Positions 1-64,000 of a stretch of 64,000 nucleotides of DNA are shown one piece after another. This stretch comes from a virus. The translations under genes were made by a program, and so were the position numbers. The stretch lies in IMG/VR virus record IMGVR_UViG_3300028898_000109, positions 1 through 64,000 of that record; one strand, 5' to 3'. Positions within the stretch are counted from its first letter, which is position 1. Every line of letters begins with the position of its first letter. The notes under the pieces are model-generated. The model saw only the letters and a list, made by a program, of their open reading frames with translations, did no database searches and was not told the origin of the DNA.

Positions 1-13
1 ATCGTACAATACA

Positions 14-973
14 ATGGACAAAGCGTTATCTGTATTTATTGATAATGTTAGAACAATGAGAGAGACTGTTACTCAAAGCTTCTTCTATGACCAATTGTTT
101 CCTCCCATTGCTCGCGCTTACGGATTTAGAAAAACAACTAAAAATGAATTAGACAATCGTATACGTATTATTCGCCCAGAAGAAAAACAAGATCCTCAAA
201 AGGTTATTAGCGATTTAAGATTAGTAGGAAAAACAGAAGGTCAGAATATTCCAAGATCTGAGTTAATGCTACCTAAAATTCACTGGTCTAAACAATTGAA
301 GCCCGAAGCGGATCAAAGCTACTTAGAAATATTAAAAACAGTAAAAGAAGAAGGTGTACCTATTCCTTTACGTATGTGGACTGCTGCCGGGGGCATTGAC
401 CTTCAATCATGGGCTGATATGATGGCGGAGGATGGAGACATTCGCTCCCAAATTCAAGAGTGGAAACAGTCAGTAGGATCTTCAGACGAGCAAGTGTTCG
501 CACATAAAACTGTTAAAGTGTTGGCTTCTGCCAAGGCCAAGTTTGTTAAATCCTTACCTTTATGGGGTACTAAGCATTCTTTTATTGGTTTAAGAAGAAG
601 TGAAGCTGAAGAGTTCCTTAAAGCTATGTTAGATAAGCAAGAAGTTTTACATAATTTAAAAGATATTGAGTACGTTGACAATTTAATAAAATCTTGGTTT
701 CAGAATACCTATAAAGTGAGAGCTATGCGTTTCATTATGCGCAGATTAAATTTGACTGAGTTTCCTTTGGAGGAGTCAACAGTTCAAGCTGCTGTAGGAC
801 AAATGGAAAAGCACCTAGATAAGTCTAAGCTGGCAAGAGAGTTGACAGTTATAAGAAAACAACAAAGCACTAAGCCTAAAAATTTAACAGATGCGGAGCT
901 TTCTACCATAGCTAAGAAATTGGGAGCTGATTTCTCAAATATGGGCAATCGTTTATACTCGGGGTTAACCTAA
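14..973 (+). CDS. hypothetical protein (frame stays open to the window edge, may be 5'-truncated)
   Basis: 319-codon ORF, only long ORF at this locus; no in-frame stop between base 2 and the ATG at 14; no nameable motif. Confidence 0.55.
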   Translation: MDKALSVFIDNVRTMRETVTQSFFYDQLFPPIARAYGFRKTTKNELDNRIRIIRPEEKQDPQKVISDLRLVGKTEGQNIPRSELMLPKIHWSKQLKPEADQSYLEILKTVKEEGVPIPLRMWTAAGGIDLQSWADMMAEDGDIRSQIQEWKQSVGSSDEQVFAHKTVKVLASAKAKFVKSLPLWGTKHSFIGLRRSEAEEFLKAMLDKQEVLHNLKDIEYVDNLIKSWFQNTYKVRAMRFIMRRLNLTEFPLEESTVQAAVGQMEKHLDKSKLARELTVIRKQQSTKPKNLTDAELSTIAKKLGADFSNMGNRLYSGLT

Positions 974-1557
974 TGGATGCACCACAAAAATCATACACTA
1001 GAAATATCTATGTATCTGATGCCTTACTTGCAGAGGTGACTGTGTTCGCCGCGAATATCTTTGATTCCTACTATTCCATCCCTTTAGATTTTATACAGAA
1101 TTTAATTAAGGATTGGGAATCTAAAGTTACGGCAGACGATCTCATAACTTGTCAAAGTAATTCGGGTCAAAGCATAGATGGAATTATTACGTACAAAACA
1201 TCCCTAAAAGAGATTACCCTTTTTATTTTAGGAAAGCCAGTAATTCAGGATTCAAAGTGGTCTTCCCTTTTAACGAAAGCTAAAAGCTTGACTGAATTTC
1301 CCTCCGTATGTTTTCCTATTACGGATAAGCTAGTATTTGCACTTTGCGAAGTTTTGTCAGTTCCGAACAAAGCACTCATATATAAAGCGTTGACTCATTT
1401 GTTTGAGCCTTCTTATTTCGAGGAGTCTTGCTACAAGATTTTAATGTCCGCCAAAGATATAGAAGTACAAAAAGACTTAGAAATAAACCCTTATGTTATT
1501 TTTGAAGACAATTATCATTATTTAAAAGAAACTTTATCAGGAGATCAGACATGTTAA
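973..1557 (+). CDS. hypothetical protein
   Basis: 194-codon ORF; TAATG stop/start overlap with upstream gene. Confidence 0.55.
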   Translation: MDAPQKSYTRNIYVSDALLAEVTVFAANIFDSYYSIPLDFIQNLIKDWESKVTADDLITCQSNSGQSIDGIITYKTSLKEITLFILGKPVIQDSKWSSLLTKAKSLTEFPSVCFPITDKLVFALCEVLSVPNKALIYKALTHLFEPSYFEESCYKILMSAKDIEVQKDLEINPYVIFEDNYHYLKETLSGDQTC

Positions 1558-2204
1558 GTATTTCAAACACCTCTTCAAACTTGGCCTTTTTGCAATTTAA
1601 AAATGGTTCCGCATCGTACTCTCGTGTTATTAAACCCGGCTCAACTTTGCCTATTAAGGAGTATGAGGAACAATATTTGGACCTGCAAAATTTAGCTCCT
1701 GGTCTTACAGTTAAGAAGTACAACATTGTAATTAATACGTCTTACATTGACGTGGTTAACAGCAATAACTTTGCAGTGTTTCTAAAATTTGATAAATCCC
1801 CTACTCAATCTTTTAGCCGTAAGTTATTTAGGCAGACCAAGTGTACGTTAAGCCCGGAAGAGTACAGTATGCTCAATAAAAATCTTCCCTCAGGAGTTTA
1901 TATTGATGTTGTAGATTCTAAGCCTTTAGTGGGTGCTAAAAAAGAAGTAATAACTCCAGAGCCTATTGACGTTACAGTAGACGAAGAAATAGTAGAGGAG
2001 TCTGCTCAGGAAACACAAGAGATTCCAACTTTAAGTATTTCTGAGTCTAGAAAAATATTGGCCCAACAAAATGCTAAGTCAAAAAATCCTTGGGGGGAAG
2101 CTGATAAGCCAATCTTTGTAAGTGGTGATTTATCTAAAGGCAAAGGAGTCCTTGCTGATTTAACCGAGGAAGAGCTTGAAGCTTTAACGTCTCCTGACAA
2201 TTAA
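1551..2204 (+). CDS. hypothetical protein with acidic C-terminal half
   Basis: 217-codon ORF, 7-nt overlap with upstream gene. Confidence 0.55.
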   Translation: MLSISNTSSNLAFLQFKNGSASYSRVIKPGSTLPIKEYEEQYLDLQNLAPGLTVKKYNIVINTSYIDVVNSNNFAVFLKFDKSPTQSFSRKLFRQTKCTLSPEEYSMLNKNLPSGVYIDVVDSKPLVGAKKEVITPEPIDVTVDEEIVEESAQETQEIPTLSISESRKILAQQNAKSKNPWGEADKPIFVSGDLSKGKGVLADLTEEELEALTSPDN

Positions 2205-2244
2205 TAGTTAACATTAGAAAACATATACGGTAAAAGGGCGAGTA

Positions 2245-2628
2245 ATGAATGAGATACCAACTTTACCTCAGCTTATCGGCTGGGTAGCTGGCGGTGGTTT
2301 ATCTATTCTAATTTTAATAATTGGTGTTAAGGTTATTTGGGATAGATTTTCAGACTTGTACAAGAAACAACAGGATTCTATCCTTACTCGTTTAGACTCT
2401 TTTGGGGACTCTATTGCCCACTTGAGATCAGCAGTTGAACTATTGTCTCTTAATTTTGAAAATCAAACTAAGAACTCTGACGAGTTGAAAAAGGACTTAA
2501 GAGATCTTGAGTCAACTGTGCAAGAACAGCATGAAAAGGTACTTAACGCTGAGTTATTCGGGAAGGTCAATAAAAAAGATATTGAGCGTCTGGAAACCCG
2601 CATTGAACGCATTTTAAGCAAGAACTAG
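2245..2628 (+). CDS. membrane-anchored coiled-coil protein
   Basis: N-terminal hydrophobic helix LIGWVAGGGLSILILIIGVKVIW followed by charged heptad-like sequence. Confidence 0.55.
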   Translation: MNEIPTLPQLIGWVAGGGLSILILIIGVKVIWDRFSDLYKKQQDSILTRLDSFGDSIAHLRSAVELLSLNFENQTKNSDELKKDLRDLESTVQEQHEKVLNAELFGKVNKKDIERLETRIERILSKN

Positions 2629-2637
2629 GAGAAAAAT

Positions 2638-3408
2638 ATGGAATGGAATGATAAATTACCAGGTGGGTTAGCTGATAAAAAGAACCCTAAAGACTTTGAC
2701 TCTGAAAAATTGAAAGAAGGGATCAAAATTGAGCTGGAGCATACTGACGACCCTGAAATAGCAAAAGAAATATCAATGGATCATTTGACAGAAGATCCAG
2801 ACTATTACAAAAAGCTGAAGACTATCGAGAGCGCAGTTATTGTGGAAGATAAAGTCGTTGCTCGTAAAGTTGAAGAGTTTCTAATGCTTCAAAAAGAACT
2901 AAATAAGCAAATTGAAAAAATGGAGCTTATAACCAAAAAGCAAGAAGGTCTTAAAAATTATATTGAAGAAAAACTAGGCAAAGAGTTATACGACAGAGCT
3001 GGAGAAGCCCAAGAGTTACTAGTTAAAATTAAAACCAAGACTATAAAATTAAAAATGCAGGATTATGGAAAGACCGCGTATAAACCTATAATTGAAAAAT
3101 TATATGACAAGGTTAACAAGGATATGAAAGCTTTAATTACTAAGATGATTAAAGCTAACACAAGTGAGATTGAAAAATTGACTATAAAAGAATTAAAATC
3201 CTCAGTCGAATTGACCGCTGGAGCTTTAGCATTCCTAAATAAGATTTGGGAAAAAGTTAAAAGCGTGTTTACTACTCTTTATGAAGACTTCATTGACTTG
3301 ATTCACGACGCATCTGAATTGAATAAAGTACTCGATGAGGTTGAGGATTCACAAGTTGTATCCTCATTACGTTTAGGGCAAACTGTAATTATTGGCAAAA
3401 GAAACTAA
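2638..3408 (+). CDS. DUF5661-like N-terminal domain plus coiled-coil protein; C-terminus ends SSLRLGQTVIIGKRN
   Basis: GGLADKKNPKDFD..IELEHTDDPEIAKEISMDHLTEDPDYYKKL matches my memory of the DUF5661 signature; AGGAG 6 nt upstream of ATG. Confidence 0.5.
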   Translation: MEWNDKLPGGLADKKNPKDFDSEKLKEGIKIELEHTDDPEIAKEISMDHLTEDPDYYKKLKTIESAVIVEDKVVARKVEEFLMLQKELNKQIEKMELITKKQEGLKNYIEEKLGKELYDRAGEAQELLVKIKTKTIKLKMQDYGKTAYKPIIEKLYDKVNKDMKALITKMIKANTSEIEKLTIKELKSSVELTAGALAFLNKIWEKVKSVFTTLYEDFIDLIHDASELNKVLDEVEDSQVVSSLRLGQTVIIGKRN

Positions 3409-3417
3409 GGAGATTAC

Positions 3418-4179
3418 ATGTTCAATATATTAACTGGTAGAGACTCAGAAAAAAAGACTTTTGTTAAATCTGACGTTTGCATCGCTTATCAAACACTAGA
3501 AGGTAAAAAAGAATCTTACACTAGTGGGGTTAAAGGTACTGATACTTATAAGCAAGTTCTTGCCTTTGCTAATCATCAATATAAAGACATTGATATTAGT
3601 TGGCTACCAGCAGCTGCTGAAACTTATCAGATCTCCGCTGATATTAGAGATTACGTTATTACTGACGTACCCGCCGTAACCGTGGATATACCCAACCGCA
3701 ACTTGCAAGCATTCCCTTTCGAGGAGATCTCATACTTCGATAGACAGTTTGGTAAAATGATCTACAAAACTTTTATTGGTAAGCCTAGTTGTAAAGATCA
3801 TGATAATGATACTGACGAAAATCCTGACAGAGCTAAGGGTGTAATTTTTCATTCATCTTTGCAGTACATTCCTGAATATGGCATTTATAAAATTCGTTTA
3901 CTACAAGGGTGGGACAGGACCAAAGACGAAAAACTATGCCATGATATTTTATCAGGTAAAAGACCCTACTATTCTATGGGGGCTCTGGCTTCTAGTTTTC
4001 TCTGCCCTATTTGTGGTCAAATTAAAAACTCACAAAGACCTTGCCCTTGTTCTGCACAAGGTAATGGTTCTGAGTATATGGGACACCTACAATATTCCCT
4101 TTGCATCGGCGTAAATTTTATTGAAAATTCAAACGTAGAGGAACCCGCTGATTTTGCCGCCGAAGGTAAAATAATGTAA
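3418..4179 (+). CDS. candidate prohead maturation protease (S78 / HK97 gp4-like layout)
   Basis: CKDH, then AKGVIF, then DRTKDEKLCHDILSGKRPYYSMGA resembles the His ... Ser-x-Gly layout of S78 prohead proteases; AGGAG RBS; sits in head module; C-terminal CPICG/CPC cysteine cluster is extra. Confidence 0.35.
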   Translation: MFNILTGRDSEKKTFVKSDVCIAYQTLEGKKESYTSGVKGTDTYKQVLAFANHQYKDIDISWLPAAAETYQISADIRDYVITDVPAVTVDIPNRNLQAFPFEEISYFDRQFGKMIYKTFIGKPSCKDHDNDTDENPDRAKGVIFHSSLQYIPEYGIYKIRLLQGWDRTKDEKLCHDILSGKRPYYSMGALASSFLCPICGQIKNSQRPCPCSAQGNGSEYMGHLQYSLCIGVNFIENSNVEEPADFAAEGKIM

Positions 4180-4625
4180 TGGATCTATCTAAACTAAAAA
4201 TAGGACAATCCTTACTATTAGCTGCTAAATTGCCTAGCGTTAGCAAAGCAAAAGCCTTGTCGTCCAAGCTAGCTAAGGCTGCGCAGGAAGTTTATGACGA
4301 TTGGTCGCAGGATGAAAAAGGCTACGATTCCGAAGTAGGTTATGGCGGAATTTGCCATTTAATAGTTGATAAGATGCTACCTATTTTAGACAAAGCAGGC
4401 ATAGAGTGTTCATCGGTAAGCTCTAGTCATGAGCAACATGTGTATATTGCTGCTAAGTTTTCCGAAGGTGTTTTTACCATTGACGTTCCTCATAGTATCT
4501 ATGAAAAAGGTGGTGGTTTTACTTGGAAGAAAATACCTGGTATTAAATTTGATTCCAGTGACATTGTTTTTCGTAAAGTAGACTCTGATCCTGAGTCCTT
4601 TGAAAGCTATATTGAGCCTTACTAA
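4179..4625 (+). CDS. leader-tagged protein LT1 (MDLSKLKIGQSLLL...)
   Basis: 148-codon ORF, TAATG overlap with candidate protease gene; N-terminal shared tag; rest unrecognised. Confidence 0.6.
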   Translation: MDLSKLKIGQSLLLAAKLPSVSKAKALSSKLAKAAQEVYDDWSQDEKGYDSEVGYGGICHLIVDKMLPILDKAGIECSSVSSSHEQHVYIAAKFSEGVFTIDVPHSIYEKGGGFTWKKIPGIKFDSSDIVFRKVDSDPESFESYIEPY

Positions 4626-5040
4626 CATTAATGTAAATATACTTATACGCTTATTCTAAAGGGTGCAATTCGTATGGAAAAGATACAAAAACAAGAAATT
4701 TTAGACTTGGAATATATTTATTTATTCTCCTTATATTCCTTTGGTAGTGACTAATCATAAGTTAGGCGGCTTACGATATTACTTTTGTAGATTTAATGTT
4801 AAAATAAAGTACTTTATCTACAAAAAATTTAATATCTGGTTATTCGATTTTTCAAAAGAAGATGCGTAAGTGTGGCCTGTAATCATAGAAGACGTAGAAG
4901 ATTAAAACCTTATGGTATGAGAGCAGGCAAGAGCTGGTGTATTTCATGTGATAGATTTTTCGGTCCAGACCATGTAGACATATCACCTAAGAGAGAACGG
5001 CAAAAAGGAAAAAGAGATTCTATAGAGCTAAGGATGTACT

Positions 5041-5706
5041 ATGAATATTATCGGTGACATTGGCGGGCAGTTTGATAGCCTGCTTCGTTTAGTAGAAAAA
5101 ATGCCCAAAGATGAGATTTTACTAGTTGGTGATTTAATGGATAGAGGTCCTAAATCTCGACAGGTTATAGAATGGGCAATTGCAAATAACATCAAAGCTC
5201 TTCGTGGTAATCATGAAGATATGATGATAGATTTTTATAAAAATGGAATTAGCTACCGGGCTAAATACTCCAATGGACCTGGCGACCACGCTTGGCTGTA
5301 CAATGGTGGAAAACAAACACTTGAGTCCTATGATGCCATTGTTATGGGGAAAATAAAAAGAGAAAAAATCCCAAAAGAACATATTGACTGGCTAGAGTCT
5401 TTACCCTTGTACTATGAGACCTATGATTTTGTTGTCACTCATGGATCTATCAATGGGGACCTGTTTGACTGGAAAATTGCGTTGAATGATGACGGTCTAT
5501 ACGAGCATGGCAATCACATATTATGGAGCAGACAATTCCCTAGTCGTAGGTCTAAACTTCAATTATTTGGGCATAATGCTCATTGGGGTTCAAAAGAATT
5601 TACGGATGAAAGAGGCGTCTACGCAATATGTTTAGACAATAGTAAGTCCAAAGTTTTAACAGGCATAAGCCTTCCTTCACAACAAATATATCAAGAAGCA
5701 TTCTAG
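5041..5706 (+). CDS. PPP-family (lambda phosphatase / ApaH-like) metallophosphatase
   Basis: GDIGGQ, GDLMDRG and GNHE motifs in canonical order and spacing; first motif has Gly where GDxHG His is expected. Confidence 0.8.
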   Translation: MNIIGDIGGQFDSLLRLVEKMPKDEILLVGDLMDRGPKSRQVIEWAIANNIKALRGNHEDMMIDFYKNGISYRAKYSNGPGDHAWLYNGGKQTLESYDAIVMGKIKREKIPKEHIDWLESLPLYYETYDFVVTHGSINGDLFDWKIALNDDGLYEHGNHILWSRQFPSRRSKLQLFGHNAHWGSKEFTDERGVYAICLDNSKSKVLTGISLPSQQIYQEAF

Positions 5707-5717
5707 GAGTAAGTATT

Positions 5718-6197
5718 ATGAGACCCAATATACTAATGGTAAAATCAAGCCTTTCTGTGTGTCTGGTTACTTTTGTAGGTCTTTTTACTATAGATGGTGA
5801 GCAGTACAGCTTAGAAGAAATCAAGAAAAAATGGCCAGACGGAGTAGTAGTTAAAGGTGATTTAAACTTGTCAGGATTAGGTCTAACCAAACTTCCTTTT
5901 AAAATTAAAAGTGTTGGAGGAAATTTTTATTGCTGTAATAATAACATGGCATCCTTACAAGACGGACCAGAAGAGGTCGGCGGGGATTTCAACTGTTTTG
6001 AGTCTAACTTACTCTCCTTAGAGGGAGCACCCAAGTCAGTCGGTGGAAGCTTTATATGCTCCTACAATAACTTAACCTCGCTCAAATGGGCACCGCAAAA
6101 GGTTGGTTATTATTTTAATTGTTCAGAAAACAAAAAGAAATTCACCGAAAAAGAAGTTAGAGCTGTATGCGAAGTCAGCACTCACATATTCGTTTAA
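5718..6197 (+). CDS. LRR-like ~22-residue repeat protein with hydrophobic N-terminus
   Basis: repeats of form SL.G.P..VGG.F.C..N.LT; N-terminus SSLSVCLVTFVGLF; paralog of 6502..7110. Confidence 0.65.
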   Translation: MRPNILMVKSSLSVCLVTFVGLFTIDGEQYSLEEIKKKWPDGVVVKGDLNLSGLGLTKLPFKIKSVGGNFYCCNNNMASLQDGPEEVGGDFNCFESNLLSLEGAPKSVGGSFICSYNNLTSLKWAPQKVGYYFNCSENKKKFTEKEVRAVCEVSTHIFV

Positions 6198-6218
6198 TAT
6201 AACAGAGGAGTTCTATGT

Positions 6219-6515
6219 ATGAATTTAAGTAACCTAAAGATAGGCCAAACTAAATTAATAGGAAAGACTGACTCTAACTTTGACTCGGTTTATATATCTC
6301 CGTCCCAGACAAAAATGATGGCTAAGCCAAGCAAAGGTAGAGACTACTTTTCTTGTGAGATTTGCGATAAGAATATTTCTACCTCGTATGTACTGGATCA
6401 TCTAAAAACACACACCAAAGAAGAAATAGAAAAGCATGACTACGATCTTATATTTAGACCTAAATTACCAAATGACTTATTCTTTAAAGTGAAAAAATTC
6501 TATGAATCTCTCTAA
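6219..6515 (+). CDS. leader-tagged protein LT2 with C2H2-like zinc finger
   Basis: MNLSNLKIGQT tag; FSCEICDKNISTSYVLDHLKTH (CxxC ... HxxxH). Confidence 0.6.
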   Translation: MNLSNLKIGQTKLIGKTDSNFDSVYISPSQTKMMAKPSKGRDYFSCEICDKNISTSYVLDHLKTHTKEEIEKHDYDLIFRPKLPNDLFFKVKKFYESL

Positions 6516-7110
6516 TCTTAAAGTAGGCCAAACTTTTCTTGTTAAGACTCCCAGTTATAAGTCTACGTTAGAAACCGCCAATACAAACAAACCACCTGTC
6601 TTTAAGCTAGATGGAAAAGTCTATACATTGAATGAAATTAAAGATAAATGGCCTAATGGAGTAGAAGTTAAAGGAGATCTTGACTTAGCAGACCTAGGAT
6701 TAGGTAGCCTACCTTTCAAAATTAAAAGTATAGGTGGTGATTTCTACTGTATGAGAAACAAGTTAACTTCTTTGAATGGTGGTCCCGATTTTGTAGGTGG
6801 GGATTTTTATCTTTTTAACAATAATCTGACTTCCCTTTCAGGATCTCCTAAAATTGTTAAAGGATCTTTTTTATGTTCTGATAATAAGCTAACTTCCCTA
6901 AAAGGTGGGCCTAAGGAAGTAGGTGGAGATTTTGGATGTTTCAAAAATAACCTAACTTCTTTAGAGGGAGCACCTCAAAAAGTTGGAGGAAATTTTTATT
7001 GTCATACTAACAAGAAAAATTTCACAGTACTCGAAGTAAAATCTGCCTGCAAAGTTAAAGGTAGAATAATAGTTAAATCTAATTCGGGAATGAAACATGA
7101 ATCTCTCTAA
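6502..7110 (+). CDS. leader-tagged protein LT3, LRR-like repeats
   Basis: MNLSNLKVGQT tag; five to six repeats LTSL.G.P..VGGDF.C..N; 14-nt overlap with upstream gene. Confidence 0.7.
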   Translation: MNLSNLKVGQTFLVKTPSYKSTLETANTNKPPVFKLDGKVYTLNEIKDKWPNGVEVKGDLDLADLGLGSLPFKIKSIGGDFYCMRNKLTSLNGGPDFVGGDFYLFNNNLTSLSGSPKIVKGSFLCSDNKLTSLKGGPKEVGGDFGCFKNNLTSLEGAPQKVGGNFYCHTNKKNFTVLEVKSACKVKGRIIVKSNSGMKHESL

Positions 7111-7723
7111 CCTTAAATTAGGTCATAGCATTATAGCACTTCCTTTGCTATATCATGGATCACCAAAGAGAGGGATTAAAAAATTCGATATGTCTATTAG
7201 GAGATTTGATAGTCCTACTGAGGGAGCAGGAATCTACCTAACTACCTCCTATAAAATGGCTCGTGACTATGCTGGCTCTAGTGGTTCAATATATGTTTGT
7301 TCCCTTAAGTCCGGTAATATTTTTGATGCAACAACTAAGTCTGGTACTTCTTGGATAATGGAAACAATTTCATCTGTATTTAAGGAACACAAAATTTCTT
7401 TAGATAAAATCTCTAAAAATCACTTAGTGGACGAAGTATCTGATATAATTTCCGGTAGAGGATCGGCCACTAATGCCTTTGCAAATGTAAGAAATATCCT
7501 TCTTAATGAGGAATCCTTTGTTACACTGGAAAATTATGAAGAGATACTGGATTCTATACAAACAGATTTTGATCTATACTATGAAAAACACCCAATTGTA
7601 AAATATAAGGATAAATCCCTCGACAACGGGAAGGCTACTATTTATGTTGTCAAGGATCCTAATGTTGTTCATATAGAAAATGAGATAGTTGTAGGATCTG
7701 AAGACGAAATTAAATTTTTGTAA
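7097..7723 (+). CDS. leader-tagged protein LT4, possible ADP-ribosyltransferase fold (PARP / polyvalent-protein ART-like)
   Basis: MNLSNLKLGHS tag; LYHGS (res 18-22) then GAGIYLTTSYKMARDY (res 43-58), reminiscent of H-Y-E class ART motifs; possible catalytic Glu in IENEIVV near the C-terminus. Confidence 0.45.
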   Translation: MNLSNLKLGHSIIALPLLYHGSPKRGIKKFDMSIRRFDSPTEGAGIYLTTSYKMARDYAGSSGSIYVCSLKSGNIFDATTKSGTSWIMETISSVFKEHKISLDKISKNHLVDEVSDIISGRGSATNAFANVRNILLNEESFVTLENYEEILDSIQTDFDLYYEKHPIVKYKDKSLDNGKATIYVVKDPNVVHIENEIVVGSEDEIKFL

Positions 7724-7752
7724 AAATATAACAGTATTTAGAGGAGTGTATT

Positions 7753-8481
7753 ATGGAACAAGTAATTAGAAATGCATTAGAAGTGTTAGCCACGCAATTA
7801 ACTGAGGATACGAAAAAGACCTTCATGTTTAATTTAGTAACTCCGTCTAAGGACAGTATTAGCAAGATAGACACTAGTACTCTTGTTTCTCATGTGTTTT
7901 TTGGAATACACATTGACAAGTTCTCTCTAAACGCAGAAGATGAAATTTCCAAAGCGTATGCTAGTGGCTTAAATGATGTATTTAACTGGGATAAAGTATT
8001 ACTAGAAAATTTAAGATCTTCAGCTTCTCAAACCATAATGCACTCCAGTAGGATCACGCCTTCTCTTTTCATGAAGGCTATTACAACCTTTTCTTCTAAG
8101 TCGCTAAAACCTTGTACAGCTTTACTACCTATTAGTGTCTGGAATGATATATGCGCTAATCCAGAATTTGAGAGTTTAATAAACTCTGACAAAAATTTCA
8201 AAGTACCTGAAAATGGTATTGAGAATTGCTTTGTTGGCTCCCTATTTGGTTTGGCTTTGTACACTGACGGTTATAGAAATAAAGAACATAAGTGTTTAAA
8301 ACCGGATGAAATTATTTTCTTGGCAGAGCCTTCCGCACTAGGCTACCTAAGTTATGACACGGAGAAGGACCATGTAAATAAATCACTTGATGATGGATGC
8401 GAGTTTAAATCCTTTTGTATATTTACCACTTCTTTGCTAACACTAAACTCTAATGCTATCTTGCGAGTTATCCTTGTCTAA
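7753..8481 (+). CDS. divergent, N-terminally shorter paralog of the major capsid protein (candidate vertex or minor capsid protein)
   Basis: LLPISVWNDICANPEF / FGLALYTDGYRNKEHKCLKPDEIIFLAEPSALGYL aligns by eye with LISLDIWNNIVADAEW / LGVNIVTDGYRDQHLKVLERGEVYMLAQPAELGGM of 15569..16684; GAGGAG RBS. Confidence 0.55.
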   Translation: MEQVIRNALEVLATQLTEDTKKTFMFNLVTPSKDSISKIDTSTLVSHVFFGIHIDKFSLNAEDEISKAYASGLNDVFNWDKVLLENLRSSASQTIMHSSRITPSLFMKAITTFSSKSLKPCTALLPISVWNDICANPEFESLINSDKNFKVPENGIENCFVGSLFGLALYTDGYRNKEHKCLKPDEIIFLAEPSALGYLSYDTEKDHVNKSLDDGCEFKSFCIFTTSLLTLNSNAILRVILV

Positions 8482-8785
8482 TAAATTTTTCTTAGGTTAC
8501 GATCTCGGAGTCATTAAAGACCCTTATGACTTATCTCTAAAGCTTGAGGAAATAAGCAAGGAGTTGAATGTACTAGGAGCTAAAATAATACTATTTCCTT
8601 ACCTAAATAGCCCTCACTCTGTAGTTAGGGAGGGAGCTATATTAGGTCTACAAATGCACATAGAAGATGATAAATCAGGAGCTATTCTAAAAAAGTTTGA
8701 GGAGTTAGCAAATTCAGACAGTAGTGAAGTAATAAAAGGAATTTGTAAAGAAATATTAAGTTACACGGTGGTGCCGAAAGGTTGA
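8453..8785 (+). CDS. HEAT-like repeat protein
   Basis: SPHSVVREGAILGL and SDSSEVIKGICKEIL look like two HEAT / PBS-lyase-type repeats; start uncertain (29-nt overlap upstream). Confidence 0.4.
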   Translation: MLSCELSLSNKFFLGYDLGVIKDPYDLSLKLEEISKELNVLGAKIILFPYLNSPHSVVREGAILGLQMHIEDDKSGAILKKFEELANSDSSEVIKGICKEILSYTVVPKG

Positions 8786-8919
8786 AATTATTTTTGAGGA
8801 TATACTAGTGGGCTAGTTACCTGGATGCGGTGAGTAATTAACATCGTTGAATGTGAAATCAAAAATGAAAGGTGGTTTAAATCCACCGCCACTGCCATTT
8901 TATTGATAAGGGTGATTAT

Positions 8920-9123
8920 ATGACTGATAAAAAAGATTTTTCCGCATTAGACCAATTCATAGGTATGAGTATGCTAGAACTTCAAATGGAGTTTGTTAAG
9001 CGTACTGCGATTAAATGCAGCGGTAACATGAGCAAGACTGCAAGAACATTACGAGTAACAGATCGTACTCTTCGTAATTACAAAAACAAAGGTCTTCTTA
9101 CTCTTGAACCAGGTAAAAATTAA
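8920..9123 (+). CDS. Fis-type (HTH_8) DNA-binding protein
   Basis: SGNMSKTARTLRVTDRTLRNYKNKG is a typical Fis/NtrC C-terminal HTH. Confidence 0.55.
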   Translation: MTDKKDFSALDQFIGMSMLELQMEFVKRTAIKCSGNMSKTARTLRVTDRTLRNYKNKGLLTLEPGKN

Positions 9124-9127
9124 TTTC

Positions 9128-9352
9128 ATGCGCTCCCTAACTTTCACAACTAAATATTTGACAGTTGGCGATATTAAGAAGTCTTTGCAAAACTTACCTG
9201 ATAGTGCATTTGTTTGCATCGCAAGGGAACAAGAATCCCTATGCGCTCATGCTCACTCTGTATCTATTGACAGAGTAGTAACTCCTGACGCAAATGATTT
9301 TGAGGAGTCCCTGGTGATTTCAGTAAATGACTCCGTGTCAGTGTGGAAATAA
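9128..9352 (+). CDS. hypothetical protein
   Basis: ORF-track frame 9104..9352 trimmed to the first ATG. Confidence 0.45.
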   Translation: MRSLTFTTKYLTVGDIKKSLQNLPDSAFVCIAREQESLCAHAHSVSIDRVVTPDANDFEESLVISVNDSVSVWK

Positions 9353-9378
9353 TTTATCATATATTAGGAAGAAGTATT

Positions 9379-9885
9379 ATGGCTAGTAGGACTCATAAAG
9401 AAAAATTAAGAGAAGATCTTAAAAACGCTAAAGACAAAAGTAAAAAACTTAAAGACGCTGTTATTGAGTTAACAAACCAAAGAAAGAAATTTAAGAACAA
9501 CTTTAGGGGACCTTTTTTAGCGGTATTGAACAAAAGGCTTAGTGCCTGTCAGGACAATCTTTGTAGAGTCAACCGCGATATAGCGAAAATAAAAGATGCT
9601 ATTTCTTTTGAGATACTGAGTGATAAAATTAAATTGGTTAATGATGAGAACTCTTGCCATGCCACCTTTTCTAGTAGATCTCAGGCTCTTGATTTCGAGA
9701 GTCTAGTCTATAGCGTACACGGTAAAAATTTCCAAGTTATTTGGGAAACTGCCGGAACTTACCGCGCCGTACATTTAGACGGAAAGTGGTATTTTGTATT
9801 ATCTCCTAACACTTATACTTACGAGGTGTTATTAAGCAATGGACCTACAAAAGCTAAAAAGAAAGACTCAAAAGTTGGCAAGTAA
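9379..9885 (+). CDS. hypothetical protein with basic coiled-coil N-terminus
   Basis: frame 9343..9885 trimmed to the ATG preceded by AGGAAG. Confidence 0.5.
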   Translation: MASRTHKEKLREDLKNAKDKSKKLKDAVIELTNQRKKFKNNFRGPFLAVLNKRLSACQDNLCRVNRDIAKIKDAISFEILSDKIKLVNDENSCHATFSSRSQALDFESLVYSVHGKNFQVIWETAGTYRAVHLDGKWYFVLSPNTYTYEVLLSNGPTKAKKKDSKVGK

Positions 9886-10168
9886 AGTACCTAAGCAACA
9901 ATTGCTACACAGTGATCCTGTGCTACTTGATGCGACAAAGTATAAGCATTTTTCTCTACCCGGTACTGGTAGTTTAGCCAAACAGGGAAATGCCAATTTT
10001 AAAACTATTAGACACGCTATACTATTGTGTACCCTGCTGAAAAGAGAAGTTTTAAATGCTTCTTTTGAATTGCAGTGGTCTGGAAAAGGTAAGTACCTGT
10101 TTATACCAGAGAATGATGGGTACAGAGATAATAAACCACATTATCAAGTCACTGTTAAAAAACAGTAG
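9839..10168 (+). CDS. hypothetical protein (start uncertain)
   Basis: 109-codon ORF, 47-nt overlap with upstream gene; begins MDLQKLKRK, only a weak echo of the shared tag. Confidence 0.35.
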   Translation: MDLQKLKRKTQKLASKVPKQQLLHSDPVLLDATKYKHFSLPGTGSLAKQGNANFKTIRHAILLCTLLKREVLNASFELQWSGKGKYLFIPENDGYRDNKPHYQVTVKKQ

Positions 10169-10176
10169 GAATCTTT

Positions 10177-10356
10177 ATGTTCATTATTTTTACTTTGGTA
10201 TTGGTAGTAACATTATTATTTTTTATAAGCAAACTGGATTCTTTTTCATTTAGTTTACCCGGTGATTCTGCACCTGACATTCTGCTTTTCTTCTCCTTTA
10301 TTATGATTGCCCTTATTATAAATTTTGGGTCATCCATACCTATCATACCAAATTAA
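10177..10356 (+). CDS. small two-transmembrane protein (59 aa, below ORF-track cutoff)
   Basis: hand translation MFIIFTLVLVVTLLFFISKLDSFSFSLPGDSAPDILLFFSFIMIALIINFGSSIPIIPN; AGGA upstream; fills an otherwise empty gap. Confidence 0.4.
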   Translation: MFIIFTLVLVVTLLFFISKLDSFSFSLPGDSAPDILLFFSFIMIALIINFGSSIPIIPN

Positions 10357-10371
10357 TACGAAGGATATTAC

Positions 10372-11160
10372 ATGTCAAAAGTAAGATTACTTAGGGGTGA
10401 TTGCTTGAGTATGCTAAACAGAATACCAGATCACTCTGTTGACTTCATTTTGACTGACCCGCCCTATGGGACTACAGCGTGTAAGTGGGATACTGTAATA
10501 CCTTTTGGTCCAATGTGGGAGCAGATTTGGAGAGTCTTAAAACCTGAAGGTGTAGTCACGTTGTTTGGTAGTGAACCATTTAGCTCCCACTTAAGAATGA
10601 GCCAGATTAAGTACTTCAAGTATGACTGGGTCTGGGTAAAAAACGTACAAACAGGTATTTCCCTATCCAAATACCAACCTATGAGAAAGCACGAATTAAT
10701 TTCTATTTTTTATAGAAAATGTGGAATTTATTTTAAGCAGCCAAACGAAACTAAGTCTGCCATGGTCAGGAGCCATGCAAGGAAGGGATACAAGCAAAAA
10801 GGTGGTACTAACTCAGAGCATCACATAGCTTTAGATGTTAAAAAAATGCAAGGAAAAAAATTTAAAACAAGTATAAACCCAAATACTATCTTGGAGTTTA
10901 AAACTGTAAATAATCGCATAAAAAAGCACCCCACTCAAAAGCCGGTGCCTTTGCTTGAATACTTAATTAAGACTTACACCCTTGAAAATGAGACTGTGCT
11001 TGACTTTACAATGGGCAGTGGGTCAACAGGTGTTGCTTGTAAAAATTTAAACAGGAATTTTATAGGCATAGAGAAAGATAAAAAGTACTTTGAAATGGCA
11101 AAGACTCGAATAAAAGATACCAAAATTGTAAAAGCAATAGAATACACTCCTCTGTTTTAG
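10372..11160 (+). CDS. DNA N6-adenine / N4-cytosine methyltransferase (beta-class, PF01555-like)
   Basis: FILTDPPYG (motif IV) early and FTMGSGSTGVACKNLNRNFIGIEKD (motif I) late. Confidence 0.8.
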   Translation: MSKVRLLRGDCLSMLNRIPDHSVDFILTDPPYGTTACKWDTVIPFGPMWEQIWRVLKPEGVVTLFGSEPFSSHLRMSQIKYFKYDWVWVKNVQTGISLSKYQPMRKHELISIFYRKCGIYFKQPNETKSAMVRSHARKGYKQKGGTNSEHHIALDVKKMQGKKFKTSINPNTILEFKTVNNRIKKHPTQKPVPLLEYLIKTYTLENETVLDFTMGSGSTGVACKNLNRNFIGIEKDKKYFEMAKTRIKDTKIVKAIEYTPLF

Positions 11161-11175
11161 CTATAGGGATCTAAA

Positions 11176-11703
11176 ATGATTAAATTAAATTTAGGCTGCG
11201 GACCCGTCCACTTAGAGGGGTACACAAACATTGATGTTGTTGAGTCTGATAAGCCAGATATTGTATGTGATATTACTAAACTTCCTTTTGAAGACAACTA
11301 TGCAGATGAAATTCGCATGGATGCAGTGTTTGAGCATTTATGGAGACACCAACAAATACCTGCACTAACAGAATGGGCACGAGTTTTAAAACCCCAAGGA
11401 AAACTTGTAATAAACTGGATTCCAAATTTTCGAGCAATCGCACAAGCCTACTTAGCCGATGCTCCTGGCATAATCTACCCAAAATTTAATCTGAGTGAGG
11501 TGTTTCGCTATACTCATGGAGATTATCATAATTATTGGCAGTATAGAGGATTACATCAGGTACACAAAGATATTTTTGATATTCCTTCTTTACTATCCCT
11601 ACTTAGTAATGTACCAAATTTAAAAATTCATACTTTAGAGGAAGCTTATTATGGTAATGAGCCTCACCCTGTTAACATTAACTTGATTGCCGAAAAGAAT
11701 TAA
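11176..11703 (+). CDS. class I SAM-dependent methyltransferase (Methyltransf_11-like)
   Basis: LNLGCGPVHLEGYTNID, LPFEDNYADEI..DAVFEHL, RVLKPQGKLVI. Confidence 0.7.
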   Translation: MIKLNLGCGPVHLEGYTNIDVVESDKPDIVCDITKLPFEDNYADEIRMDAVFEHLWRHQQIPALTEWARVLKPQGKLVINWIPNFRAIAQAYLADAPGIIYPKFNLSEVFRYTHGDYHNYWQYRGLHQVHKDIFDIPSLLSLLSNVPNLKIHTLEEAYYGNEPHPVNINLIAEKN

Positions 11704-11750
11704 TCACCTTAGCGTACAATATTATCCCAACCGTTTACACACGAGGGACT

Positions 11751-11969
11751 ATGACACAAAAGGCTGAATTGAACACCTACCTAATAGTTTATACAGAACG
11801 AGAGTTTTATGTAAATGCCTCTTCCCCTGAGGTCGCTGAGTATCTTTTAAGCGGCCTTTTGTCTGTTTATAATTGCAAAAAATACATGAATCCAATTTTC
11901 AGTGTAGGTGACTTTGTCGAAATTAGGCAAGTACCCTTCACTGACTTAGATCCTTTGCAATATCCTTAA
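11751..11969 (+). CDS. hypothetical protein
   Basis: 72-codon ORF with GAGGGA RBS. Confidence 0.45.
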   Translation: MTQKAELNTYLIVYTEREFYVNASSPEVAEYLLSGLLSVYNCKKYMNPIFSVGDFVEIRQVPFTDLDPLQYP

Positions 11970-12160
11970 TTTTATAACACGCTGCATTATACTCTCAAAT
12001 AGCATGACGCTCTATGCAAAATATATATTATATATGCATTATTTTGCGTATTAGTTCGCTCGAAAGCTGACGGCGATACCGTGGAAGCGAAGAACAGCCT
12101 ATTGTTGAAAAGATTGGTTCGCTTCATTAATAGTATTAATTATTGCTAAGGACGTTTGTA

Positions 12161-14797
12161 ATGAGTGGTTATCAGTACATTGACCCCCGACTAAAACCTG
12201 CTGCGTACAGACCTGGCCATCCTTATGCTTACTACTTTGGTTATCCTCCTGACGGTGGAGCTAGTTATGCCTCATTGGAATGTTCGGCTTGCGCTAAGCC
12301 TAGCATGATTACCGCTGATGCATGTCATTGCCCTTACTGTGGATGTGACGCTAAAGAAGGCAAAAGAGTCACTCTAACTCCCGATGTAATTTACCAATCT
12401 TTGAAAAAATCTATTTACTCGACTCTCATTGAGCCTTGTAAAGATTGTGGCAAAGAAACAGTAAGTTCCCTCGATAACTTAGATGGCGTTGACCATGTTT
12501 ATTGTACTCACTGTGGTTCTGAAATGTCGGAATTACACTCAAGCCTAAAAGCAATGATAACCGAGGAGAAAAATTCAATGTCCGTAAAGGCCAAAAAACG
12601 AGAATCACTTAAAGACATTATCGCTCAGTTGAAAGCTAGTGCTGAGCCTGCTGATAAAGCATTGGCAGAAGAAATGGAAAAAGAGCTAGAAGATATTAAA
12701 GCTGAAGAAGACAAATTGCTCGAAGAGAAAAAAGAAGAGCAGGAAGCTGCTATGGCTAAAGAGCTTGAAGAAAAAGAACAAGCTAAGGCTAAAGCTAATG
12801 AAGCTTCTGAAAAACAAGAAGAAGCAGTTGCTAACGAAGACTTGGCGATTGATGACTTACTTGAAGAAGTTGAAGACGAACAAGAAGGTGAACCTGCTGA
12901 ATATGCTGACGAAGATTCAGCTATTAAAGCTGCCGCCATTCTTACCAAACATGGTATTAAAGCTACTATCCAATCTAAGGGTAAAAAATATATCGTTAAA
13001 GCTAACGAAGAAGTTAATGATGAAGAGGAAGAAGAAATCGACATCGTTGACGAAGCTACTGCAAAAGTATTGGCAGGTCACTTCACTTCAAAAGGTAGAA
13101 ACGTTCGCATTACTCGCGTTGAAAGCGGTTTCGTAGTTCGCGCTGAAAATGAAGACCTTGGTGTTAAAGAGCCTCTTAGCCAACCAGACGAATTGCCTTT
13201 AGCCCCACTTAAAACTGAAGACATTCTTGCTGAAAGCCAAGAAGGTATGGCTTATGAACAAGGCGTAACAGATCCTCGCAGTCAACCTGAGGAACTTCCT
13301 TTGGCACCTATTCCTACCGAAGAAATTCTTTCCCTAGCTCAAGCTAACAAGATTCTTGCCCTTTTGATTAAAGCTGGTAAAAAAGCTGAAATCAACCAAG
13401 TTAAAGGTGGATTTATTGTTAAGGCTGAGGCTCCTCTTGAAGAGAAAAAAGAAGAACCTAAGGCTGAGGAAGAAGTTAGTGAAAAAGTAATGTGTGAAGA
13501 AGATGCAGAAAAAGAAATCAAAGATATTCAGTCTAAAGGTTTAACCGCTTGTGTAACTCGCGTAGCAAAAGGTTTTATCGTTAAAGCTGAAGCTCCTTTA
13601 GAAGACGAAGAAAAAGAAGAGCCTAAGGCTGAAGAGGAAGAAGAAAAAATTCTTTCTGAGGAAGAAGCTGAAAAGGAAGTTAAAGATCTTCAAGAAAAAG
13701 GTTTAGCTGCTCAAGTTACTCGCGTAGTTAAAGGCTTTATTGTTAAAGCTGCTCAAGAGCAGGAAGACGAGTTAGAAGACGGTCAAAAGAATGAATCCGA
13801 AGAAAACTTAGAAAAGGAAGTTAAAGCGGAAAACGAAGAAACTCCTATGGACGAAAACTTAGAAGGTGTTGAATCTTCTGACGCTATCGAACCAGAAGAT
13901 AAAGACGACATCGTTGAAGATGCTGACGAAGTTTCTGATAAATTAGCTGGCGAACCTATTCAAGAAAGTGAAGCTTTGAAATACGAACCTCTAGCTAATC
14001 TTGACGACATTAAAGTTGAATCTGCTGAAGATGCTTTGATGATTTTCGACGATGGTAAAGAAGAAAACGAAGCTGAAAGTGAAGATGATTACTTAAAAGC
14101 TTCCTACATTTTCATGGCTAGAACTGCTAACGGTTTAGTTCCTGTTGCTAAAATCTCTGCTAGTAAGCAAGAAAAGCCACATGAATTGAAAAACTATTTC
14201 AGCACTGAAAAATTCCCAATGAACATCGTAGACGCTATGATTAAATGTGGCGTTAAAGAAGTTCTCACAGGCGTAAACGCTGAAATCTTTGTGAATGAAT
14301 TGACCGACAAAAACATGCAAGAAAAAATTAGTGCAAGTGTTAAGGATCAATTCGATAAGAAGTATGCTGAATTAGCTGCTACTTTGCGCAATGATTTTGC
14401 TGATAGAATCGCAATGGTTCTAGCTGGTATGAATAAAAACATAGTTAATAAAGATAAGCATTATTTAAAAGCAGCATTATACGAAGTTTTGGTTGCAGCT
14501 AAGGTTAAAAATCCTATAGACGTTATCGAAGCAGCCTTTGAAAAGGGCGCAGCTCCATTCTTCGCCGCAGTTCTGGAAAAAGCTACAGAATACCTTGATT
14601 CACCTGTTGAGACTTTGGCCGAGTTAAAAAAGGTGATTGGTGAGAGTGACATTATCCCTGTTGAAGAACCAGAAGAGCAAGAAGAAGAAGAGAAAGAAGC
14701 AAATGAAACTTACGCCTCTATGTTGGGCGGAAAATCAGTTGTTTCTCAAGAGTACTTAAATCGTAAAGAAGATTTCAGAAAAATCTTAAAAAAATAA
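12161..14797 (+). CDS. acidic repeat protein with two N-terminal zinc ribbons (candidate scaffold or head-assembly protein)
   Basis: CSAC..CHCPYCGC and CKDC..CTHCG; five copies of a module ending ..VTRV.KGFIVKAE separated by Glu/Lys linkers; lies directly upstream of capsid genes; track start 12143 trimmed to the ATG at 12161. Confidence 0.5.
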   Translation: MSGYQYIDPRLKPAAYRPGHPYAYYFGYPPDGGASYASLECSACAKPSMITADACHCPYCGCDAKEGKRVTLTPDVIYQSLKKSIYSTLIEPCKDCGKETVSSLDNLDGVDHVYCTHCGSEMSELHSSLKAMITEEKNSMSVKAKKRESLKDIIAQLKASAEPADKALAEEMEKELEDIKAEEDKLLEEKKEEQEAAMAKELEEKEQAKAKANEASEKQEEAVANEDLAIDDLLEEVEDEQEGEPAEYADEDSAIKAAAILTKHGIKATIQSKGKKYIVKANEEVNDEEEEEIDIVDEATAKVLAGHFTSKGRNVRITRVESGFVVRAENEDLGVKEPLSQPDELPLAPLKTEDILAESQEGMAYEQGVTDPRSQPEELPLAPIPTEEILSLAQANKILALLIKAGKKAEINQVKGGFIVKAEAPLEEKKEEPKAEEEVSEKVMCEEDAEKEIKDIQSKGLTACVTRVAKGFIVKAEAPLEDEEKEEPKAEEEEEKILSEEEAEKEVKDLQEKGLAAQVTRVVKGFIVKAAQEQEDELEDGQKNESEENLEKEVKAENEETPMDENLEGVESSDAIEPEDKDDIVEDADEVSDKLAGEPIQESEALKYEPLANLDDIKVESAEDALMIFDDGKEENEAESEDDYLKASYIFMARTANGLVPVAKISASKQEKPHELKNYFSTEKFPMNIVDAMIKCGVKEVLTGVNAEIFVNELTDKNMQEKISASVKDQFDKKYAELAATLRNDFADRIAMVLAGMNKNIVNKDKHYLKAALYEVLVAAKVKNPIDVIEAAFEKGAAPFFAAVLEKATEYLDSPVETLAELKKVIGESDIIPVEEPEEQEEEEKEANETYASMLGGKSVVSQEYLNRKEDFRKILKK

Positions 14798-14822
14798 TTA
14801 ATCAATTCAAGAGGAGATTAGA

Positions 14823-15509
14823 ATGTATAATCGTGAAAAAACCTATTCAGATTTCCCTCTTACTAAAGATGTGAAGGCAGCTACTTCCATCTCTCAAGAG
14901 GGTTTACTGTTAATTCAAGAGCTTGTTTCTGGTAAAGAAGTTGTACTTCCTGCTAGTGGCTTAGGTTCTGAAAAAATTGCTGGATTTTCTAGCATGACTT
15001 TTTTGACTCCTAGTCAAGAAGTTATCATTAAATCTTTCGTAGTTCCTGCAACTTCCCCTTACACCATTGATGTAGGCCAAACTGGTTTAGTTTCTGGTCA
15101 AGCTTTCATCCCTGGTTTGACTTTGGGTGTTGCTTCTAACGCAGGTGAATTTAGTTTCACTGGCGCAGGCGTATTTACCTTTAACGTAGCTCAAGCTGGT
15201 ACTACTGTTGAAATTCACTATAAACGTGATTTGACTGTAGCTGAAGCTAAGCAAAAATATTTCGAAGGTCATATCAACAACATTAACGCTTCTGCTGCGT
15301 TTAAACAAGTTGGTTTGTTGGCTGGTAAAGGTATTATCTATACTGACCAATACGATGTTTCTAAGGACTACTCAACTGGTACTTTGAAAACTCTTGCTGG
15401 CGGTTTGATTACCATTGGTGGATCTGGAACTGACTTGTCAGCTCTTATGAAAGTGATTGAAACTCCAAGTATCGGGCAGCCGTACCTCGGGTTGGAATTT
15501 AATATCTAG
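14823..15509 (+). CDS. capsid-associated protein (candidate decoration or minor head protein)
   Basis: 228-codon Gly/Thr/Ala-rich ORF between scaffold-like and major capsid genes; GAGGAG RBS; codon choice like the capsid gene. Confidence 0.4.
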   Translation: MYNREKTYSDFPLTKDVKAATSISQEGLLLIQELVSGKEVVLPASGLGSEKIAGFSSMTFLTPSQEVIIKSFVVPATSPYTIDVGQTGLVSGQAFIPGLTLGVASNAGEFSFTGAGVFTFNVAQAGTTVEIHYKRDLTVAEAKQKYFEGHINNINASAAFKQVGLLAGKGIIYTDQYDVSKDYSTGTLKTLAGGLITIGGSGTDLSALMKVIETPSIGQPYLGLEFNI

Positions 15510-15568
15510 TACTAGGTGTTGAAAAGTTGGTTTAAGAAACATTAATTAAAAATTCTCAGGAGACTATA

Positions 15569-16684
15569 ATGACTAATCCTTATTTAAAAAATGCCTCCAG
15601 GAAGTCTTTCGTACTTGCCTCTACTGGTGAGTCTGTAAAGAACGTAACTCGTCCTGGTTCAAAAGAAAAACTCATCGCTAGTAACGATGAAGTAAATGCT
15701 TACGATAAAAAAGATTTGCAAGCAGCAGTTCGTCTGTTGTCTGCAATGCGCCAATCAGGTGAAATCGTAGAAGAAAAAAAATCAAACTTGCCTGTACGCG
15801 CTCGTCTTGAAGCAGAAAAAAATCTTGTAATTGCTGGTCTTAACGATCGCCGACAAGGTTCTGATTTCATGGCTTTGGGTGAAGTACTTGCCGAAGAAAT
15901 TCGTACTGCCGGAGACCGTGACGGTTTCGCAGCTAATTTCTTAGCTAGCAAAAACCTAGGTGCAGGTGAAATCGCTCGTTGGCCTGTTAGCCAGAAACAA
16001 ACTTCTGGTATTCACGCCGTTTCTCCTACTTTCGTTGTTCCCTCTGTAATCCGTCAAGGTTATTTCTACCCTGATGAATTTTACGTTAACGTGAACATTC
16101 GTATTGAAGACAAAGAAATTGCTCAAAATCCTATGGATATTCTTGAGAAAAAATTCGGTGAAGGCCTTGAGCAATCAATGGTTATTGAAGACCGAGTTTT
16201 GCGTCAATCTATGATTGCATCTTCTGGCGTAGAAAATGATCCAATGTACTTTGGTATTTTCTCTCCTGCTGTAATGCAAGAAATGAAAACTAACATCAGT
16301 GAATGGGGTCTTTCTCCTTCTGCTATGTTGATTTCTTTGGACATCTGGAACAACATCGTTGCTGATGCTGAATGGCAAAACTTCTTTGACCAAGTAACTA
16401 AACACCAATTGATTTTGGATGGTTACCTAGGTTCAATCTTGGGCGTTAACATTGTAACTGACGGCTACCGTGACCAACATTTGAAAGTGTTGGAACGTGG
16501 CGAAGTTTACATGTTAGCTCAACCTGCTGAGTTGGGTGGTATGACTAAACGTGGTGAAGAAGTGGCTGAGCCTATTAAGGGATATTCTCAAGGTGAGCCT
16601 TGGCGTGGTTGGTTCTTGAGCCGTTTACGTTCTGTTCAAGTTATCAATACTCGCGGTGTAGTACGCGCTACTCGTAACGTATAA
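15569..16684 (+). CDS. major capsid protein (HK97-fold candidate)
   Basis: 371 aa; AGGAG RBS; GGT/GCT/CGT-biased codons suggesting high expression; follows scaffold-like gene; followed by a strong terminator; has a paralog at 7753..8481. Confidence 0.7.
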   Translation: MTNPYLKNASRKSFVLASTGESVKNVTRPGSKEKLIASNDEVNAYDKKDLQAAVRLLSAMRQSGEIVEEKKSNLPVRARLEAEKNLVIAGLNDRRQGSDFMALGEVLAEEIRTAGDRDGFAANFLASKNLGAGEIARWPVSQKQTSGIHAVSPTFVVPSVIRQGYFYPDEFYVNVNIRIEDKEIAQNPMDILEKKFGEGLEQSMVIEDRVLRQSMIASSGVENDPMYFGIFSPAVMQEMKTNISEWGLSPSAMLISLDIWNNIVADAEWQNFFDQVTKHQLILDGYLGSILGVNIVTDGYRDQHLKVLERGEVYMLAQPAELGGMTKRGEEVAEPIKGYSQGEPWRGWFLSRLRSVQVINTRGVVRATRNV

Positions 16685-16706
16685 GTGTAATTTAAGTACC
16701 TAGTCC

Positions 16707-16742
16707 GGGAGCTGGGTGGGGATGCTCACCCACTCCCTTTTT
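16707..16742 (+). terminator. rho-independent terminator after the capsid gene
   Basis: GGGAG-CT-GGGTG / loop GGGATGCT / CACCC-A-CTCCC followed by TTTTT. Confidence 0.7.
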
Positions 16743-16767
16743 ACTTTATTTATTGTAAAATAGCTTT

Positions 16768-18795
16768 ATGCGTAAAACTAAATATAAGTATTCAGATAAT
16801 TTATTGATTGACTTATTAAATGGCTTCTATCTTAAAGGGATGAGTTCTGAAGCTCTTGCTAAACAATATGGAGTTACTTCCACTTTTGTTAGGTCAGTAC
16901 TTAAAGGCGAACAAAGGTTAGAAGTTAAAACATTGTGGGAATCTAAGCATGGAAAGCATGACTTTGATTCATTTAAAAGAAAAGATCCTTTTGATAATGT
17001 TACAAAGGCGCAAGTTAAAAAGTTATTAGCTGAAGGTCTTAATTGCGTACAAATAGCGGAGAGTTTAGGATACACTGGAGTTCATGCTAAGGCCGCAGGA
17101 AGTAGAATAATTAGCAAGTTTGGTTTATCGGCAAATAAAAGAAAGAAAAAAGAGAGAATACCCAAAGAACCTTTTGATGAAAAAGTTAAGAGGATAGCAA
17201 AGGAAAAGGGAATTACCAAAGAGGTTTTAAAAACTCTGCATGTAAAAGAGTGTTTATCAATTCAGCAGATAGCAGATAAGTTTGAAGTTAAACATTGTTT
17301 TATTGGCAGATTACTTAGAAAATATAGGCTAAAAAAGAGTAAGACTCCGATACTAGATACTCTTGATATGCAATGGGTACTTAAGTGTTATAATGAAGAT
17401 GTATTGAGCGAGAGTGAAATTGCTAAAAGAATAGGTGTGAGCCGGGATACTATACGTGCAGCATTAGCAAGACACAAGGTAGTGAAAAGGGATAGGAAAA
17501 GAACCGTTGAAGTAACTAAACACACTTGGGTCAAGACTTATGGTCATGATAATCCATCCAAAGATCCGGGGATTAAAAAGATTATAAGTGAAAAAGCTAC
17601 GGAGAGATTATTAAACAATCCATATAATGGATCATCCAATTCAGAAAGAGAAATCTACGAATGGCTTAAGGAAATATATCCCGAAGCATTACTTCATTAT
17701 TGGAGTGATGAGTACCCATTTATTTGTGATTTTTATGTGCCGTCAGAGAAACTTTATATAGAATTTCAAGGTTATCCCACTCACGGAAAAGAACCCTACG
17801 ACCCTTCTAAGCATAAGGAAGTTACAAAATATTCAGAAACTTTTAAGGAGAAAGATAGGCTAAAGAGGACTACTGCCGAACGAAATGGTTTACAGTTTCT
17901 TGAGCTATGGTGGTCTGATTACATGCAAGGTAAAGAGTGGGTTAAATTTCTACTATGCAAAGGACAATTGCCTATTAACATAAAGACAGAGTACTTAGGT
18001 AAGGAGTTAACCTACATTAGTAACAAAGATGGCTCTACAGATCCTGTATCTTCTTATAATAGTATTGTGTTGCATTATCAGAAGCATTTTTATAAAAAAG
18101 AGAGATCTCTGTGGAACAATCCTTTTACTAGGAATAAGTTAATTGAGAACAGAGTTAAATATTTAGGTAAGCCAAAGGAATTAATAACCAACAGGCAATA
18201 TTTAGCTGGATTTAAAATAAGTGGTGCGCACATTGGGTTCTCCCACTTCAACCCCCTGATAGTTAAATATTTTGTCGAGAAGTATAATGTTAAGTCTATT
18301 TATGATCCATGTGCAGGTTGGGGTCATAGGTTATTAGGAGCAGCAGCCTGTGGGATTGAGTACACTGCTACCGATACTGATAAGCAAACAGTATTGGGCT
18401 TAAAGAACATGATTAAAGATCTTGAGTTGAAAAATTGCAAAGTGTATAACTGTAAGGCAGAAAGTTTTAAGCTTAAAAATACTTATGATGCTATTTTTAC
18501 CTGCCCACCTTATTTTACTACGGAGATGTACTCAGGTAAAAATACCTCCACATCCTTGTACCCTAAGTATAAAGAGTGGTTGAATATTTGGTGGAGAAGT
18601 GTGGTTCAAAATAGCTTGACCTGTAGCCCAAAAGTTTTTGCTTTTGTTACATCTGTCAAACTATCTAAGGACATGATTAGAGTATGTGAGCAGGAGAGAC
18701 TGACACTTGTGGAGTCAAATACACTACAAGCAAGAAAGTCCCATTTAGCTAAAAGTAAAAAGGCCGGAGAAGTATTATTAGTTTTTAGTACATAA
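16768..18795 (+). CDS. fusion protein: repeated HTH modules, PD-(D/E)xK-like nuclease core, DNA methyltransferase
   Basis: four to five HTH-like units in res 1-250 (e.g. LSIQQIADKFEVKHCFIGRLLRKY); SEREIYEWL..PFICDFYVPSEKLYIEFQGYPTHG (Vsr/DUF559-like core); DPCAGWGHRLLG (motif I) and FTCPPYF (motif IV). Confidence 0.6.
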   Translation: MRKTKYKYSDNLLIDLLNGFYLKGMSSEALAKQYGVTSTFVRSVLKGEQRLEVKTLWESKHGKHDFDSFKRKDPFDNVTKAQVKKLLAEGLNCVQIAESLGYTGVHAKAAGSRIISKFGLSANKRKKKERIPKEPFDEKVKRIAKEKGITKEVLKTLHVKECLSIQQIADKFEVKHCFIGRLLRKYRLKKSKTPILDTLDMQWVLKCYNEDVLSESEIAKRIGVSRDTIRAALARHKVVKRDRKRTVEVTKHTWVKTYGHDNPSKDPGIKKIISEKATERLLNNPYNGSSNSEREIYEWLKEIYPEALLHYWSDEYPFICDFYVPSEKLYIEFQGYPTHGKEPYDPSKHKEVTKYSETFKEKDRLKRTTAERNGLQFLELWWSDYMQGKEWVKFLLCKGQLPINIKTEYLGKELTYISNKDGSTDPVSSYNSIVLHYQKHFYKKERSLWNNPFTRNKLIENRVKYLGKPKELITNRQYLAGFKISGAHIGFSHFNPLIVKYFVEKYNVKSIYDPCAGWGHRLLGAAACGIEYTATDTDKQTVLGLKNMIKDLELKNCKVYNCKAESFKLKNTYDAIFTCPPYFTTEMYSGKNTSTSLYPKYKEWLNIWWRSVVQNSLTCSPKVFAFVTSVKLSKDMIRVCEQERLTLVESNTLQARKSHLAKSKKAGEVLLVFST

Positions 18796-18805
18796 GGAAA
18801 AGTAA

Positions 18806-19069
18806 ATGGCCAAGAAGTCAGTGACTAAACGTAGTAATCGTAAAAAAGTTTCTGGAAAATCAAAAGCTATTTCTAAGACATTATCACATAAAGAGCTATT
18901 ACTCTGCTCTACTAATTATTCCCCTAAAATCCGTTGTTGCCTTAAGTGTGCAAAGGATTTTAAATCACCACAAAAAGATATAAGATTGTGTTCTCCTTGT
19001 CGTTACGAAAATGAGAATGAATTTTATTTAGAACCGCACATTACACATTCCACATTGGTACGACCATGA
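18806..19069 (+). CDS. basic Cys4 zinc-ribbon protein
   Basis: Lys/Arg-rich N-terminus; CCLKC ... CSPC. Confidence 0.5.
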   Translation: MAKKSVTKRSNRKKVSGKSKAISKTLSHKELLLCSTNYSPKIRCCLKCAKDFKSPQKDIRLCSPCRYENENEFYLEPHITHSTLVRP

Positions 19070-19455
19070 CACTAAAAAACTTAAAAATTGGCGAGAGTAT
19101 CACCGTATTAGCAAATACCAAAGAAGTAGTTACTGCTGATACAGTTGGGTACTTTGGTAAATTTTTAGCTAATAAAACTAACTTACTATTGTTAAAGAAT
19201 GATGTGTTATTCGATAGCTCAAACTTGGGTCCAATATTTCGAGTGCAATTAAAAGGTAATTGTTATTACGAAATTATTATTTGTGTTAAGACCTACCCTA
19301 AAGTGTCTGCCACAATAACATTGATTTACGCTAATACTCCTCCTACTAAAACAGAGGAAAGATCTGGCGTAGCATATACAAATATGAGCAGTCTAGTTAA
19401 AGGTATTATACAGATTGAGATGGGTAAATACCCAGAAGCAAATAAGGCAGCGTAA
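19066..19455 (+). CDS. leader-tagged protein LT5 (MTLKNLKIGESITV...)
   Basis: ATGA overlap with upstream gene; variant of the shared tag (E for Q). Confidence 0.6.
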   Translation: MTLKNLKIGESITVLANTKEVVTADTVGYFGKFLANKTNLLLLKNDVLFDSSNLGPIFRVQLKGNCYYEIIICVKTYPKVSATITLIYANTPPTKTEERSGVAYTNMSSLVKGIIQIEMGKYPEANKAA

Positions 19456-19456
19456 A

Positions 19457-20080
19457 ATGAATCTAAGAAACTTAAAAATAGGTCAGTCTTTAGTTGTTAA
19501 AGCTAAAGTGCAGGACTACGCTAAACTCCTAAAAAACAATATTGAAAAATCCTTAACCAGTGCCTTTGTAACAGAACATAACAGTGGTGCAGGAGGTTAT
19601 GCCTACAAAGCTATTTTTACTTTTAACTTTCCTGTTGAACTAGTACCTAATAAAAAAGATATTGGGGAATTAGTCGTAGATGTTAATAATTTTTTATCTC
19701 GCAAAGGTTTTGAAGAAGCCTATAATCCATCTGTTGATATTGCTAAAAAATCCAAAAATAGTAAACTGGAAATAAAATTCACTTACTATTTTAGCAATCC
19801 TTTTCATGCTTATGCCTATGGGAGAGATCTAACTAGTTTTAGTGGGTTCAATGAAATTGATTTTCCTAAAATTAAATCAAGGTTGGACTATGCCAAAAAG
19901 ACAGTAAAAGAATTACAAAATAAACGAGAAGAAGCAATAAAGGCTCTAGAAAAAGATCACCCTACAGCCTCTAAAGAAGAGTCAAATAAGTTATGGAAAG
20001 AAAACTACGGAAAAGAATGGTTAAAATTAAATGAGATCGCCAAAGGTAAAGGTTTAGCTGGTTATAAATTTAGAAATTAA
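19457..20080 (+). CDS. leader-tagged protein LT6 (MNLRNLKIGQSLVV...)
   Basis: track frame 19415..20080 trimmed to the ATG one nt after the upstream stop; shared tag. Confidence 0.6.
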   Translation: MNLRNLKIGQSLVVKAKVQDYAKLLKNNIEKSLTSAFVTEHNSGAGGYAYKAIFTFNFPVELVPNKKDIGELVVDVNNFLSRKGFEEAYNPSVDIAKKSKNSKLEIKFTYYFSNPFHAYAYGRDLTSFSGFNEIDFPKIKSRLDYAKKTVKELQNKREEAIKALEKDHPTASKEESNKLWKENYGKEWLKLNEIAKGKGLAGYKFRN

Positions 20081-20094
20081 TTAAGGAGAACATA

Positions 20095-20352
20095 ATGAAA
20101 AAGTTAATCGCAAAATTGAATGAGAAAAAAATATTCCACGTTGTTTCCGCTGAAGGTGACAAAGTTGAAGTTTTGACTATGCCTGCTGACTTGGCTGACA
20201 AAGATAAGCAAATGCTGAAAGACTACTACGGCTTGGCTGATTACTCAGTACCTAAAGCACAGAAAAATCCTTTCATCAACAAAGCTTCTACTTTGTTTAG
20301 CAATAAACCAGATGGAGATCCTTTCCGTAAGGCTGCTCCTAAGGCTAAATAA
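20095..20352 (+). CDS. hypothetical protein
   Basis: 85-codon ORF, AGGAG RBS. Confidence 0.55.
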   Translation: MKKLIAKLNEKKIFHVVSAEGDKVEVLTMPADLADKDKQMLKDYYGLADYSVPKAQKNPFINKASTLFSNKPDGDPFRKAAPKAK

Positions 20353-20468
20353 GGAATTTAAAAAATGAATTTAAGCAAACTAAAATTGGGCCAGACAATC
20401 TACATCCAAAAGGAATTTAAAAAATGAATTTAAGCAAACTAAAATTGGGCCAGACAATCTACATCCAA
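20351..20468 (+). repeat. perfect 59-bp tandem direct duplication (20351..20409 and 20410..20468) covering RBS plus leader codons
   Basis: AAGGAATTTAAAAAATGAATTTAAGCAAACTAAAATTGGGCCAGACAATCTACATCCAA occurs twice back to back. Confidence 0.95.
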
Positions 20469-21131
20469 GCGGATGCTAAAAAGAGATTTGAAACCTACAA
20501 GAAACTTCACCCAGCTACTAAAAAAACAGTGCAAGATTTTGAGTCCGAGGAGCCAAGTAATGAAAGAAGATCTCCAGAAAAAGTAAAAGAAGACTCAGCC
20601 AAAGTTCAGAAGGATTATAATGATTTTGAGGCAAAAATGATTGATAAATATTCTAAATTGGCAAGGAAACCAGGACAACCGAAAATAGATAATATCACGG
20701 ATGTCCTCGATCACATGTCTCCTCAAGAGAAAGCTAAAATAAAGGAATTGAGAAAACCTGTTTCAGTGCATGAGGGTAGACACAGAGCAAAACAGGTAGA
20801 AAAAGTAAAAAAGCAAACTCCCGTAGCGGAAAGTCACCCAAAAGTTAAAGAGGCAGGTGAGAAAATTGCGAAAAGCCCGGAGTTTAAAAATGAAATTAAA
20901 AAGTTTATGAAGGATGACATACTCATGAAAGAGTGGAAAGGACAACCTTCTGACTCAGATTTTCTGCAATTGGCAAAAGATCTTACTGAAAAACAAAAAG
21001 ATCTAGATGTTCTTGACTTTTCAGATTCAAACAATCTTAAGCATGAAGCAGTTCGTACTGCTCTTGTTAAGCCTGCCGTTAAATACCTGAAAGATAATTG
21101 GAAAGCAATCCAAGACGGTACGTTGAAATAA
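20424..21131 (+). CDS. leader-tagged protein LT7, Lys-rich (paralogous to LT11 over YKKLHPATKKT)
   Basis: MNLSKLKLGQTIYI tag; starts in the second copy of the 59-bp repeat. Confidence 0.6.
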   Translation: MNLSKLKLGQTIYIQADAKKRFETYKKLHPATKKTVQDFESEEPSNERRSPEKVKEDSAKVQKDYNDFEAKMIDKYSKLARKPGQPKIDNITDVLDHMSPQEKAKIKELRKPVSVHEGRHRAKQVEKVKKQTPVAESHPKVKEAGEKIAKSPEFKNEIKKFMKDDILMKEWKGQPSDSDFLQLAKDLTEKQKDLDVLDFSDSNNLKHEAVRTALVKPAVKYLKDNWKAIQDGTLK

Positions 21132-21181
21132 CACAGTAACAGTAGACCCCGTGGAAGTAACTAAATTCTAAGGAAAGTGAA

Positions 21182-21748
21182 ATGAATCTAAGCAAACTAA
21201 AAGTGGGCCAGACTATCACTCTTGGTAAGACTGGCAGGGGTGGTCCTTCGTTCGACGACGAGCCTAATGGAAATGTTAAGTTATTTTCTGCCTTGGTATT
21301 AGCAGATCCTTGCCTCTCTTACATAGCAAAAGATCCTATCCCAAACTGTCCATCTTCCATGGCTAGCTCACAAAATATTAAACTATTTGGTGCGAAGTAC
21401 ATAAAGCCTCTTGAAAACGCATTGGCTAAAGTAGCTAAAGCTTACGCTAAAAAGTTAGAAACGGAAGATACTCCAGCTCCTGATATAAAAGAAATTGTAT
21501 CCGCAGCAATAAGCTACTCCTGCGAATCTTCAAATTTTCATGCATACAGTGAATGGAACAATGTATACTGGGTCTCCTTCCTGAATGGCGAACTCTTTTC
21601 TCCAAGGAATTTAGATTTTGATTTCGCCAAAAAAGATCCTGAAGTAAAAGCTTGTATTGCGGCAACAAAAAAGGCAATCGCAGCATTATTAGTAAGTATG
21701 ACACCAATCGCAAATAAAGACCCTATCAAAGATTACGACGACAGATAA
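21182..21748 (+). CDS. leader-tagged protein LT8 (MNLSKLKVGQTITL...)
   Basis: shared tag; AAGGAAAG RBS. Confidence 0.6.
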   Translation: MNLSKLKVGQTITLGKTGRGGPSFDDEPNGNVKLFSALVLADPCLSYIAKDPIPNCPSSMASSQNIKLFGAKYIKPLENALAKVAKAYAKKLETEDTPAPDIKEIVSAAISYSCESSNFHAYSEWNNVYWVSFLNGELFSPRNLDFDFAKKDPEVKACIAATKKAIAALLVSMTPIANKDPIKDYDDR

Positions 21749-21774
21749 TTTAATTTTCAGTATTAGGACATAAA

Positions 21775-22476
21775 ATGCGCATTCTAGCATTCGACATGGG
21801 ATTACGTTCAACCGCTTGGGCTATAACCGAAGCAGGAGCACTGGTTGAATGCGGAATGATGCAAAATCCTATTTCAGAGCTTACCGAGCAATTTAATAGA
21901 CAAAAAAGAAAGTTTATTAGAGAATGTAAAGTTCTGTTTAGTAAGCTATCAGAAGACTCAGTTGTCCTAGCTGAGAGATTTCAAATGAGACAATTTAACA
22001 GTGGTAAGCAGATTGAGTGCGTATCAATTATGCTTGGCTTGATAGCCGCTACATCCCCTGTTAAAACTTATTTGATTATACCTGCTGAATGGAAAAATAG
22101 TTATCTCCGTAACTACAGTGAAAATGTTATGGAGGTAATACTCAGGGACGATTTCAATGAGCATGAATGCGATGCAATTGGATTGTCCCTTTGGTATTAT
22201 GAGCAGAAGCTAGGTGAGAAAAGTGCTTGGCTTGCTGGTTATTTCCCTATAGAAAAAAGCTGTAAGAGATGTTGGTATAGATACAATGGTTGTAAGGGTG
22301 TGAAAGAGAAAATCTGCCCTTCTTTCCTTGAGATTAATAAGCAATCAAAATGCGCTAAATGTAAGTATATAGAGCCTTGCAAAAAAGAAATAGAAAAAGA
22401 ATATGGTAAAGGTCAAGTTAAAAAATTTAAAAGAACAACTCATGGCTGTTCTGAATTTAAGGAAATTAAAAAATGA
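21775..22476 (+). CDS. RuvC-like Holliday junction resolvase with C-terminal Cys-rich extension
   Basis: MRILAFDMGLRSTAWAI N-terminus and ..HECDAIGL.. are typical of RuvC-fold resolvases; C-terminus has CKRC..CKG..CPS..CAKC..C. Confidence 0.55.
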   Translation: MRILAFDMGLRSTAWAITEAGALVECGMMQNPISELTEQFNRQKRKFIRECKVLFSKLSEDSVVLAERFQMRQFNSGKQIECVSIMLGLIAATSPVKTYLIIPAEWKNSYLRNYSENVMEVILRDDFNEHECDAIGLSLWYYEQKLGEKSAWLAGYFPIEKSCKRCWYRYNGCKGVKEKICPSFLEINKQSKCAKCKYIEPCKKEIEKEYGKGQVKKFKRTTHGCSEFKEIKK

Positions 22477-22862
22477 AACTAAGTAACTTAAAACTAGGCC
22501 AGAGCCTATTGATAAAAGCAGCATCAGACGCCAAATGGGGTTTTGACCTTACTAATATTAAAGCCGATGACTGGAAAAAGATTTTAGATTTTATTGGTTT
22601 TAATTATCATACTGAAAAACCTAAATTTGGCTCGCATTCTTTAGCGTGGATTTGGCAAGGTAAAACCATAAAAATTCATACAGACAATGATCCTATCTCT
22701 GGTAAGTACTCTACTGGAAAAAGAAAACCTGAAAAAGACTATGCCTCTTACATCGGTATCTATGGCAAAGATAAAAAAGAAGTGGCTAAAGTAGCCAAAA
22801 TGATTAGAGACTTGGCTATAAGTATTAAAGACGAAACACCAAATGAAAGTAGGTTTATCTAG
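22473..22862 (+). CDS. leader-tagged protein LT9 (MKLSNLKLGQSLLI...)
   Basis: ATGA overlap with upstream stop; shared tag. Confidence 0.6.
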   Translation: MKLSNLKLGQSLLIKAASDAKWGFDLTNIKADDWKKILDFIGFNYHTEKPKFGSHSLAWIWQGKTIKIHTDNDPISGKYSTGKRKPEKDYASYIGIYGKDKKEVAKVAKMIRDLAISIKDETPNESRFI

Positions 22863-22863
22863 T

Positions 22864-23373
22864 ATGAAACTAAGCAATTTAAAACTTGGGCAGACAATAA
22901 CTGTAAAATCAAACATAGCTTATGACGAATACTTCCAAGAAAAGCTAGCTAAGTACGGCGTTAAATCTCCTGCTGAATTATCTGAATCTGACAAGAAAAA
23001 GTTCTTCGAAGATGTCGATAAGGAATGGAAATCCAAAGAGGAGTCTAAGGAAGTAAAAGCTAATATCCCTGATAATAAATGGGGTCAATTTCTTTCTTTG
23101 GGTACTGGCCTTACAGTAGAAGAAGGATCTAGCACATCAATACTTTATTATACACCAACACCGGGTATGGAATACAATGCTACTTTAATAGGTGTTAGAA
23201 CTGACAATCTTTACGCAATTCAGTTGAGGGTAGACTTACACCCTAAAGTAAAATCAATTCTTTCTTTAGGTATATACGACTCAAATAATCCTAAAAAAGT
23301 ACCTGTAGTTACGGACTACACTTTAAAAGGCATTAAGGCTTTAATTGCTGACATTAAAAAACTCGAAAGTTAA
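22864..23373 (+). CDS. leader-tagged protein LT10 (MKLSNLKLGQTITV...)
   Basis: track frame 22843..23373 trimmed to the ATG just after the upstream stop; shared tag. Confidence 0.6.
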   Translation: MKLSNLKLGQTITVKSNIAYDEYFQEKLAKYGVKSPAELSESDKKKFFEDVDKEWKSKEESKEVKANIPDNKWGQFLSLGTGLTVEEGSSTSILYYTPTPGMEYNATLIGVRTDNLYAIQLRVDLHPKVKSILSLGIYDSNNPKKVPVVTDYTLKGIKALIADIKKLES

Positions 23374-23392
23374 AAATTTAAAAGGTAATATT

Positions 23393-23728
23393 ATGCAAGA
23401 ACCAATACTTGAATACGTTGAAGAAAAATTTAGATTCGGTCAAATTGAATTTACTCGTTCCGAGTTAGAAGAGATTGCTGAATTTGTAGTTAGTAAACAT
23501 GAAGGTTTGGCTTTGGATACTTCATTACCTCATGAAGTTAGACTGTCTGCTCCTTTGCAAAAAGCTTTATCCCTTAATCTGTTTCACGCTTCTTCTGTGG
23601 GAGTATTGGCGACAGAGACAGGTAAACAACTTTTTCAAAGATTTAAAAAGCAAGAAATTACCCATAGATTAAAATATCGAATTTCTGAACCCATGCAGAA
23701 AGATTCACAGGATGAAAACACCAAGTAG
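23393..23728 (+). CDS. hypothetical protein
   Basis: track frame trimmed to the first ATG (MQEPILEYV). Confidence 0.5.
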   Translation: MQEPILEYVEEKFRFGQIEFTRSELEEIAEFVVSKHEGLALDTSLPHEVRLSAPLQKALSLNLFHASSVGVLATETGKQLFQRFKKQEITHRLKYRISEPMQKDSQDENTK

Positions 23729-24278
23729 TTTGCTATCGTTAGCAGTTTTACTTAAGCAGTCGGGATTTCCTATGGAAGCTAAGCGTATTTCCGCTATGGC
23801 TGAAAAGGAAATGGAGGCTGCCTTTAACACTAATGATTTAAACAACGATCGACCACAACCGCAGTTTACTATGACACAAAATAAGTGTGGCAGTTGTGGT
23901 GCTTTCTTACCTCCTGTTGCAAACTTCTGTCCCTTGTGTGGCAATAACTTACAAAATATGTTACCGTCTGATACGCTCCAGCTCCACCAACCTAATGTAG
24001 AACAGCCTAACAATGAATTGCCTCACTTTGCCGTTTCTCCTTCTCCTGTTACTCAAGATGCATCCTCCATTGATACCGCCATTATTGTTAGGCCGAAACA
24101 TAGTAAGGACAGTACACCTGTTTTGGTACTCGAACCTGTGTCAGCACCAGAGCCAGAAGTAGTAGTACCCAATGTTTTCCCTTCAAAAGAGGCACTATCG
24201 GAAAATGATAATTTAGCTATGGCACGTATTCAAGCTAAATTATTTTTACGCGGCTTTGACCCGGATCTTATAAAGTAG
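23712..24278 (+). CDS. zinc-ribbon, Pro-rich protein
   Basis: CGSCGAFLPPVANFCPLCGNNL. Confidence 0.5.
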   Translation: MKTPSSLLSLAVLLKQSGFPMEAKRISAMAEKEMEAAFNTNDLNNDRPQPQFTMTQNKCGSCGAFLPPVANFCPLCGNNLQNMLPSDTLQLHQPNVEQPNNELPHFAVSPSPVTQDASSIDTAIIVRPKHSKDSTPVLVLEPVSAPEPEVVVPNVFPSKEALSENDNLAMARIQAKLFLRGFDPDLIK

Positions 24279-24285
24279 AGACAAA

Positions 24286-25698
24286 ATGGTATCCTTATTC
24301 CTTAGCACATTGTACAGTGAAGAAAGCGATTCAATAATTGTGAATTGCTTTAAAAGGGATGGGAATACTATTCTGCCTATTATTGACGGTGTATTGCAAT
24401 TGAAATCAGGTGGAGAAATAATTAAGTCTATACCTATTGATGGCATTCCTACTAACATTGAATTTTTACATCCCTCGGTTATTTCAAGTTTGACTATCCG
24501 CGCAATAGTTGATAGCTTAAACGCCGAAATACCCATTTCATTAACTGAGATGGTGGAGTATACTCCTTTAGACTTTGAAGGTAACGAGCGTCTACATGCA
24601 CGTCCTGTGCTCCCAGAAGATGTCAAAAACGTTGAAATACAATCTCCCTTCATATTGTACGTTGACTTCAATAATGACCCTTTAGTCATCGAAGGGGACA
24701 ATTTTATTGAGTACACAGGTGGAAACCGTTTTGTGTTCGACGAGCATGGCAAATTAGTAATTCAGCCTATGAATACTTTGGTACCTGCAACTCAAAACTA
24801 CTCTGAATTATCTGCAAATAACCTATTCATTGCTCCGGCATTACCAGCTCTTCCTTTCAGCCTTGACAATTGCATTAACTACGGTGCTAACGTTTTTGCT
24901 GAAAATAAAATATCTGACGTTACTAAAACTTATAAAGTCACTGGCCTAGGTGGTGTTGACGGAGGTATCAATGCAGGTACTCTCCAAATAGACTCAATAC
25001 CCACAAGTGTCACAGGTACAGTAACTCTACAATTTTTACTATCGTTACTTATCAATCCTACCAATATACCAAAATTTCGCGTGATTGCGGAAATTAAATC
25101 TGGTGTTACAGTTATTGATAGCTCTAACGTACAATATGATAGTTCAGATTATTTGACTGATAATATAGTGTCTGCTACTTTAACTGGTACTGGTGTTTTG
25201 ACTTTCAAAATATTGTTTGAAGACTTAATGGTAGGAGAGACATTAACTGCATTTTTGACAGTTCCTCAAATTGCTAATTTACCATTTGTTACCACCTTTG
25301 CCAATATGTCACGAGTTAAAGATGTGTATGCAATTGATACCACTTTAGATTTCGATGCCTCTACTATCGAAATTGGCTTACAAACTGATAATACACAAGA
25401 CTGTGTACTGTTTGATGCGGGCAATATAAAAGGTAGTTATACTGTGGGTAATGTCGTTTTTCAAATTGGGGCAAGCACTATTATGACACCACTGGCAATT
25501 AATACTGTGAGTACAATTGCCTTTGACTTCAATAAACAAGATGGTACTATGACAATATCAGCGGACGATGTTGTGTTGTTGAGTTCCTCCGTAGCCTTCA
25601 CTTTGACATCTATCGGCAAAATGTTTATCGGATGTGATAGCGCAGGCAATAATCAATTTAATGGCTTATTAAATACATTTAAAATACTACGTGGATAG
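24286..25698 (+). CDS. beta-rich structural-type protein with LamG / concanavalin-like C-terminus
   Basis: C-terminal FIGCDSAGNNQFNGLLNTFKILRG resembles the end of LamG-type lectin domains; Thr/Asn/Val-rich. Confidence 0.4.
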   Translation: MVSLFLSTLYSEESDSIIVNCFKRDGNTILPIIDGVLQLKSGGEIIKSIPIDGIPTNIEFLHPSVISSLTIRAIVDSLNAEIPISLTEMVEYTPLDFEGNERLHARPVLPEDVKNVEIQSPFILYVDFNNDPLVIEGDNFIEYTGGNRFVFDEHGKLVIQPMNTLVPATQNYSELSANNLFIAPALPALPFSLDNCINYGANVFAENKISDVTKTYKVTGLGGVDGGINAGTLQIDSIPTSVTGTVTLQFLLSLLINPTNIPKFRVIAEIKSGVTVIDSSNVQYDSSDYLTDNIVSATLTGTGVLTFKILFEDLMVGETLTAFLTVPQIANLPFVTTFANMSRVKDVYAIDTTLDFDASTIEIGLQTDNTQDCVLFDAGNIKGSYTVGNVVFQIGASTIMTPLAINTVSTIAFDFNKQDGTMTISADDVVLLSSSVAFTLTSIGKMFIGCDSAGNNQFNGLLNTFKILRG

Positions 25699-25727
25699 TT
25701 CAAAATAATTAAAGGAAAGGGCATAAA

Positions 25728-26384
25728 ATGAATTTAAAATCTTTGAAACTAGGTCAATCACTATTCATTCAGGCTATTACTTTTGAAAAGTATAAAAAAT
25801 TACACCCTGCTACTAAAAAAACTAGCAATGATCCAATGTTTACAGGTAAGGAAGGTAAGGAAGGTAAAACATCTAAGGCACCCAAGAGTACAAAGGAACA
25901 GGAACGGGTAAAAGAAATTAAGGAATTAGAGGATACTCTAAATAAGAACATAACATCCATAAATGCCCTTCACATCAAAAAAAAGAAACTGATGGACGCA
26001 GAGCCAGAGGAACACTACAGTAAGATAGATCACAATAATATAGCGGAGATGGATTCACAAATAAAACAATTGGATGACGATATTGCTAAGGGATTTGGTA
26101 AAGGAGATGATTCACCTTATATTATCAGATACTACTTACAGTCTAAAAAAATTAAAAATCTTATATCCCAAGGTGAAAGTTCCCCCACAAATATGTGGGC
26201 GGATAAAGTGCCTAGCCTTAAAGAAAGCTTAGACAAGATCCCAGAAGTGTCGGAGAAAGACTTAAAAGAAGCTTCAAAAAAGCTACAATTGAGCAAATTG
26301 GACCATGAGATTTCTAAACTTTCTAATGCTATAACGTCAGACCGCTTTAAACTTCAGAAGTATAACGTGGGTAGTTTAAAATAA
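25728..26384 (+). CDS. leader-tagged protein LT11, Lys/Glu-rich
   Basis: MNLKSLKLGQSLFI tag; YKKLHPATKKT shared with LT7. Confidence 0.6.
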   Translation: MNLKSLKLGQSLFIQAITFEKYKKLHPATKKTSNDPMFTGKEGKEGKTSKAPKSTKEQERVKEIKELEDTLNKNITSINALHIKKKKLMDAEPEEHYSKIDHNNIAEMDSQIKQLDDDIAKGFGKGDDSPYIIRYYLQSKKIKNLISQGESSPTNMWADKVPSLKESLDKIPEVSEKDLKEASKKLQLSKLDHEISKLSNAITSDRFKLQKYNVGSLK

Positions 26385-26399
26385 TTAGGGGATGTAAAA

Positions 26400-26723
26400 A
26401 TGAATTTAAAATCTTTGAAACTAGGACAGTCAATTGTTGTTAGGGCACTTGCAAATAGATCCAACTACAAAGCTGGACCTGCAAGAGATCATTATAGTAG
26501 CTTAACTTTTACTATTGGAGACTCATTAGTGGAGATGGTTTTTAACGGCAGACAATGGGCGGAAGGTCGTGTACTAGAAGGTGACAAACCCGCTAACTGG
26601 GGTAGTAAAAAATATCAAAGCTACTTATCTGTTAAGGACATTTTATACTGGCTTTCTAAAGATTACGACGACGTAACATTCGAGAGTGCGGAAGATAACG
26701 GTCAAGAAGATGAGGAAGACTAG
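26400..26723 (+). CDS. leader-tagged protein LT12 (MNLKSLKLGQSIVV...)
   Basis: shared tag; the 29 nt around the start are identical to those of LT11. Confidence 0.6.
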   Translation: MNLKSLKLGQSIVVRALANRSNYKAGPARDHYSSLTFTIGDSLVEMVFNGRQWAEGRVLEGDKPANWGSKKYQSYLSVKDILYWLSKDYDDVTFESAEDNGQEDEED

Positions 26724-26758
26724 GCGTAGCGTTCCATAAAGGATATTAGGAGGAAGAC

Positions 26759-27211
26759 GTGAATATAAAAACTTTGAAGCTAGGTCAGTCTTTACTACTA
26801 CGAGCAAAGAAACTACCAGCTATAAGAGTGGGTACTCACGACGGTGTTATCAAAATAAATATGCCTGGCTATGGAAGTGCGGAAGGTTATATTTCCGATA
26901 CTGGATCTTTAGAATACTGGTTTGACGTATATCCTTTAAAACTAGAAGATTTGCCCAGCGAAGTAGCGATCTTGGAGCATATAAAAGTTAATGAAGGAAA
27001 GAAAAATGAGGGTGCCGGATCTAAAATTCTACAAGCCTTTTTGGCTAAAGTCAAATCTCAAGTAGATGCTGTATTTGTTAATGCTAGCCCAATGCATGAA
27101 AACTTATCTTTTTCAGCCTTAAAAAATTTCTATATCAAAAATGGTTTTAAGGTAGTTCCTAAGTGTGAGTTTAGTGACAATGCTTTAATGGTAAAATATT
27201 TCAACAAGTAG
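26759..27211 (+). CDS. leader-tagged protein LT13, GNAT-type acetyltransferase
   Basis: GTG start after AGGAGGAAG; tag NIKTLKLGQSLLL; motif A IKVNEGKKNEGAGSKILQAF and motif B LKNFYIKNGFKV. Confidence 0.55.
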   Translation: MNIKTLKLGQSLLLRAKKLPAIRVGTHDGVIKINMPGYGSAEGYISDTGSLEYWFDVYPLKLEDLPSEVAILEHIKVNEGKKNEGAGSKILQAFLAKVKSQVDAVFVNASPMHENLSFSALKNFYIKNGFKVVPKCEFSDNALMVKYFNK

Positions 27212-27220
27212 AAAGTGAAT

Positions 27221-27529
27221 ATGTTCTCTTTAAAAACTCTAAAGCTAGGTCAATCTGTTTTGCTAATGGCAAAGTACAACCAAATAATGAAACTTTCCTA
27301 TGGAGGTGGCTATATTTGTTACATATTTTTTGATGATAGCAAAGATGTAGCTAAAGCCATCTTCACTGGTCCGGGAAATTTCAAAGCAGGAGAATTTAAG
27401 CTTAATAATTCTCAGTCAGTTCGTTGGTACCCAACTATTTTCCAAGAGTTTAAAGACATACTTGAACAAGTTGGATTTAAGACTACGATTGATAGCCGCG
27501 ATATAAAAGTAGAGGACTTAAGAAAATGA
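27221..27529 (+). CDS. leader-tagged protein LT14 (MFSLKTLKLGQSVLL...)
   Basis: shared tag displaced by 2-4 residues; alternative GTG start at 27215. Confidence 0.55.
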   Translation: MFSLKTLKLGQSVLLMAKYNQIMKLSYGGGYICYIFFDDSKDVAKAIFTGPGNFKAGEFKLNNSQSVRWYPTIFQEFKDILEQVGFKTTIDSRDIKVEDLRK

Positions 27530-27735
27530 AACTATCAAACTTAAAATTGGGAGAAACTGTTATAATCTCTGTTCTGAGAAAGTGTGCTGAGGATGACACG
27601 AAACCAGGGAGAGCCTGGTGCGTATACAAGGAAGGACATCCTGCTGATAAACAGCCTAAGGGTTGGCCTAAGACTTATGAGACTAAAGAAGATGCTGCTC
27701 ACGGCATAAAAATGATGAAGACATTCGGAAAATAA
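27526..27735 (+). CDS. leader-tagged protein LT15 (MKLSNLKLGETVII...)
   Basis: ATGA overlap with upstream stop; 69 aa. Confidence 0.55.
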   Translation: MKLSNLKLGETVIISVLRKCAEDDTKPGRAWCVYKEGHPADKQPKGWPKTYETKEDAAHGIKMMKTFGK

Positions 27736-27767
27736 TCAATCTTGTAAAATATAAAAAAGGTATTATC

Positions 27768-28199
27768 ATGGAAAACGTACAAGAAGCAAAAAAGGTAGCA
27801 TTAAGTTTAATTTCTGCTGGTAGAGTTGATTTGGCGAGAGAAGTGCATAAGGTAATTGCTTTTGATACTAGATTCTCTCTATTGCAGCCCGCAGTGAAAG
27901 CTATCTATTTACTAGAGATCCCTATTCATGACTTCAATTTTGAAGTTGTGTACCCTGACGATAAGCGCAAGATTTTATCAGATGAGGGAATAGTTGAAAT
28001 ACTAAAAGCTGAAAAAATTCATTGTGAAAAGATAATTGAACAAGCTAATGCAGCTAAAGAACAATTAAAACGTGTTGGTAGATTTGCCAAAGTTTCAGAC
28101 TTAATACTAGATCCAGAAGTAAAAGAAGTAATAAAATTAGCCCCTGAAGTAGAGGACATTTTACTTGACGTTACATTACCAGAAGAGGAAGCAAACTAA
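27768..28199 (+). CDS. hypothetical protein
   Basis: 143-codon ORF. Confidence 0.5.
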   Translation: MENVQEAKKVALSLISAGRVDLAREVHKVIAFDTRFSLLQPAVKAIYLLEIPIHDFNFEVVYPDDKRKILSDEGIVEILKAEKIHCEKIIEQANAAKEQLKRVGRFAKVSDLILDPEVKEVIKLAPEVEDILLDVTLPEEEAN

Positions 28200-29443
28200 T
28201 GTTTCTTTCATTAGCAATAAAAGATAGTGAAGTTAAACCCATTTGCATAGTTGATAATCAAACTGCTGCTGTGCAAACTGTAAGATCCTACAAATGGTCT
28301 CAGTTCCATACTTTCGTCTTTCAAGGAGAGTACCCAAAACTTAAAGAGTTCCTTCAAAAACTTAAAAACGAAGCTATGTTTTTGAATGGACTTAATGAAG
28401 AACAGCTAACTACTCGTATTAAAAAAGACGCAGTAGAAGGGTCCCTAGTTTTACTTATGGAAGATTTAGCTCATAGTTTTTCTCCTATTGGGGAGGATAA
28501 AGTAGTAGACAAATTAGTAGAAAGTGGTTTTGACGCTAAGAATGCTTTAAAAATAATTTCTAGTATCGTTGACCACAAAAAAGAATTTTTTAAGATTGAT
28601 AATTTACGTATTGGTTACGTTGAAGGTGTCTTAGGTACGTATGTTGTTGCCGCTGTAAAAAGATATAGAAAGCCTGGAGTCGAAACTTACCCCAATTTTA
28701 TTACTGACAGGGGTAAAAAAGTTTGGCAATATACTTTTAAAAATTATAAGACAGATCCTCTAATGGTAAAGTTGCGAGAAAAATTGCTAGACCCTGCTTT
28801 GGCTACACTAGCCTTGAATAATAGAGAAGAGTATTGTCAAAAGCATAATGAGATAGTCCAAAAAATGTGGTATTTTTTCATTAATAGATATACTGCTATT
28901 TGTTCCGAAAATAGAGTAATGCCCTTTGATGAGAGATCCGCTAACTCTTTTAACTCTGATAGATCTCTAGCTATTAAAAATTTACGATCAAAAGTAGTTG
29001 AGGGTAATGAATTAGCTGACAAGGCAATCAATGAAGTTGAGAATAGATTAGAAAACAATGCACTTATAAAGTCTTTTGGCCCTGAAACATTTTACCGAGT
29101 TAGTAAATCTAACTACGGGTATACTATAACTTCTCGTCGTATTGTTAAACTTGCTGAGGATATCCATTACCGGGATATTATAAAATTCTTAGGTGATAAG
29201 CTTGCTTGGTCTACTAAAAAGGGAAGTTTAGCTTGCTATAAGCAAATTGACTCCCTAACTATTGCTTACTTTGGTTTCGATTCAGACACCAATGTTTTTT
29301 GCGTTTACACAGATGCCTGCTTAACACCATCCCAAGCTAATCTTCTAGTTGAGGAGCATACGCTAAAAGATGATGATTTATTGCAAAAATTAAAAAGAAT
29401 TTCATTAGACTGGTTTTCTACTGGGAGATTAAAATTTGCCTGA
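28199..29443 (+). CDS. hypothetical protein
   Basis: 414-codon ORF, TAATG overlap with upstream gene. Confidence 0.55.
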   Translation: MFLSLAIKDSEVKPICIVDNQTAAVQTVRSYKWSQFHTFVFQGEYPKLKEFLQKLKNEAMFLNGLNEEQLTTRIKKDAVEGSLVLLMEDLAHSFSPIGEDKVVDKLVESGFDAKNALKIISSIVDHKKEFFKIDNLRIGYVEGVLGTYVVAAVKRYRKPGVETYPNFITDRGKKVWQYTFKNYKTDPLMVKLREKLLDPALATLALNNREEYCQKHNEIVQKMWYFFINRYTAICSENRVMPFDERSANSFNSDRSLAIKNLRSKVVEGNELADKAINEVENRLENNALIKSFGPETFYRVSKSNYGYTITSRRIVKLAEDIHYRDIIKFLGDKLAWSTKKGSLACYKQIDSLTIAYFGFDSDTNVFCVYTDACLTPSQANLLVEEHTLKDDDLLQKLKRISLDWFSTGRLKFA

Positions 29444-30056
29444 TCTAGAATCCTCTTTAGCTAGACGTTTACGGGATGGTGACGATACAGTAGTTGCTGA
29501 AATTTTTAGTCACTTTAAAAATTATATACTAAAACTGTCTACCTACTACTTTAGAAGTAACCAATATAGTGACGATGTATGCCAAAGAGTTGCTATAAAA
29601 ATAATTAAACTAGTTGGAAAATTTAGATTCGACTGTTCCCTTAAAACATACATTTACCGTATGACTATGTCAGAATGCTGTAATGTTAGAATGCAAAATA
29701 GGGCTCATCGCGTATCTAGGCATGACCAATTCGAGGATGACAACCACGAGTCAGATCAAATCACTCAAGAAGAAACCCTTGCTTATAATAGGGATGTTGA
29801 ACTATTACGAATAATTATTGATAATTTGCCCACAATGCAAAAAGTTGTGGTGTCTAAAGTTATTTACGAAAATAAAACCTTGCCAGAAGTATCAAAAGAG
29901 TTGGCAGCAAATTTAGAAACTACAAAAGCAAATTATCATCACGGAATAATTAGGGTTAAAAAATTATTCCTAGATTACTATGATGAAAGTTTGCACACTC
30001 TATCTACTTTAGGTTTAGTTAAACGCATTCCTTTTAAAAAAGCCACAATTCATTAG
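29436..30056 (+). CDS. sigma-70 family (ECF-like) RNA polymerase sigma factor
   Basis: region-2-like DDVCQRVAIKIIKLVGKFRFDCSLKTYIYRMTMSECCNVRMQNR and region-4-like LPEVSKELAANLETTKANYHHGIIRVKKL; TTG start. Confidence 0.6.
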   Translation: MPDLESSLARRLRDGDDTVVAEIFSHFKNYILKLSTYYFRSNQYSDDVCQRVAIKIIKLVGKFRFDCSLKTYIYRMTMSECCNVRMQNRAHRVSRHDQFEDDNHESDQITQEETLAYNRDVELLRIIIDNLPTMQKVVVSKVIYENKTLPEVSKELAANLETTKANYHHGIIRVKKLFLDYYDESLHTLSTLGLVKRIPFKKATIH

Positions 30057-30064
30057 GATATAAA

Positions 30065-31147
30065 ATGTCAGAAGAACTAGTTAAAAATCCAAACCCTGAC
30101 GGACGTAAAGATAAAGTTACAGTTGAATATGCAGACCAATGGTTACGAGATAATGGTAAATCTCCCGCTGTACAACACAATTACAGAGAAGTGCCAGGCG
30201 GAATACTATTAAATAAACCACTATCCAAGGATGAGTACATAAAAAAGACTTCCACACTATTTTTCAAGGGGGATGCTAATGCTCCTAAGCTTGGATCGAA
30301 GTTTTCTTTCTTTACTGACGCTAAAGGAAAGGTGCATGTATTTCAGCAAACTTTTGATAAAGAGGAGTTTGACGCTGGAGCTACAAATTTAGGAAGAGCA
30401 AACGACATTAAACATCTTGGAACTTTCTCTGATATAGTATCCGTTAAAGATTACTTGCATGGATTAAAAAATGGTAAAGTAGCTATGGCTGCATCCTTAA
30501 GTAATTTGCGCTTGGGAGAAACTTTAAGTCTGACAGCTTCCCTACCGGATGATAATTACTTTGATGAGTACGGTGGTAAAGGTGGGTATGAAAAAAACTA
30601 TAAGCGTTATGGTTTTGACCTAAAAGCAATACTCACAGATTACAAAAGAAATGATTTACTACCAAAAACTCTATTAGAAGCTGGGTGTGCTTATGGCTAT
30701 GGAGTTTCTGACTTTCGTAAATCTGGAATAAAAGCTTACGGCATTGAATTGAATGACTACGCCGCTAATCATACACCTGAAGAAGTATCAAGATACTGCA
30801 AAGTATTAGATATTCGCTGTATATCAAAATTTAAACCGGGATCATTTCAAAGCATTTTTTCCAATGCACTAATGTACCTTTCTGAATCTGAGATTGAAAC
30901 TTTCTTAGTTGATTGCCACAAAGTTGCTAGCCAAAGTCTTTACCTAGTCAATCCTTTCTCTGATTATCCTGAAACTGTACCGGAAGATCCATTCAGGGAA
31001 ACATTAAAGCCTAGGAGTTGGTGGATTAATACATGTGGTAGATTAGGTTGGGAATATTGTAAGGGAACAAATTCACTATTTAGAAAAGTAAGTAATGAAT
31101 TGGACTATACCCAAGCACCACAAAGAGGAGCACCCATAGTCCTTTAA
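30065..31147 (+). CDS. two-part protein: unknown N-terminal 140 aa, then an internal leader-like motif plus a class I SAM methyltransferase domain
   Basis: internal M141 at nt 30485: MAASLSNLRLGETLSL; LLEAGCAYGYGVSDF (motif I), FSNALMYLSESE. Confidence 0.55.
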   Translation: MSEELVKNPNPDGRKDKVTVEYADQWLRDNGKSPAVQHNYREVPGGILLNKPLSKDEYIKKTSTLFFKGDANAPKLGSKFSFFTDAKGKVHVFQQTFDKEEFDAGATNLGRANDIKHLGTFSDIVSVKDYLHGLKNGKVAMAASLSNLRLGETLSLTASLPDDNYFDEYGGKGGYEKNYKRYGFDLKAILTDYKRNDLLPKTLLEAGCAYGYGVSDFRKSGIKAYGIELNDYAANHTPEEVSRYCKVLDIRCISKFKPGSFQSIFSNALMYLSESEIETFLVDCHKVASQSLYLVNPFSDYPETVPEDPFRETLKPRSWWINTCGRLGWEYCKGTNSLFRKVSNELDYTQAPQRGAPIVL

Positions 31148-31193
31148 GAGTATTATCAGTCCAAAATCTGATTTAACATTAGAGGGCTAATAA

Positions 31194-31754
31194 ATGACCC
31201 CTGAGCAGTTTGACTACTTACGAAAATTAGCATTTTCTACATCCTCCAAAATACCAAAAATGCACGGCATGACATTAGATGATTATGTATCAATTTGCCT
31301 ATATGCTGGCTATGAGGCACTTAATAACTTTGATCCTTCAAAAGGTGCTGCTTTAAAAACTCATGTAATAAATAATATGCGTTGGGCAATATTCAATGAG
31401 GCTAGAAGAGTTAATCCTTTAACTAAGTACCAAGTGGCCACTAACCTCGATCAAAGTTTACACGCAGATATGTTCTACTTGGAAAAAAATGATCGCTCAT
31501 TTGAATCTAGAATGTGCAAAAAACTACTGTTTGAAAAATTCCAAAATAAAATTAATAAAATGACTACTATAACAGACAAAGCTAAAGTAATAATTCAGCA
31601 ATGGAGTAATGGTAGAACAACAGATGATATAGCAATTGACATGAAGTTGAGTGGTGCTAGAGTTGGACAAATACTTAATGATGCCTTAGAAAAAATAAAT
31701 AAAACATTATCAGTTTCGGAGAAAAATATATACATACAAATTTTGAATGACTAA
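31194..31754 (+). CDS. sigma-70 family RNA polymerase sigma factor
   Basis: YVSICLYAGYEALNNFDPSKGAALKTHVINNMRWAIFNEARR (region 2) and DIAIDMKLSGARVGQILNDALEKINK (region 4 HTH). Confidence 0.6.
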   Translation: MTPEQFDYLRKLAFSTSSKIPKMHGMTLDDYVSICLYAGYEALNNFDPSKGAALKTHVINNMRWAIFNEARRVNPLTKYQVATNLDQSLHADMFYLEKNDRSFESRMCKKLLFEKFQNKINKMTTITDKAKVIIQQWSNGRTTDDIAIDMKLSGARVGQILNDALEKINKTLSVSEKNIYIQILND

Positions 31755-31825
31755 GGAGGTTTAAACTTTCAGTATTTCCAGTTTTTATCTTAAAGTATTA
31801 TTACTTTTAAAACTAGGAGATTATA

Positions 31826-33103
31826 ATGAGTGGAAATTCTTGGTCTACGAGCGAGTTTAAGTTCCTACTAGAATGTTTAGCGGAATCTAAGTCAGTTACA
31901 GAAGCACTAACTAAATTCAATCAAAAATATAATAGAACCATGGATTCTGTCAGAAAGAAGTTTACCAGTGAAAACAGGGGAGCTATTTCTAAATATTTAG
32001 GTTTGGCTAATTTCGATGCTGATAAATACCATGAGATCGTAAAAGACGAGAATCAAAAAAGACTCCTAGAAGAAGTAGAGATGAGAGAGCTTCGGGAGCT
32101 TAAGAAAAAACAAACAGTCATTGACATCATTTTGGATAGACTCAGTGCAGAGATAATACGTCTACCAAAACCCACCATAATTAAGCCAGGTGCCTACAAA
32201 GTAAAAAATGCTAGAGTTATTGAGGATTTAGTAGCTCCTGTTTCAGATGTTCAAATTGGGGAATTTGTTGACCCTGTTGATGTTGCTGGCTTAGGTACTT
32301 ACTCTGTTGATATTTTTAAAAGACGAGTTACTATCTGGAAAGAATACCTAATCAAAGTAATTGAGCATAGGGTAAGCACAAATAACCTACAAAAAATTCA
32401 TATTCCTTTTATTGGGGATATTGTTGAAGGTATGGATATTTTTCCAAGTCAAGCTTATCATTTAGATCATGGATTGGTTAAGCAAGTTGTTCATGGAGCA
32501 TTTATTTTCTCGGAGGCAATCGCTGAAATATCCAACCATTTCAAGAATGTTATTCCAATTGAAATTGAGCATGTAGGTGGAAATCATGGCAGGATAGGAA
32601 GAAAAGGTGCCACTCCTTACAAAGATAACTGGGATAGAGTTCTTGGTTATTTTATGAAATTACACCTAGAGAAGTACCCTAATATTCATGTGGAAATTCC
32701 AGAGACTTGGTTTACTCTTAAATCAATTCATGGTTGGAACTTCCATTTTAGTCATGGAGATGATATTAATAGTTGGATGGGTATCCCTGCTTATGGTATG
32801 CTTAGAGCGCATTCTCGCGAATCCGTTATGTTATCAACACCCCTTCATTACTATCAAATAGGTCATCATCATACAATGACCACTATTCAAAATGGTTATG
32901 GGGAAGTTCTATGTAATGGAAACTGGGTAGGGGGTAATGAGTTTTCTAGCAAAATAATAAAATCAAGCAACAGACCTTGTCAATTACTTTATACCGTGAA
33001 CGCTCACTATGGTATTGAGGATAGATTTGTTGTGTATTTTGAGAACAGAGAAACTTACACGGGCAGAATAACGGAGAGCTTGCACAAACTTGGTTTGAAA
33101 TAG
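31826..33103 (+). CDS. calcineurin-like metallophosphoesterase with SANT/Myb-like N-terminus
   Basis: VSDVQIG, GDIVEG, GGNHGR, FSHGDD, GHHH in the order expected for metallophosphoesterases. Confidence 0.6.
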   Translation: MSGNSWSTSEFKFLLECLAESKSVTEALTKFNQKYNRTMDSVRKKFTSENRGAISKYLGLANFDADKYHEIVKDENQKRLLEEVEMRELRELKKKQTVIDIILDRLSAEIIRLPKPTIIKPGAYKVKNARVIEDLVAPVSDVQIGEFVDPVDVAGLGTYSVDIFKRRVTIWKEYLIKVIEHRVSTNNLQKIHIPFIGDIVEGMDIFPSQAYHLDHGLVKQVVHGAFIFSEAIAEISNHFKNVIPIEIEHVGGNHGRIGRKGATPYKDNWDRVLGYFMKLHLEKYPNIHVEIPETWFTLKSIHGWNFHFSHGDDINSWMGIPAYGMLRAHSRESVMLSTPLHYYQIGHHHTMTTIQNGYGEVLCNGNWVGGNEFSSKIIKSSNRPCQLLYTVNAHYGIEDRFVVYFENRETYTGRITESLHKLGLK

Positions 33104-33112
33104 GGGCAAGCC

Positions 33113-33427
33113 ATGATAATACCCGATAAAGTAATAGTTAAGGGTAAGTCAGTGCAAGTTAATATAGAAGTCAATGACCATTGGGGCGATGCCTTTTTAG
33201 ATCATAGAGAAGATGTTCGGGAAATTGTGATTAGAGAGACTTTATCCGAAAAGAATAAAATCATAACTCTAATTCATGAAATTCTACACTTCTTAGATTT
33301 CGACTATAAATTGAAACTGACTCACGCTCAAATTTATGACCTTGAAAAGCCCATTTATAACTTTATCATTCAAAACAAACAATGGCTACTTCCCTTAGTA
33401 AAGGATATACTAGAGAAAAAGAAGTAG
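33113..33427 (+). CDS. small HExxH-motif protein (possible zinc metallopeptidase-like)
   Basis: LIHEILHFLDF; 104 aa. Confidence 0.35.
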   Translation: MIIPDKVIVKGKSVQVNIEVNDHWGDAFLDHREDVREIVIRETLSEKNKIITLIHEILHFLDFDYKLKLTHAQIYDLEKPIYNFIIQNKQWLLPLVKDILEKKK

Positions 33428-33577
33428 CTAGTTCTTGTCTTTGTTATCCTGTGCAGGAGGTTGGGTAGCTTCATTGCTATCCACCGCCTTTTCTTTTTTA
33501 GCTGGCCATTTCTTAATCCAGATAACCGTTGGCATAGGTTTGATCTTTTTTGTTCTTTTTACTACACAATCTTGCAT
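33428..33577 (-). CDS. small basic protein (49 aa, below ORF-track cutoff)
   Basis: hand translation MQDCVVKRTKKIKPMPTVIWIKKWPAKKEKAVDSNEATQPPAQDNKDKN; its stop abuts the stop of 33113..33427. Confidence 0.3.
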   Translation of the reverse strand: MQDCVVKRTKKIKPMPTVIWIKKWPAKKEKAVDSNEATQPPAQDNKDKN

Positions 33578-33603
33578 ACGCTTACTCTAACCTTTATATT
33601 GTT

Positions 33604-34299
33604 TTAGTCTTTTATTTCTTCTAGAGCCGCAAAATCAATATCATCTTCCACAGAGAAACTTTCAGCCAATTGGTCTAGTTCTTCTCCGAAGTTTTTTTGT
33701 TCAATATCAATCTCACTGCTCAAACTTTTAAGTATGTCTAATCTATTCTTGCTTTTTTCTTTTGGTACAGGATCACTTTTACTCATTATTTCTTTTGGTA
33801 ATGTTTGCACTAATAGCGGACCAGTCTCCACAGGTGGCTTACTTTGTACTCGTCTTCCCAAAGCTGTAAAGCCATGAGCGTTAAATTTCCTCAAGGCATA
33901 TGTTTTACCTACCCCTAAGTTTTTAGCTATCTTCCCTATAGATAGACCTTTCTCAAAATATTCCTTCTCGAAATATTCCTTGGTTATATCAGGGCTTTTA
34001 TTGCGTAAATTTGTTCTGGGTATATTATGATTTTTAAGAATCCTGCCCAAACATCCATCAGACACCCCATACATCTCAAAAATGTCTTTAGGCATTTTTC
34101 CTTGTAAGTAGGCATCAATAACTTTTTGATCCCTCTCCTGCATATCACTAGGTATAACTCTAACTCTTTTCCTTGTGGTTTCTTTTTCTGCCAAGGAATC
34201 AAAAAAGGAAATAACTTTTGGGTTGCTTATGTTAATAGAGTCTGCTAGGAGGTTTCTTACTTCCTCGACTCTGAACCGATCAATTTTCTGCTCTGTCAT
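33604..34299 (-). CDS. DNA-binding protein with two HTH motifs
   Basis: PKDIFEMYGVSDGCLGRILKNH and LSIGKIAKNLGVGKTYALRKF, similar to the HTH units of 16768..18795. Confidence 0.45.
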   Translation of the reverse strand: MTEQKIDRFRVEEVRNLLADSINISNPKVISFFDSLAEKETTRKRVRVIPSDMQERDQKVIDAYLQGKMPKDIFEMYGVSDGCLGRILKNHNIPRTNLRNKSPDITKEYFEKEYFEKGLSIGKIAKNLGVGKTYALRKFNAHGFTALGRRVQSKPPVETGPLLVQTLPKEIMSKSDPVPKEKSKNRLDILKSLSSEIDIEQKNFGEELDQLAESFSVEDDIDFAALEEIKD

Positions 34300-34339
34300 A
34301 TATTCCTCAAAATAATGTTTTTCTCAATTATATTTTACA

Positions 34340-35737
34340 TTATTTGTTTGCAGGTAGCCTACTTCTATAGATTTGGGGGTTTTTAACATATTCAAGACCT
34401 TGCTGCCAAAATAGTTCATTATTAAGTAGAGGTTCATTTACAGTGTACCTAACTGTATGCTTGTGGGTACACTTAAATGTAGCACTCATAGATTGAAGAT
34501 TCATGAAAATGATTCTGTCGTCGTTTCTTTTGGTTGAACACCACCCACCAAAACAATTCCACATAGTCAATCTGTTTATTGCGTAACAATTAGTATCAAT
34601 AAACCCTTGTGGATTAATTCCCTCATTAGGGCCAAGGCTCTCAAAATTATCTTCTACAGTCTCCTCTGGTTTAACAAAAAACCTAAGACTAAATAAAACA
34701 TCGTACTTGCCCGTCTTAGATGCTTGAAATAGAGAGTCTATATGATTAGGAGCGTAAGTATTGTCCTCGTCAAGATAGCAAACATACTTACCTCTTGCTA
34801 AAGACGATCCTATTGATCTAGGTATTCCGCCGGGGGCAGACATAACATTTGAATATGAGTTGTACGGCAGAGACATGACATCGACATGCATATTTTTAGG
34901 AACTGTGTCCTGCAATAGCGATTGCATAAAATTAGAGTATTCTACGTCATTATCAATTTTAGGCTTATCATAAATTATTAATAACTGTACCCTTGCCTCT
35001 GTGTTTTGAGCTAGGATAGATCTGTAAGCTAAAGAATCTCTATTTAGTTTCGTCACGGGGTGTACTATGGTAAAATCATACGCCACAGAGATCACTTCTT
35101 TGCACTTTTCAAGGAATAATTTTTTTGATTGTTGGTTGCTTCTAATTTCAAAGGCGTGGTATATAGAATCGTTATAAGTAGTACCATTACCAAATTGAAT
35201 GGTGTCTGTTAACTGCCATTTAGGTATTTCACAAGCGGTTGGCATTAAAATTATAGGCTCTTCATACCGGGCTTCACACGCGTAAGTTAGTTCTTCCGCA
35301 GTGTCCCCTCTTTTGGTGTGAGCAAATGTAGGTCTTCCTATATCATTATAAAGTTTACGGCTAAAGCCCAAAGCACACGCACCCGCGTAAACGTGGTCAT
35401 AAGGCAAGTGGTTGGCTTTTTGCGCACACCCAATTAACTTGTCATTTTTAATTTGAGGTAAAAATGCTTCTAAAATTATCTCTTTATTTAAAGGAATGCA
35501 ATCAATATCAAAGTGTAGAAAATATTGATAGTCACTATAAATATGGTTATCCACAACTTTATTGATAGCTAATCCATGAGCTACTTTTGTATCTCCACCG
35601 TCAAACTTAATGTATTCTATGGGGATACTAAGATACTCAAATACAGCCTTGTGTGCTTGAATAACTTGAGGATCAATATTGTCTTGGTACAAAGTAAATA
35701 CTAGAACTTTATCAAAATCTTGAGTCATTTGAACCAT
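34340..35737 (-). CDS. two-domain glycosyltransferase
   Basis: N-terminal half FLHFDIDCIPL; C-terminal half GT-A/GT2-like ARGKYVCYLDEDNTYAPNHIDSLF (DxD). Confidence 0.55.
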   Translation of the reverse strand: MVQMTQDFDKVLVFTLYQDNIDPQVIQAHKAVFEYLSIPIEYIKFDGGDTKVAHGLAINKVVDNHIYSDYQYFLHFDIDCIPLNKEIILEAFLPQIKNDKLIGCAQKANHLPYDHVYAGACALGFSRKLYNDIGRPTFAHTKRGDTAEELTYACEARYEEPIILMPTACEIPKWQLTDTIQFGNGTTYNDSIYHAFEIRSNQQSKKLFLEKCKEVISVAYDFTIVHPVTKLNRDSLAYRSILAQNTEARVQLLIIYDKPKIDNDVEYSNFMQSLLQDTVPKNMHVDVMSLPYNSYSNVMSAPGGIPRSIGSSLARGKYVCYLDEDNTYAPNHIDSLFQASKTGKYDVLFSLRFFVKPEETVEDNFESLGPNEGINPQGFIDTNCYAINRLTMWNCFGGWCSTKRNDDRIIFMNLQSMSATFKCTHKHTVRYTVNEPLLNNELFWQQGLEYVKNPQIYRSRLPANK

Positions 35738-36663
35738 CTCGTAAAAAATAATTTGATTTTGCTAACAAACATGTACACGATGCTTTTATTTTTAGATTTA
35801 TCCTCTTCAACCATCAAACTTCTAAAATTACTACTATTGGTACTTTTTAATCTCTCATGCCTAGTCAGTACATCTTTTTTGATGGCTTCCAGAAACTTAT
35901 CGCTTACAGGTTCTATTTTGTCAGGTCTATATCCAATATCTTCTTTTTTGACTGTTTCGATGAATTTTTCCAAGGTCAAGTCACAGTACTCATCTATCCA
36001 ATCGCAAACCCAGAATAGGTTTTCTGAGTCGTAAGCAAATTTACCAAAAACAATTGGATCTTTCTCTTTGATTTTCTGCTTGTTAGTTTTAATATTTTCT
36101 TTTTTATAATCTATGAAAAGAATCCACAGCTCGTCAAAGATTTTAGTCTCCTTGACATGCATGATTTTTTCTCTGTAAATAGGAGGTATAGTTCTTGGAA
36201 ACTCCTCCAAAGGCAAAAATTTAACAACCTTGTCTTGAACCTTATTTTTAAATTTCTCTATGTCTGTTTTCTTGACTACGCAGGTGTCAGGCAAAACTGC
36301 CAATACTTCTAAGCTTCTTGTGTGCAAGGCTAGTGTTTGAGCTAGACTTTCATATAAAGCGTGTTGGCCCAATAGCTCTGTTTGTTTCAGCATAACTGCA
36401 AGCTTTTTAATACTAGCTTTGAGTCTGTTTGTTTCTACTGTTGTCATTTTGGACTTTACATACTTCATGTATAGACCAGGACTTATTTCCGTATCTCCCT
36501 TAGACTTTGAGTTTCTCTCACCCACCTGTATAGACCCTACTACACCTGAGGGCAAGGAAAAACTTGCAGTAGTATTATCATCTCTAAGTGCAACATTAGA
36601 ATAGAAACTTGTGGTTCCGAACGAAGATGTTCCATCAACAACGAATGTTTGGTGTATTGTCAT
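35725..36663 (-). CDS. hypothetical protein
   Basis: 312-codon ORF in the co-directional minus-strand train. Confidence 0.55.
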   Translation of the reverse strand: MTIHQTFVVDGTSSFGTTSFYSNVALRDDNTTASFSLPSGVVGSIQVGERNSKSKGDTEISPGLYMKYVKSKMTTVETNRLKASIKKLAVMLKQTELLGQHALYESLAQTLALHTRSLEVLAVLPDTCVVKKTDIEKFKNKVQDKVVKFLPLEEFPRTIPPIYREKIMHVKETKIFDELWILFIDYKKENIKTNKQKIKEKDPIVFGKFAYDSENLFWVCDWIDEYCDLTLEKFIETVKKEDIGYRPDKIEPVSDKFLEAIKKDVLTRHERLKSTNSSNFRSLMVEEDKSKNKSIVYMFVSKIKLFFTRWFK

Positions 36664-36665
36664 AG

Positions 36666-37151
36666 TTATCCTTTTAGTAGGTCAAAAATAGATTTTGCTT
36701 TGAATGCCTGGGTAGTATTAACCTCCGACAATATCTGACCGACAATATCTCTATTGACTGTCGCAGGGATAAGCTTATTAAAATTGTCAGGTGTACCATT
36801 AATTATGTTCTTCAAAATGAAATCAAATTTATATAAGTTTTGTGCGTCTAAAGCAGCCCTAGTGGACTTTGATAAATCAATTTGCATTTGTAGATCAATT
36901 TGACGGATCGTATCCACATTTCGTTTTTTCTCTTGTTCTTCCTCAAGCTTTCTTTTCTGTAGGAAGTAGTGAGCAATAAAAAGAAGACCTACGCAGCCTA
37001 ATACTACTGATGCTATTGCTCTAGATACGATATTGCTTGTCATAGATTCAGAATACTTTCCTAAAAAATATAGGAGAGTTTCCTCGTTAAACCCAAAATC
37101 CTTTGGGGGACTGATTGTGTCTGCTTGATCTACTTTTGCTTCTTCTGTCAT
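36666..37151 (-). CDS. single-pass membrane protein
   Basis: central helix ASVVLGCVGLLFIAHYFL followed by KRK. Confidence 0.55.
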   Translation of the reverse strand: MTEEAKVDQADTISPPKDFGFNEETLLYFLGKYSESMTSNIVSRAIASVVLGCVGLLFIAHYFLQKRKLEEEQEKKRNVDTIRQIDLQMQIDLSKSTRAALDAQNLYKFDFILKNIINGTPDNFNKLIPATVNRDIVGQILSEVNTTQAFKAKSIFDLLKG

Positions 37152-37162
37152 ACTATATCCTA

Positions 37163-38233
37163 TTAAAATTTACAGGCAAATGCGCCTTCATAGTAAAAGC
37201 ACTTAGTTAAATACCCTGTTGTACTTATCTGTACTATAACGTATTGGTTTTTAGCTTTTACACATTGATTACTGTCTACTTCTACTTTTCCGTTGATAAT
37301 AGTGTAAGCTACTCTGTCAGTGTTAGTCACACAAAAGGACTTTTCCCCATTATGACTTTTAAATTTGTACTGAGGTATTGGCAAAACTAAGGTTTTCTTT
37401 TCAGCTACCTCTAGCACAACGAATGCCATTCTGGTTTTAATAGATACGTCAAAGGGTGTATCAGTTAAGATGAATGTATCCGAAGTCATGGAGGATAGTC
37501 CACTCTGCCCATGGACTTTAGCAAAAGTATCAATAGGTATAACTAGTGGGTTTTTAGAATTGTATTCGATAACTTTAACATTTTGAGGGTTTTTGGAGCT
37601 TCTTATCTCAAGTACACCATTCTCTGTTAAAGGTGATACTACTATGGTAGTGAAGCTTCTGTTAAAGTCAATGTTATTAAATTTATAAAAAATAGACAAT
37701 GGGTCTAGAGCTACTCTACCAAAACCTACTTTTTGTGGCTCTTGAGTACTGGTGGCTAATTTTTTTACAGAAAGTATACCTGAAAAGTCCCCCGTATCTG
37801 TTGAGAAGTCTAATGGCTCTACATTACTAGGTAGAACTGGTACTGTGACTATGCCATAAATAGCTACTGGCAATTCTTTTGGTCTAGCTATGAATCTGAA
37901 CTGGCAAGGGGTGGTAGCTACGTCATTTCCCATTAAAACTTTCAAGGGTAGAATAACTTCTTTCTTATAGTAAACATTATAGAAGTCTATGCCGCAGTCT
38001 TTAGATACAATGTTTACAGTACCCTCGCCGTATAGATTAAGTCGTACAAAGTGATCTTGAAACGGCTCTCCCTGTTTGAATGCGTGGAAATCAGCTAAAC
38101 CAACATACGTACCTTCTGACGTTGTAATATCTAGTGTGGGGTAGTTATTGTCAATTGCCGGACTAGCTAAGTCAGTATTTAGCTTACAACCAATACAAGT
38201 TAGAAGAAGTAAAATTGATAGTATGTTCTTCAT
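37163..38233 (-). CDS. secreted protein or lipoprotein
   Basis: MKNILSILLLLTCIGCKLN signal with a non-canonical lipobox-like IGC. Confidence 0.5.
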   Translation of the reverse strand: MKNILSILLLLTCIGCKLNTDLASPAIDNNYPTLDITTSEGTYVGLADFHAFKQGEPFQDHFVRLNLYGEGTVNIVSKDCGIDFYNVYYKKEVILPLKVLMGNDVATTPCQFRFIARPKELPVAIYGIVTVPVLPSNVEPLDFSTDTGDFSGILSVKKLATSTQEPQKVGFGRVALDPLSIFYKFNNIDFNRSFTTIVVSPLTENGVLEIRSSKNPQNVKVIEYNSKNPLVIPIDTFAKVHGQSGLSSMTSDTFILTDTPFDVSIKTRMAFVVLEVAEKKTLVLPIPQYKFKSHNGEKSFCVTNTDRVAYTIINGKVEVDSNQCVKAKNQYVIVQISTTGYLTKCFYYEGAFACKF

Positions 38234-38239
38234 GGATTT

Positions 38240-38650
38240 TTACTCTAGTACTAAAGGTTTAATGCCAAGCTTCTCGCATAGACTGGAAACTAGTTGATCT
38301 TCAACCTCAATCATTTTTAGGTGAGTTGATACTTTCTCTTTTAAAAATTGTGATATTGAGTCCTCTTCATCCATCTCTCTTCCATACTGGATTCTTAGTT
38401 TCTTTTCATCTCTTTCATATAATCCTATCCTGCTGTACACACTAAACTTCTCTCCATGACCTAGGCGCTTAACTAAGTGTTCAAGGAGAGACAGTTGTAA
38501 GCCTCTGTCTTTTTCTCCTAAATTGTCTTCTGTGTACAATTTAGTTATCAATGCGGCAACACCATGATAGGTATAAAAAAATCTTTCTTTCTGGTCCGCG
38601 AGAAAGACTACTTCCTCAGTCACTTCATTGTTATCGTTTTGCTCACTCAT
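38240..38650 (-). CDS. hypothetical protein
   Basis: 136-codon ORF. Confidence 0.55.
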   Translation of the reverse strand: MSEQNDNNEVTEEVVFLADQKERFFYTYHGVAALITKLYTEDNLGEKDRGLQLSLLEHLVKRLGHGEKFSVYSRIGLYERDEKKLRIQYGREMDEEDSISQFLKEKVSTHLKMIEVEDQLVSSLCEKLGIKPLVLE

Positions 38651-38672
38651 AATTTTTCCTTTTACTTGAAAT

Positions 38673-39167
38673 TTAACCCTTGAAAGTTATTACTTTACCT
38701 CTAGGGGACTTATATAGAACAACCTTAGAGCTATCAAAAGTCTCCTGCTCGTATTTTATATTTTCTAAAGAAGGGTTTTCCGCGTCAGATCCTTCGTGTA
38801 AATTACTTTCAGTAAATACCAGAGCTGTATCTTCTTTTTGCTTAAGCTGTTCGTTTGCTTTTCTAAAAAGCTTCACTGTCTTTCTAATCAGCTCTGTTCT
38901 CCAAGCAAGTCTTTTTGCAGCGGATAGATTTGAAGCTATTGGATCATTCTTACAAATTTCTTTAGATAGCTCATCCCATGTTTTAGTTGGATCACTTTCA
39001 GCCAATGCCATAAGCTCCCTAACCTTATCATCTGACACCCTTACTCTTTCTACTTCTACCGTTGTAGCGAAGGGGTCGAAATTAAAGTTATCGTTGGACA
39101 TCATTAAGACACTCATCATAGCGAGTGTGCTTGCAGATTTCTTTCCAAGTTTCTCTTTATTATCCAT
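38673..39167 (-). CDS. hypothetical protein
   Basis: 164-codon ORF with normal composition; the mirror + ORF is Ser/Leu-rich. Confidence 0.55.
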   Translation of the reverse strand: MDNKEKLGKKSASTLAMMSVLMMSNDNFNFDPFATTVEVERVRVSDDKVRELMALAESDPTKTWDELSKEICKNDPIASNLSAAKRLAWRTELIRKTVKLFRKANEQLKQKEDTALVFTESNLHEGSDAENPSLENIKYEQETFDSSKVVLYKSPRGKVITFKG

Positions 39168-39169
39168 GA

Positions 39170-39738
39170 TTACTTTCTCCTTTTAGGAATCGTACAATCT
39201 ATAAGGCAATAGTTTCTATCCATTTGTATTGAAACTTTATGATTCTTAGATAGGTACGTCAAAAGTAGAGTTATATCTGGTACGAAATGTACTATACTTT
39301 TATCCAGAGTGAATCCTATTGCAAGTTTACGCCTTCTTATTTTTATTGCCTGCTTTAAAATTTTGTAAATTTGTTGCATGTTTGAGTATCCGCCAAAAGC
39401 ACCACTTAAAACAACGGTATCTACCTGTAGGTGAGAAAATTTCTGTAAATCGTTTGTACATTTTATAAGCCTTGACTCCCCATAGGCTAGGAACTGCGGA
39501 ACAACTTCATACGCTAGATATTTTTTGGTATTTTTTAAAGCATCGTAGAGTATAAAATTCCCTGCCCCCCAATCTAATAGCGTACCTGCGTTATTAAGAT
39601 CACAAAAATCAATGAGTCCTTTAAAACTTTTTGCTGCAATTTTACGACTATCTATATCGAAACCAACGCATTTAGGGTTTCCGGCACCATAAAGCTGTAT
39701 TTTATTTTTATACCAATTAAAATATCTATCTTTTTCAT
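39170..39738 (-). pseudogene. frame-disrupted class I SAM-methyltransferase-like gene (upper coordinate +/-1)
   Basis: the frame of 39170..39379 stays open for 115 more codons to about 39724 with no ATG/GTG/TTG. That part reads IFNWYKNKIQLYGAGNPKCVGFDIDSRK..TLLDWGAGNF..VVLSGAFGGYSN. An AAGGA-ATG start at about 39737 is in another frame and stops after 6 codons. Confidence 0.45.
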
Positions 39739-39739
39739 A

Positions 39740-39928
39740 TTAATCCTTATGAGATTCTAAATAGCTTTTTATTTCAGCCATGTGTTTTATAATAGCTTCT
39801 GCTTTTTTAGCACCGAAGCTTAACACAGGGAAAGACCCAACTTTTTCTCCGTCCGCAGTAACTTCCCAGATTGCGCACAATTCTTTTCCCTTAAACTCCT
39901 CAACAAAAACCTTAGTATTTTTGGCCAT
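39740..39928 (-). CDS. hypothetical protein
   Basis: 62-codon ORF, AAGGAGAAGG upstream. Confidence 0.5.
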   Translation of the reverse strand: MAKNTKVFVEEFKGKELCAIWEVTADGEKVGSFPVLSFGAKKAEAIIKHMAEIKSYLESHKD

Positions 39929-39985
39929 ACCTTCTCCTTTATCGTATGTTAACTTGACCTTGTATTTCGGTCAAACACTTATAGC

Positions 39986-40279
39986 TTATTCTTTATTCGT
40001 TGCAGCATTAACGCTTTGTGTCAAACTCTTACTAGCTTCGCTTTCAATAGCCTTAACGTGTTTTAGTGTGGCGTTAATCATTTCGGTTTGTAGATTCGCA
40101 AAAACGGCGTTTGTCGCACGACTAGCGAGCAAATATTTCTCTCTTACTGTCATTGCTTTGATCTCCGGTCGAGACAAAAAAGGCACTATCTCGTTATTCC
40201 ATAACGCATAGTATAATTTACTCATTGCGTCATGATGACTTAAAACTTTTTCATTTTTCATAGTTTGCTCTGTACTCAC
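39986..40279 (-). CDS. hypothetical protein
   Basis: 97-codon ORF. Confidence 0.5.
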   Translation of the reverse strand: MSTEQTMKNEKVLSHHDAMSKLYYALWNNEIVPFLSRPEIKAMTVREKYLLASRATNAVFANLQTEMINATLKHVKAIESEASKSLTQSVNAATNKE

Positions 40280-40458
40280 GGTATTAACTCCTTTCCGGAT
40301 CTTTGGTTTTCTGTTGGAAGTTCATCTCCCACGCACTTGCACCACTCTTCATAAGTAGAATAATAATAATGCTCGCAACCTTTTTTATCTGTGAAAGGTC
40401 TTTCCTCAGGAGAAAAAAGCTTGCACTCTTTTTGATACTGACAAGTGCCCATTCCCAT
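40276..40458 (-). CDS. small Cys-containing protein
   Basis: 60-codon ORF, 4-nt overlap with downstream gene. Confidence 0.45.
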   Translation of the reverse strand: MGMGTCQYQKECKLFSPEERPFTDKKGCEHYYYSTYEEWCKCVGDELPTENQRSGKELIP

Positions 40459-40472
40459 AAGTAATCCTATCG

Positions 40473-41291
40473 TTAGTAAGCTTTACAGAAGTTTCTTATT
40501 ATTCGTTTAAGTGCTTTTGGTAAGTGCCTGAATATAGAGTTGGGATTGTCTCTTGTTTTTGTGCAAATACCTTCTTTTATTTCTACCATACCCGTCAAGT
40601 ACAAACCTATATCTTTTCTTTTATACCAGAGCCAATCTTTAAATTCATAGTAGTACTTAAATCTTTTTCTCCGTAAAAAGCTGCTAACCCTTTCAGATGT
40701 ACCTAGTATTTCCTTGGTTCTTTCAATAGGATTTTCCGTATATACAAGACCCCCAAGTGAATATCGGGGATTTTGATTAAACCTTCTATAAAGTTCCGCT
40801 ATTTCCTTTGGAATGTTTCCAGAGTGGATTGTTGGATATTCTAAATGAAACCTATACCATCTATCATCTAAATGCTCATGTCGAGCAACTATCCTAGCAG
40901 CTTCCATCGGTGTTTTACCGAGACTTCTAAGCCAATACTCTACCATGGTAGGTGATCTATAAGCACCGGCAGCACAATGAACGTAAATTTTGTGCTTCTG
41001 GTTCCAATGAAACTCCATAACATGCTTAAACCAATAAAACGGAGCGTAACCCCAGTATCCCATCTCCTGAATTGGGTACCAATGCATAATCTGTCCTATT
41101 TTTGATGGGTAGAAGTGGTTTCCTGGTGCGTCATTTACATTAATAAATGCATCAAAAGAATCAGCAAACTCTTTCGTCATTCCATCTCTAGGATCTGAAC
41201 CAATATAGATATTATCGTAGGGTGGGGGTAAAACCCTATACCTACATTCCGTGGTTTCTTTTTCACACCAATTTTTAACCTCTGTATTCAT
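40473..41291 (-). CDS. cysteine-based (PTP / dual-specificity family) phosphatase
   Basis: IYVHCAAGAYRSP = HCx5R(S/T) P-loop. Confidence 0.65.
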   Translation of the reverse strand: MNTEVKNWCEKETTECRYRVLPPPYDNIYIGSDPRDGMTKEFADSFDAFINVNDAPGNHFYPSKIGQIMHWYPIQEMGYWGYAPFYWFKHVMEFHWNQKHKIYVHCAAGAYRSPTMVEYWLRSLGKTPMEAARIVARHEHLDDRWYRFHLEYPTIHSGNIPKEIAELYRRFNQNPRYSLGGLVYTENPIERTKEILGTSERVSSFLRRKRFKYYYEFKDWLWYKRKDIGLYLTGMVEIKEGICTKTRDNPNSIFRHLPKALKRIIRNFCKAY

Positions 41292-41605
41292 TATTTCTCA
41301 TTCCTAGCAATGGATGCATTAGCCATCATAACCGCTAAACCTAATAATTTTAGTGCCTCATCTCTTTCGCTAGAAGGAGGACAAACTGATCCAAACGTAT
41401 TAGCCAAATCTTTTGCTAGGTAGCGAATAGTTTGGTATCTTTGCTGTTGACTGGGAGTAGGGCTATGATAGGTAAAGTTATCCTGTATTTTAGCACTCAG
41501 TTCTTCCGTTAGATAATTAGGTATTTCAACTATAGCGGAGCCCGTAGTCGTAACAGGTACGTCTTTTAGAATACTTGTTTTTTCAAATTCTGGAAAATCA
41601 GTCAT
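41291..41605 (-). CDS. hypothetical protein
   Basis: 104-codon ORF, 1-nt overlap downstream. Confidence 0.5.
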   Translation of the reverse strand: MTDFPEFEKTSILKDVPVTTTGSAIVEIPNYLTEELSAKIQDNFTYHSPTPSQQQRYQTIRYLAKDLANTFGSVCPPSSERDEALKLLGLAVMMANASIARNEK

Positions 41606-41617
41606 TTTATTGTTTCT

Positions 41618-41716
41618 TTATTTTCTAATAATTATGGCTAAAATTGATAACGCCAAAGCTGCCACATTCATAAGCAGAACTATCTTTTGTCTAGTTGTAG
41701 TTTTACCGAATTTCAT
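41618..41716 (-). CDS. small tail-anchored membrane peptide (32 aa)
   Basis: track frame 41618..41803 trimmed to the internal ATG after the upstream stop: MKFGKTTTRQKIVLLMNVAALALSILAIIIRK. Confidence 0.3.
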   Translation of the reverse strand: MKFGKTTTRQKIVLLMNVAALALSILAIIIRK

Positions 41717-41727
41717 TAGACTATCCC

Positions 41728-42186
41728 TTAATTTAATATTGAGTACGCTATTACTACATCTGTGATAGCGTGTACCATTTGATCTAAGCCTAGCGACCAC
41801 CAAAATAAAGTATTGCTTCGTAATCTTACGCCTGTTTCTTTGCTATCAATACCTTGCAAAGTTTCTGCACCAATTAACATAAACTCTCTTTTGGATAATG
41901 CTTCGTACCTACCTAAAATTTTAGGAGAGGCTTTTATCCTGTCCATGGCAAAGTGGGTAAGCATATCGAATTGTGAAAGCAAGAGAGCTTTCTCTAAATC
42001 CTGGGTAAATGCAAAGGAAATCAAAAAAGTAAAGACTCCATGAGTAAGGCAATGTAGAGTTAAGGGCAAAATAAAATCAGGGAATTTTTTAAACTTGCCT
42101 AACATGTAAGGGTTTTGCAAGGGGTAGTCTGCCAAAAAATGTTTTAAACAAAATAAAATCATCAAAGCTAGTCCAAGTGTACTCAT
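41728..42186 (-). CDS. DUF3307-like membrane protein
   Basis: LKHFLADYPLQ plus several hydrophobic helices. Confidence 0.5.
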   Translation of the reverse strand: MSTLGLALMILFCLKHFLADYPLQNPYMLGKFKKFPDFILPLTLHCLTHGVFTFLISFAFTQDLEKALLLSQFDMLTHFAMDRIKASPKILGRYEALSKREFMLIGAETLQGIDSKETGVRLRSNTLFWWSLGLDQMVHAITDVVIAYSILN

Positions 42187-42198
42187 AGTCAGTTCCTT

Positions 42199-42720
42199 TT
42201 ATATAGTGTATAAATATTCTTCTTTACCGAGTATTGTAGCAGTGTCTGTCTTATAATTTAATTTATCTCTGAACCCAAGCTTTCTCAATTCTTTTCGTAC
42301 TCTCATTACGTCAATGAAGTTACTGTACGGGTGTGTGTAAACGCAAATAACTCTCTGCTTGTATAGGTGTTCATTTTTTGCAGTGCTTACTTTTGCACTA
42401 ATACCAAGCTTGCCTTTAATAGTAAGCTTAGATATTTTATTCCATGTTGCATCAACATTTTCAGCCGAGACATAGACAAGCCATTTACCTACAAGGTTAG
42501 GATCAACCTTTCTATCCTGCGGCTTTGTTTCACAGAACACGTGATGGAAAGTACAGGTTGTGTCAGATGAGGGAGGTAATTTTCCGCCATTCAGTTCCCT
42601 AACAGTGGATTCAAGACTCTTTATTCTTTTTCTCAAATCTGCGCAAGTAGTACAAGATTTAGCAGTAGCTCTCTCATCCTCATCGGACATACCATCTCTG
42701 AAAAGTTTCATAAAACCCAT
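42199..42720 (-). CDS. DUF1917 / Bles03-like domain protein
   Basis: GKWLVYV..ATWNKI..GKLGISAKVST..RVICVYT..DV.RVRKEL..LG..YKTD pattern as I recall it for that family. Confidence 0.35.
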   Translation of the reverse strand: MGFMKLFRDGMSDEDERATAKSCTTCADLRKRIKSLESTVRELNGGKLPPSSDTTCTFHHVFCETKPQDRKVDPNLVGKWLVYVSAENVDATWNKISKLTIKGKLGISAKVSTAKNEHLYKQRVICVYTHPYSNFIDVMRVRKELRKLGFRDKLNYKTDTATILGKEEYLYTI

Positions 42721-42756
42721 AGAATTTTCTTTCTACTATAAATAATCTTTTGTATT

Positions 42757-43110
42757 TTACACTATTACTTTAGCACCAACAGAGGATACTAACTTGTTAA
42801 AAGTATCGTATTTCAATGTCCAGGATTGGTACTCAGGATTAATGTCCGAACTTGTACTCCATTCAAAAATCTGTTGCTCGGCATCAACTTCCTTAATTAA
42901 GTGTATTGCTAGCTTTACCATTCTGCCTTTAACATAATCAAGGTGGATTGCGGGCTCATCTTTGTCGTACATATTGACTGTAAAATCTTCTGCCTTAAAA
43001 GTATGATTTATGTTAAAATGGAGGTATCCCATTCCTACTGAGGTTGATGCCTGACAAGCATTAGAGGCTATTTGTTTTACCTGTTCTACTGTTGCTAAAA
43101 ATTTTAACAT
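42757..43110 (-). CDS. hypothetical protein
   Basis: 117-codon ORF. Confidence 0.5.
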   Translation of the reverse strand: MLKFLATVEQVKQIASNACQASTSVGMGYLHFNINHTFKAEDFTVNMYDKDEPAIHLDYVKGRMVKLAIHLIKEVDAEQQIFEWSTSSDINPEYQSWTLKYDTFNKLVSSVGAKVIV

Positions 43111-43113
43111 TGA

Positions 43114-43539
43114 CTATTCCTTTGGCTTTTCTATAGTTTGGCTCTGACTATTTAATGATTTATACCTACCAGATTTAAAACCTACCTTGGGCTTATGTTC
43201 TTCTACTAAAGGAATAAGGCTTTTAGCTGATTTCTCATGTAGATACTGCACTGTGAAATAAATAGCCTTTCTGTAACTGTTAAAGTTATCTCCAGCACCG
43301 GGTGGGTTAAGAAATTTTCCCTTATAATCAGCCCAGACTTCTTCTTTCAATTTTTCAAGAGGTTCGTCAACTACGCTAGCCTCAAGATCTTGCCAATTCT
43401 GCATAGCTATTTCTTCATCGTAGTCAGGATCGGAGGATGTTTGGCAATGGTGACAGAGTACTAAGTAGTATCCTAAATATTTTTGAGGTATTGCATGTCT
43501 GCCACAGTCAGGGCAAGGTTTTAGGTTTTCCACTCTCAT
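43114..43539 (-). CDS. Lar-family restriction-alleviation-like zinc-ribbon protein with C-terminal extension
   Basis: LKPCPDCGRHAIP...VLCHHCQ...EEIAMQNWQ matches the Lar-family N-terminal pattern. Confidence 0.45.
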   Translation of the reverse strand: MRVENLKPCPDCGRHAIPQKYLGYYLVLCHHCQTSSDPDYDEEIAMQNWQDLEASVVDEPLEKLKEEVWADYKGKFLNPPGAGDNFNSYRKAIYFTVQYLHEKSAKSLIPLVEEHKPKVGFKSGRYKSLNSQSQTIEKPKE

Positions 43540-43884
43540 TTATGTCTCTTGATTTTTTATGATTGCCGCTTTTACTTCTTCTAATCTTTCTTCTACTAAA
43601 TTTATTTTTGTTTTGTAATTACGCAATCTTCTTTCTAGCGTTCTTTCCATACATTTCAGAGCTAGGTCTTTACTTTTGAAATAGGTAATGAAAGAATTTT
43701 TTATATCCAAAGTTTTATAGTACATAAGAGTGCCTTTACTAATGCCATCAATGCCTCCTATTGTAGGGAGTAGAATCTTGAAGGTAGTTCTATTCCACTT
43801 GACTACATCAATCTCCCTAAGATCAAATCCGTCTTTAGTTACCCCATAGCCTTTAGTTGTTTTTATTTCAATTACATCCCGCAT
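43540..43884 (-). CDS. hypothetical protein
   Basis: 114-codon ORF abutting the downstream gene. Confidence 0.5.
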   Translation of the reverse strand: MRDVIEIKTTKGYGVTKDGFDLREIDVVKWNRTTFKILLPTIGGIDGISKGTLMYYKTLDIKNSFITYFKSKDLALKCMERTLERRLRNYKTKINLVEERLEEVKAAIIKNQET

Positions 43885-44071
43885 GTTCTATCCTTTTCAA
43901 ATATACTTCCTGAGAAAAATCAAGTGTTATAGTGTAAACTTTGTGAAAAGATGCTGTTAGTGCATTCATAGGGTTAATTTTAGCCAAAGGTTTTGATGTT
44001 TCGTGCTTAGAGATAAATTTAACTCTCTCCGGATTACACACGAATAATTTTGTAACATTTACCTCATTCAT
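43868..44071 (-). CDS. hypothetical protein
   Basis: 67-codon ORF. Confidence 0.4.
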   Translation of the reverse strand: MNEVNVTKLFVCNPERVKFISKHETSKPLAKINPMNALTASFHKVYTITLDFSQEVYLKRIEHAGCN

Positions 44072-44096
44072 ACAAAAATCTTTCTATTAAAGTTCT

Positions 44097-44387
44097 CTAC
44101 CCTAGTAAGGTAGTCAGTAGTCTTTCCACCTTTTCTCTATTGAGAATGTTAGTAGCGAATCTGTGTTTCTCTATGCTAGATGCTTTTATATCTACGATCT
44201 CATAAGCTGAGGACATAAGGGTATTAATGTAGCCATATCTATAAGCTAACAAAAAACTTTTTTTATTATCATCACCAACTGAGTACCATTTTCCATCTAT
44301 TTCATAAACAGTCTGCCGATCTATCCTAACTGGTGGCTCTGGATTTACTACTTTTTGTTTTGGTATTTTTTGTTTCTTTTTACTCAT
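44097..44387 (-). CDS. hypothetical basic protein
   Basis: track frame trimmed to ATG (MSKKKQKIPKQ). Confidence 0.5.
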   Translation of the reverse strand: MSKKKQKIPKQKVVNPEPPVRIDRQTVYEIDGKWYSVGDDNKKSFLLAYRYGYINTLMSSAYEIVDIKASSIEKHRFATNILNREKVERLLTTLLG

Positions 44388-44547
44388 CTTGATCTCCAAA
44401 TTCACTTAATTGTTTTTTGTTTCGTTTTTCCAAACCCGCTGTAGACAAAACTTGATACAATATATCCCAAATACCTTGTTTGTCCCTGTGTATTTTGGCT
44501 TTACCTTTTCTCCACACTTTAGTTGGATCAAACTGCCAACTCTGCAT
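44380..44547 (-). CDS. small protein (55 aa, below cutoff)
   Basis: hand translation MQSWQFDPTKVWRKGKAKIHRDKQGIWDILYQVLSTAGLEKRNKKQLSEFGDQDE; ATGAGTAA overlap with the downstream start. Confidence 0.35.
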   Translation of the reverse strand: MQSWQFDPTKVWRKGKAKIHRDKQGIWDILYQVLSTAGLEKRNKKQLSEFGDQDE

Positions 44548-44674
44548 TGTAGGAACCGTATTTTCCCTTAGTACTAACTGTCGTTTTTACATCATTGCTA
44601 ATGTAAGCTCTGCATAGCTCTTTTGAATTTTTCTCAAACCCTCGTGGCCATAATTCTACTTTAACAACTATCAT
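44528..44674 (-). CDS. small protein (48 aa, below cutoff)
   Basis: hand translation MIVVKVELWPRGFEKNSKELCRAYISNDVKTTVSTKGKYGSYNAELAV; GGAG upstream. Confidence 0.35.
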   Translation of the reverse strand: MIVVKVELWPRGFEKNSKELCRAYISNDVKTTVSTKGKYGSYNAELAV

Positions 44675-44701
44675 AAATCTCCAACATAAATTTCATGAAA
44701 C

Positions 44702-45007
44702 TTATACTACTTCTTGCTTTACTTCAGTTTCTTCTTTAATAAATTCAGAAAGTTTTTCAATCAATTTTGGCAAGGAGGCTATCGTTATATTATTGTCTAC
44801 GAGGTCTATTGCTGCTAAGTACCCATTAGAATCCATAATATTTCTTATTTGAATAGTTACGATTTTATCGTCAGTTAGGAACACGCTGTATACAAATTTT
44901 TTATCTGTATAATCCAACATCATTCCCCAATCAGAAGTACATATCTCCCATTTGCTGAGATCTGGGTCTACTTTTTTGATTTGAGTTATTAACGACTCTA
45001 ATTTCAT
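44702..45007 (-). CDS. hypothetical protein, tandem paralog A
   Basis: MKLESLITQIKKVDPDLSKWEI..KKFVYSV parallels 45035..45313. Confidence 0.55.
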   Translation of the reverse strand: MKLESLITQIKKVDPDLSKWEICTSDWGMMLDYTDKKFVYSVFLTDDKIVTIQIRNIMDSNGYLAAIDLVDNNITIASLPKLIEKLSEFIKEETEVKQEVV

Positions 45008-45034
45008 AATGTTATTCCTTTACAACTATCCTTT

Positions 45035-45313
45035 TTACTCTACGTCTATGAAGCCTTTTAATTCTTTTATTATTTTGGGAATTTCGGAAACTGGTCTTCC
45101 CTCAGCATGGAAGTCTAAGTTACCTACAATAGAAAATACACCTGGTGTTCTCAATTGAGCATTAATTATTTGATCGCTACAGATAGTAATACTATAAACA
45201 AACTTTTTGGTAAAGTACTCAAGAACAAATCCTTCATCGTCCTCTTGTATATCCCACTTGTTAAAGTTTGGATCTACTTTTTTGACTTGGGTTATCAGTG
45301 CGCCTAATTTCAT
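45035..45313 (-). CDS. hypothetical protein, tandem paralog B
   Basis: MKLGALITQVKKVDPNFNKWDI..KKFVYSI. Confidence 0.55.
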   Translation of the reverse strand: MKLGALITQVKKVDPNFNKWDIQEDDEGFVLEYFTKKFVYSITICSDQIINAQLRTPGVFSIVGNLDFHAEGRPVSEIPKIIKELKGFIDVE

Positions 45314-45325
45314 AATGCTATTCCT

Positions 45326-45880
45326 TCACAGTGGAACAAAAATACTAGGGTTAACTCTTTTTCCTAAAACATACGCAATGGAGCTTAAAGTGTCAATACT
45401 AAAGTCCTCGTCACCTGATAAAATACTTTCAAGCTTTTGTTTACTCATATTTAACGCTTTGCACACACTTGCTTTAGTTTTTCTGTTGTTGATAATTTTT
45501 TCAAGTTCTGCCGTTATCACTATTTTGGTAGATCCTCTAATTACTTCATCTGATTCTTTCGCGTTGTGTAGCAGTAACTCGTAATCAGCTCCGCAGTTTA
45601 CACACATTTCATGCTCAAAGCTACATTCGTTACAAACCACGGGTGTGTTGTAGTTTGGATGCACCTGTTTTTTGTTACAAATTGTACAGCTCCACTCTTT
45701 AAAAGCATGAAGAGTAACTCTACCTTGGGCAATATAAAAGCAATATCTACAATACTGATTATTTATTCTTTCATTGTGGTCTCTGTCCAAGTCATACGCA
45801 GCTAGGTTAAGCCTTAACTGACTAACTCTTTTTAACACTCTCAAAGATTTTATATCTTTATTTTTCTTTATTTCACTCAT
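45326..45880 (-). CDS. Cys-rich zinc-finger plus XRE-type HTH protein
   Basis: CRYC..CTIC..CNEC..CVNC then KASVCKALNMSKQKLESILSGDEDFSIDTLSSIAYVLG. Confidence 0.55.
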   Translation of the reverse strand: MSEIKKNKDIKSLRVLKRVSQLRLNLAAYDLDRDHNERINNQYCRYCFYIAQGRVTLHAFKEWSCTICNKKQVHPNYNTPVVCNECSFEHEMCVNCGADYELLLHNAKESDEVIRGSTKIVITAELEKIINNRKTKASVCKALNMSKQKLESILSGDEDFSIDTLSSIAYVLGKRVNPSIFVPL

Positions 45881-46211
45881 TTTTGACCTCTACATAAATA
45901 TTAGTGAAACACCGAGCCTCTTTTTCTCCATCCAGCCAAGTTAGAGTTACTCCTGTTCTAGCATTTTTAGTTCTCCATATATTGCCAGTTCTCATGTAGT
46001 ACACATCCCCTTTCGTCCCACTCTCGTAACTCCCTAGTTTTGGGTTCTTTCTCATTCTAGGAGCTGCAACTTTTTCACTTGGGCATAAGGATATGTAAAT
46101 TTTATCTTCCTGCTCTAGGTCTACTAGTATATCATGTATTCCGATAACACACAGAATTACTATTCCGGCAAGAATTGAAGAAAGAGATACTCCCAGTAAC
46201 CAACCCTTCAT
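45873..46211 (-). CDS. N-terminally membrane-anchored protein
   Basis: MKGWLLGVSLSSILAGIVILCVIGI. Confidence 0.5.
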   Translation of the reverse strand: MKGWLLGVSLSSILAGIVILCVIGIHDILVDLEQEDKIYISLCPSEKVAAPRMRKNPKLGSYESGTKGDVYYMRTGNIWRTKNARTGVTLTWLDGEKEARCFTNIYVEVKNE

Positions 46212-46420
46212 ACTGCTTCCTTTTTATTTTTAATGCCCTTGTTGATATTTTTAGTAAGCTTTTCTAGCATAATTAAAATACCTAGGTCAAATTTCATAAA
46301 TTCTAGTAGGTGAAGTACACCAAATATAAGTACAGACGTTTCAAAGTATTGATTATTAGTCACAGTATTTTCTAGTTTCTGTGGTACACTGTACCATAAA
46401 ATTAACACCCGTAGAATCAA
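46208..46420 (-). CDS. doubtful small ORF
   Basis: 65-nt overlap with the P-loop gene; only part of it can be real. Confidence 0.25.
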   Translation of the reverse strand: MILRVLILWYSVPQKLENTVTNNQYFETSVLIFGVLHLLEFMKFDLGILIMLEKLTKNINKGIKNKKEAV

Positions 46421-46691
46421 AAGTCATTCCTTTAATATTACCTAAGCTCTGTAGCAAGACTAATGACTCATCAATATAAATAGGTCTAGGATCTTTTTTA
46501 AATTTTCCCTTCATTAATTGAGTGAAGGAGCCAAGGTTACTATTAGGCAACCTGCCACCGGAAGTAGCCTTAGCTAGCTCTATGGTTAGAGAAATAAATA
46601 TCCCATTGTTCTTACTAACTTCTTCGATTAATTTTGTGGTTTTACCGGAACCATTATGTCCTATGAACATTAGCATGTCTGTCTTTATCAT
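46356..46691 (-). CDS. mini P-loop NTPase (111 aa)
   Basis: Walker A GHNGSGKTT, Walker B-like PIYIDES. Confidence 0.55.
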   Translation of the reverse strand: MIKTDMLMFIGHNGSGKTTKLIEEVSKNNGIFISLTIELAKATSGGRLPNSNLGSFTQLMKGKFKKDPRPIYIDESLVLLQSLGNIKGMTFDSTGVNFMVQCTTETRKYCD

Positions 46692-46993
46692 ATCTGTTTT
46701 GCCTTTCTTTTCAGAAGCAGTTCTAAATTTTTTACTTTTGCGTTACTTAACTCTAAAGCATGTTTAATTTGCGCATAGTCTTTTCTAACCAAGTTGATAT
46801 GCTTTAGTAGTTCTGACCTATATTCAACTCTGGCCAAACATACATCATGGCCTTCAACCCATTTGCTTATGGGTGCTAAAATTCTATCATTCGAGAACAG
46901 AAGATACTTATTTTTAAGTAGGTCTGTATACTTTTTTGAGTTTTTTGAAATTCTCTCAAACTCAGTTGTTTTAACTAGGGTGTATCCAAACAT
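46688..46993 (-). CDS. hypothetical protein
   Basis: 101-codon ORF, 4-nt overlap downstream. Confidence 0.5.
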   Translation of the reverse strand: MFGYTLVKTTEFERISKNSKKYTDLLKNKYLLFSNDRILAPISKWVEGHDVCLARVEYRSELLKHINLVRKDYAQIKHALELSNAKVKNLELLLKRKAKQI

Positions 46994-47313
46994 TGTACTT
47001 CCCTCTGTACGGTTGTCTTAATTTGTGGGTATGAGTCAGACGGTTGTACATGCCATCCCAATTTCATTTCCCTGTGGAACATCTTATCCTCAAACAACTT
47101 TGTTACTGTCTTAACTTTGTCTGCCGAAATAGAATCTTGTGCAAATGTTATTCCTTTTTCGTGATCCCTGCAATCCCAAACTTGACCGAAGGTTTCATTT
47201 CCCTCATCGTCTATTACTACTTCTAAAGCCAAGCCCATAGGGTGAAGGAGTAATCTATTTACTTCCTGTAATAAACCTAACTCTCTAAATTCTTTTGCCG
47301 TGATCTTTTTCAT
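46975..47313 (-). CDS. hypothetical protein
   Basis: 112-codon ORF. Confidence 0.5.
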   Translation of the reverse strand: MKKITAKEFRELGLLQEVNRLLLHPMGLALEVVIDDEGNETFGQVWDCRDHEKGITFAQDSISADKVKTVTKLFEDKMFHREMKLGWHVQPSDSYPQIKTTVQREVQCLDTP

Positions 47314-47633
47314 ACTTTACTTTCCTTTTCAATCTTAGAATGCCATTGTTTGTCAAAGTCATAAAAAGCATTGGCAGGGCTATCTCCAAATCCAGCCACG
47401 CCACACGCAATATTATCACCAAATAAAGCACACCAAGAATTACCATCTTTGAATAGCTTAGGTTGATACACTGTGGATGGTCTTGAGTATTCTCTGAAAA
47501 TATCTTCTATTCTTTCTGGCAAACTGTACATTCCGCTCATTGCATTACTTACAGCTCCTTCAACGACAGAATCAGTGTTGCAATAACTAAATTGACTTCT
47601 AACAGCTTGAACTACAGCATCATAATTGCTCAT
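47310..47633 (-). CDS. hypothetical protein
   Basis: 107-codon ORF, 4-nt overlaps on both sides. Confidence 0.5.
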   Translation of the reverse strand: MSNYDAVVQAVRSQFSYCNTDSVVEGAVSNAMSGMYSLPERIEDIFREYSRPSTVYQPKLFKDGNSWCALFGDNIACGVAGFGDSPANAFYDFDKQWHSKIEKESKV

Positions 47634-47953
47634 AAATCAAATCCCTTAAACATATCCTCAAATCCCTTAAACATATCCTTTAGTACATCAGACTTATTAC
47701 CATTTTTGTAAGCCAGAGTACCTACGCGTAGCTTAGTTTCAATGTCACCCAGTAAAGTTTCTACTCTTACCAGTCTACTATCAATTTCTTTTTCCTTCTG
47801 GATCAGTCTTTGCTCAATGGCTTCTAATTTTTTCTTTAAAACGTAAATACCTACAAGCTCTTTTAATTCTTTTAGGTTAGTACCGCGGGAGGAATTTTTA
47901 AGAACATTTATCAGTTCCTCGTATTTAGAATTTGAAGTCTCAGAGTTTCCCAT
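47630..47953 (-). CDS. coiled-coil protein
   Basis: track frame trimmed to the ATG (MGNSETSNS) just after the upstream stop. Confidence 0.5.
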   Translation of the reverse strand: MGNSETSNSKYEELINVLKNSSRGTNLKELKELVGIYVLKKKLEAIEQRLIQKEKEIDSRLVRVETLLGDIETKLRVGTLAYKNGNKSDVLKDMFKGFEDMFKGFDL

Positions 47954-47954
47954 A

Positions 47955-48290
47955 TTATTTTTTATCGCAAAGGTAGAATTGATCAGCCAAGGCTTCAAAG
48001 AATTTTTTGCTGGCAGCATCCGAACTAATTTTTGGGTTTAGCTCAACGTGACCACGAGTAATTATCACTAGGTCTTCACATCTAGACTCCTGTCTGAATG
48101 CTAACTCACCATTTGGTGGAATAGGAAGGTTCTCATATTGACAGTCCGTAAAAACTATTCTAGGTGTGTTTTCACTCGTTCTAATAATGAGAGAAGTATC
48201 TGTTTTTGGTGGTTCCTTTGGTGGGACAATAAACTTAAGTGACGCATAACAGCTTGCACTCACAAAATACATAAAAATTACTTTTTTCAT
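47955..48290 (-). CDS. secreted protein (signal peptide)
   Basis: trimmed to MKKVIFMYFVSASCYASL. Confidence 0.5.
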   Translation of the reverse strand: MKKVIFMYFVSASCYASLKFIVPPKEPPKTDTSLIIRTSENTPRIVFTDCQYENLPIPPNGELAFRQESRCEDLVIITRGHVELNPKISSDAASKKFFEALADQFYLCDKK

Positions 48291-48291
48291 A

Positions 48292-48507
48292 CTAGTTGAT
48301 CCCAGGTTTAAAGGCACTGTTTATGGGTTTGGGAACGTGTACCCTCACAAGCTCTTCCAATTGCTCAGCTTTTATTCTTGCTTGCTTCATGTATTCCATC
48401 ATTTCCGTGTACCATTCATAACCTACTAAGTAGTGTTTATCACACGCTAATACCTGCATACTTAATAAGTCCTCAGATAGTTTTGTTTCACTCTTTTCTT
48501 TTTGCAT
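48292..48507 (-). CDS. hypothetical protein
   Basis: 71-codon ORF. Confidence 0.45.
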   Translation of the reverse strand: MQKEKSETKLSEDLLSMQVLACDKHYLVGYEWYTEMMEYMKQARIKAEQLEELVRVHVPKPINSAFKPGIN

Positions 48508-49012
48508 ACTGTTCCCTTGACATTAAAATTTTTTCCAATGATTCTTCCCACACATCTCGAGTTGGCCACATTGCAAGTCTGCCATCACTGTCAGCTTTTT
48601 GGTCTGGCAAACCCATGAAAGTGAAAATTACAGATTCGTGATCTATCTCACCTTTTGATATAGCACCCCTTATGTGGTTTATAACTAGCATATTGCTGAC
48701 CCAATGAAATGTGTTACCTGTGGCATTTTTTATTTCCTCGGCAACTACCATTGACCTAGCATCCGAATAGTGATTTCCCTGTTCAGAATCATATACTACT
48801 TTATGTGTTTTTATTTTACACACTTTTTTGTCTTTTTCCATTTCAAGTTTACCTGGCAGATTTTTCATTCTTTCAAGCATAGCATCTATCGCACCCTGTT
48901 GACAAGAGCATATAGGAGTTCTGTACGTGAAATCCCCACCTAGTAATACGTAATCTCCAGGAGGAATTACTTTTCCACATCTGGTACACATTATTTCCTT
49001 ACTTTTTAGCAT
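48488..49012 (-). CDS. hypothetical protein with N-terminal Cys pairs
   Basis: CTRCG ... CSC. Confidence 0.5.
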   Translation of the reverse strand: MLKSKEIMCTRCGKVIPPGDYVLLGGDFTYRTPICSCQQGAIDAMLERMKNLPGKLEMEKDKKVCKIKTHKVVYDSEQGNHYSDARSMVVAEEIKNATGNTFHWVSNMLVINHIRGAISKGEIDHESVIFTFMGLPDQKADSDGRLAMWPTRDVWEESLEKILMSREQYAKRKE

Positions 49013-49051
49013 ATTTATTCCTAATTTCCATTTTAGTACTCACTCAGTTTA

Positions 49052-49354
49052 TCATCGTCTTTCGTAAAATATTCCAGACGAAGGCTCCTGGCTAAGGCCC
49101 TTAAAGAATGTCAGTTGACCATGTAAAATACGACACAAGTACATAAAGTCTAATTCTATCGTAGGGTTTCCATCTATGAGTTTAGCGTCTCTCTTCGCCA
49201 AATAAATTTGAGATTCGTTAATCTTATCTTTTGGTTTATGCTTTTTTATTTTAAATAAGTCACCTTTTTTGATTTCAGCCATAGGAATTTCTACTTCCCT
49301 TAGTACCAAGCACATTTTTGGTTTAACTTTTTTGTCTTTTAATTTTTTAGTCAT
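49052..49354 (-). CDS. hypothetical protein
   Basis: trimmed to the ATG preceded by AAGGA. Confidence 0.45.
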   Translation of the reverse strand: MTKKLKDKKVKPKMCLVLREVEIPMAEIKKGDLFKIKKHKPKDKINESQIYLAKRDAKLIDGNPTIELDFMYLCRILHGQLTFFKGLSQEPSSGIFYERR

Positions 49355-49358
49355 GCTG

Positions 49359-49559
49359 TTATTTCCTTTTACCAATTATCGCAGCCAAGGAGTCAATTAG
49401 AACAACCTCTTGCTTTTGCATATCATCATTGCTAGCCTCTAGTAAGCGACGAATACTAATAAAACCTTCCTCAAAATTTGAGGGACAACACGTAACACAC
49501 TGCTGCGTCCCTGGCAAGTGATTGCACAAAAGGCTTTTATCGTTTATGTTACTTGTCAT
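49359..49559 (-). CDS. hypothetical protein
   Basis: 66-codon ORF. Confidence 0.45.
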   Translation of the reverse strand: MTSNINDKSLLCNHLPGTQQCVTCCPSNFEEGFISIRRLLEASNDDMQKQEVVLIDSLAAIIGKRK

Positions 49560-49579
49560 ATTTATACCCCTTCTAACTA

Positions 49580-49744
49580 TTACGGAATAAACTTAATAAT
49601 CCGCACTACTAAAAACTCACAAAGGCTCTCAAGCCAATTAATCTTCCTTGCCTCGTAAGGAAACTCGACAGGGCAGCAATTAGCGCAATGCTCTTCCGCT
49701 GGGTTAATGTGGCAATCACACTTACAATATCCACTATTTGTCAT
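49580..49744 (-). CDS. small Cys-rich protein (54 aa, below cutoff)
   Basis: hand translation MTNSGYCKCDCHINPAEEHCANCCPVEFPYEARKINWLESLCEFLVVRIIKFIP; start overlaps the upstream stop. Confidence 0.35.
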   Translation of the reverse strand: MTNSGYCKCDCHINPAEEHCANCCPVEFPYEARKINWLESLCEFLVVRIIKFIP

Positions 49745-50021
49745 CGCTCCATATCCCCTTTACAGTGTCTACTGTATATTGCATTTCAATTATGTTCTCT
49801 ACTACCCTACTAGGATTGTAAGGCGTCTCTGTATACTCAGTCCATCTTAAAAAATCTTTACCATCCAGTTCAAGAGTTGTGCTTCTAATAAAATATTTAA
49901 CAATCTCTTGCTTACAGTGTTCGGAAGTGTATCTTAATGCAATATACCTAGGTGGCCTATCATAGTTCTCAACTTCAACTAGGGTTAAATGTCCGTCCGC
50001 CTCTAAAACTTCCCTTTTCAT
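49734..50021 (-). CDS. hypothetical protein
   Basis: 95-codon ORF. Confidence 0.5.
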   Translation of the reverse strand: MKREVLEADGHLTLVEVENYDRPPRYIALRYTSEHCKQEIVKYFIRSTTLELDGKDFLRWTEYTETPYNPSRVVENIIEMQYTVDTVKGIWSDDK

Positions 50022-50023
50022 TT

Positions 50024-51352
50024 TTAAAATACTAAGTCATGTAGATTCAAAGATTGCGCCACTCTCTTAGCGTCCAGAAGGTCTAAAAAGGCACTATCAA
50101 CAGAATCTCTTCTACCAGCTTTGACTGTAAATAAAATGTCAACTAACGGATTACCAGTAGCTTTAATAGCTAACGCGAAATCTTTTTGCACCTCTATGTG
50201 TTTGCAAGAGCTATAAATATTTTTTAGATCCTGCCTTACGGTATCAATCACTTCTTTTATTGCAGAGTACTGTTTAGCGTATTGAGGAAAATAACTCAAA
50301 AACTCACTACCTTCGTTATGTATTGCTAAGTGAGTCAGGCTTCTAACCGTATGACTAGGCCCTTCTTTAGCGTGAGTTAGTGCAACGTAACTAGGATTTT
50401 TAACTTTTACACGGTTGAATCTTCTGTCAACTACTACGTATCCCTCTTCCAAAGCAGGTAATCTTTGAGCCATTTTTGCAATATCAGCAAGGCTATCACA
50501 CCTATATTCTTTAGGTGTTCTTAGCTCATTGTCTGGGCCAAACATTTTAACGTCAGGTTGTCTCTCAAAACCTAACAAGTCTCTTCTTCCTATTAACACT
50601 AATTGCGGCTCATTATAATTTGTTAGTACTTTGTTATATTTTGTAGCTAATTCAAAAGTATAGCATTCAGAAATATCAAGCTGTTGTAGACTTGCTTTGA
50701 AATCTTTGAAAGTTTTCCAAAATAAATCTGCCAACGTAAAATCTTGCCCAGGTAGCTCACCTTCCGCATCAATGGTACCCAGAGTTTGCACTCTCCATTC
50801 ACCATTATAGTAGTACAGAGTCATACATGTTCCATCAACTTTTTCCAGAATACGAGCGGAGTCCCAATCTATAACCGCTGCCTCAGATTCCCCATAATTA
50901 AAAAACTTTTTAAAAGGTAATGACACTATCCTCCAATTTTTTCTGTCCAAAATTAGACCTCTACACTCTTGTACTATCGCAGACCGCAGAGGAGAATCTA
51001 ACTGAGAATATTTAAACAGAACTAGGTCACCTTTTTCAACTATTTTTATAGCTTTTAATCTGAGCTTATTCAAGGCATCCTCAACATTCTCGGATGCTCT
51101 TAAGTATTTCTGAATTTCTAAACTCATACTTTCTCCTTTGGATTTCTCCTTTGGTATCAATCCAAACTTATCAATCAAAATAAAGTGCATCACATCCTTG
51201 CTGAGAGTCATGTAATCTTTGTCTTTATTCATACAAATATACTTAGCCACTTCCGTAGAACATTCCCTAATTATAGAATTTCTAGCAGTTGGATCGTAGT
51301 TTTCCGGGTACTTTACTGTAATTTCCATTTGCTCCTCAATCATACAAGGCAC
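50024..51352 (-). CDS. ATP-dependent RNA ligase-like nucleotidyltransferase (Rnl1 / tRNA-ligase type) with N-terminal extension
   Basis: motif I EKVDGTCMTLYY, FEL, EGYVVVD, RVKVKNPSY in ligase order. Confidence 0.6.
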   Translation of the reverse strand: MPCMIEEQMEITVKYPENYDPTARNSIIRECSTEVAKYICMNKDKDYMTLSKDVMHFILIDKFGLIPKEKSKGESMSLEIQKYLRASENVEDALNKLRLKAIKIVEKGDLVLFKYSQLDSPLRSAIVQECRGLILDRKNWRIVSLPFKKFFNYGESEAAVIDWDSARILEKVDGTCMTLYYYNGEWRVQTLGTIDAEGELPGQDFTLADLFWKTFKDFKASLQQLDISECYTFELATKYNKVLTNYNEPQLVLIGRRDLLGFERQPDVKMFGPDNELRTPKEYRCDSLADIAKMAQRLPALEEGYVVVDRRFNRVKVKNPSYVALTHAKEGPSHTVRSLTHLAIHNEGSEFLSYFPQYAKQYSAIKEVIDTVRQDLKNIYSSCKHIEVQKDFALAIKATGNPLVDILFTVKAGRRDSVDSAFLDLLDAKRVAQSLNLHDLVF

Positions 51353-51584
51353 TCCCTACTTTAATTTTTTCTCTTGACATAAAAGCGTGTACATCTCCGT
51401 TTATCTTTCCCAAATAGGAACATGTATGTTCATATATGTCTGCTCCCTCTATTGCAACACACTTCAGAGTTGATCTTTTTAACTGCTCCAGATCCTCAGC
51501 CTCCTTAGCAAACATTTTAATACTACGAGGTTCTCCGATATACTTATCTAGCTGATCCATAAAACACTCTACTTGAAAAATCAT
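51336..51584 (-). CDS. hypothetical protein
   Basis: 82-codon ORF between the RtcB and ligase genes. Confidence 0.45.
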   Translation of the reverse strand: MIFQVECFMDQLDKYIGEPRSIKMFAKEAEDLEQLKRSTLKCVAIEGADIYEHTCSYLGKINGDVHAFMSREKIKVGSALYD

Positions 51585-51588
51585 AATA

Positions 51589-52788
51589 TTAACCCTTAAC
51601 GCAAAGAATTTGTTTTAGCTCTGCAACTACCTCTACGCAATCTTTTTGATTGTTCATAACCTCGTCAATATCTTTGTACGCTCCTGGTATTTCATCTAGT
51701 ACACCCATGTCTTTACGGCATTCCACTCCTAAAGTTTGAATTTCCATATCCTCAAGTGTGAATACTTTTTTAGCTTTACCACGAGACATTCGTCTGCCTG
51801 CACCATGGGAGCAAGATGAATAGGATTCCGCATTTCCTAATCCCTTAACTATGTAGCTTTTTTGCCCCATAGATCCAGGTATAATACCAAGTTCTCCAAT
51901 CTTAGCACTCACAGCTCCTTTACGAGTAACTAATGCGTATCCTAACGGAGTATCCTCTGCAGATATATAATTATGATGACAACTCACTTTTAATTTTGTT
52001 AGCTTAGTGGGACCTACATCTTCATTTAAGACAAACAAAGAAAGTTGTCTCAGTACTCTTAACATCATTTCTTCTCTATTAGCACTGGCATACTTTTGGC
52101 AGAAAAATAAATCTCTGATGTAATCATCGTAAGCAGAAGTTCCAACAACTAAGGCGGCTAGATCTGGGTCTATAATCATTTCACCGAATTTTTTAACTAA
52201 CTCTCCCATTAAACCTTTGGCTTTGTTAATATGGTAATCTGCTAACTCTTTGCCTATGTTCCTAGAACCGCTATGTAGCATTATCCAAATGTTATTTTCT
52301 TTGTCGGTGCATATCTCAATAAAATGATTGCCTCCGCCCAAAGAACCAAGTTGTAACGCTGCGTTAGATAGAAATTTCTCAGCTCTTTCTGAGGGAACAC
52401 CAATGTTTAAAAATGATGTAGCTGCTCTATTTGTCAGTGTTTCGTTAGATTTAAATCCTACGGGCACTGACGCTTCTATTTGATCCCTTAAAATTTTTAG
52501 ACTTTTGTTGTCGAAGTCACTTAGGCTGAAAGGTGTCTTTGTTGCAATCGCGCCACAGCCAATATCTACACCCACAACCGTTGGGCTCAATGCTTCCTTC
52601 TGTACTATAACGCTGCCTACTGTTGCACCTTTGCCATAGTGACAATCGGGCATAGCCGATACGCCTAACACCCATGGCAAATTAGCCACATTTCGTAATT
52701 GATTTAAAGCTTCGCTCTCAACCTTGGACAGGTCATCAACAAAAACTTTTACTGGTACTTTTGAACCTTGTAATATTTGATAGGGCAT
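51589..52788 (-). CDS. rtcB: RtcB-family 3'-phosphate/5'-hydroxyl RNA ligase
   Basis: MPDCHYGKGATVGSV, DIGCG, GGGNHFIE, HSGSRNIG, HHNY, SCSHGAGR: the full RtcB metal/GMP-binding motif set. Confidence 0.9.
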   Translation of the reverse strand: MPYQILQGSKVPVKVFVDDLSKVESEALNQLRNVANLPWVLGVSAMPDCHYGKGATVGSVIVQKEALSPTVVGVDIGCGAIATKTPFSLSDFDNKSLKILRDQIEASVPVGFKSNETLTNRAATSFLNIGVPSERAEKFLSNAALQLGSLGGGNHFIEICTDKENNIWIMLHSGSRNIGKELADYHINKAKGLMGELVKKFGEMIIDPDLAALVVGTSAYDDYIRDLFFCQKYASANREEMMLRVLRQLSLFVLNEDVGPTKLTKLKVSCHHNYISAEDTPLGYALVTRKGAVSAKIGELGIIPGSMGQKSYIVKGLGNAESYSSCSHGAGRRMSRGKAKKVFTLEDMEIQTLGVECRKDMGVLDEIPGAYKDIDEVMNNQKDCVEVVAELKQILCVKG

Positions 52789-52803
52789 AATTTATTTCCT
52801 TAC

Positions 52804-53172
52804 TTATATTGTTGTACTTTGTATGTAAAGCGCAACATCATTATCCGTGAAGTCCCCGCTTAACTTTGGATCACAGCTTTTAAAACGCAATAGTTCTTGA
52901 TATATGATACTTACAAGAGAAAAGTGAAGCTCCTCACTGACTACTTGTCTTGGATTATCACACATCCTACTAGAGGCTTTAGAAGCTGAAGCTTCTGCTT
53001 GTGTTTTAAATTTTTCTGGTACTAAGGAAAGCCATAAACTCACATCAAAACAAGTAGGATTCTGGTTTTTATCAAAATATTTGAAATTTCCACGAGCATC
53101 AAATACAGGGGCACCAAAACCTACGTAGGTATTAATAAATTTGAAAGTAAGTTCTACTACTGCCCATCCCAT
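52804..53172 (-). CDS. hypothetical protein
   Basis: 122-codon ORF, first gene after the AT-rich gap. Confidence 0.5.
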   Translation of the reverse strand: MGWAVVELTFKFINTYVGFGAPVFDARGNFKYFDKNQNPTCFDVSLWLSLVPEKFKTQAEASASKASSRMCDNPRQVVSEELHFSLVSIIYQELLRFKSCDPKLSGDFTDNDVALYIQSTTI

Positions 53173-53293
53173 AAAGTTTCCTATCGTTATACAAAGCTAG
53201 TTTTTATTAAGTACTTAACTTTTTACCTGAATAAAATTAATAAAAATAAAAAATAAATAATTGAATTTATTACATACTCTAAAAATATACATC

Positions 53294-53322
53294 ATATTAG
53301 TGTACACTTGTTTTAATATCAA
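53294..53322 (-). promoter_or_regulatory. sigma-70-type promoter candidate for the RtcB operon
   Basis: minus strand reads TTGATA, 17 nt (TTAAAACAAGTGTACAC), TAATAT, inside a 160-nt AT-rich gap. Confidence 0.35.
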
Positions 53323-53334
53323 TGTTATTCACAC

Positions 53335-53814
53335 TTACTCTACTGCGCTTAATGCCTGGCTTTCAATTTTTCTTAGCTTATCTAGCTGCTCTGTGGAGAG
53401 ATACTTATTATTTTTAAAAAATTCTTTACACTTCTTAACGTATCCTTTGCCACCTAAGTAACTCAAAGTCTCTAATAAGTCGTAAATTTGGGTATAGCTT
53501 AATGACCTGTCTTTACCCTCTAAAGTATAAATTTTATTTCTACTCTCTTTTATGTTCTTTTTAACTATTCTAAGCTCTGCTAAAAACTCTTTATAGGTAT
53601 CTATCTTATTAAGATTTTCAGGTGTATACTCAGCTATGCAATTAGCTTTGTCCGTGTATCCTCTCGTATCAGTTCCTTTTAGCCTAAAATGGTAGGAACC
53701 AGTGGAGGGAGCAATGGACACGTCGGTTATTAAAGTTCCAAAGCTGATCTTGCTATTTAAGTCTATAAGGATATACGTTTTTCTTCTATTAGGTTTTAGT
53801 GGTAGTGATTTCAC
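53335..53814 (-). CDS. hypothetical protein
   Basis: 159-codon ORF. Confidence 0.5.
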   Translation of the reverse strand: MKSLPLKPNRRKTYILIDLNSKISFGTLITDVSIAPSTGSYHFRLKGTDTRGYTDKANCIAEYTPENLNKIDTYKEFLAELRIVKKNIKESRNKIYTLEGKDRSLSYTQIYDLLETLSYLGGKGYVKKCKEFFKNNKYLSTEQLDKLRKIESQALSAVE

Positions 53815-54209
53815 TTTTCACCTCCGAATTTTTTAGTAAAATCTTGAAGTATTTTGTCTTCCCTGCTTGGTATACCGGGACCAGGATTAGAGAAATCTAT
53901 ACATATAATTGCCTCTGGTCCCGGTATACTAGAGTATTTTACCTTAGATAGTAAGGAATGAGTAATTTTATAACCAAGCCTAGTAAATAGCTCTTCGAGA
54001 ATAGGTATTGCCGCTTCACGACAAGGCACAGTAGTCGTGAGATAATTGTTGTTCACGGCTTTCTCTAGCTGTTCGTTAATTTCCTCTACCACAGTAGGAA
54101 AATTTTGCTCAAGCAATGCATACAATTCATCTGCAGACTTGTCAACCAATAGATCCTTAGCCAGCCTATCATTTACTTGCTTGTTTAGTTCTTTAGCTTT
54201 CGGGAACAT
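53811..54209 (-). CDS. hypothetical protein
   Basis: 132-codon ORF, 4-nt overlap. Confidence 0.5.
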   Translation of the reverse strand: MFPKAKELNKQVNDRLAKDLLVDKSADELYALLEQNFPTVVEEINEQLEKAVNNNYLTTTVPCREAAIPILEELFTRLGYKITHSLLSKVKYSSIPGPEAIICIDFSNPGPGIPSREDKILQDFTKKFGGEK

Positions 54210-54222
54210 ACTAATCCTTTAG

Positions 54223-54525
54223 TTACGTATTTTTAAAAGTTATTTCTATTTTTTCTTTGATAATTTCCCTGACAGTTTGTTCAATCTGCTTATTGACGTA
54301 GTCTTTAAACGTCTGTCTTGAGTATTTCATTCCGGAATCCAAATAGCTTAGAACAGATGACTCAAATACGTTTTTAAAATAGTTAGACTCAAACTTTTCC
54401 TTAACTATCCCGTTTACTATTTTTGTTACATGCTCCTCAACTATACCCTTAATTATCTCTTTGTCAAAGCCAAGGTCATTTGTTAAGTAATTTTTAATAG
54501 CCAAATAAGGCCAGGTGTTTCTCAT
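54223..54525 (-). CDS. hypothetical protein
   Basis: 100-codon ORF. Confidence 0.5.
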   Translation of the reverse strand: MRNTWPYLAIKNYLTNDLGFDKEIIKGIVEEHVTKIVNGIVKEKFESNYFKNVFESSVLSYLDSGMKYSRQTFKDYVNKQIEQTVREIIKEKIEITFKNT

Positions 54526-54531
54526 AGTAAT

Positions 54532-54912
54532 TTACTTTCTTTTTTCCCAATTCATTATATCAGATTGTTTATCTATATACCCTTTTAATATAGCAGTTCT
54601 AACCATGTGTTTAAACACGGGAAACATTTGGGATACTTTTTTCATTCTAATAACGTCGCTTGGTTTCATTTCTTCTTCTGGTCTATACATTTGAAACATA
54701 ATACCATCCTTAGAATAACAGATCCTTTTCTTTGCTTGAGACTTTTGTTCCCTAAATACTAAAATCATTCTGTGCATTGTTGCCATTAGATGGCTTCTTT
54801 CCATGAAGTTAATGGAGAGAACTTTTCCTTGCTCAGTGGTCCATGTTGGTCCGTCAGGGATCTTATCTTCTGGCTCGTCTAAGTAAAAACTGCCCATAAA
54901 TTTTACCTGCAC
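54532..54912 (-). CDS. hypothetical protein
   Basis: 126-codon ORF. Confidence 0.5.
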   Translation of the reverse strand: MQVKFMGSFYLDEPEDKIPDGPTWTTEQGKVLSINFMERSHLMATMHRMILVFREQKSQAKKRICYSKDGIMFQMYRPEEEMKPSDVIRMKKVSQMFPVFKHMVRTAILKGYIDKQSDIMNWEKRK

Positions 54913-55178
54913 TCTAAAAATAGTTTAAATCCAAATAAAATTGCAACAATGGTAAAAATAATCAAGTATGTACCCCTGCCACTAATATTTTCGTACTTAA
55001 CATTAGCTCTGTTTAGCAGGGATAGGTTCCTCGTGGTATCAATTAGGAACTCAGTTCTATCTGTCTCGTATACATCGAAGTCATAAAGAGCACTTTTCTC
55101 ATTTATTATTCTGGTTACAATCTCACTGCATTTTGAGCTTCTGTTGTATACCGTATCACCTGCTGAAAATCTAGGCAT
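54903..55178 (-). CDS. C-terminally membrane-anchored protein
   Basis: GTYLIIFTIVAILFGFKLFL at the C-terminus. Confidence 0.5.
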   Translation of the reverse strand: MPRFSAGDTVYNRSSKCSEIVTRIINEKSALYDFDVYETDRTEFLIDTTRNLSLLNRANVKYENISGRGTYLIIFTIVAILFGFKLFLECR

Positions 55179-55421
55179 TTAAAATTTTCCTTCGTTTCGT
55201 ATTACTGATAATAAAAGCCTTTGAGGCATAGCAGTACTATAAAGCAAAAGTTTCTGGTCATTTGTGTGTGCTACATTGTCTAACCAAAATTTTGCAAATT
55301 CATTTTCAAAATCTATTTTACCTTCTAAAACTATAGAACTGGCAAAGCTAACTAGCTTAAGCTCTTCTTCCCTATTTAAATTTTCTATCAGTAAAAATTC
55401 TTGATTGAAAGTATAACTCAT
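55179..55421 (-). CDS. hypothetical protein
   Basis: 80-codon ORF abutting neighbours. Confidence 0.45.
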   Translation of the reverse strand: MSYTFNQEFLLIENLNREEELKLVSFASSIVLEGKIDFENEFAKFWLDNVAHTNDQKLLLYSTAMPQRLLLSVIRNEGKF

Positions 55422-55423
55422 TT

Positions 55424-55648
55424 TTAATCCTTCTTTGTTTCATTATAGCATTTTTCACACATACATAATCCAGAACCAGAGAAATGTTGCCTTACACACA
55501 TCATACTTGAATAGCCATGCTTCTCGCAATTGATTTGTAGTCCAGGTTGAATAACATAACTTGCACACTTGTTACACGGATTTCGCACACAATAATGTCT
55601 TTCCACAGTAGAACATATTATTTCTTTACCGCTAGGTACTTTTTCCAC
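55424..55648 (-). CDS. Cys-rich small protein
   Basis: 11 Cys in 74 aa. Confidence 0.45.
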   Translation of the reverse strand: MEKVPSGKEIICSTVERHYCVRNPCNKCASYVIQPGLQINCEKHGYSSMMCVRQHFSGSGLCMCEKCYNETKKD

Positions 55649-55657
55649 TTTAGTACT

Positions 55658-55783
55658 TTAAGTCTTGTAAACAAGAATATAAGTTAATAGCGCGAAGAAC
55701 ACTAGTGACCCGTACATTGCAAAATTTCTTTCTGCCAAAGTTAGTGCTTCTGGGTTATTACAAATACAAGTACAAGTCTGCAT
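55658..55783 (-). CDS. small membrane peptide (41 aa, below cutoff)
   Basis: hand translation MQTCTCICNNPEALTLAERNFAMYGSLVFFALLTYILVYKT. Confidence 0.3.
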   Translation of the reverse strand: MQTCTCICNNPEALTLAERNFAMYGSLVFFALLTYILVYKT

Positions 55784-55823
55784 TTTATGTATCCTTATTT
55801 ATGAAATTATATTTAAAACAATT

Positions 55824-56054
55824 TTAACAGTGATTAATTAGGTCTCGTTCTCTGAGAAGTACAATAAAAGGTTCTCCATACCACACACCATCATACCACG
55901 TATTCGCAAATTTAAGGTCCAATAGCATGTCGTTTTTCAGGTCTTTAACTTTCTCATACACAACCCACCTAAGTATATTTTTACCAGAAACTTCTAGTAC
56001 GCGTTTAACTTTGAAACCGATTTTGATTGGCTCCGCATAGTCTGGGCAATCCAT
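55824..56054 (-). CDS. hypothetical protein
   Basis: track frame trimmed to the ATG overlapping the upstream stop (TAATG). Confidence 0.45.
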   Translation of the reverse strand: MDCPDYAEPIKIGFKVKRVLEVSGKNILRWVVYEKVKDLKNDMLLDLKFANTWYDGVWYGEPFIVLLRERDLINHC

Positions 56055-56512
56055 TAAACCTCCCCACAATACAAATAAGAAACTCCCAAACTTGACCACA
56101 TCTTAATCACGTCTATGTCATCGTCAATTGCAAAAATAACATCATAGTTTTGCTTTATCTGTTCCACAAAAACTTTTCTCTTGTACTCTATAACATCCCA
56201 TGAATGGTCGGGACGCATGAATAAAGTATGAAAGAAATTCAAAGTTAAGTTATCCCGCAACCAAGTAGTAGTTTTTTCTTGAACATCAATATGCCTACCT
56301 GTTAGAAAAATTACTACTATTTTAGGATCTTTACTTGTGTAAGCTTCAATTATACTTTTGCACCATAGATTAACAGAGTCCTTTGGCAATTCATCCCAGA
56401 ACATTTTATAGTAATCTTTACCATAAGTTTTCCTATCAAGGAACTTTAATCTGTGTTCAATATTACAGAGAGTTCCGTCTAAATCAATTATTATTGCAGG
56501 CTGTTTAGTCAT
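56054..56512 (-). CDS. HAD-superfamily phosphatase, polynucleotide 3'-phosphatase-like
   Basis: IIIDLDGTL (DxDxT), FLTGR, FAIDDD; size and motifs resemble the phosphatase half of T4 Pnkp; no kinase P-loop attached. Confidence 0.6.
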   Translation of the reverse strand: MTKQPAIIIDLDGTLCNIEHRLKFLDRKTYGKDYYKMFWDELPKDSVNLWCKSIIEAYTSKDPKIVVIFLTGRHIDVQEKTTTWLRDNLTLNFFHTLFMRPDHSWDVIEYKRKVFVEQIKQNYDVIFAIDDDIDVIKMWSSLGVSYLYCGEV

Positions 56513-56780
56513 TGGGCTTCTCTGTACTCTTAGCTATAAAATATCTCTCTAGTAAATCACTCTCTTCTTTAGTCAACCTCTCTAAAATCTCTCCTACCTT
56601 GTACTCACTTAGTACGTGTTGCAGTTGTTCCTTGGTAGTTAGTAAATTAATGGCAGTCACTTTTTTGCCATAAGGATACGTATCTGACAGTTCCTTGGTC
56701 AACGCATATATTAATTTATCAGTGTATCTATTTTCTTCCTCATCAAAAACTTCTTCGGATACTACATAGATTGTTTGCAT
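56505..56780 (-). CDS. hypothetical protein
   Basis: 91-codon ORF. Confidence 0.45.
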   Translation of the reverse strand: MQTIYVVSEEVFDEEENRYTDKLIYALTKELSDTYPYGKKVTAINLLTTKEQLQHVLSEYKVGEILERLTKEESDLLERYFIAKSTEKPND

Positions 56781-56783
56781 AGC

Positions 56784-57140
56784 CTATTGCTCCTGATTGT
56801 CTTTTAGCTCTACCGCATCTTCTATCATCATATCATCTGCGTAGGAAGTCTCAAGTAAGGATTCAATCTGTGTTGAAGTGTAGAATACTCTGTCTAAAAC
56901 TTCCTTCACAGCCTGGGTTAAAGTAGTAGATGTTGTGGAAATTTTATGCAGCAGCATATCGAAAGAACTATGCATTACTAACAAATTATGTAAATCCTCA
57001 AGAGAGAAGTAGTCGCGGAGATCTTCTTTCTCCTCTAAAACATCCTTAGCAATTGAACTAAAGAATGAACTAATTTTTTCAGAATACTTATCGACCTGGT
57101 CCTGTCTAATTTTATCTTCTTCAATAATTTCAATAGTCAT
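56784..57140 (-). CDS. acidic hypothetical protein
   Basis: 118-codon ORF. Confidence 0.5.
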   Translation of the reverse strand: MTIEIIEEDKIRQDQVDKYSEKISSFFSSIAKDVLEEKEDLRDYFSLEDLHNLLVMHSSFDMLLHKISTTSTTLTQAVKEVLDRVFYTSTQIESLLETSYADDMMIEDAVELKDNQEQ

Positions 57141-57144
57141 TTTG

Positions 57145-57288
57145 TTACTCCTTTTGTATTTTTACGAACAATTTTCTTTTTTTTTGAAAACATTTTACAC
57201 AATATACCTTACCCCTCCTACTTAATGGAGATGGTTGAAAATCATGAAAGCCAAAAATGCACATCAGTTCTTTAACCATTATTTTCAT
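57145..57288 (-). CDS. small protein (47 aa, below cutoff), DUF1660-like
   Basis: hand translation MKIMVKELMCIFGFHDFQPSPLSRRGKVYCVKCFQKKRKLFVKIQKE; contains an A9 run. Confidence 0.35.
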   Translation of the reverse strand: MKIMVKELMCIFGFHDFQPSPLSRRGKVYCVKCFQKKRKLFVKIQKE

Positions 57289-57297
57289 AACCCTAAC

Positions 57298-58287
57298 CTA
57301 GCGAGGCAAAAACATGCCTGCGTGAAAGTCCAGTATCAAGTTTCTTATAAAATCATTATCTAGCTTTTCAGGTAATGCACTATTCTTTTGTATTTCTAGT
57401 AATCTTTCCATTCCAACCTCAAGTTCCTCGCTGATTTGCTCATAAGGTAATTTGCCAGTCTTGATAAGCATTAATTTTTCTACGTCAGGTCTAGGGAAGG
57501 TAATATGCCCTGTAGTCAACAACTCCTCCGTTTGAGTCATTACTCTGTACGCATGATGCATACCTTTCCAGTCAACTCCTAAATTTTTCCTAGCTAATTC
57601 TGCTCTATGCCCGTATATGCCTTTTAGCCTAGTCGCAAGCTCAAGATTAATTTTTACCGAGTTAGTGGCCAAAAACTTTCTCTTCATGGCCTCAAATGCA
57701 GGTATAGTATTTACCATCTTATCATTTTGAGGTAGTTGGTGCCAAGTTATTCTGTCATGATCTTTCAACTGACTAACTATCGTATTCCAGTGCAATAGGC
57801 ATTTATCATTTTCTGGCAGTGTACTCAACACGTCAATGATTTTAACCAGAGCATCAATATTAGATCCTTTTAGACCGTACTTTGATGCTTGGGTGTAGAT
57901 ATAGTGTACAATGCCGTACAAATCTTTTTGCACTAAATTATTTCTGTACGATAGTAGCTTATCCCAAGTAGGAGAAGATTTTATTATACAGTGTTCTGGT
58001 GCAAAAAGCATATCGTAACACCCAGTATCACCATCCCTAAGCCCATATAGAAATTTTTTAAGTGAGTGAAATTGGGTGTCAATGTCCTGACTAGTATTTT
58101 TTCCTTGGCCATCTTTAGTGCTTGTGTTGTATGAATCAACGCACTCTCCAAGCAAAAGATCATCTACATTTGGTAGGAAGATACCGCGAAAATCTTGGTC
58201 ACTATTTTCGGTTGCAGTGCCGTACAAGTGACTGCCAAATTTCATCAACACAACTATATCTAAATCTGGTAAAGTATTCTCTGACAT
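57298..58287 (-). CDS. RlaP-type (PF10127-like) pol-beta-fold nucleotidyltransferase
   Basis: FGSHLYGTATENSDQDFRGIFLP N-terminal signature. Confidence 0.6.
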   Translation of the reverse strand: MSENTLPDLDIVVLMKFGSHLYGTATENSDQDFRGIFLPNVDDLLLGECVDSYNTSTKDGQGKNTSQDIDTQFHSLKKFLYGLRDGDTGCYDMLFAPEHCIIKSSPTWDKLLSYRNNLVQKDLYGIVHYIYTQASKYGLKGSNIDALVKIIDVLSTLPENDKCLLHWNTIVSQLKDHDRITWHQLPQNDKMVNTIPAFEAMKRKFLATNSVKINLELATRLKGIYGHRAELARKNLGVDWKGMHHAYRVMTQTEELLTTGHITFPRPDVEKLMLIKTGKLPYEQISEELEVGMERLLEIQKNSALPEKLDNDFIRNLILDFHAGMFLPR

Positions 58288-59316
58288 TTAATTAATCCTT
58301 GGTAACTTTAATTGCTCCTCAGGAACGTTCAAATATTTTGCTACTTCTTCTTTCATAGCAATCAATCCTTGAATCTCCATATCTGCCGCAGGGTTTACCC
58401 TTTGTTCAAGAATCTCTCCCAGCTGTCTTTCGGAGCAAGTAAATACCATCTCAGTTTCAATACCGTTAGGTAAGTATCTTGCCGCAGCTCCTCTAGCTTG
58501 CTTTTTAGCTGTAAACTTATCTACTCCATCATTGATTAAACCGTTATACACAGCAGCCATAACTTCTTTGTAATCTTTCTTGCCTAGATTCTCGCCAAGC
58601 ATATATTTAAAAGTTCTGTTATTTTCAGAGAAGTATTTTAAGTCGTAAGGATGATGAATAAACTTTGAATCTGTTTCATCACAATACCGTGTACTTCTCT
58701 GGCTAATTGCACTCTCGTAAGAATGTCTCACCATTTCATGACTAAAGTTTCTTGAAACATCACTAATCAAAAAGCTATACCAATTGTGATTTTGGGGTGT
58801 AGTAACTAAGTTTTCCTTCCATTTAATAACGGCGGATACTCTATACCCATCACACTTTTCAAACTCCGAAAATCTATTAAAAATAAGAGGAGCCTCTGTT
58901 TTTGCTATTTTAAGTAACTCATTCAGGAAACACTTAACCGTATAGTCCTCAATTTTCTTTTGCCTAAAAATTCTTTCCAAAAATCTAAAGTTGCAAGTAA
59001 AGTAGGAAGATCCTAAGTACCACCCTTTCTCATCTCTAAAGGCGAAGCTAATTAACCATAAGTAGTTTTGGTTTTCTGGAATTTCCACTCTTAGTATTGA
59101 GTGCGCTAATACTGATCCATGTTGCACGTCTAAAATATGGTCATGGTATTCTGGAGTTGCTCTAGACTTCTCTGTTAGAAATGAGTCATAGCAAGTTCTG
59201 CCTGCCACTTCTATAAGATTTTCTTGTGGCGTACCTTGTAAATGATGGTCAAATTTTGTAAAATCTGATCTATCTCTAATTAAGGCACCATTCACTCCGA
59301 TTAATTGTACTTTCAT
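58288..59316 (-). CDS. thyX: ThyX-like flavin-dependent thymidylate synthase homolog with a variant signature
   Basis: SRNFSHEMVRHSYESAISQRSTRY versus canonical RHRxxSxxxxSxRY; ARGAAARYLPNGIETEMVFTCSERQL tail; about 100 aa longer than typical. Confidence 0.55.
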   Translation of the reverse strand: MKVQLIGVNGALIRDRSDFTKFDHHLQGTPQENLIEVAGRTCYDSFLTEKSRATPEYHDHILDVQHGSVLAHSILRVEIPENQNYLWLISFAFRDEKGWYLGSSYFTCNFRFLERIFRQKKIEDYTVKCFLNELLKIAKTEAPLIFNRFSEFEKCDGYRVSAVIKWKENLVTTPQNHNWYSFLISDVSRNFSHEMVRHSYESAISQRSTRYCDETDSKFIHHPYDLKYFSENNRTFKYMLGENLGKKDYKEVMAAVYNGLINDGVDKFTAKKQARGAAARYLPNGIETEMVFTCSERQLGEILEQRVNPAADMEIQGLIAMKEEVAKYLNVPEEQLKLPRIN

Positions 59317-59358
59317 TTTTCCTCCGTATGTTTTTCATTCGTAACAATTTTAATAGAA

Positions 59359-59679
59359 TTACTCATTCCAACTTTCTACCCTACGAATGCACTTTTCAGC
59401 CTCTGCTTCGCTTACTACCTGGGATAAAAACCACTGACCCATGTTTGTACCTAGCCATTGAATAATTGTCTCCGCCACTTGAATATCTCTAACACTAAGC
59501 CTAGAATTTGTAGCATGATTATATGTAAGGATAGTTCTTAAAAAACCATGAGATACAACGCCTTTATCACCTAGATTCAATTTTCTCCACTCTTGAACAT
59601 ACTGTCTCTCCCGCCAGTTATTCTTAATTCTCTCTATATTTATACTTGCTTCACTACGGCTAACATTATTTTTTAACAT
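59359..59679 (-). CDS. hypothetical protein
   Basis: 106-codon ORF. Confidence 0.5.
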   Translation of the reverse strand: MLKNNVSRSEASINIERIKNNWRERQYVQEWRKLNLGDKGVVSHGFLRTILTYNHATNSRLSVRDIQVAETIIQWLGTNMGQWFLSQVVSEAEAEKCIRRVESWNE

Positions 59680-60533
59680 TTGTATTCCTTGTGCTTTTCA
59701 CCTACAACAGTTTTAACAAAACTAAAAATATCAAAATTGGCACCTTTGGTAATAGCTTTAATTTGATCTTTATCCCCAACTATTTGTTCTTCCTTGATTA
59801 GGTCAGCAACGTAGTCTTTTACTATTAACCCTAAAGATTTTGGGTAATCTAACAAGTATTTTTCATCTCTACTCAATAGCTTTTCCAGCCTTATTGGTTG
59901 TAATAAGTAGGAATAGTCAATCTTGTCTTTGGGTATAAATGAACCCTCAAATCTTTCACTTGGTTTTTTCCATTTTGTGTCCTCAGCTTTAAAAACCAAT
60001 TTTCTTTTTTGCCCATTTATATGTATTACTACGCCTTCCACTCGCATGAAACCTTTAACGAGTTTACTGCCATTATCTCTAAGGTCATTCATTATCTCTG
60101 TAATCTTATCATAGATAGAACCAGTAAAATCTTTATCGTTAAATAGCTCAGGTACTAGTACTACATGTGGTGGCAATCCTAAAGGATAAGGTCTGTCAGT
60201 ATTAAACAACGCAAACATTCTACCTTCATGCCCATCGTTAGGTGTAAGTCCTTCCCCAGAGTTTATTTTAATACCAATCCATTCTCCGTAATGTCTACCT
60301 AGCCCTAATTTCTCTATAAATTCTGCCTTGTATTTGTAAACAAATGAGGCAAAGCCGTAATTATCATTCGTTGGAAAAAGCCATCTTTCTCTGCTGCCAC
60401 AACGTAAATCTACACCATCTCCATTATCATAAATATAAATTTGGGCATTAGATCCATGAAGTTTTTGGTAAACTGCAAGGTGTATACCGCTGTATTTTTT
60501 AATCTCCGAAAAGTGTTTAAATTCTACTTCCAC
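59673..60533 (-). CDS. Rnl2-type (PF09414-like) ATP-dependent RNA ligase
   Basis: motif I YQKLHGSNAQIY, NDNYGFASF, YGEWIG, VEGVVIH, KLVFKAED. Confidence 0.65.
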   Translation of the reverse strand: MEVEFKHFSEIKKYSGIHLAVYQKLHGSNAQIYIYDNGDGVDLRCGSRERWLFPTNDNYGFASFVYKYKAEFIEKLGLGRHYGEWIGIKINSGEGLTPNDGHEGRMFALFNTDRPYPLGLPPHVVLVPELFNDKDFTGSIYDKITEIMNDLRDNGSKLVKGFMRVEGVVIHINGQKRKLVFKAEDTKWKKPSERFEGSFIPKDKIDYSYLLQPIRLEKLLSRDEKYLLDYPKSLGLIVKDYVADLIKEEQIVGDKDQIKAITKGANFDIFSFVKTVVGEKHKEYKC

Positions 60534-60758
60534 TTAGGTTGTCCTCTCAAAAATAACTCGATCATACTCTTTTGTGCAGGCACGGAGAAAATCAAACCTA
60601 GAAGACATAGTTGATGGACTACACATTGAGAGCATTTCGACGTGGAAGGACATTCTACCAGACCAAAATAGTGCGGGATCTTTAACAATACCTTCCTTCA
60701 CTAATTTTTTTAGTACCATCTTCTGCTCTTTTATGTACCTAATAACTTCGGAGTTCAT
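60534..60758 (-). CDS. hypothetical protein
   Basis: 74-codon ORF abutting the ligase gene. Confidence 0.45.
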   Translation of the reverse strand: MNSEVIRYIKEQKMVLKKLVKEGIVKDPALFWSGRMSFHVEMLSMCSPSTMSSRFDFLRACTKEYDRVIFERTT

Positions 60759-60785
60759 TTGTCACATTCCTTTCATTCTTGTATT

Positions 60786-61076
60786 TTACCACGCTGCTAC
60801 TTCATCGTTAATAAGGGATTTCGTAAAACTCTCTGATAAATTTAAACTATCACTTTTCATAATAACGGATAGTTCTGTTTGACTAACTAGAACGTGACCT
60901 CTCATAGAAATATGCTTAAAAGATATTATCTCAGCTACCTGTTTGGCAAAGTCCACTAGTGCTGCCTTCAATTCTACTGTTAGTGTTGAGGGTACTTTTA
61001 GTGTTATTCTATCCGGAGTAATGGTTAGTCTAACCGCATCATTATCTCGTACAGCTAATTCAAATTTTCTAGTCAT
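60786..61076 (-). CDS. hypothetical protein
   Basis: track frame (GTG at 61106) overlaps the tRNA; trimmed to the ATG at 61076, preceded by AAGGA. Confidence 0.5.
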   Translation of the reverse strand: MTRKFELAVRDNDAVRLTITPDRITLKVPSTLTVELKAALVDFAKQVAEIISFKHISMRGHVLVSQTELSVIMKSDSLNLSESFTKSLINDEVAAW

Positions 61077-61097
61077 TTTTAAATCCTTTTTTAAAAG

Positions 61098-61169
61098 TGT
61101 TTCCACCCGGAATCGAACCAGGAACTGGGGAGTAGAAATCCCTCGTTATGTCCATTTAACTATGGAAAC
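61098..61169 (-). tRNA. tRNA-Arg (anticodon UCU)
   Basis: hand fold of the minus strand: acceptor GTTTCCA/TGGAAAC, D arm GTTA-AATGGACA-TAAC, anticodon arm AGGGA-TTTCTAC-TCCCC (one A-C mismatch), T arm CCTGG-TTCGATT-CCGGG, discriminator A, no encoded CCA. Confidence 0.85.
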
Positions 61170-61404
61170 AAAAAATGTAAAAATGCCTGCTTCGGGAACC
61201 TTTCGGCAGGCGCGAAAGCAACAAGGTAAGGTGATACAATAAACTAACCTTTGTCCCAATATAAATTTAAAATCATTTAACACTATATATGTATTGTTAA
61301 ACTAAAATACGTGTGTGCAAAGTGCAATTAAAATTGCAATTTTCCCTCGAAAGTAAATTATGACATAATGTGTTATATTGCTATGTGCGTTATAACTCAC
61401 TTAG

Positions 61405-62082
61405 TCATTTTGCCTCGAAAGTGTACGTTCCTGTGTGAGTAACAATGAAGGAAGTCTCAAGATAGACGCCAATATCATGCTTTCGAGCTAGGGAACAGAA
61501 AAACCAATCCTCAGATTCTTGAATTCCAAATTCTTTGTTAATTTGGACCTGGAAAAAATCATGAGTTGTTACGGATTCACTGCCCATATTATCTGTATAA
61601 GTTGGTACATGAGGTTTAAGCATATCGAAAGCTAATCTGTCAATCATCATGAATCCTGTAGGTATATGTAACGCTTCCACGACACCATGAGATTTTGCTG
61701 TGGGAGTTTTCTGTAATTTCTTAAATCCCTCAAAGCTTTTATCATTATTAAAATAGCCATCTAAAACATTGTAATTAAGTTGAATTGGCAAAGTCTTCAT
61801 TGGATATGTTGCACCAACTAAAGCAGCCTCTCTACTCAATAATGTTTCAACATTTTCTGGCTCCCATCCAATATCTGAATCAATAAATAGAAGTTTATCA
61901 CATTTGCTTTCAAGGAATAATCTTGCGCATTTGTTTCTGCCTCTTTGAATAAGGGACTCATTTGATAAAAAACATGTTGTTATGGAACTACCAAATTTAT
62001 GCAAAGTATTAACTAAACTGTGAACGTAGTTACTATTAAAATTGCCTCCATAGGCAGGTGTACAGATCATGATCTTAGTCAT
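61405..62082 (-). CDS. GT-A fold glycosyltransferase
   Basis: trimmed to MTKIMICTPAYGG; CDKLLFIDSDIGWEPENV (DxD). Confidence 0.6.
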   Translation of the reverse strand: MTKIMICTPAYGGNFNSNYVHSLVNTLHKFGSSITTCFLSNESLIQRGRNKCARLFLESKCDKLLFIDSDIGWEPENVETLLSREAALVGATYPMKTLPIQLNYNVLDGYFNNDKSFEGFKKLQKTPTAKSHGVVEALHIPTGFMMIDRLAFDMLKPHVPTYTDNMGSESVTTHDFFQVQINKEFGIQESEDWFFCSLARKHDIGVYLETSFIVTHTGTYTFEAK

Positions 62083-63955
62083 TGTATTCTTCCTCTCTAA
62101 GTTTATTAAATTCCTCAAAGTTTTGCTTTTGCTGGTAAAACTTTTCTCTTTGTACGTCCTGGGCTATGATATTTATTAAACTATCATCAAAGTAAAATAA
62201 AAATTTAGATATATTGTCACTGTACGTTCCACAATGGTACATTCTTAAATATTTTTTAGCTCTGGTTATGCCCACGTAAAATAGTCGTTCCTCTTCTTTC
62301 AAATTATCATTGTAAGGAGCTGGAAATACTTTATCTTTCAATCTGCATAGATGGACGCTATCCCACTCCAGCCCTTTTGCCTGGTGCAAAGTTGAAATAA
62401 CTACACCTTTATTTTCGTTAGGGTCATCCTTCTTATCAAGGGTTAATGCATCTAAAGCCGCTTGAATAGTTTTATATTTACCCACAAAATCAAGGAAATC
62501 TTTTAGTTTCCCTACTTTGTCACCCTTATCGTCATAATTCTTGCTAATAAAGGCAGAGCATAGGTCAAAAGTGTGGTTTAATCTCTCCTGCTTACTCTTG
62601 CTAGCAAACAATTGCAGTAACTTCCTATGCTCAAATGTACCAGAGTATTTAGTCATGTTGGCCAAGGCCAGAGGATTACTGACTAACTCCTCCGCATACT
62701 TATCAGCAGTTTTCTCCCCGACTTTGGGAATAACACAAAGAGTTGAGTGCATGTTATTAAATGTAGGCTTAGATGCGCAGCTTAAAATGTCAGAGGCTTT
62801 CCTAATGTATTTTGTCATAAAGTCATCATTACCGCCCCTAATGACATAAGGTATTTTTCTAGCTTTTAACTCAAGTGCATACTTGAAAGATATGCTCCTA
62901 ACACTCCTGCATAATATGGCTATCTCCTTGGGTGGGATGCCACGTTCTATATCGCGCTCAATAGATCGTATAATTTGTGCAACTTCAAGGTCTTCATCTT
63001 TTTCGGCATGTAAAATATAGAGAGATGGTTTTTGGAATAGTGGTTTAGTTGAAATCAAAGTCTCCTTTGCAAATTCTGGCATCCCACCAACAAACCCATT
63101 TGCCAGATTAATTATATCTTGTGAGGATCTATAATTGTACGATAGTTCGTACACTTGATCTGCTTCCTCGATTATCTCATTAAATAGTTCAGGTCGTGCC
63201 CCTCTCCATTCATAGATCGCTTGTTTCCTGTCGCCTACTACAATTCTATTTTTAGTAGTCAGAACATCTAGTAGTTGAAATTGTATCAATTCATTATCCT
63301 GGGATTCATCGGAAATAACCCAAGAGAACTTATTTTTGAACTCAGTATCGGTTTCCACATGAAATTTGAATTGTTCTAAAATATCCTGAAAATCAAATTG
63401 TTTTGTTTCCTTTTTAAAATTTACGAAATGTGTAGATACTTTAGAGAGGAACTCTCCAACTTTATTACGTGAAAACTCTACCTGATTGTTTCTATGGTAA
63501 TTTAATATGTCTGCTACAGTATCCTGGGACAGGTCAGGCATTTGGTCTACTAGAGTTTCCCTATCGTAGTTATCCAATTCTTTTCTGTAAAATCTCTTAA
63601 TCATGGAAGCACAATCATCCTCAGGCATTAAGGAAAAATCTAATTTTTTGTGCATTTTTAAATACGTATAGCCTAGCTTGTGGAAAGTTCCTATCCATAG
63701 CTTCTTTGTACTAGCTAGCTTTAATCTCTTTTTTATTTTTTGCTTTAAATCCTTTGCAGCCTTTTTGGTAAAAGTCACCACAAAAAATGAATCAAGTGGT
63801 AGACCAGTTTTCTCGTTTTTTCGAGCTATAAATTCAACCATAGTAGTTGACTTACCGCTGCCAGCGCCAGCAACAACCGCGCATTTACCGCTTTTGATGT
63901 TTATAATCTTAAGCTGTTGTTCGTTAAACTTTGTCATTACACTCTGCTGTTCCAA
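62075..63955 (-). CDS. UvrD/Rep/PcrA-family superfamily 1 helicase
   Basis: AGAGSGKSTT (Walker A), VISDESQD, YNYRSSQDI, TLHQAKGLEWD, FYVGITRAKK. Confidence 0.85.
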   Translation of the reverse strand: MEQQSVMTKFNEQQLKIINIKSGKCAVVAGAGSGKSTTMVEFIARKNEKTGLPLDSFFVVTFTKKAAKDLKQKIKKRLKLASTKKLWIGTFHKLGYTYLKMHKKLDFSLMPEDDCASMIKRFYRKELDNYDRETLVDQMPDLSQDTVADILNYHRNNQVEFSRNKVGEFLSKVSTHFVNFKKETKQFDFQDILEQFKFHVETDTEFKNKFSWVISDESQDNELIQFQLLDVLTTKNRIVVGDRKQAIYEWRGARPELFNEIIEEADQVYELSYNYRSSQDIINLANGFVGGMPEFAKETLISTKPLFQKPSLYILHAEKDEDLEVAQIIRSIERDIERGIPPKEIAILCRSVRSISFKYALELKARKIPYVIRGGNDDFMTKYIRKASDILSCASKPTFNNMHSTLCVIPKVGEKTADKYAEELVSNPLALANMTKYSGTFEHRKLLQLFASKSKQERLNHTFDLCSAFISKNYDDKGDKVGKLKDFLDFVGKYKTIQAALDALTLDKKDDPNENKGVVISTLHQAKGLEWDSVHLCRLKDKVFPAPYNDNLKEEERLFYVGITRAKKYLRMYHCGTYSDNISKFLFYFDDSLINIIAQDVQREKFYQQKQNFEEFNKLREEEYND

Positions 63956-64000
63956 ATATTTGCATTAAGAGATCTCCGACGGCTTTAGCAGAGACAGCCC

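What the first reader, a model, noticed from the sequence alone, without database searches (positions are those of the whole stretch)
4179..27735. Fifteen otherwise unrelated genes begin with the same 11-14 residue peptide: a candidate address tag on a diversifying effector repertoire
Seen: 15 + strand genes start with M-[NK]-L-[SK]-[NKS]-L-K-[LIV]-G-Q-[ST]-[ILV]-x-[ILV]. The starts are 4179 MDLSKLKIGQSLLL, 6219 MNLSNLKIGQTKLI, 6502 MNLSNLKVGQTFLV, 7097 MNLSNLKLGHSIIA, 19066 MTLKNLKIGESITV, 19457 MNLRNLKIGQSLVV, 20424 MNLSKLKLGQTIYI, 21182 MNLSKLKVGQTITL, 22473 MKLSNLKLGQSLLI, 22864 MKLSNLKLGQTITV, 25728 MNLKSLKLGQSLFI, 26400 MNLKSLKLGQSIVV, 26759 (GTG) MNIKTLKLGQSLLL, 27221 MFSLKTLKLGQSVLL and 27526 MKLSNLKLGETVII. 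Past about residue 17 the proteins (69-235 aa) look mutually unrelated, apart from one pair (LT7 and LT11) that also share YKKLHPATKKT. They include LRR-like repeats, GNAT motifs, a C2H2-like finger, a PARP-like HGS/GIY motif and Lys-rich proteins. Codon choice differs between clusters (AAT CTC TCT, AAT TTA AGC, AAA CTA AGT), so the conservation is at peptide level. All copies sit in three clusters on the head-morphogenesis side. The first is translationally coupled (TAATG) to a candidate prohead protease gene. Established: T4 internal proteins and Alt carry a short N-terminal capsid-targeting sequence. It is removed by the prohead protease, and the proteins are injected with the DNA. Encapsulins (HK97-fold shells) load cargo through short terminal peptides. 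Inference: this is a peptide address that loads a large, fast-evolving set of effectors into the capsid or delivers them to one shared receptor. The tagged set is far larger than the T4 precedent. I do not recognise this tag from any described family.
Basis: partly seen in the sequence, partly recalled or inferred. Interest (0 to 1): 0.92.

Follow-up and report, generated by a model that had tools for sequence, protein, structure and literature searches.

The report
Shared N-terminal tag on phage proteins
A jumbo phage puts the same roughly 14-residue peptide at the start of at least 27 otherwise unrelated small proteins (15 in this window), most likely as a removable address label that loads them into the capsid for injection, like phage T4's capsid targeting sequence but with a new sequence and a much larger cargo set.

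Summary
All 15 + strand genes start with M-x-L-x-x-L-K-[LIV]-G-[QEH]-[ST] followed by three hydrophobic residues. A loose six-frame pattern gives 18 hits against 0.25 expected. Synonymous codons are scrambled: Gly uses all four codons and 59% of identical-residue pairs use different codons. Conservation is therefore at peptide level.

It also could not see 12 more tagged genes of the same phage just upstream of the window. A second phage, with 50% capsid identity, has at least 13 tags at syntenic positions with different cargo. Other relatives and GenBank phages have none.

Without the tag the proteins are unrelated. Recognisable cargo includes an ADP-ribosyltransferase, a ferritin-like protein and an Acb1-like phosphoesterase.

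The adjacent protease has the T4 gp21 fold. gp21 cuts after L/I-X-E at residues 8-10 of T4's 10-residue targeting sequence. Here residues 8-10 are [LIV]-G-[Q/E].

Best reading (about 0.55): a T4-like capsid-targeting propeptide, which is a new variant of a known kind. Packaging and cleavage are inferred, not shown.

The parts
4179..4625 (+). T1, tagged gene (MDLSKLKIGQSLLL), 148 aa. Its start overlaps the protease stop codon (TAATG).
   Evidence: 26.6 bits to the tag HMM
6219..6515 (+). T2, tagged gene (MNLSNLKIGQTKLI), 98 aa, with a weak C2H2-like finger.
   Evidence: PF18508, E 0.006, below cutoff
6502..7110 (+). T3, tagged gene (MNLSNLKVGQTFLV), 202 aa repeat protein. Its paralogue 5718..6197 lacks the tag.
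   Evidence: 50% identity over 172 aa to 5718..6197
7097..7723 (+). T4, tagged gene (MNLSNLKLGHSIIA), 208 aa ADP-ribosyltransferase. The domain starts at residue 18, directly after the tag.
   Evidence: PF18760 ART-PolyVal, 4.2e-8, above cutoff
19066..19455 (+). T5, tagged gene (MTLKNLKIGESITV), 129 aa. Glu at tag residue 10.
19457..20080 (+). T6, tagged gene (MNLRNLKIGQSLVV), 207 aa. Its orthologue in the second phage keeps a diverged tag (MKKWARLNIGESIVAKSE).
   Evidence: 29% identity, E 6e-19
20351..20468 (+). Perfect 59-bp tandem duplication (20351-20409 and 20410-20468) of the ribosome-binding site plus the first 15 codons of T7. The first copy leaves a 20-aa mini-ORF from 20365.
20424..21131 (+). 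T7, tagged gene (MNLSKLKLGQTIYI), 235 aa, Lys-rich. Carries a second motif, YKKLHPATKKT.
21182..21748 (+). T8, tagged gene (MNLSKLKVGQTITL), 188 aa.
22473..22862 (+). T9, tagged gene (MKLSNLKLGQSLLI), 129 aa.
22864..23373 (+). T10, tagged gene (MKLSNLKLGQTITV), 169 aa.
   Evidence: phrog_28651, unknown function
25728..26384 (+). T11, tagged gene (MNLKSLKLGQSLFI), 218 aa. Shares YKKLHPATKKT with T7.
26400..26723 (+). T12, tagged gene (MNLKSLKLGQSIVV), 107 aa.
26759..27211 (+). T13, tagged gene (GTG start; NIKTLKLGQSLLL), 150 aa, weak GNAT acetyltransferase hits.
   Evidence: PF14542, 2.2e-4, below cutoff
27221..27529 (+). T14, tagged gene (MFSLKTLKLGQSVLL), 102 aa. Alternative GTG start at 27215.
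27526..27735 (+). T15, tagged gene (MKLSNLKLGETVII), 69 aa. Glu at tag residue 10.
3361..3405 (+). C-terminal tag-like copy (SSLRLGQTVIIGKRN, then stop) at the end of ORF 2638..3408, a DUF5661 protein whose remainder I read by eye as coiled-coil-like. This gene lies just upstream of the protease.
   Evidence: PF18905, 5.8e-12; 8.1 bits
30494..30532 (+). Internal tag copy (SLSNLRLGETLSL, residues 144-156) in ORF 30065..31147. It lies between an N-terminal 'NPNPDG' domain and a SAM methyltransferase domain that starts at residue 157.
   Evidence: (phrog_27380, 1.5e-11, residues 157-288)
3418..4179 (+). Head maturation protease with the T4 gp21 fold. H128 and S186 are invariant. It is the presumed enzyme that removes the tag.
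   Evidence: phrog_18299, 4.4e-49; pLDDT 90; 5JBL, probability 1.00, E 2.4e-4
12003..12034 (+). 32-nt promoter-like element CATGACGCTCTATGCAAAATATATATTATATA upstream of the operon encoding the acidic protein and the major capsid protein. Identical copies precede the out-of-window tag cluster and a tail/baseplate gene on L004, a contig from the same sample that is probably the same phage.
12143..14797 (+). Acidic 884-aa protein with five helix-plus-hairpin repeats; a scaffold candidate. It has a tag-like LKKVIGE|SDII near its C-terminus, at a position conserved in the second phage (LKLAIGE|ANIQ).
15569..16684 (+). Major capsid protein, 371 aa, about 30% identical to jumbo Erwinia and Vibrio phages. 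Candidate N-terminal site at LASTGE|SVKN.

Best explanation
The tag is most likely a capsid-targeting propeptide of the T4 kind.

**Proposed mechanism**
1. Tagged genes are expressed together with the head genes.
2. The N-terminal part of the tag (invariant L3, L6, K7) docks the protein onto the assembling prohead core.
3. Once the shell has closed, the gp21-fold prohead protease (3418..4179) cuts after residue 10, within [LIV]8-G9-[Q/E]10 | [S/T]11.
4. The mature proteins stay among the packaged DNA and are injected with it into the next host.

**Likely cargo.** The proteins are small and mostly basic. They include an ADP-ribosyltransferase, a GNAT-like protein, a ferritin-like protein, an Acb1-like 2H phosphoesterase and a methyltransferase.

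**Copies in other positions.** Internal and C-terminal copies would work as processing or docking sites in two-domain proteins.

**Evolution of the set.** Because any ORF that acquires the tag becomes cargo, the repertoire turns over quickly by local duplication and recombination at the tag.

**Shown:** the peptide-level signal, its modularity, its conservation in a second phage, the protease fold, and the positional match to the T4 motif.
**Inferred:** docking, cleavage, packaging and injection.
For: **A selected peptide signal, not a DNA repeat**
- 18 hits against 0.25 expected.
- All four Gly codons and both Ser codon families are used.
- 59% of same-residue codon pairs differ.

**Modular**
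- Tag-trimmed proteins are unrelated.
- The T3 paralogue 5718..6197 lacks the tag.
- The ADP-ribosyltransferase domain starts at residue 18.
- The 'NPNPDG' domain starts the methyltransferase protein untagged in the window. In the second phage it has a tag in front of it.

**Conserved across divergence**
- The Ga0070717 phage (L043, L022) has at least 13 tags at syntenic sites, with capsid identity of 50%.
- The T6 orthologue is only 29% identical yet keeps L-x-I-G-E-S-I-V.

**Protease**
- phrog_18299 head maturation protease, E 4.4e-49.
- AlphaFold model at pLDDT 90.
- Its only significant PDB match is T4 gp21, 5JBL, probability 1.00.

**Match to T4**
- gp21 cuts after L/I-X-E.
- The targeting sequence is 10-19 aa, and the first 10 aa of IPIII suffice.
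- In T4, residues 4 and 7 matter for targeting and residues 8 and 10 for processing (PMC9026906).
- The T4 sequence is MKTYQEFIAE (PMC8442874).
- Here residue 8 is L/I/V and residue 10 is Q/E/H, with Q and E interchanging between copies and between phages.
- Invariant residues lie at positions 3, 6 and 7.

**Position independence**
- The tag also works after a 10-aa leader, internally and at a C-terminus.
- This fits an endoprotease or docking site. It does not fit a signal that needs a free N-terminus.

**Context**
- All copies lie in head, neck or tail modules, and none lies in the 30-kb replication arm.
- One tag cluster shares an identical 32-nt upstream element with the capsid operon.

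**Cargo profile**
- It resembles T4 Alt and the internal proteins: ART-PolyVal, median 144 aa, 18 of 27 basic.
- In the window, 73% of tagged proteins are basic against 40% of untagged (p = 0.04).
- An Acb1-like phosphoesterase and a ferritin-like protein are among the cargo.

**Precedent**
- T-even internal proteins share only a conserved targeting sequence (PMC3012670).
Against: - There is no direct evidence of packaging or cleavage.
- P1 is Gln in 11 of 15 window copies and His in one. Every characterised gp21-type protease (T4, phiKZ, SPN3US) cuts after Glu. In T4, Asp at residue 10 blocks processing.
- Gly9 is invariant, and residues 11-16 ([ST], three hydrophobic residues, often K-A) are conserved. 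A minimal L/I-X-E site does not need either, so the motif may act as a larger unit, for example a beta-hairpin.
- The protease's own C-terminus (FAAE|G) and the capsid N-terminus (TGE|S) look more like small-X-E sites than L-G-Q.
- Five protease relatives at 45-57% identity with long flanks (L069-L072, L074) and two at 56-58% on short contigs (L082, L083) show no tag near the protease, so tag and protease do not strictly co-occur. Two more (L073, L075) have only degenerate look-alikes.
- No homologue of the T4 scaffold gp22 was identified as a receptor.
Confidence: 0.55

Rival explanations
1. The tag is a virion-loading or docking peptide that is not removed, or that binds something other than a T4-like core. 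Candidates are the inner face of the HK97-fold shell (as in encapsulins), the portal or neck, or the tail lumen. The Q/E residue would then be a contact rather than a cleavage site.
For: - The conserved stretch runs to about residue 16 and has an invariant Gly, more than a cleavage motif needs.
- It resembles the strand-turn-strand that opens Big_2 Ig-like domains (SAQLKVGESIVLEATV) and FeoA.
- P1 is mostly Gln, which is unlike known gp21-type sites.
- One cluster lies next to the head-tail connector. Two tagged genes lie among baseplate genes.
- A ferritin-like cargo with a weak EncFtn hit recalls encapsulins.
Against: - The spacing of residues 8-10 exactly matches T4's processing positions.
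- The Q/E/H interchange is typical of a P1 pocket.
- The first tagged gene is translationally coupled to the protease gene.
- The encapsulin consensus SDGSLGIGSLKRS is C-terminal and is not matched.
Confidence: 0.2
2. The tag is a recognition signal for a process unrelated to the virion. Options include timed degradation by a host or phage protease, binding to a chaperone or inhibitor that keeps toxic enzymes silent in the producer cell, or sorting to another intracellular compartment.
For: - It is a short linear motif on many unrelated proteins, several of them potentially toxic enzymes (ADP-ribosyltransferase, phosphoesterase).
- No direct virion evidence exists.
Against: - The tag also functions internally and at a C-terminus, so it is not an N-degron.
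- All copies sit in structural modules, and none sits among the 58 - strand genes of the replication arm.
- The tag genes are adjacent to the protease and share a promoter-like element with the capsid operon.
- The phages whose capsid proteins match best (Erwinia Yoloswag group, NCTB, GR11A) are not, to my knowledge, nucleus-forming phages.
Confidence: 0.1
3. The tag is an ordinary structural element: the first beta-hairpin of a common small fold. The 15 proteins would then be a highly diverged domain family with no sorting role.
For: - The motif looks like the opening strands of Big_2, FeoA or KOW-type barrels.
- Hydrophobic residues follow the Gly.
Against: - There is no similarity beyond about residue 16 in any pair except T7/T11.
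- No Pfam Big_2, FeoA or KOW domain is found in any tagged protein.
- Cargo folds differ: ADP-ribosyltransferase, GNAT, ferritin four-helix bundle, 2H phosphoesterase.
- The Pfam domains begin after the tag (residue 18 in T4, about residue 30 in the ferritin-like protein).
- The T3 paralogue folds without the tag.
Confidence: 0.07
4. The repeat exists for nucleic-acid-level or gene-flux reasons, such as an optimal translation-initiation region or a recombination cassette that shuffles genes. The peptide itself would have no function.
For: - There is a perfect 59-bp tandem duplication of ribosome-binding site plus tag at 20351-20468.
- Identical 14-nt junctions (ATGAATCTCTCTAA) occur at T2/T3 and T3/T4.
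- Nucleotide identity is slightly higher within clusters than between them (0.68 against 0.59).
- T4-type phages use conserved cassettes for modular shuffling (PMC2839356 and PMC4122927, listed).
Against: - Synonymous sites are close to randomised while residues are kept.
- Ser switches between TCN and AGY.
- The tag is conserved in a phage with 46% GC against 36% here.
- Internal and C-terminal copies cannot be initiation regions.
- Recombination at the tag is better seen as a consequence of the tag than as its purpose.
Confidence: 0.05

Closest known systems
Phage T4 capsid targeting sequence on internal proteins IPI, IPII, IPIII and on Alt, removed by prohead protease gp21
   Same: - A short N-terminal peptide is shared by otherwise unrelated, mostly small and basic proteins.
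- It is 10 residues long up to the putative scissile bond.
- An aliphatic residue sits at position 8 and an acidic or amide residue at position 10.
- The phage encodes a gp21-fold protease.
- The cargo includes an ADP-ribosyltransferase.
- The cargo set is diverse and evolves fast.
   Different: - There is no sequence similarity to MKTYQEFIAE.
- P1 is mostly Gln rather than Glu.
- Gly is invariant at P2, and the P1'-P4' positions are conserved.
- At least 27 tagged genes are seen in one genome, against about 4 in T4.
- The tag also occurs internally and at a C-terminus.
- The host phage is a roughly 230-kb jumbo phage unrelated to T4 at sequence level.
- Packaging is untested.
Propeptides of phiKZ, 201phi2-1 and SPN3US head and ejection proteins, including the identical 15-aa N-termini of SPN3US gp53 and gp54
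   Same: - These are jumbo phages with gp21-like proteases.
- N-terminal propeptides are thought to target ejection proteins into the prohead.
- Paralogues have conserved N-termini (PMC5694885).
   Different: - Those propeptides are mostly longer than 100 residues.
- Their motif is S/A/G-X-E.
- The shared N-terminus is confined to paralogues rather than spread over unrelated proteins.
Encapsulin Family 1 targeting (cargo-loading) peptides
   Same: - A short terminal peptide loads diverse enzymes into an HK97-fold shell.
- Ferritin-like cargo is typical, and one tagged protein here is ferritin-like.
- N-terminal TVGSL-type peptides exist on some cargo.
   Different: - Encapsulin peptides are usually C-terminal.
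- Their consensus is SDGSLGIGSLKRS.
- They bind a pocket formed by an N-terminal helix of the shell protein and are not cleaved.
- Encapsulins have no portal, protease or DNA.
- This is an analogy, not membership.
Other packaged phage effectors: the P1 Dar system, MuF-fused polymorphic toxins, and polyvalent proteins carrying the ART-PolyVal domain
   Same: Enzymes that act on the next host are carried inside the capsid. The ART-PolyVal domain found in T4 comes from this group.
   Different: In those systems cargo is incorporated through dedicated partner proteins or by fusion into one large polypeptide, as I recall; these papers were not read here. Here many separate small genes each carry the same short tag.

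Membership tests
T4-type capsid targeting sequence system | A short (10-19 aa) N-terminal peptide shared by otherwise unrelated head-internal proteins | tested here: met
   15 in-window genes and 12 out-of-window genes share the tag. Tag-trimmed proteins are unrelated.
T4-type capsid targeting sequence system | The peptide ends in the cleavage motif of the cognate prohead protease (T4: L/I-X-E, residues 8-10) | tested here: inconclusive
   Residues 8-10 are [LIV]-G-[Q/E/H]. The position and the P3 residue match. P1 is Gln in 11 of 15 copies, Glu in 2 and His in 1. The specificity of this protease is unknown.
T4-type capsid targeting sequence system | The phage encodes a gp21-family (assemblin-fold) prohead protease | tested here: met
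   phrog_18299 at 4.4e-49. AlphaFold pLDDT 90. Foldseek top hit is 5JBL (T4 gp21), probability 1.00. No Pfam S77 hit.
T4-type capsid targeting sequence system | Sequence homology of the tag to MKTYQEFIAE | tested here: not met
   Direct comparison of the consensus MNLSNLKLGQ with MKTYQEFIAE: only the initial Met is shared.
T4-type capsid targeting sequence system | Cargo are small basic proteins or host-takeover enzymes such as an ADP-ribosyltransferase | tested here: met
   ART-PolyVal at 4.2e-8. Median 144 aa and 18 of 27 basic. In the window, 73% of tagged against 40% of untagged proteins are basic, p = 0.04.
T4-type capsid targeting sequence system | Cargo are present in virions with the tag removed, and the tag alone is enough to package a foreign protein | not testable with these tools
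   Needs virion proteomics and reporter fusions. The phage is uncultivated.
Encapsulin Family 1 targeting peptide | C-terminal peptide matching SDGSLGIGSLKRS | tested here: not met
   The tag is N-terminal in 27 genes. The consensus differs apart from an L-x-[IL]-G pattern.
Encapsulin Family 1 targeting peptide | Shell without portal, terminase or protease, and no DNA packaging | tested here: not met
   Portal (phrog_16240) and protease are present. A large gene carrying inteins (Pfam MJ0330_N, faint), which I take to be the terminase, and a head-tail connector are present in the same genome.
phiKZ/SPN3US-type propeptides | Long (over 100 aa) propeptides with S/A/G-X-E sites | tested here: not met
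   The tag is 10-16 aa. The motif is [LIV]-G-[Q/E].
Big_2 / FeoA / KOW-type small beta domains (ordinary domain family) | A full domain of about 60-80 aa alignable after the opening hairpin | tested here: not met
   Only the first about 14 residues resemble Big_2 repeats. No such Pfam domain is found in any tagged protein. No pairwise similarity remains after the tag.
Polyvalent proteins | A single very large polypeptide stringing many effector domains together | tested here: not met
   The ART-PolyVal domain occurs here in a 208-aa single-domain protein. The cargo are separate small genes.

The most novel reading that the evidence does not exclude
The tag may not be a T4-style propeptide that docks on a scaffold core. 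It may instead be a beta-hairpin cargo-loading peptide that binds directly to the inner face of the HK97-fold capsid, or to a dedicated receptor, by strand addition. A DNA phage would then be using an encapsulin-like loading mechanism for about 30 cargos, including a ferritin-like protein. That would be a mechanistic bridge between phage capsids and encapsulins.
Probability: 0.12. Interest if true: 0.85.

Novelty: new variant of a known kind. Interest (0 to 1): 0.68.

Why it matters
- **Size of the cargo set.** If the tag is a capsid address, it marks from sequence alone about 30 proteins that an uncultivated jumbo phage injects ahead of gene expression. As far as I know, no described phage has a peptide-tagged cargo set this large.
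- **Candidate early effectors.** The list is a ready-made catalogue of early host-takeover and anti-defence candidates. It includes an ADP-ribosyltransferase, an Acb1-like phosphoesterase, an acetyltransferase, a methyltransferase and a ferritin-like protein. Most of the rest are orphans with no homologue in 5.8 billion proteins.
- **Independent origin.** It would show that the T4 strategy of one tag with interchangeable cargo arose with an unrelated sequence in a distant lineage. The tag-bounded clusters keep their positions while their gene content is replaced.
- **Protease specificity.** It would widen the known specificity of gp21-type proteases to Gln at P1.
- **Engineering.** A 10-16 residue tag would be a new handle for loading foreign proteins into large capsids.

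Tried and rejected
- **Single-protein relative searches.** Scans of IMG/VR with the protease or capsid protein alone found nothing.
- **Metagenome and genome pattern scans.** Most hits were chance. Thirteen contigs of Ga0126335 (14 pattern-hit loci) turned out to be a non-coding repeat full of stop codons. Genome hits were unrelated single N-termini; one metagenome hit, L042, looked FeoA-like.
- **Second IMG/VR scan.** The Glu variant of the pattern gave only single chance hits.
- **Representative-protein search with the tag profile.** Outside this phage only P0140 carried the tag. The multi-hit large proteins were Big_2 repeat proteins.
- **tblastn of a 20-aa consensus against GenBank phages.** No match.
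- **Homologue searches for T4 (ADP-ribosyltransferase) and the methyltransferase protein.** Each returned only itself, so no alignments could be built.
- **AlphaFold of T4 from a single sequence.** pLDDT was 36.5 and the model was unusable, so it says nothing about the tag's conformation.
- **Idea that the tag copies the hairpin of the acidic protein's helix-hairpin repeats.** The best tag-matrix score in that protein was 6.2, below the shuffled mean of 7.0. Rejected.
- **Idea that the tag travels with the protease clade.**
  - Relatives at 45-58% protease identity (L069-L072, L074, L082, L083) have no tag near the protease.
  - Relatives at 35-49% capsid identity (L084-L089), NCTB and GR11A have no tag near the capsid gene.
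  - None of those scanned for it has another recurrent N-terminal peptide.
  - The look-alikes in L073 and L075 may be chance.
- **Independence of L012 and L004.** L012 is the same phage (100% identity), and L004 comes from the same sample with the same promoter-like element. Neither counts as independent.
- **Promoter and terminator scans.** Uninformative.
- **PDB sequence search with the protease.** Nothing found. Only the fold search identified gp21.

Full report
**1.

Aligned, they read M-[NKDT]-L-[SKR]-[NKST]-L-K-[LIV]-G-[QEH]-[ST] followed by three hydrophobic residues. L6, K7 and G9 are invariant and L3 is nearly so.

- **Chance.** A loose six-frame pattern, L[KR][LIVM]G[QEH][ST], has 18 matches, all on the + strand. 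The mean in 100 shuffles is 0.25, with a maximum of 2.
- **Real starts.** Most starts are preceded by a GGAG/AGGA-type ribosome-binding site.
- **Peptide-level conservation.**
  - The invariant Gly uses GGG/GGA/GGC/GGT at 2/4/7/5.
  - Leu uses five codons.
  - Ser uses both TCN and AGY.
  - Of codon pairs encoding the same residue, 59% are different codons.
- **Unrelated cargo.** With the first 16 residues removed, all-vs-all BLASTP finds only two relationships. One is the 17-residue YKKLHPATKKT stretch shared by T7 and T11. The other is the similarity of T3 to its untagged paralogue 5718..6197.

**2.

- **Three more copies in the window.**
  - The C-terminus of ORF 2638..3408 ends ...SSLRLGQTVIIGKRN (3361-3405). 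This protein has a DUF5661 domain, and I read the rest by eye as coiled-coil-like. Its gene lies directly upstream of the protease.
  - ORF 30065..31147 has an internal SLSNLRLGETLSL (30494-30532). It sits just before a methyltransferase domain that begins at residue 157.
  - A perfect 59-bp tandem duplication (20351-20409 and 20410-20468) covers the ribosome-binding site plus the first 15 codons of T7. It leaves a 20-aa mini-ORF.
- **A fourth cluster outside the window.**
  - The phage is a jumbo phage. The protease occurs 100% identical on a 231,559-bp contig.
  - A 55-kb contig, 100% identical to window 1-11557, shows a run of 12 further tagged genes. They lie about 9-16 kb upstream of the window start, on the opposite strand.
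  - The run sits between a 316-aa gene and the head-tail connector (phrog_17327).
  - One of these genes encodes a ferritin-like protein (PF00210, 3.4e-15; weak EncFtn-like hit).
- **A probable extra pair.**
  - L004 is an IMG/VR contig from the same sample.
  - It carries two more tagged genes among baseplate genes. One is a 2H phosphoesterase (2_5_RNA_ligase2, 5.9e-11; Acb1 anti-CBASS family, 8.8e-6, just below cutoff).
  - L004 shares a 32-nt element with this phage and is probably part of it.

The phage therefore has at least 27 N-terminally tagged genes, and probably at least 29.

**3. Context**

- **Head genes.**
  - Window 14..973 is the C-terminal part of the portal (phrog_16240).
  - 3418..4179 is a head maturation protease (phrog_18299, 4.4e-49).
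  - 14823..15509 is a virion structural protein.
  - 15569..16684 is the major capsid protein, about 30% identical to jumbo Erwinia (Yoloswag group), NCTB and Vibrio GR11A phages.
- **Protease fold.**
  - The protease model, built from a 50-sequence alignment, reaches pLDDT 90.
  - Its only significant PDB match is T4 gp21 (5JBL; probability 1.00, E 2.4e-4, target-normalised TM 0.65-0.67).
  - H128 and S186 are invariant in the family.
- **Strand bias.**
  - The - strand half of the window carries nucleic-acid metabolism genes (RtcB, RNA ligase, ThyX, UvrD helicase) and no tag.
  - 15 of 50 + strand genes are tagged against 0 of 58 - strand genes (p = 2.6e-6).
- **Shared promoter-like element.** CATGACGCTCTATGCAAAATATATATTATATA lies upstream of the operon with the acidic protein and the capsid protein (12003-12034). 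Identical copies precede the out-of-window tag cluster and a tail gene on L004.

**4. Comparative evidence**

- **Second phage.**
  - A degenerate DNA pattern scan of JGI metagenomes found two contigs of another phage, Ga0070717 (L043 and L022), at about 46% GC against 36% here.
  - Its capsid protein is 50% identical to the one in the window.
- **Synteny.**
  - L043 matches the window's region from the acidic protein to the tagged genes downstream of the capsid gene.
  - L022 matches the out-of-window cluster.
  - Together they carry at least 13 tags, for example MNLSNLKLGQSIAA, MDLKALKIGQSVVA, MNFKELKIGESVVA and MNLKEMKLGQTILA. One copy is internal and one is near a C-terminus.
- **Cargo turnover.**
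  - Cluster positions are conserved but the cargo genes are almost all different.
  - The one clear orthologue pair is T6 and L043 7123..7782. It is 29% identical overall yet keeps L-x-I-G-[QE]-S-[LI]-V.
  - The 'NPNPDG' domain begins the window's methyltransferase protein without a tag. In L022 it has a tag in front of it.
  - Glu replaces Gln at tag residue 10 more often in that phage.
- **Absence elsewhere.**
  - Protease relatives at 45-58% identity: L069-L072, L074, L082 and L083 have no tag near the protease.
  - Relatives at 35-49% capsid identity (L084-L089) have none near the capsid gene.
  - NCTB, GR11A and GenBank phages overall have none.
  - No other recurrent N-terminal peptide appears in the relatives scanned for it.
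  - Relevant calls: 35, 39, 64, 92, 95, 100, 109, 110, 113.
  - L073 and L075 have only degenerate look-alikes that may be chance.
  - One further tagged protein, P0140, comes from a third sample.

The tag is therefore a lineage-specific and rare invention.

**5. Mechanism**

The established model is phage T4 (PMC9026906; PMC8442874).

- Internal proteins and Alt carry 10-19-residue N-terminal capsid targeting sequences. The IPIII sequence is MKTYQEFIAE.
- These sequences bind the scaffolding core.
- gp21 then removes them by cutting after L/I-X-E.
- Residues 4 and 7 matter for targeting. Residues 8 and 10 matter for processing.

Here a gp21-fold protease is encoded next to, and translationally coupled with, the first tagged gene.

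- The tag is exactly 10 residues long up to [Q/E].
- Residue 8 is L/I/V.
- Residue 10 is Q/E/H.
- Residue 11 is S/T.
- The invariant residues L3, L6 and K7 lie in the part that carries the targeting function in T4.

Other observations fit the same reading.

- **Position independence.** The tag also occurs behind a 10-residue leader, internally between domains and at a C-terminus. This suits an endoprotease or docking site. It argues against signals that need a free N-terminus.
- **Cargo profile.**
  - The cargo resembles T4's. The proteins are small (median 144 aa) and mostly basic (18 of 27).
  - In the window, 73% of tagged proteins are basic against 40% of untagged (p = 0.04).
  - The set includes an ADP-ribosyltransferase, as T4 Alt is.

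My preferred reading is therefore a cleavable capsid-targeting propeptide that delivers an injected effector set.

**6. Caveats**

- Nothing here shows packaging or cleavage.
- All characterised gp21-type proteases cut after Glu, but 11 of the 15 window copies have Gln.
- The invariant Gly9 and the conserved residues 11-16 exceed what a minimal cleavage motif needs.
- The tag resembles the strand-turn-strand that opens Big_2 Ig-like repeats (SAQLKVGESIVLEATV) and FeoA. It may dock as a hairpin and might not be removed.
- Candidate sites in the capsid protein (LASTGE|S), the acidic protein (VIGE|S, position conserved in L043) and the protease C-terminus (FAAE|G) have Glu at P1.

| Statement | My probability |
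|---|---|
| The tag is a functional sorting or recognition peptide | about 0.9 |
| Its destination is the virion | about 0.65-0.75 |
| The full T4-like mechanism, including cleavage | about 0.55 |

**7. Relation to known systems and novelty**

- **Concept.** 'Diverse internal proteins with only a conserved targeting sequence' is textbook for T-even phages (PMC3012670). SPN3US gp53 and gp54 share identical 15-residue N-termini (PMC5694885).
- **What is new.**
  - The tag sequence has no similarity to T4's.
  - The likely P1 residue is Gln.
  - The scale is about 30 genes in one genome.
  - The tag is used internally and at a C-terminus.
  - The cargo types are new for such a system (ferritin-like, Acb1-like).
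- **Encapsulins.** Their targeting peptides (C-terminal, consensus SDGSLGIGSLKRS; PMC8346489) are an analogy only.
- **Classification.** I class this as a new variant of a known kind.
- **Interest.** It is fairly high, because the tag gives a sequence-only read-out of a large injected proteome in an uncultivated jumbo phage. It also makes clear predictions for proteomics and protease biochemistry.

Noticed in passing
window 20351-20468: A perfect 59-bp tandem duplication covers the ribosome-binding site and the first 15 codons of T7. The upstream copy makes a 20-aa mini-ORF (MNLSKLKLGQTIYIQKEFKK). It looks like a very recent recombination or slippage event at a tag.
   Followed up: yes
window 6502-6515 and 7097-7110: The T2/T3 and T3/T4 junctions use the same 14-nt overlap, ATGAATCTCTCTAA. 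Both upstream proteins therefore end in ...ESL. Only these two tags use the CTC TCT codons. This suggests that local duplication of a tag-plus-junction cassette built the cluster.
   Followed up: partly
window 12003-12034; also L076 1808-1847 and about 1895-1925, L004 about 8130-8162: A 32-nt element, CATGACGCTCTATGCAAAATATATATTATATA, occurs once in the window, upstream of the operon with the acidic protein and the capsid protein. Identical copies lie elsewhere in the same phage: in both orientations in the divergent intergenic region beside the 316-aa gene and tag cluster, and before a tail/baseplate gene. It is a likely late promoter.
   Followed up: partly
window 12143-14797: An 884-aa very acidic protein has five repeats of about 35-40 aa, each a helix plus a hairpin ending GF[IV]VKAE. 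Single-repeat proteins occur in the out-of-window cluster and in L022. It may be a scaffold. Its function is unknown, and its similarity to the tag was not significant.
   Followed up: partly
window 20424-21131 and 25728-26384; P0140: A second short motif, (E/T)YKK[LQ]HP[AG]TKK, lies directly after the tag in T7, T11 and a 62-aa protein from a third sample. Its meaning is unknown.
   Followed up: no
L078 10444-10944 (same phage, outside the window): A tagged ferritin-like/rubrerythrin protein has a weak EncFtn-like hit. Ferritin-like proteins are the classic cargo of encapsulins, which are HK97-fold shells.
   Followed up: partly
L004 3328-3966 (same sample, probably the same phage): A tagged 2H phosphoesterase scores just under the Pfam cutoff for the anti-CBASS nuclease Acb1. 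It is a candidate pre-packaged counter-defence enzyme.
   Followed up: partly
window 7753-8481: A 242-aa protein gives a weak match to a major head protein family (phrog_2522, 6.7e-5).
   Followed up: partly
window 29436-30056 and 31194-31754: The first gene has a sigma-70 region 2 hit (5.3e-6). I read the second as sigma-like from its sequence, but Pfam gave no sigma hit for it (only RXLR at 7.3e-4, below cutoff). The phage may bring its own transcription specificity factor(s).
   Followed up: partly
L076 2456-7216 and L078 13289-16081 (same phage, outside the window): A 1586-aa gene that I take to be the large terminase (only a faint MJ0330_N Pfam hit) and the head-tail connector gene both carry inteins with LAGLIDADG domains.
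   Followed up: no
window 44702-45007 and 45035-45313 (- strand): Two adjacent paralogous small genes (MKLESLITQIKKVDPDLSKWEI... and MKLGALITQVKKVDPNFNKWDI...) are similar along their whole length. They are ordinary paralogues and do not carry a tag.
   Followed up: no
P0121 and P0125 (representative-protein search): The tag profile hits the first strands of Big_2 Ig-like repeats (…SAQLKVGESIVLEATV…) many times in large surface proteins. This is a structural resemblance that may say something about the tag's conformation.
   Followed up: partly
L017, L023, L024 and other contigs of Ga0126335: Thirteen contigs of one metagenome (14 loci hit the pattern; 13 were inspected) matched the tag DNA pattern through a non-coding repeat (MKFQNLKVGQCDL... 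followed by stop codons). It is unrelated to the phage tag.
   Followed up: yes
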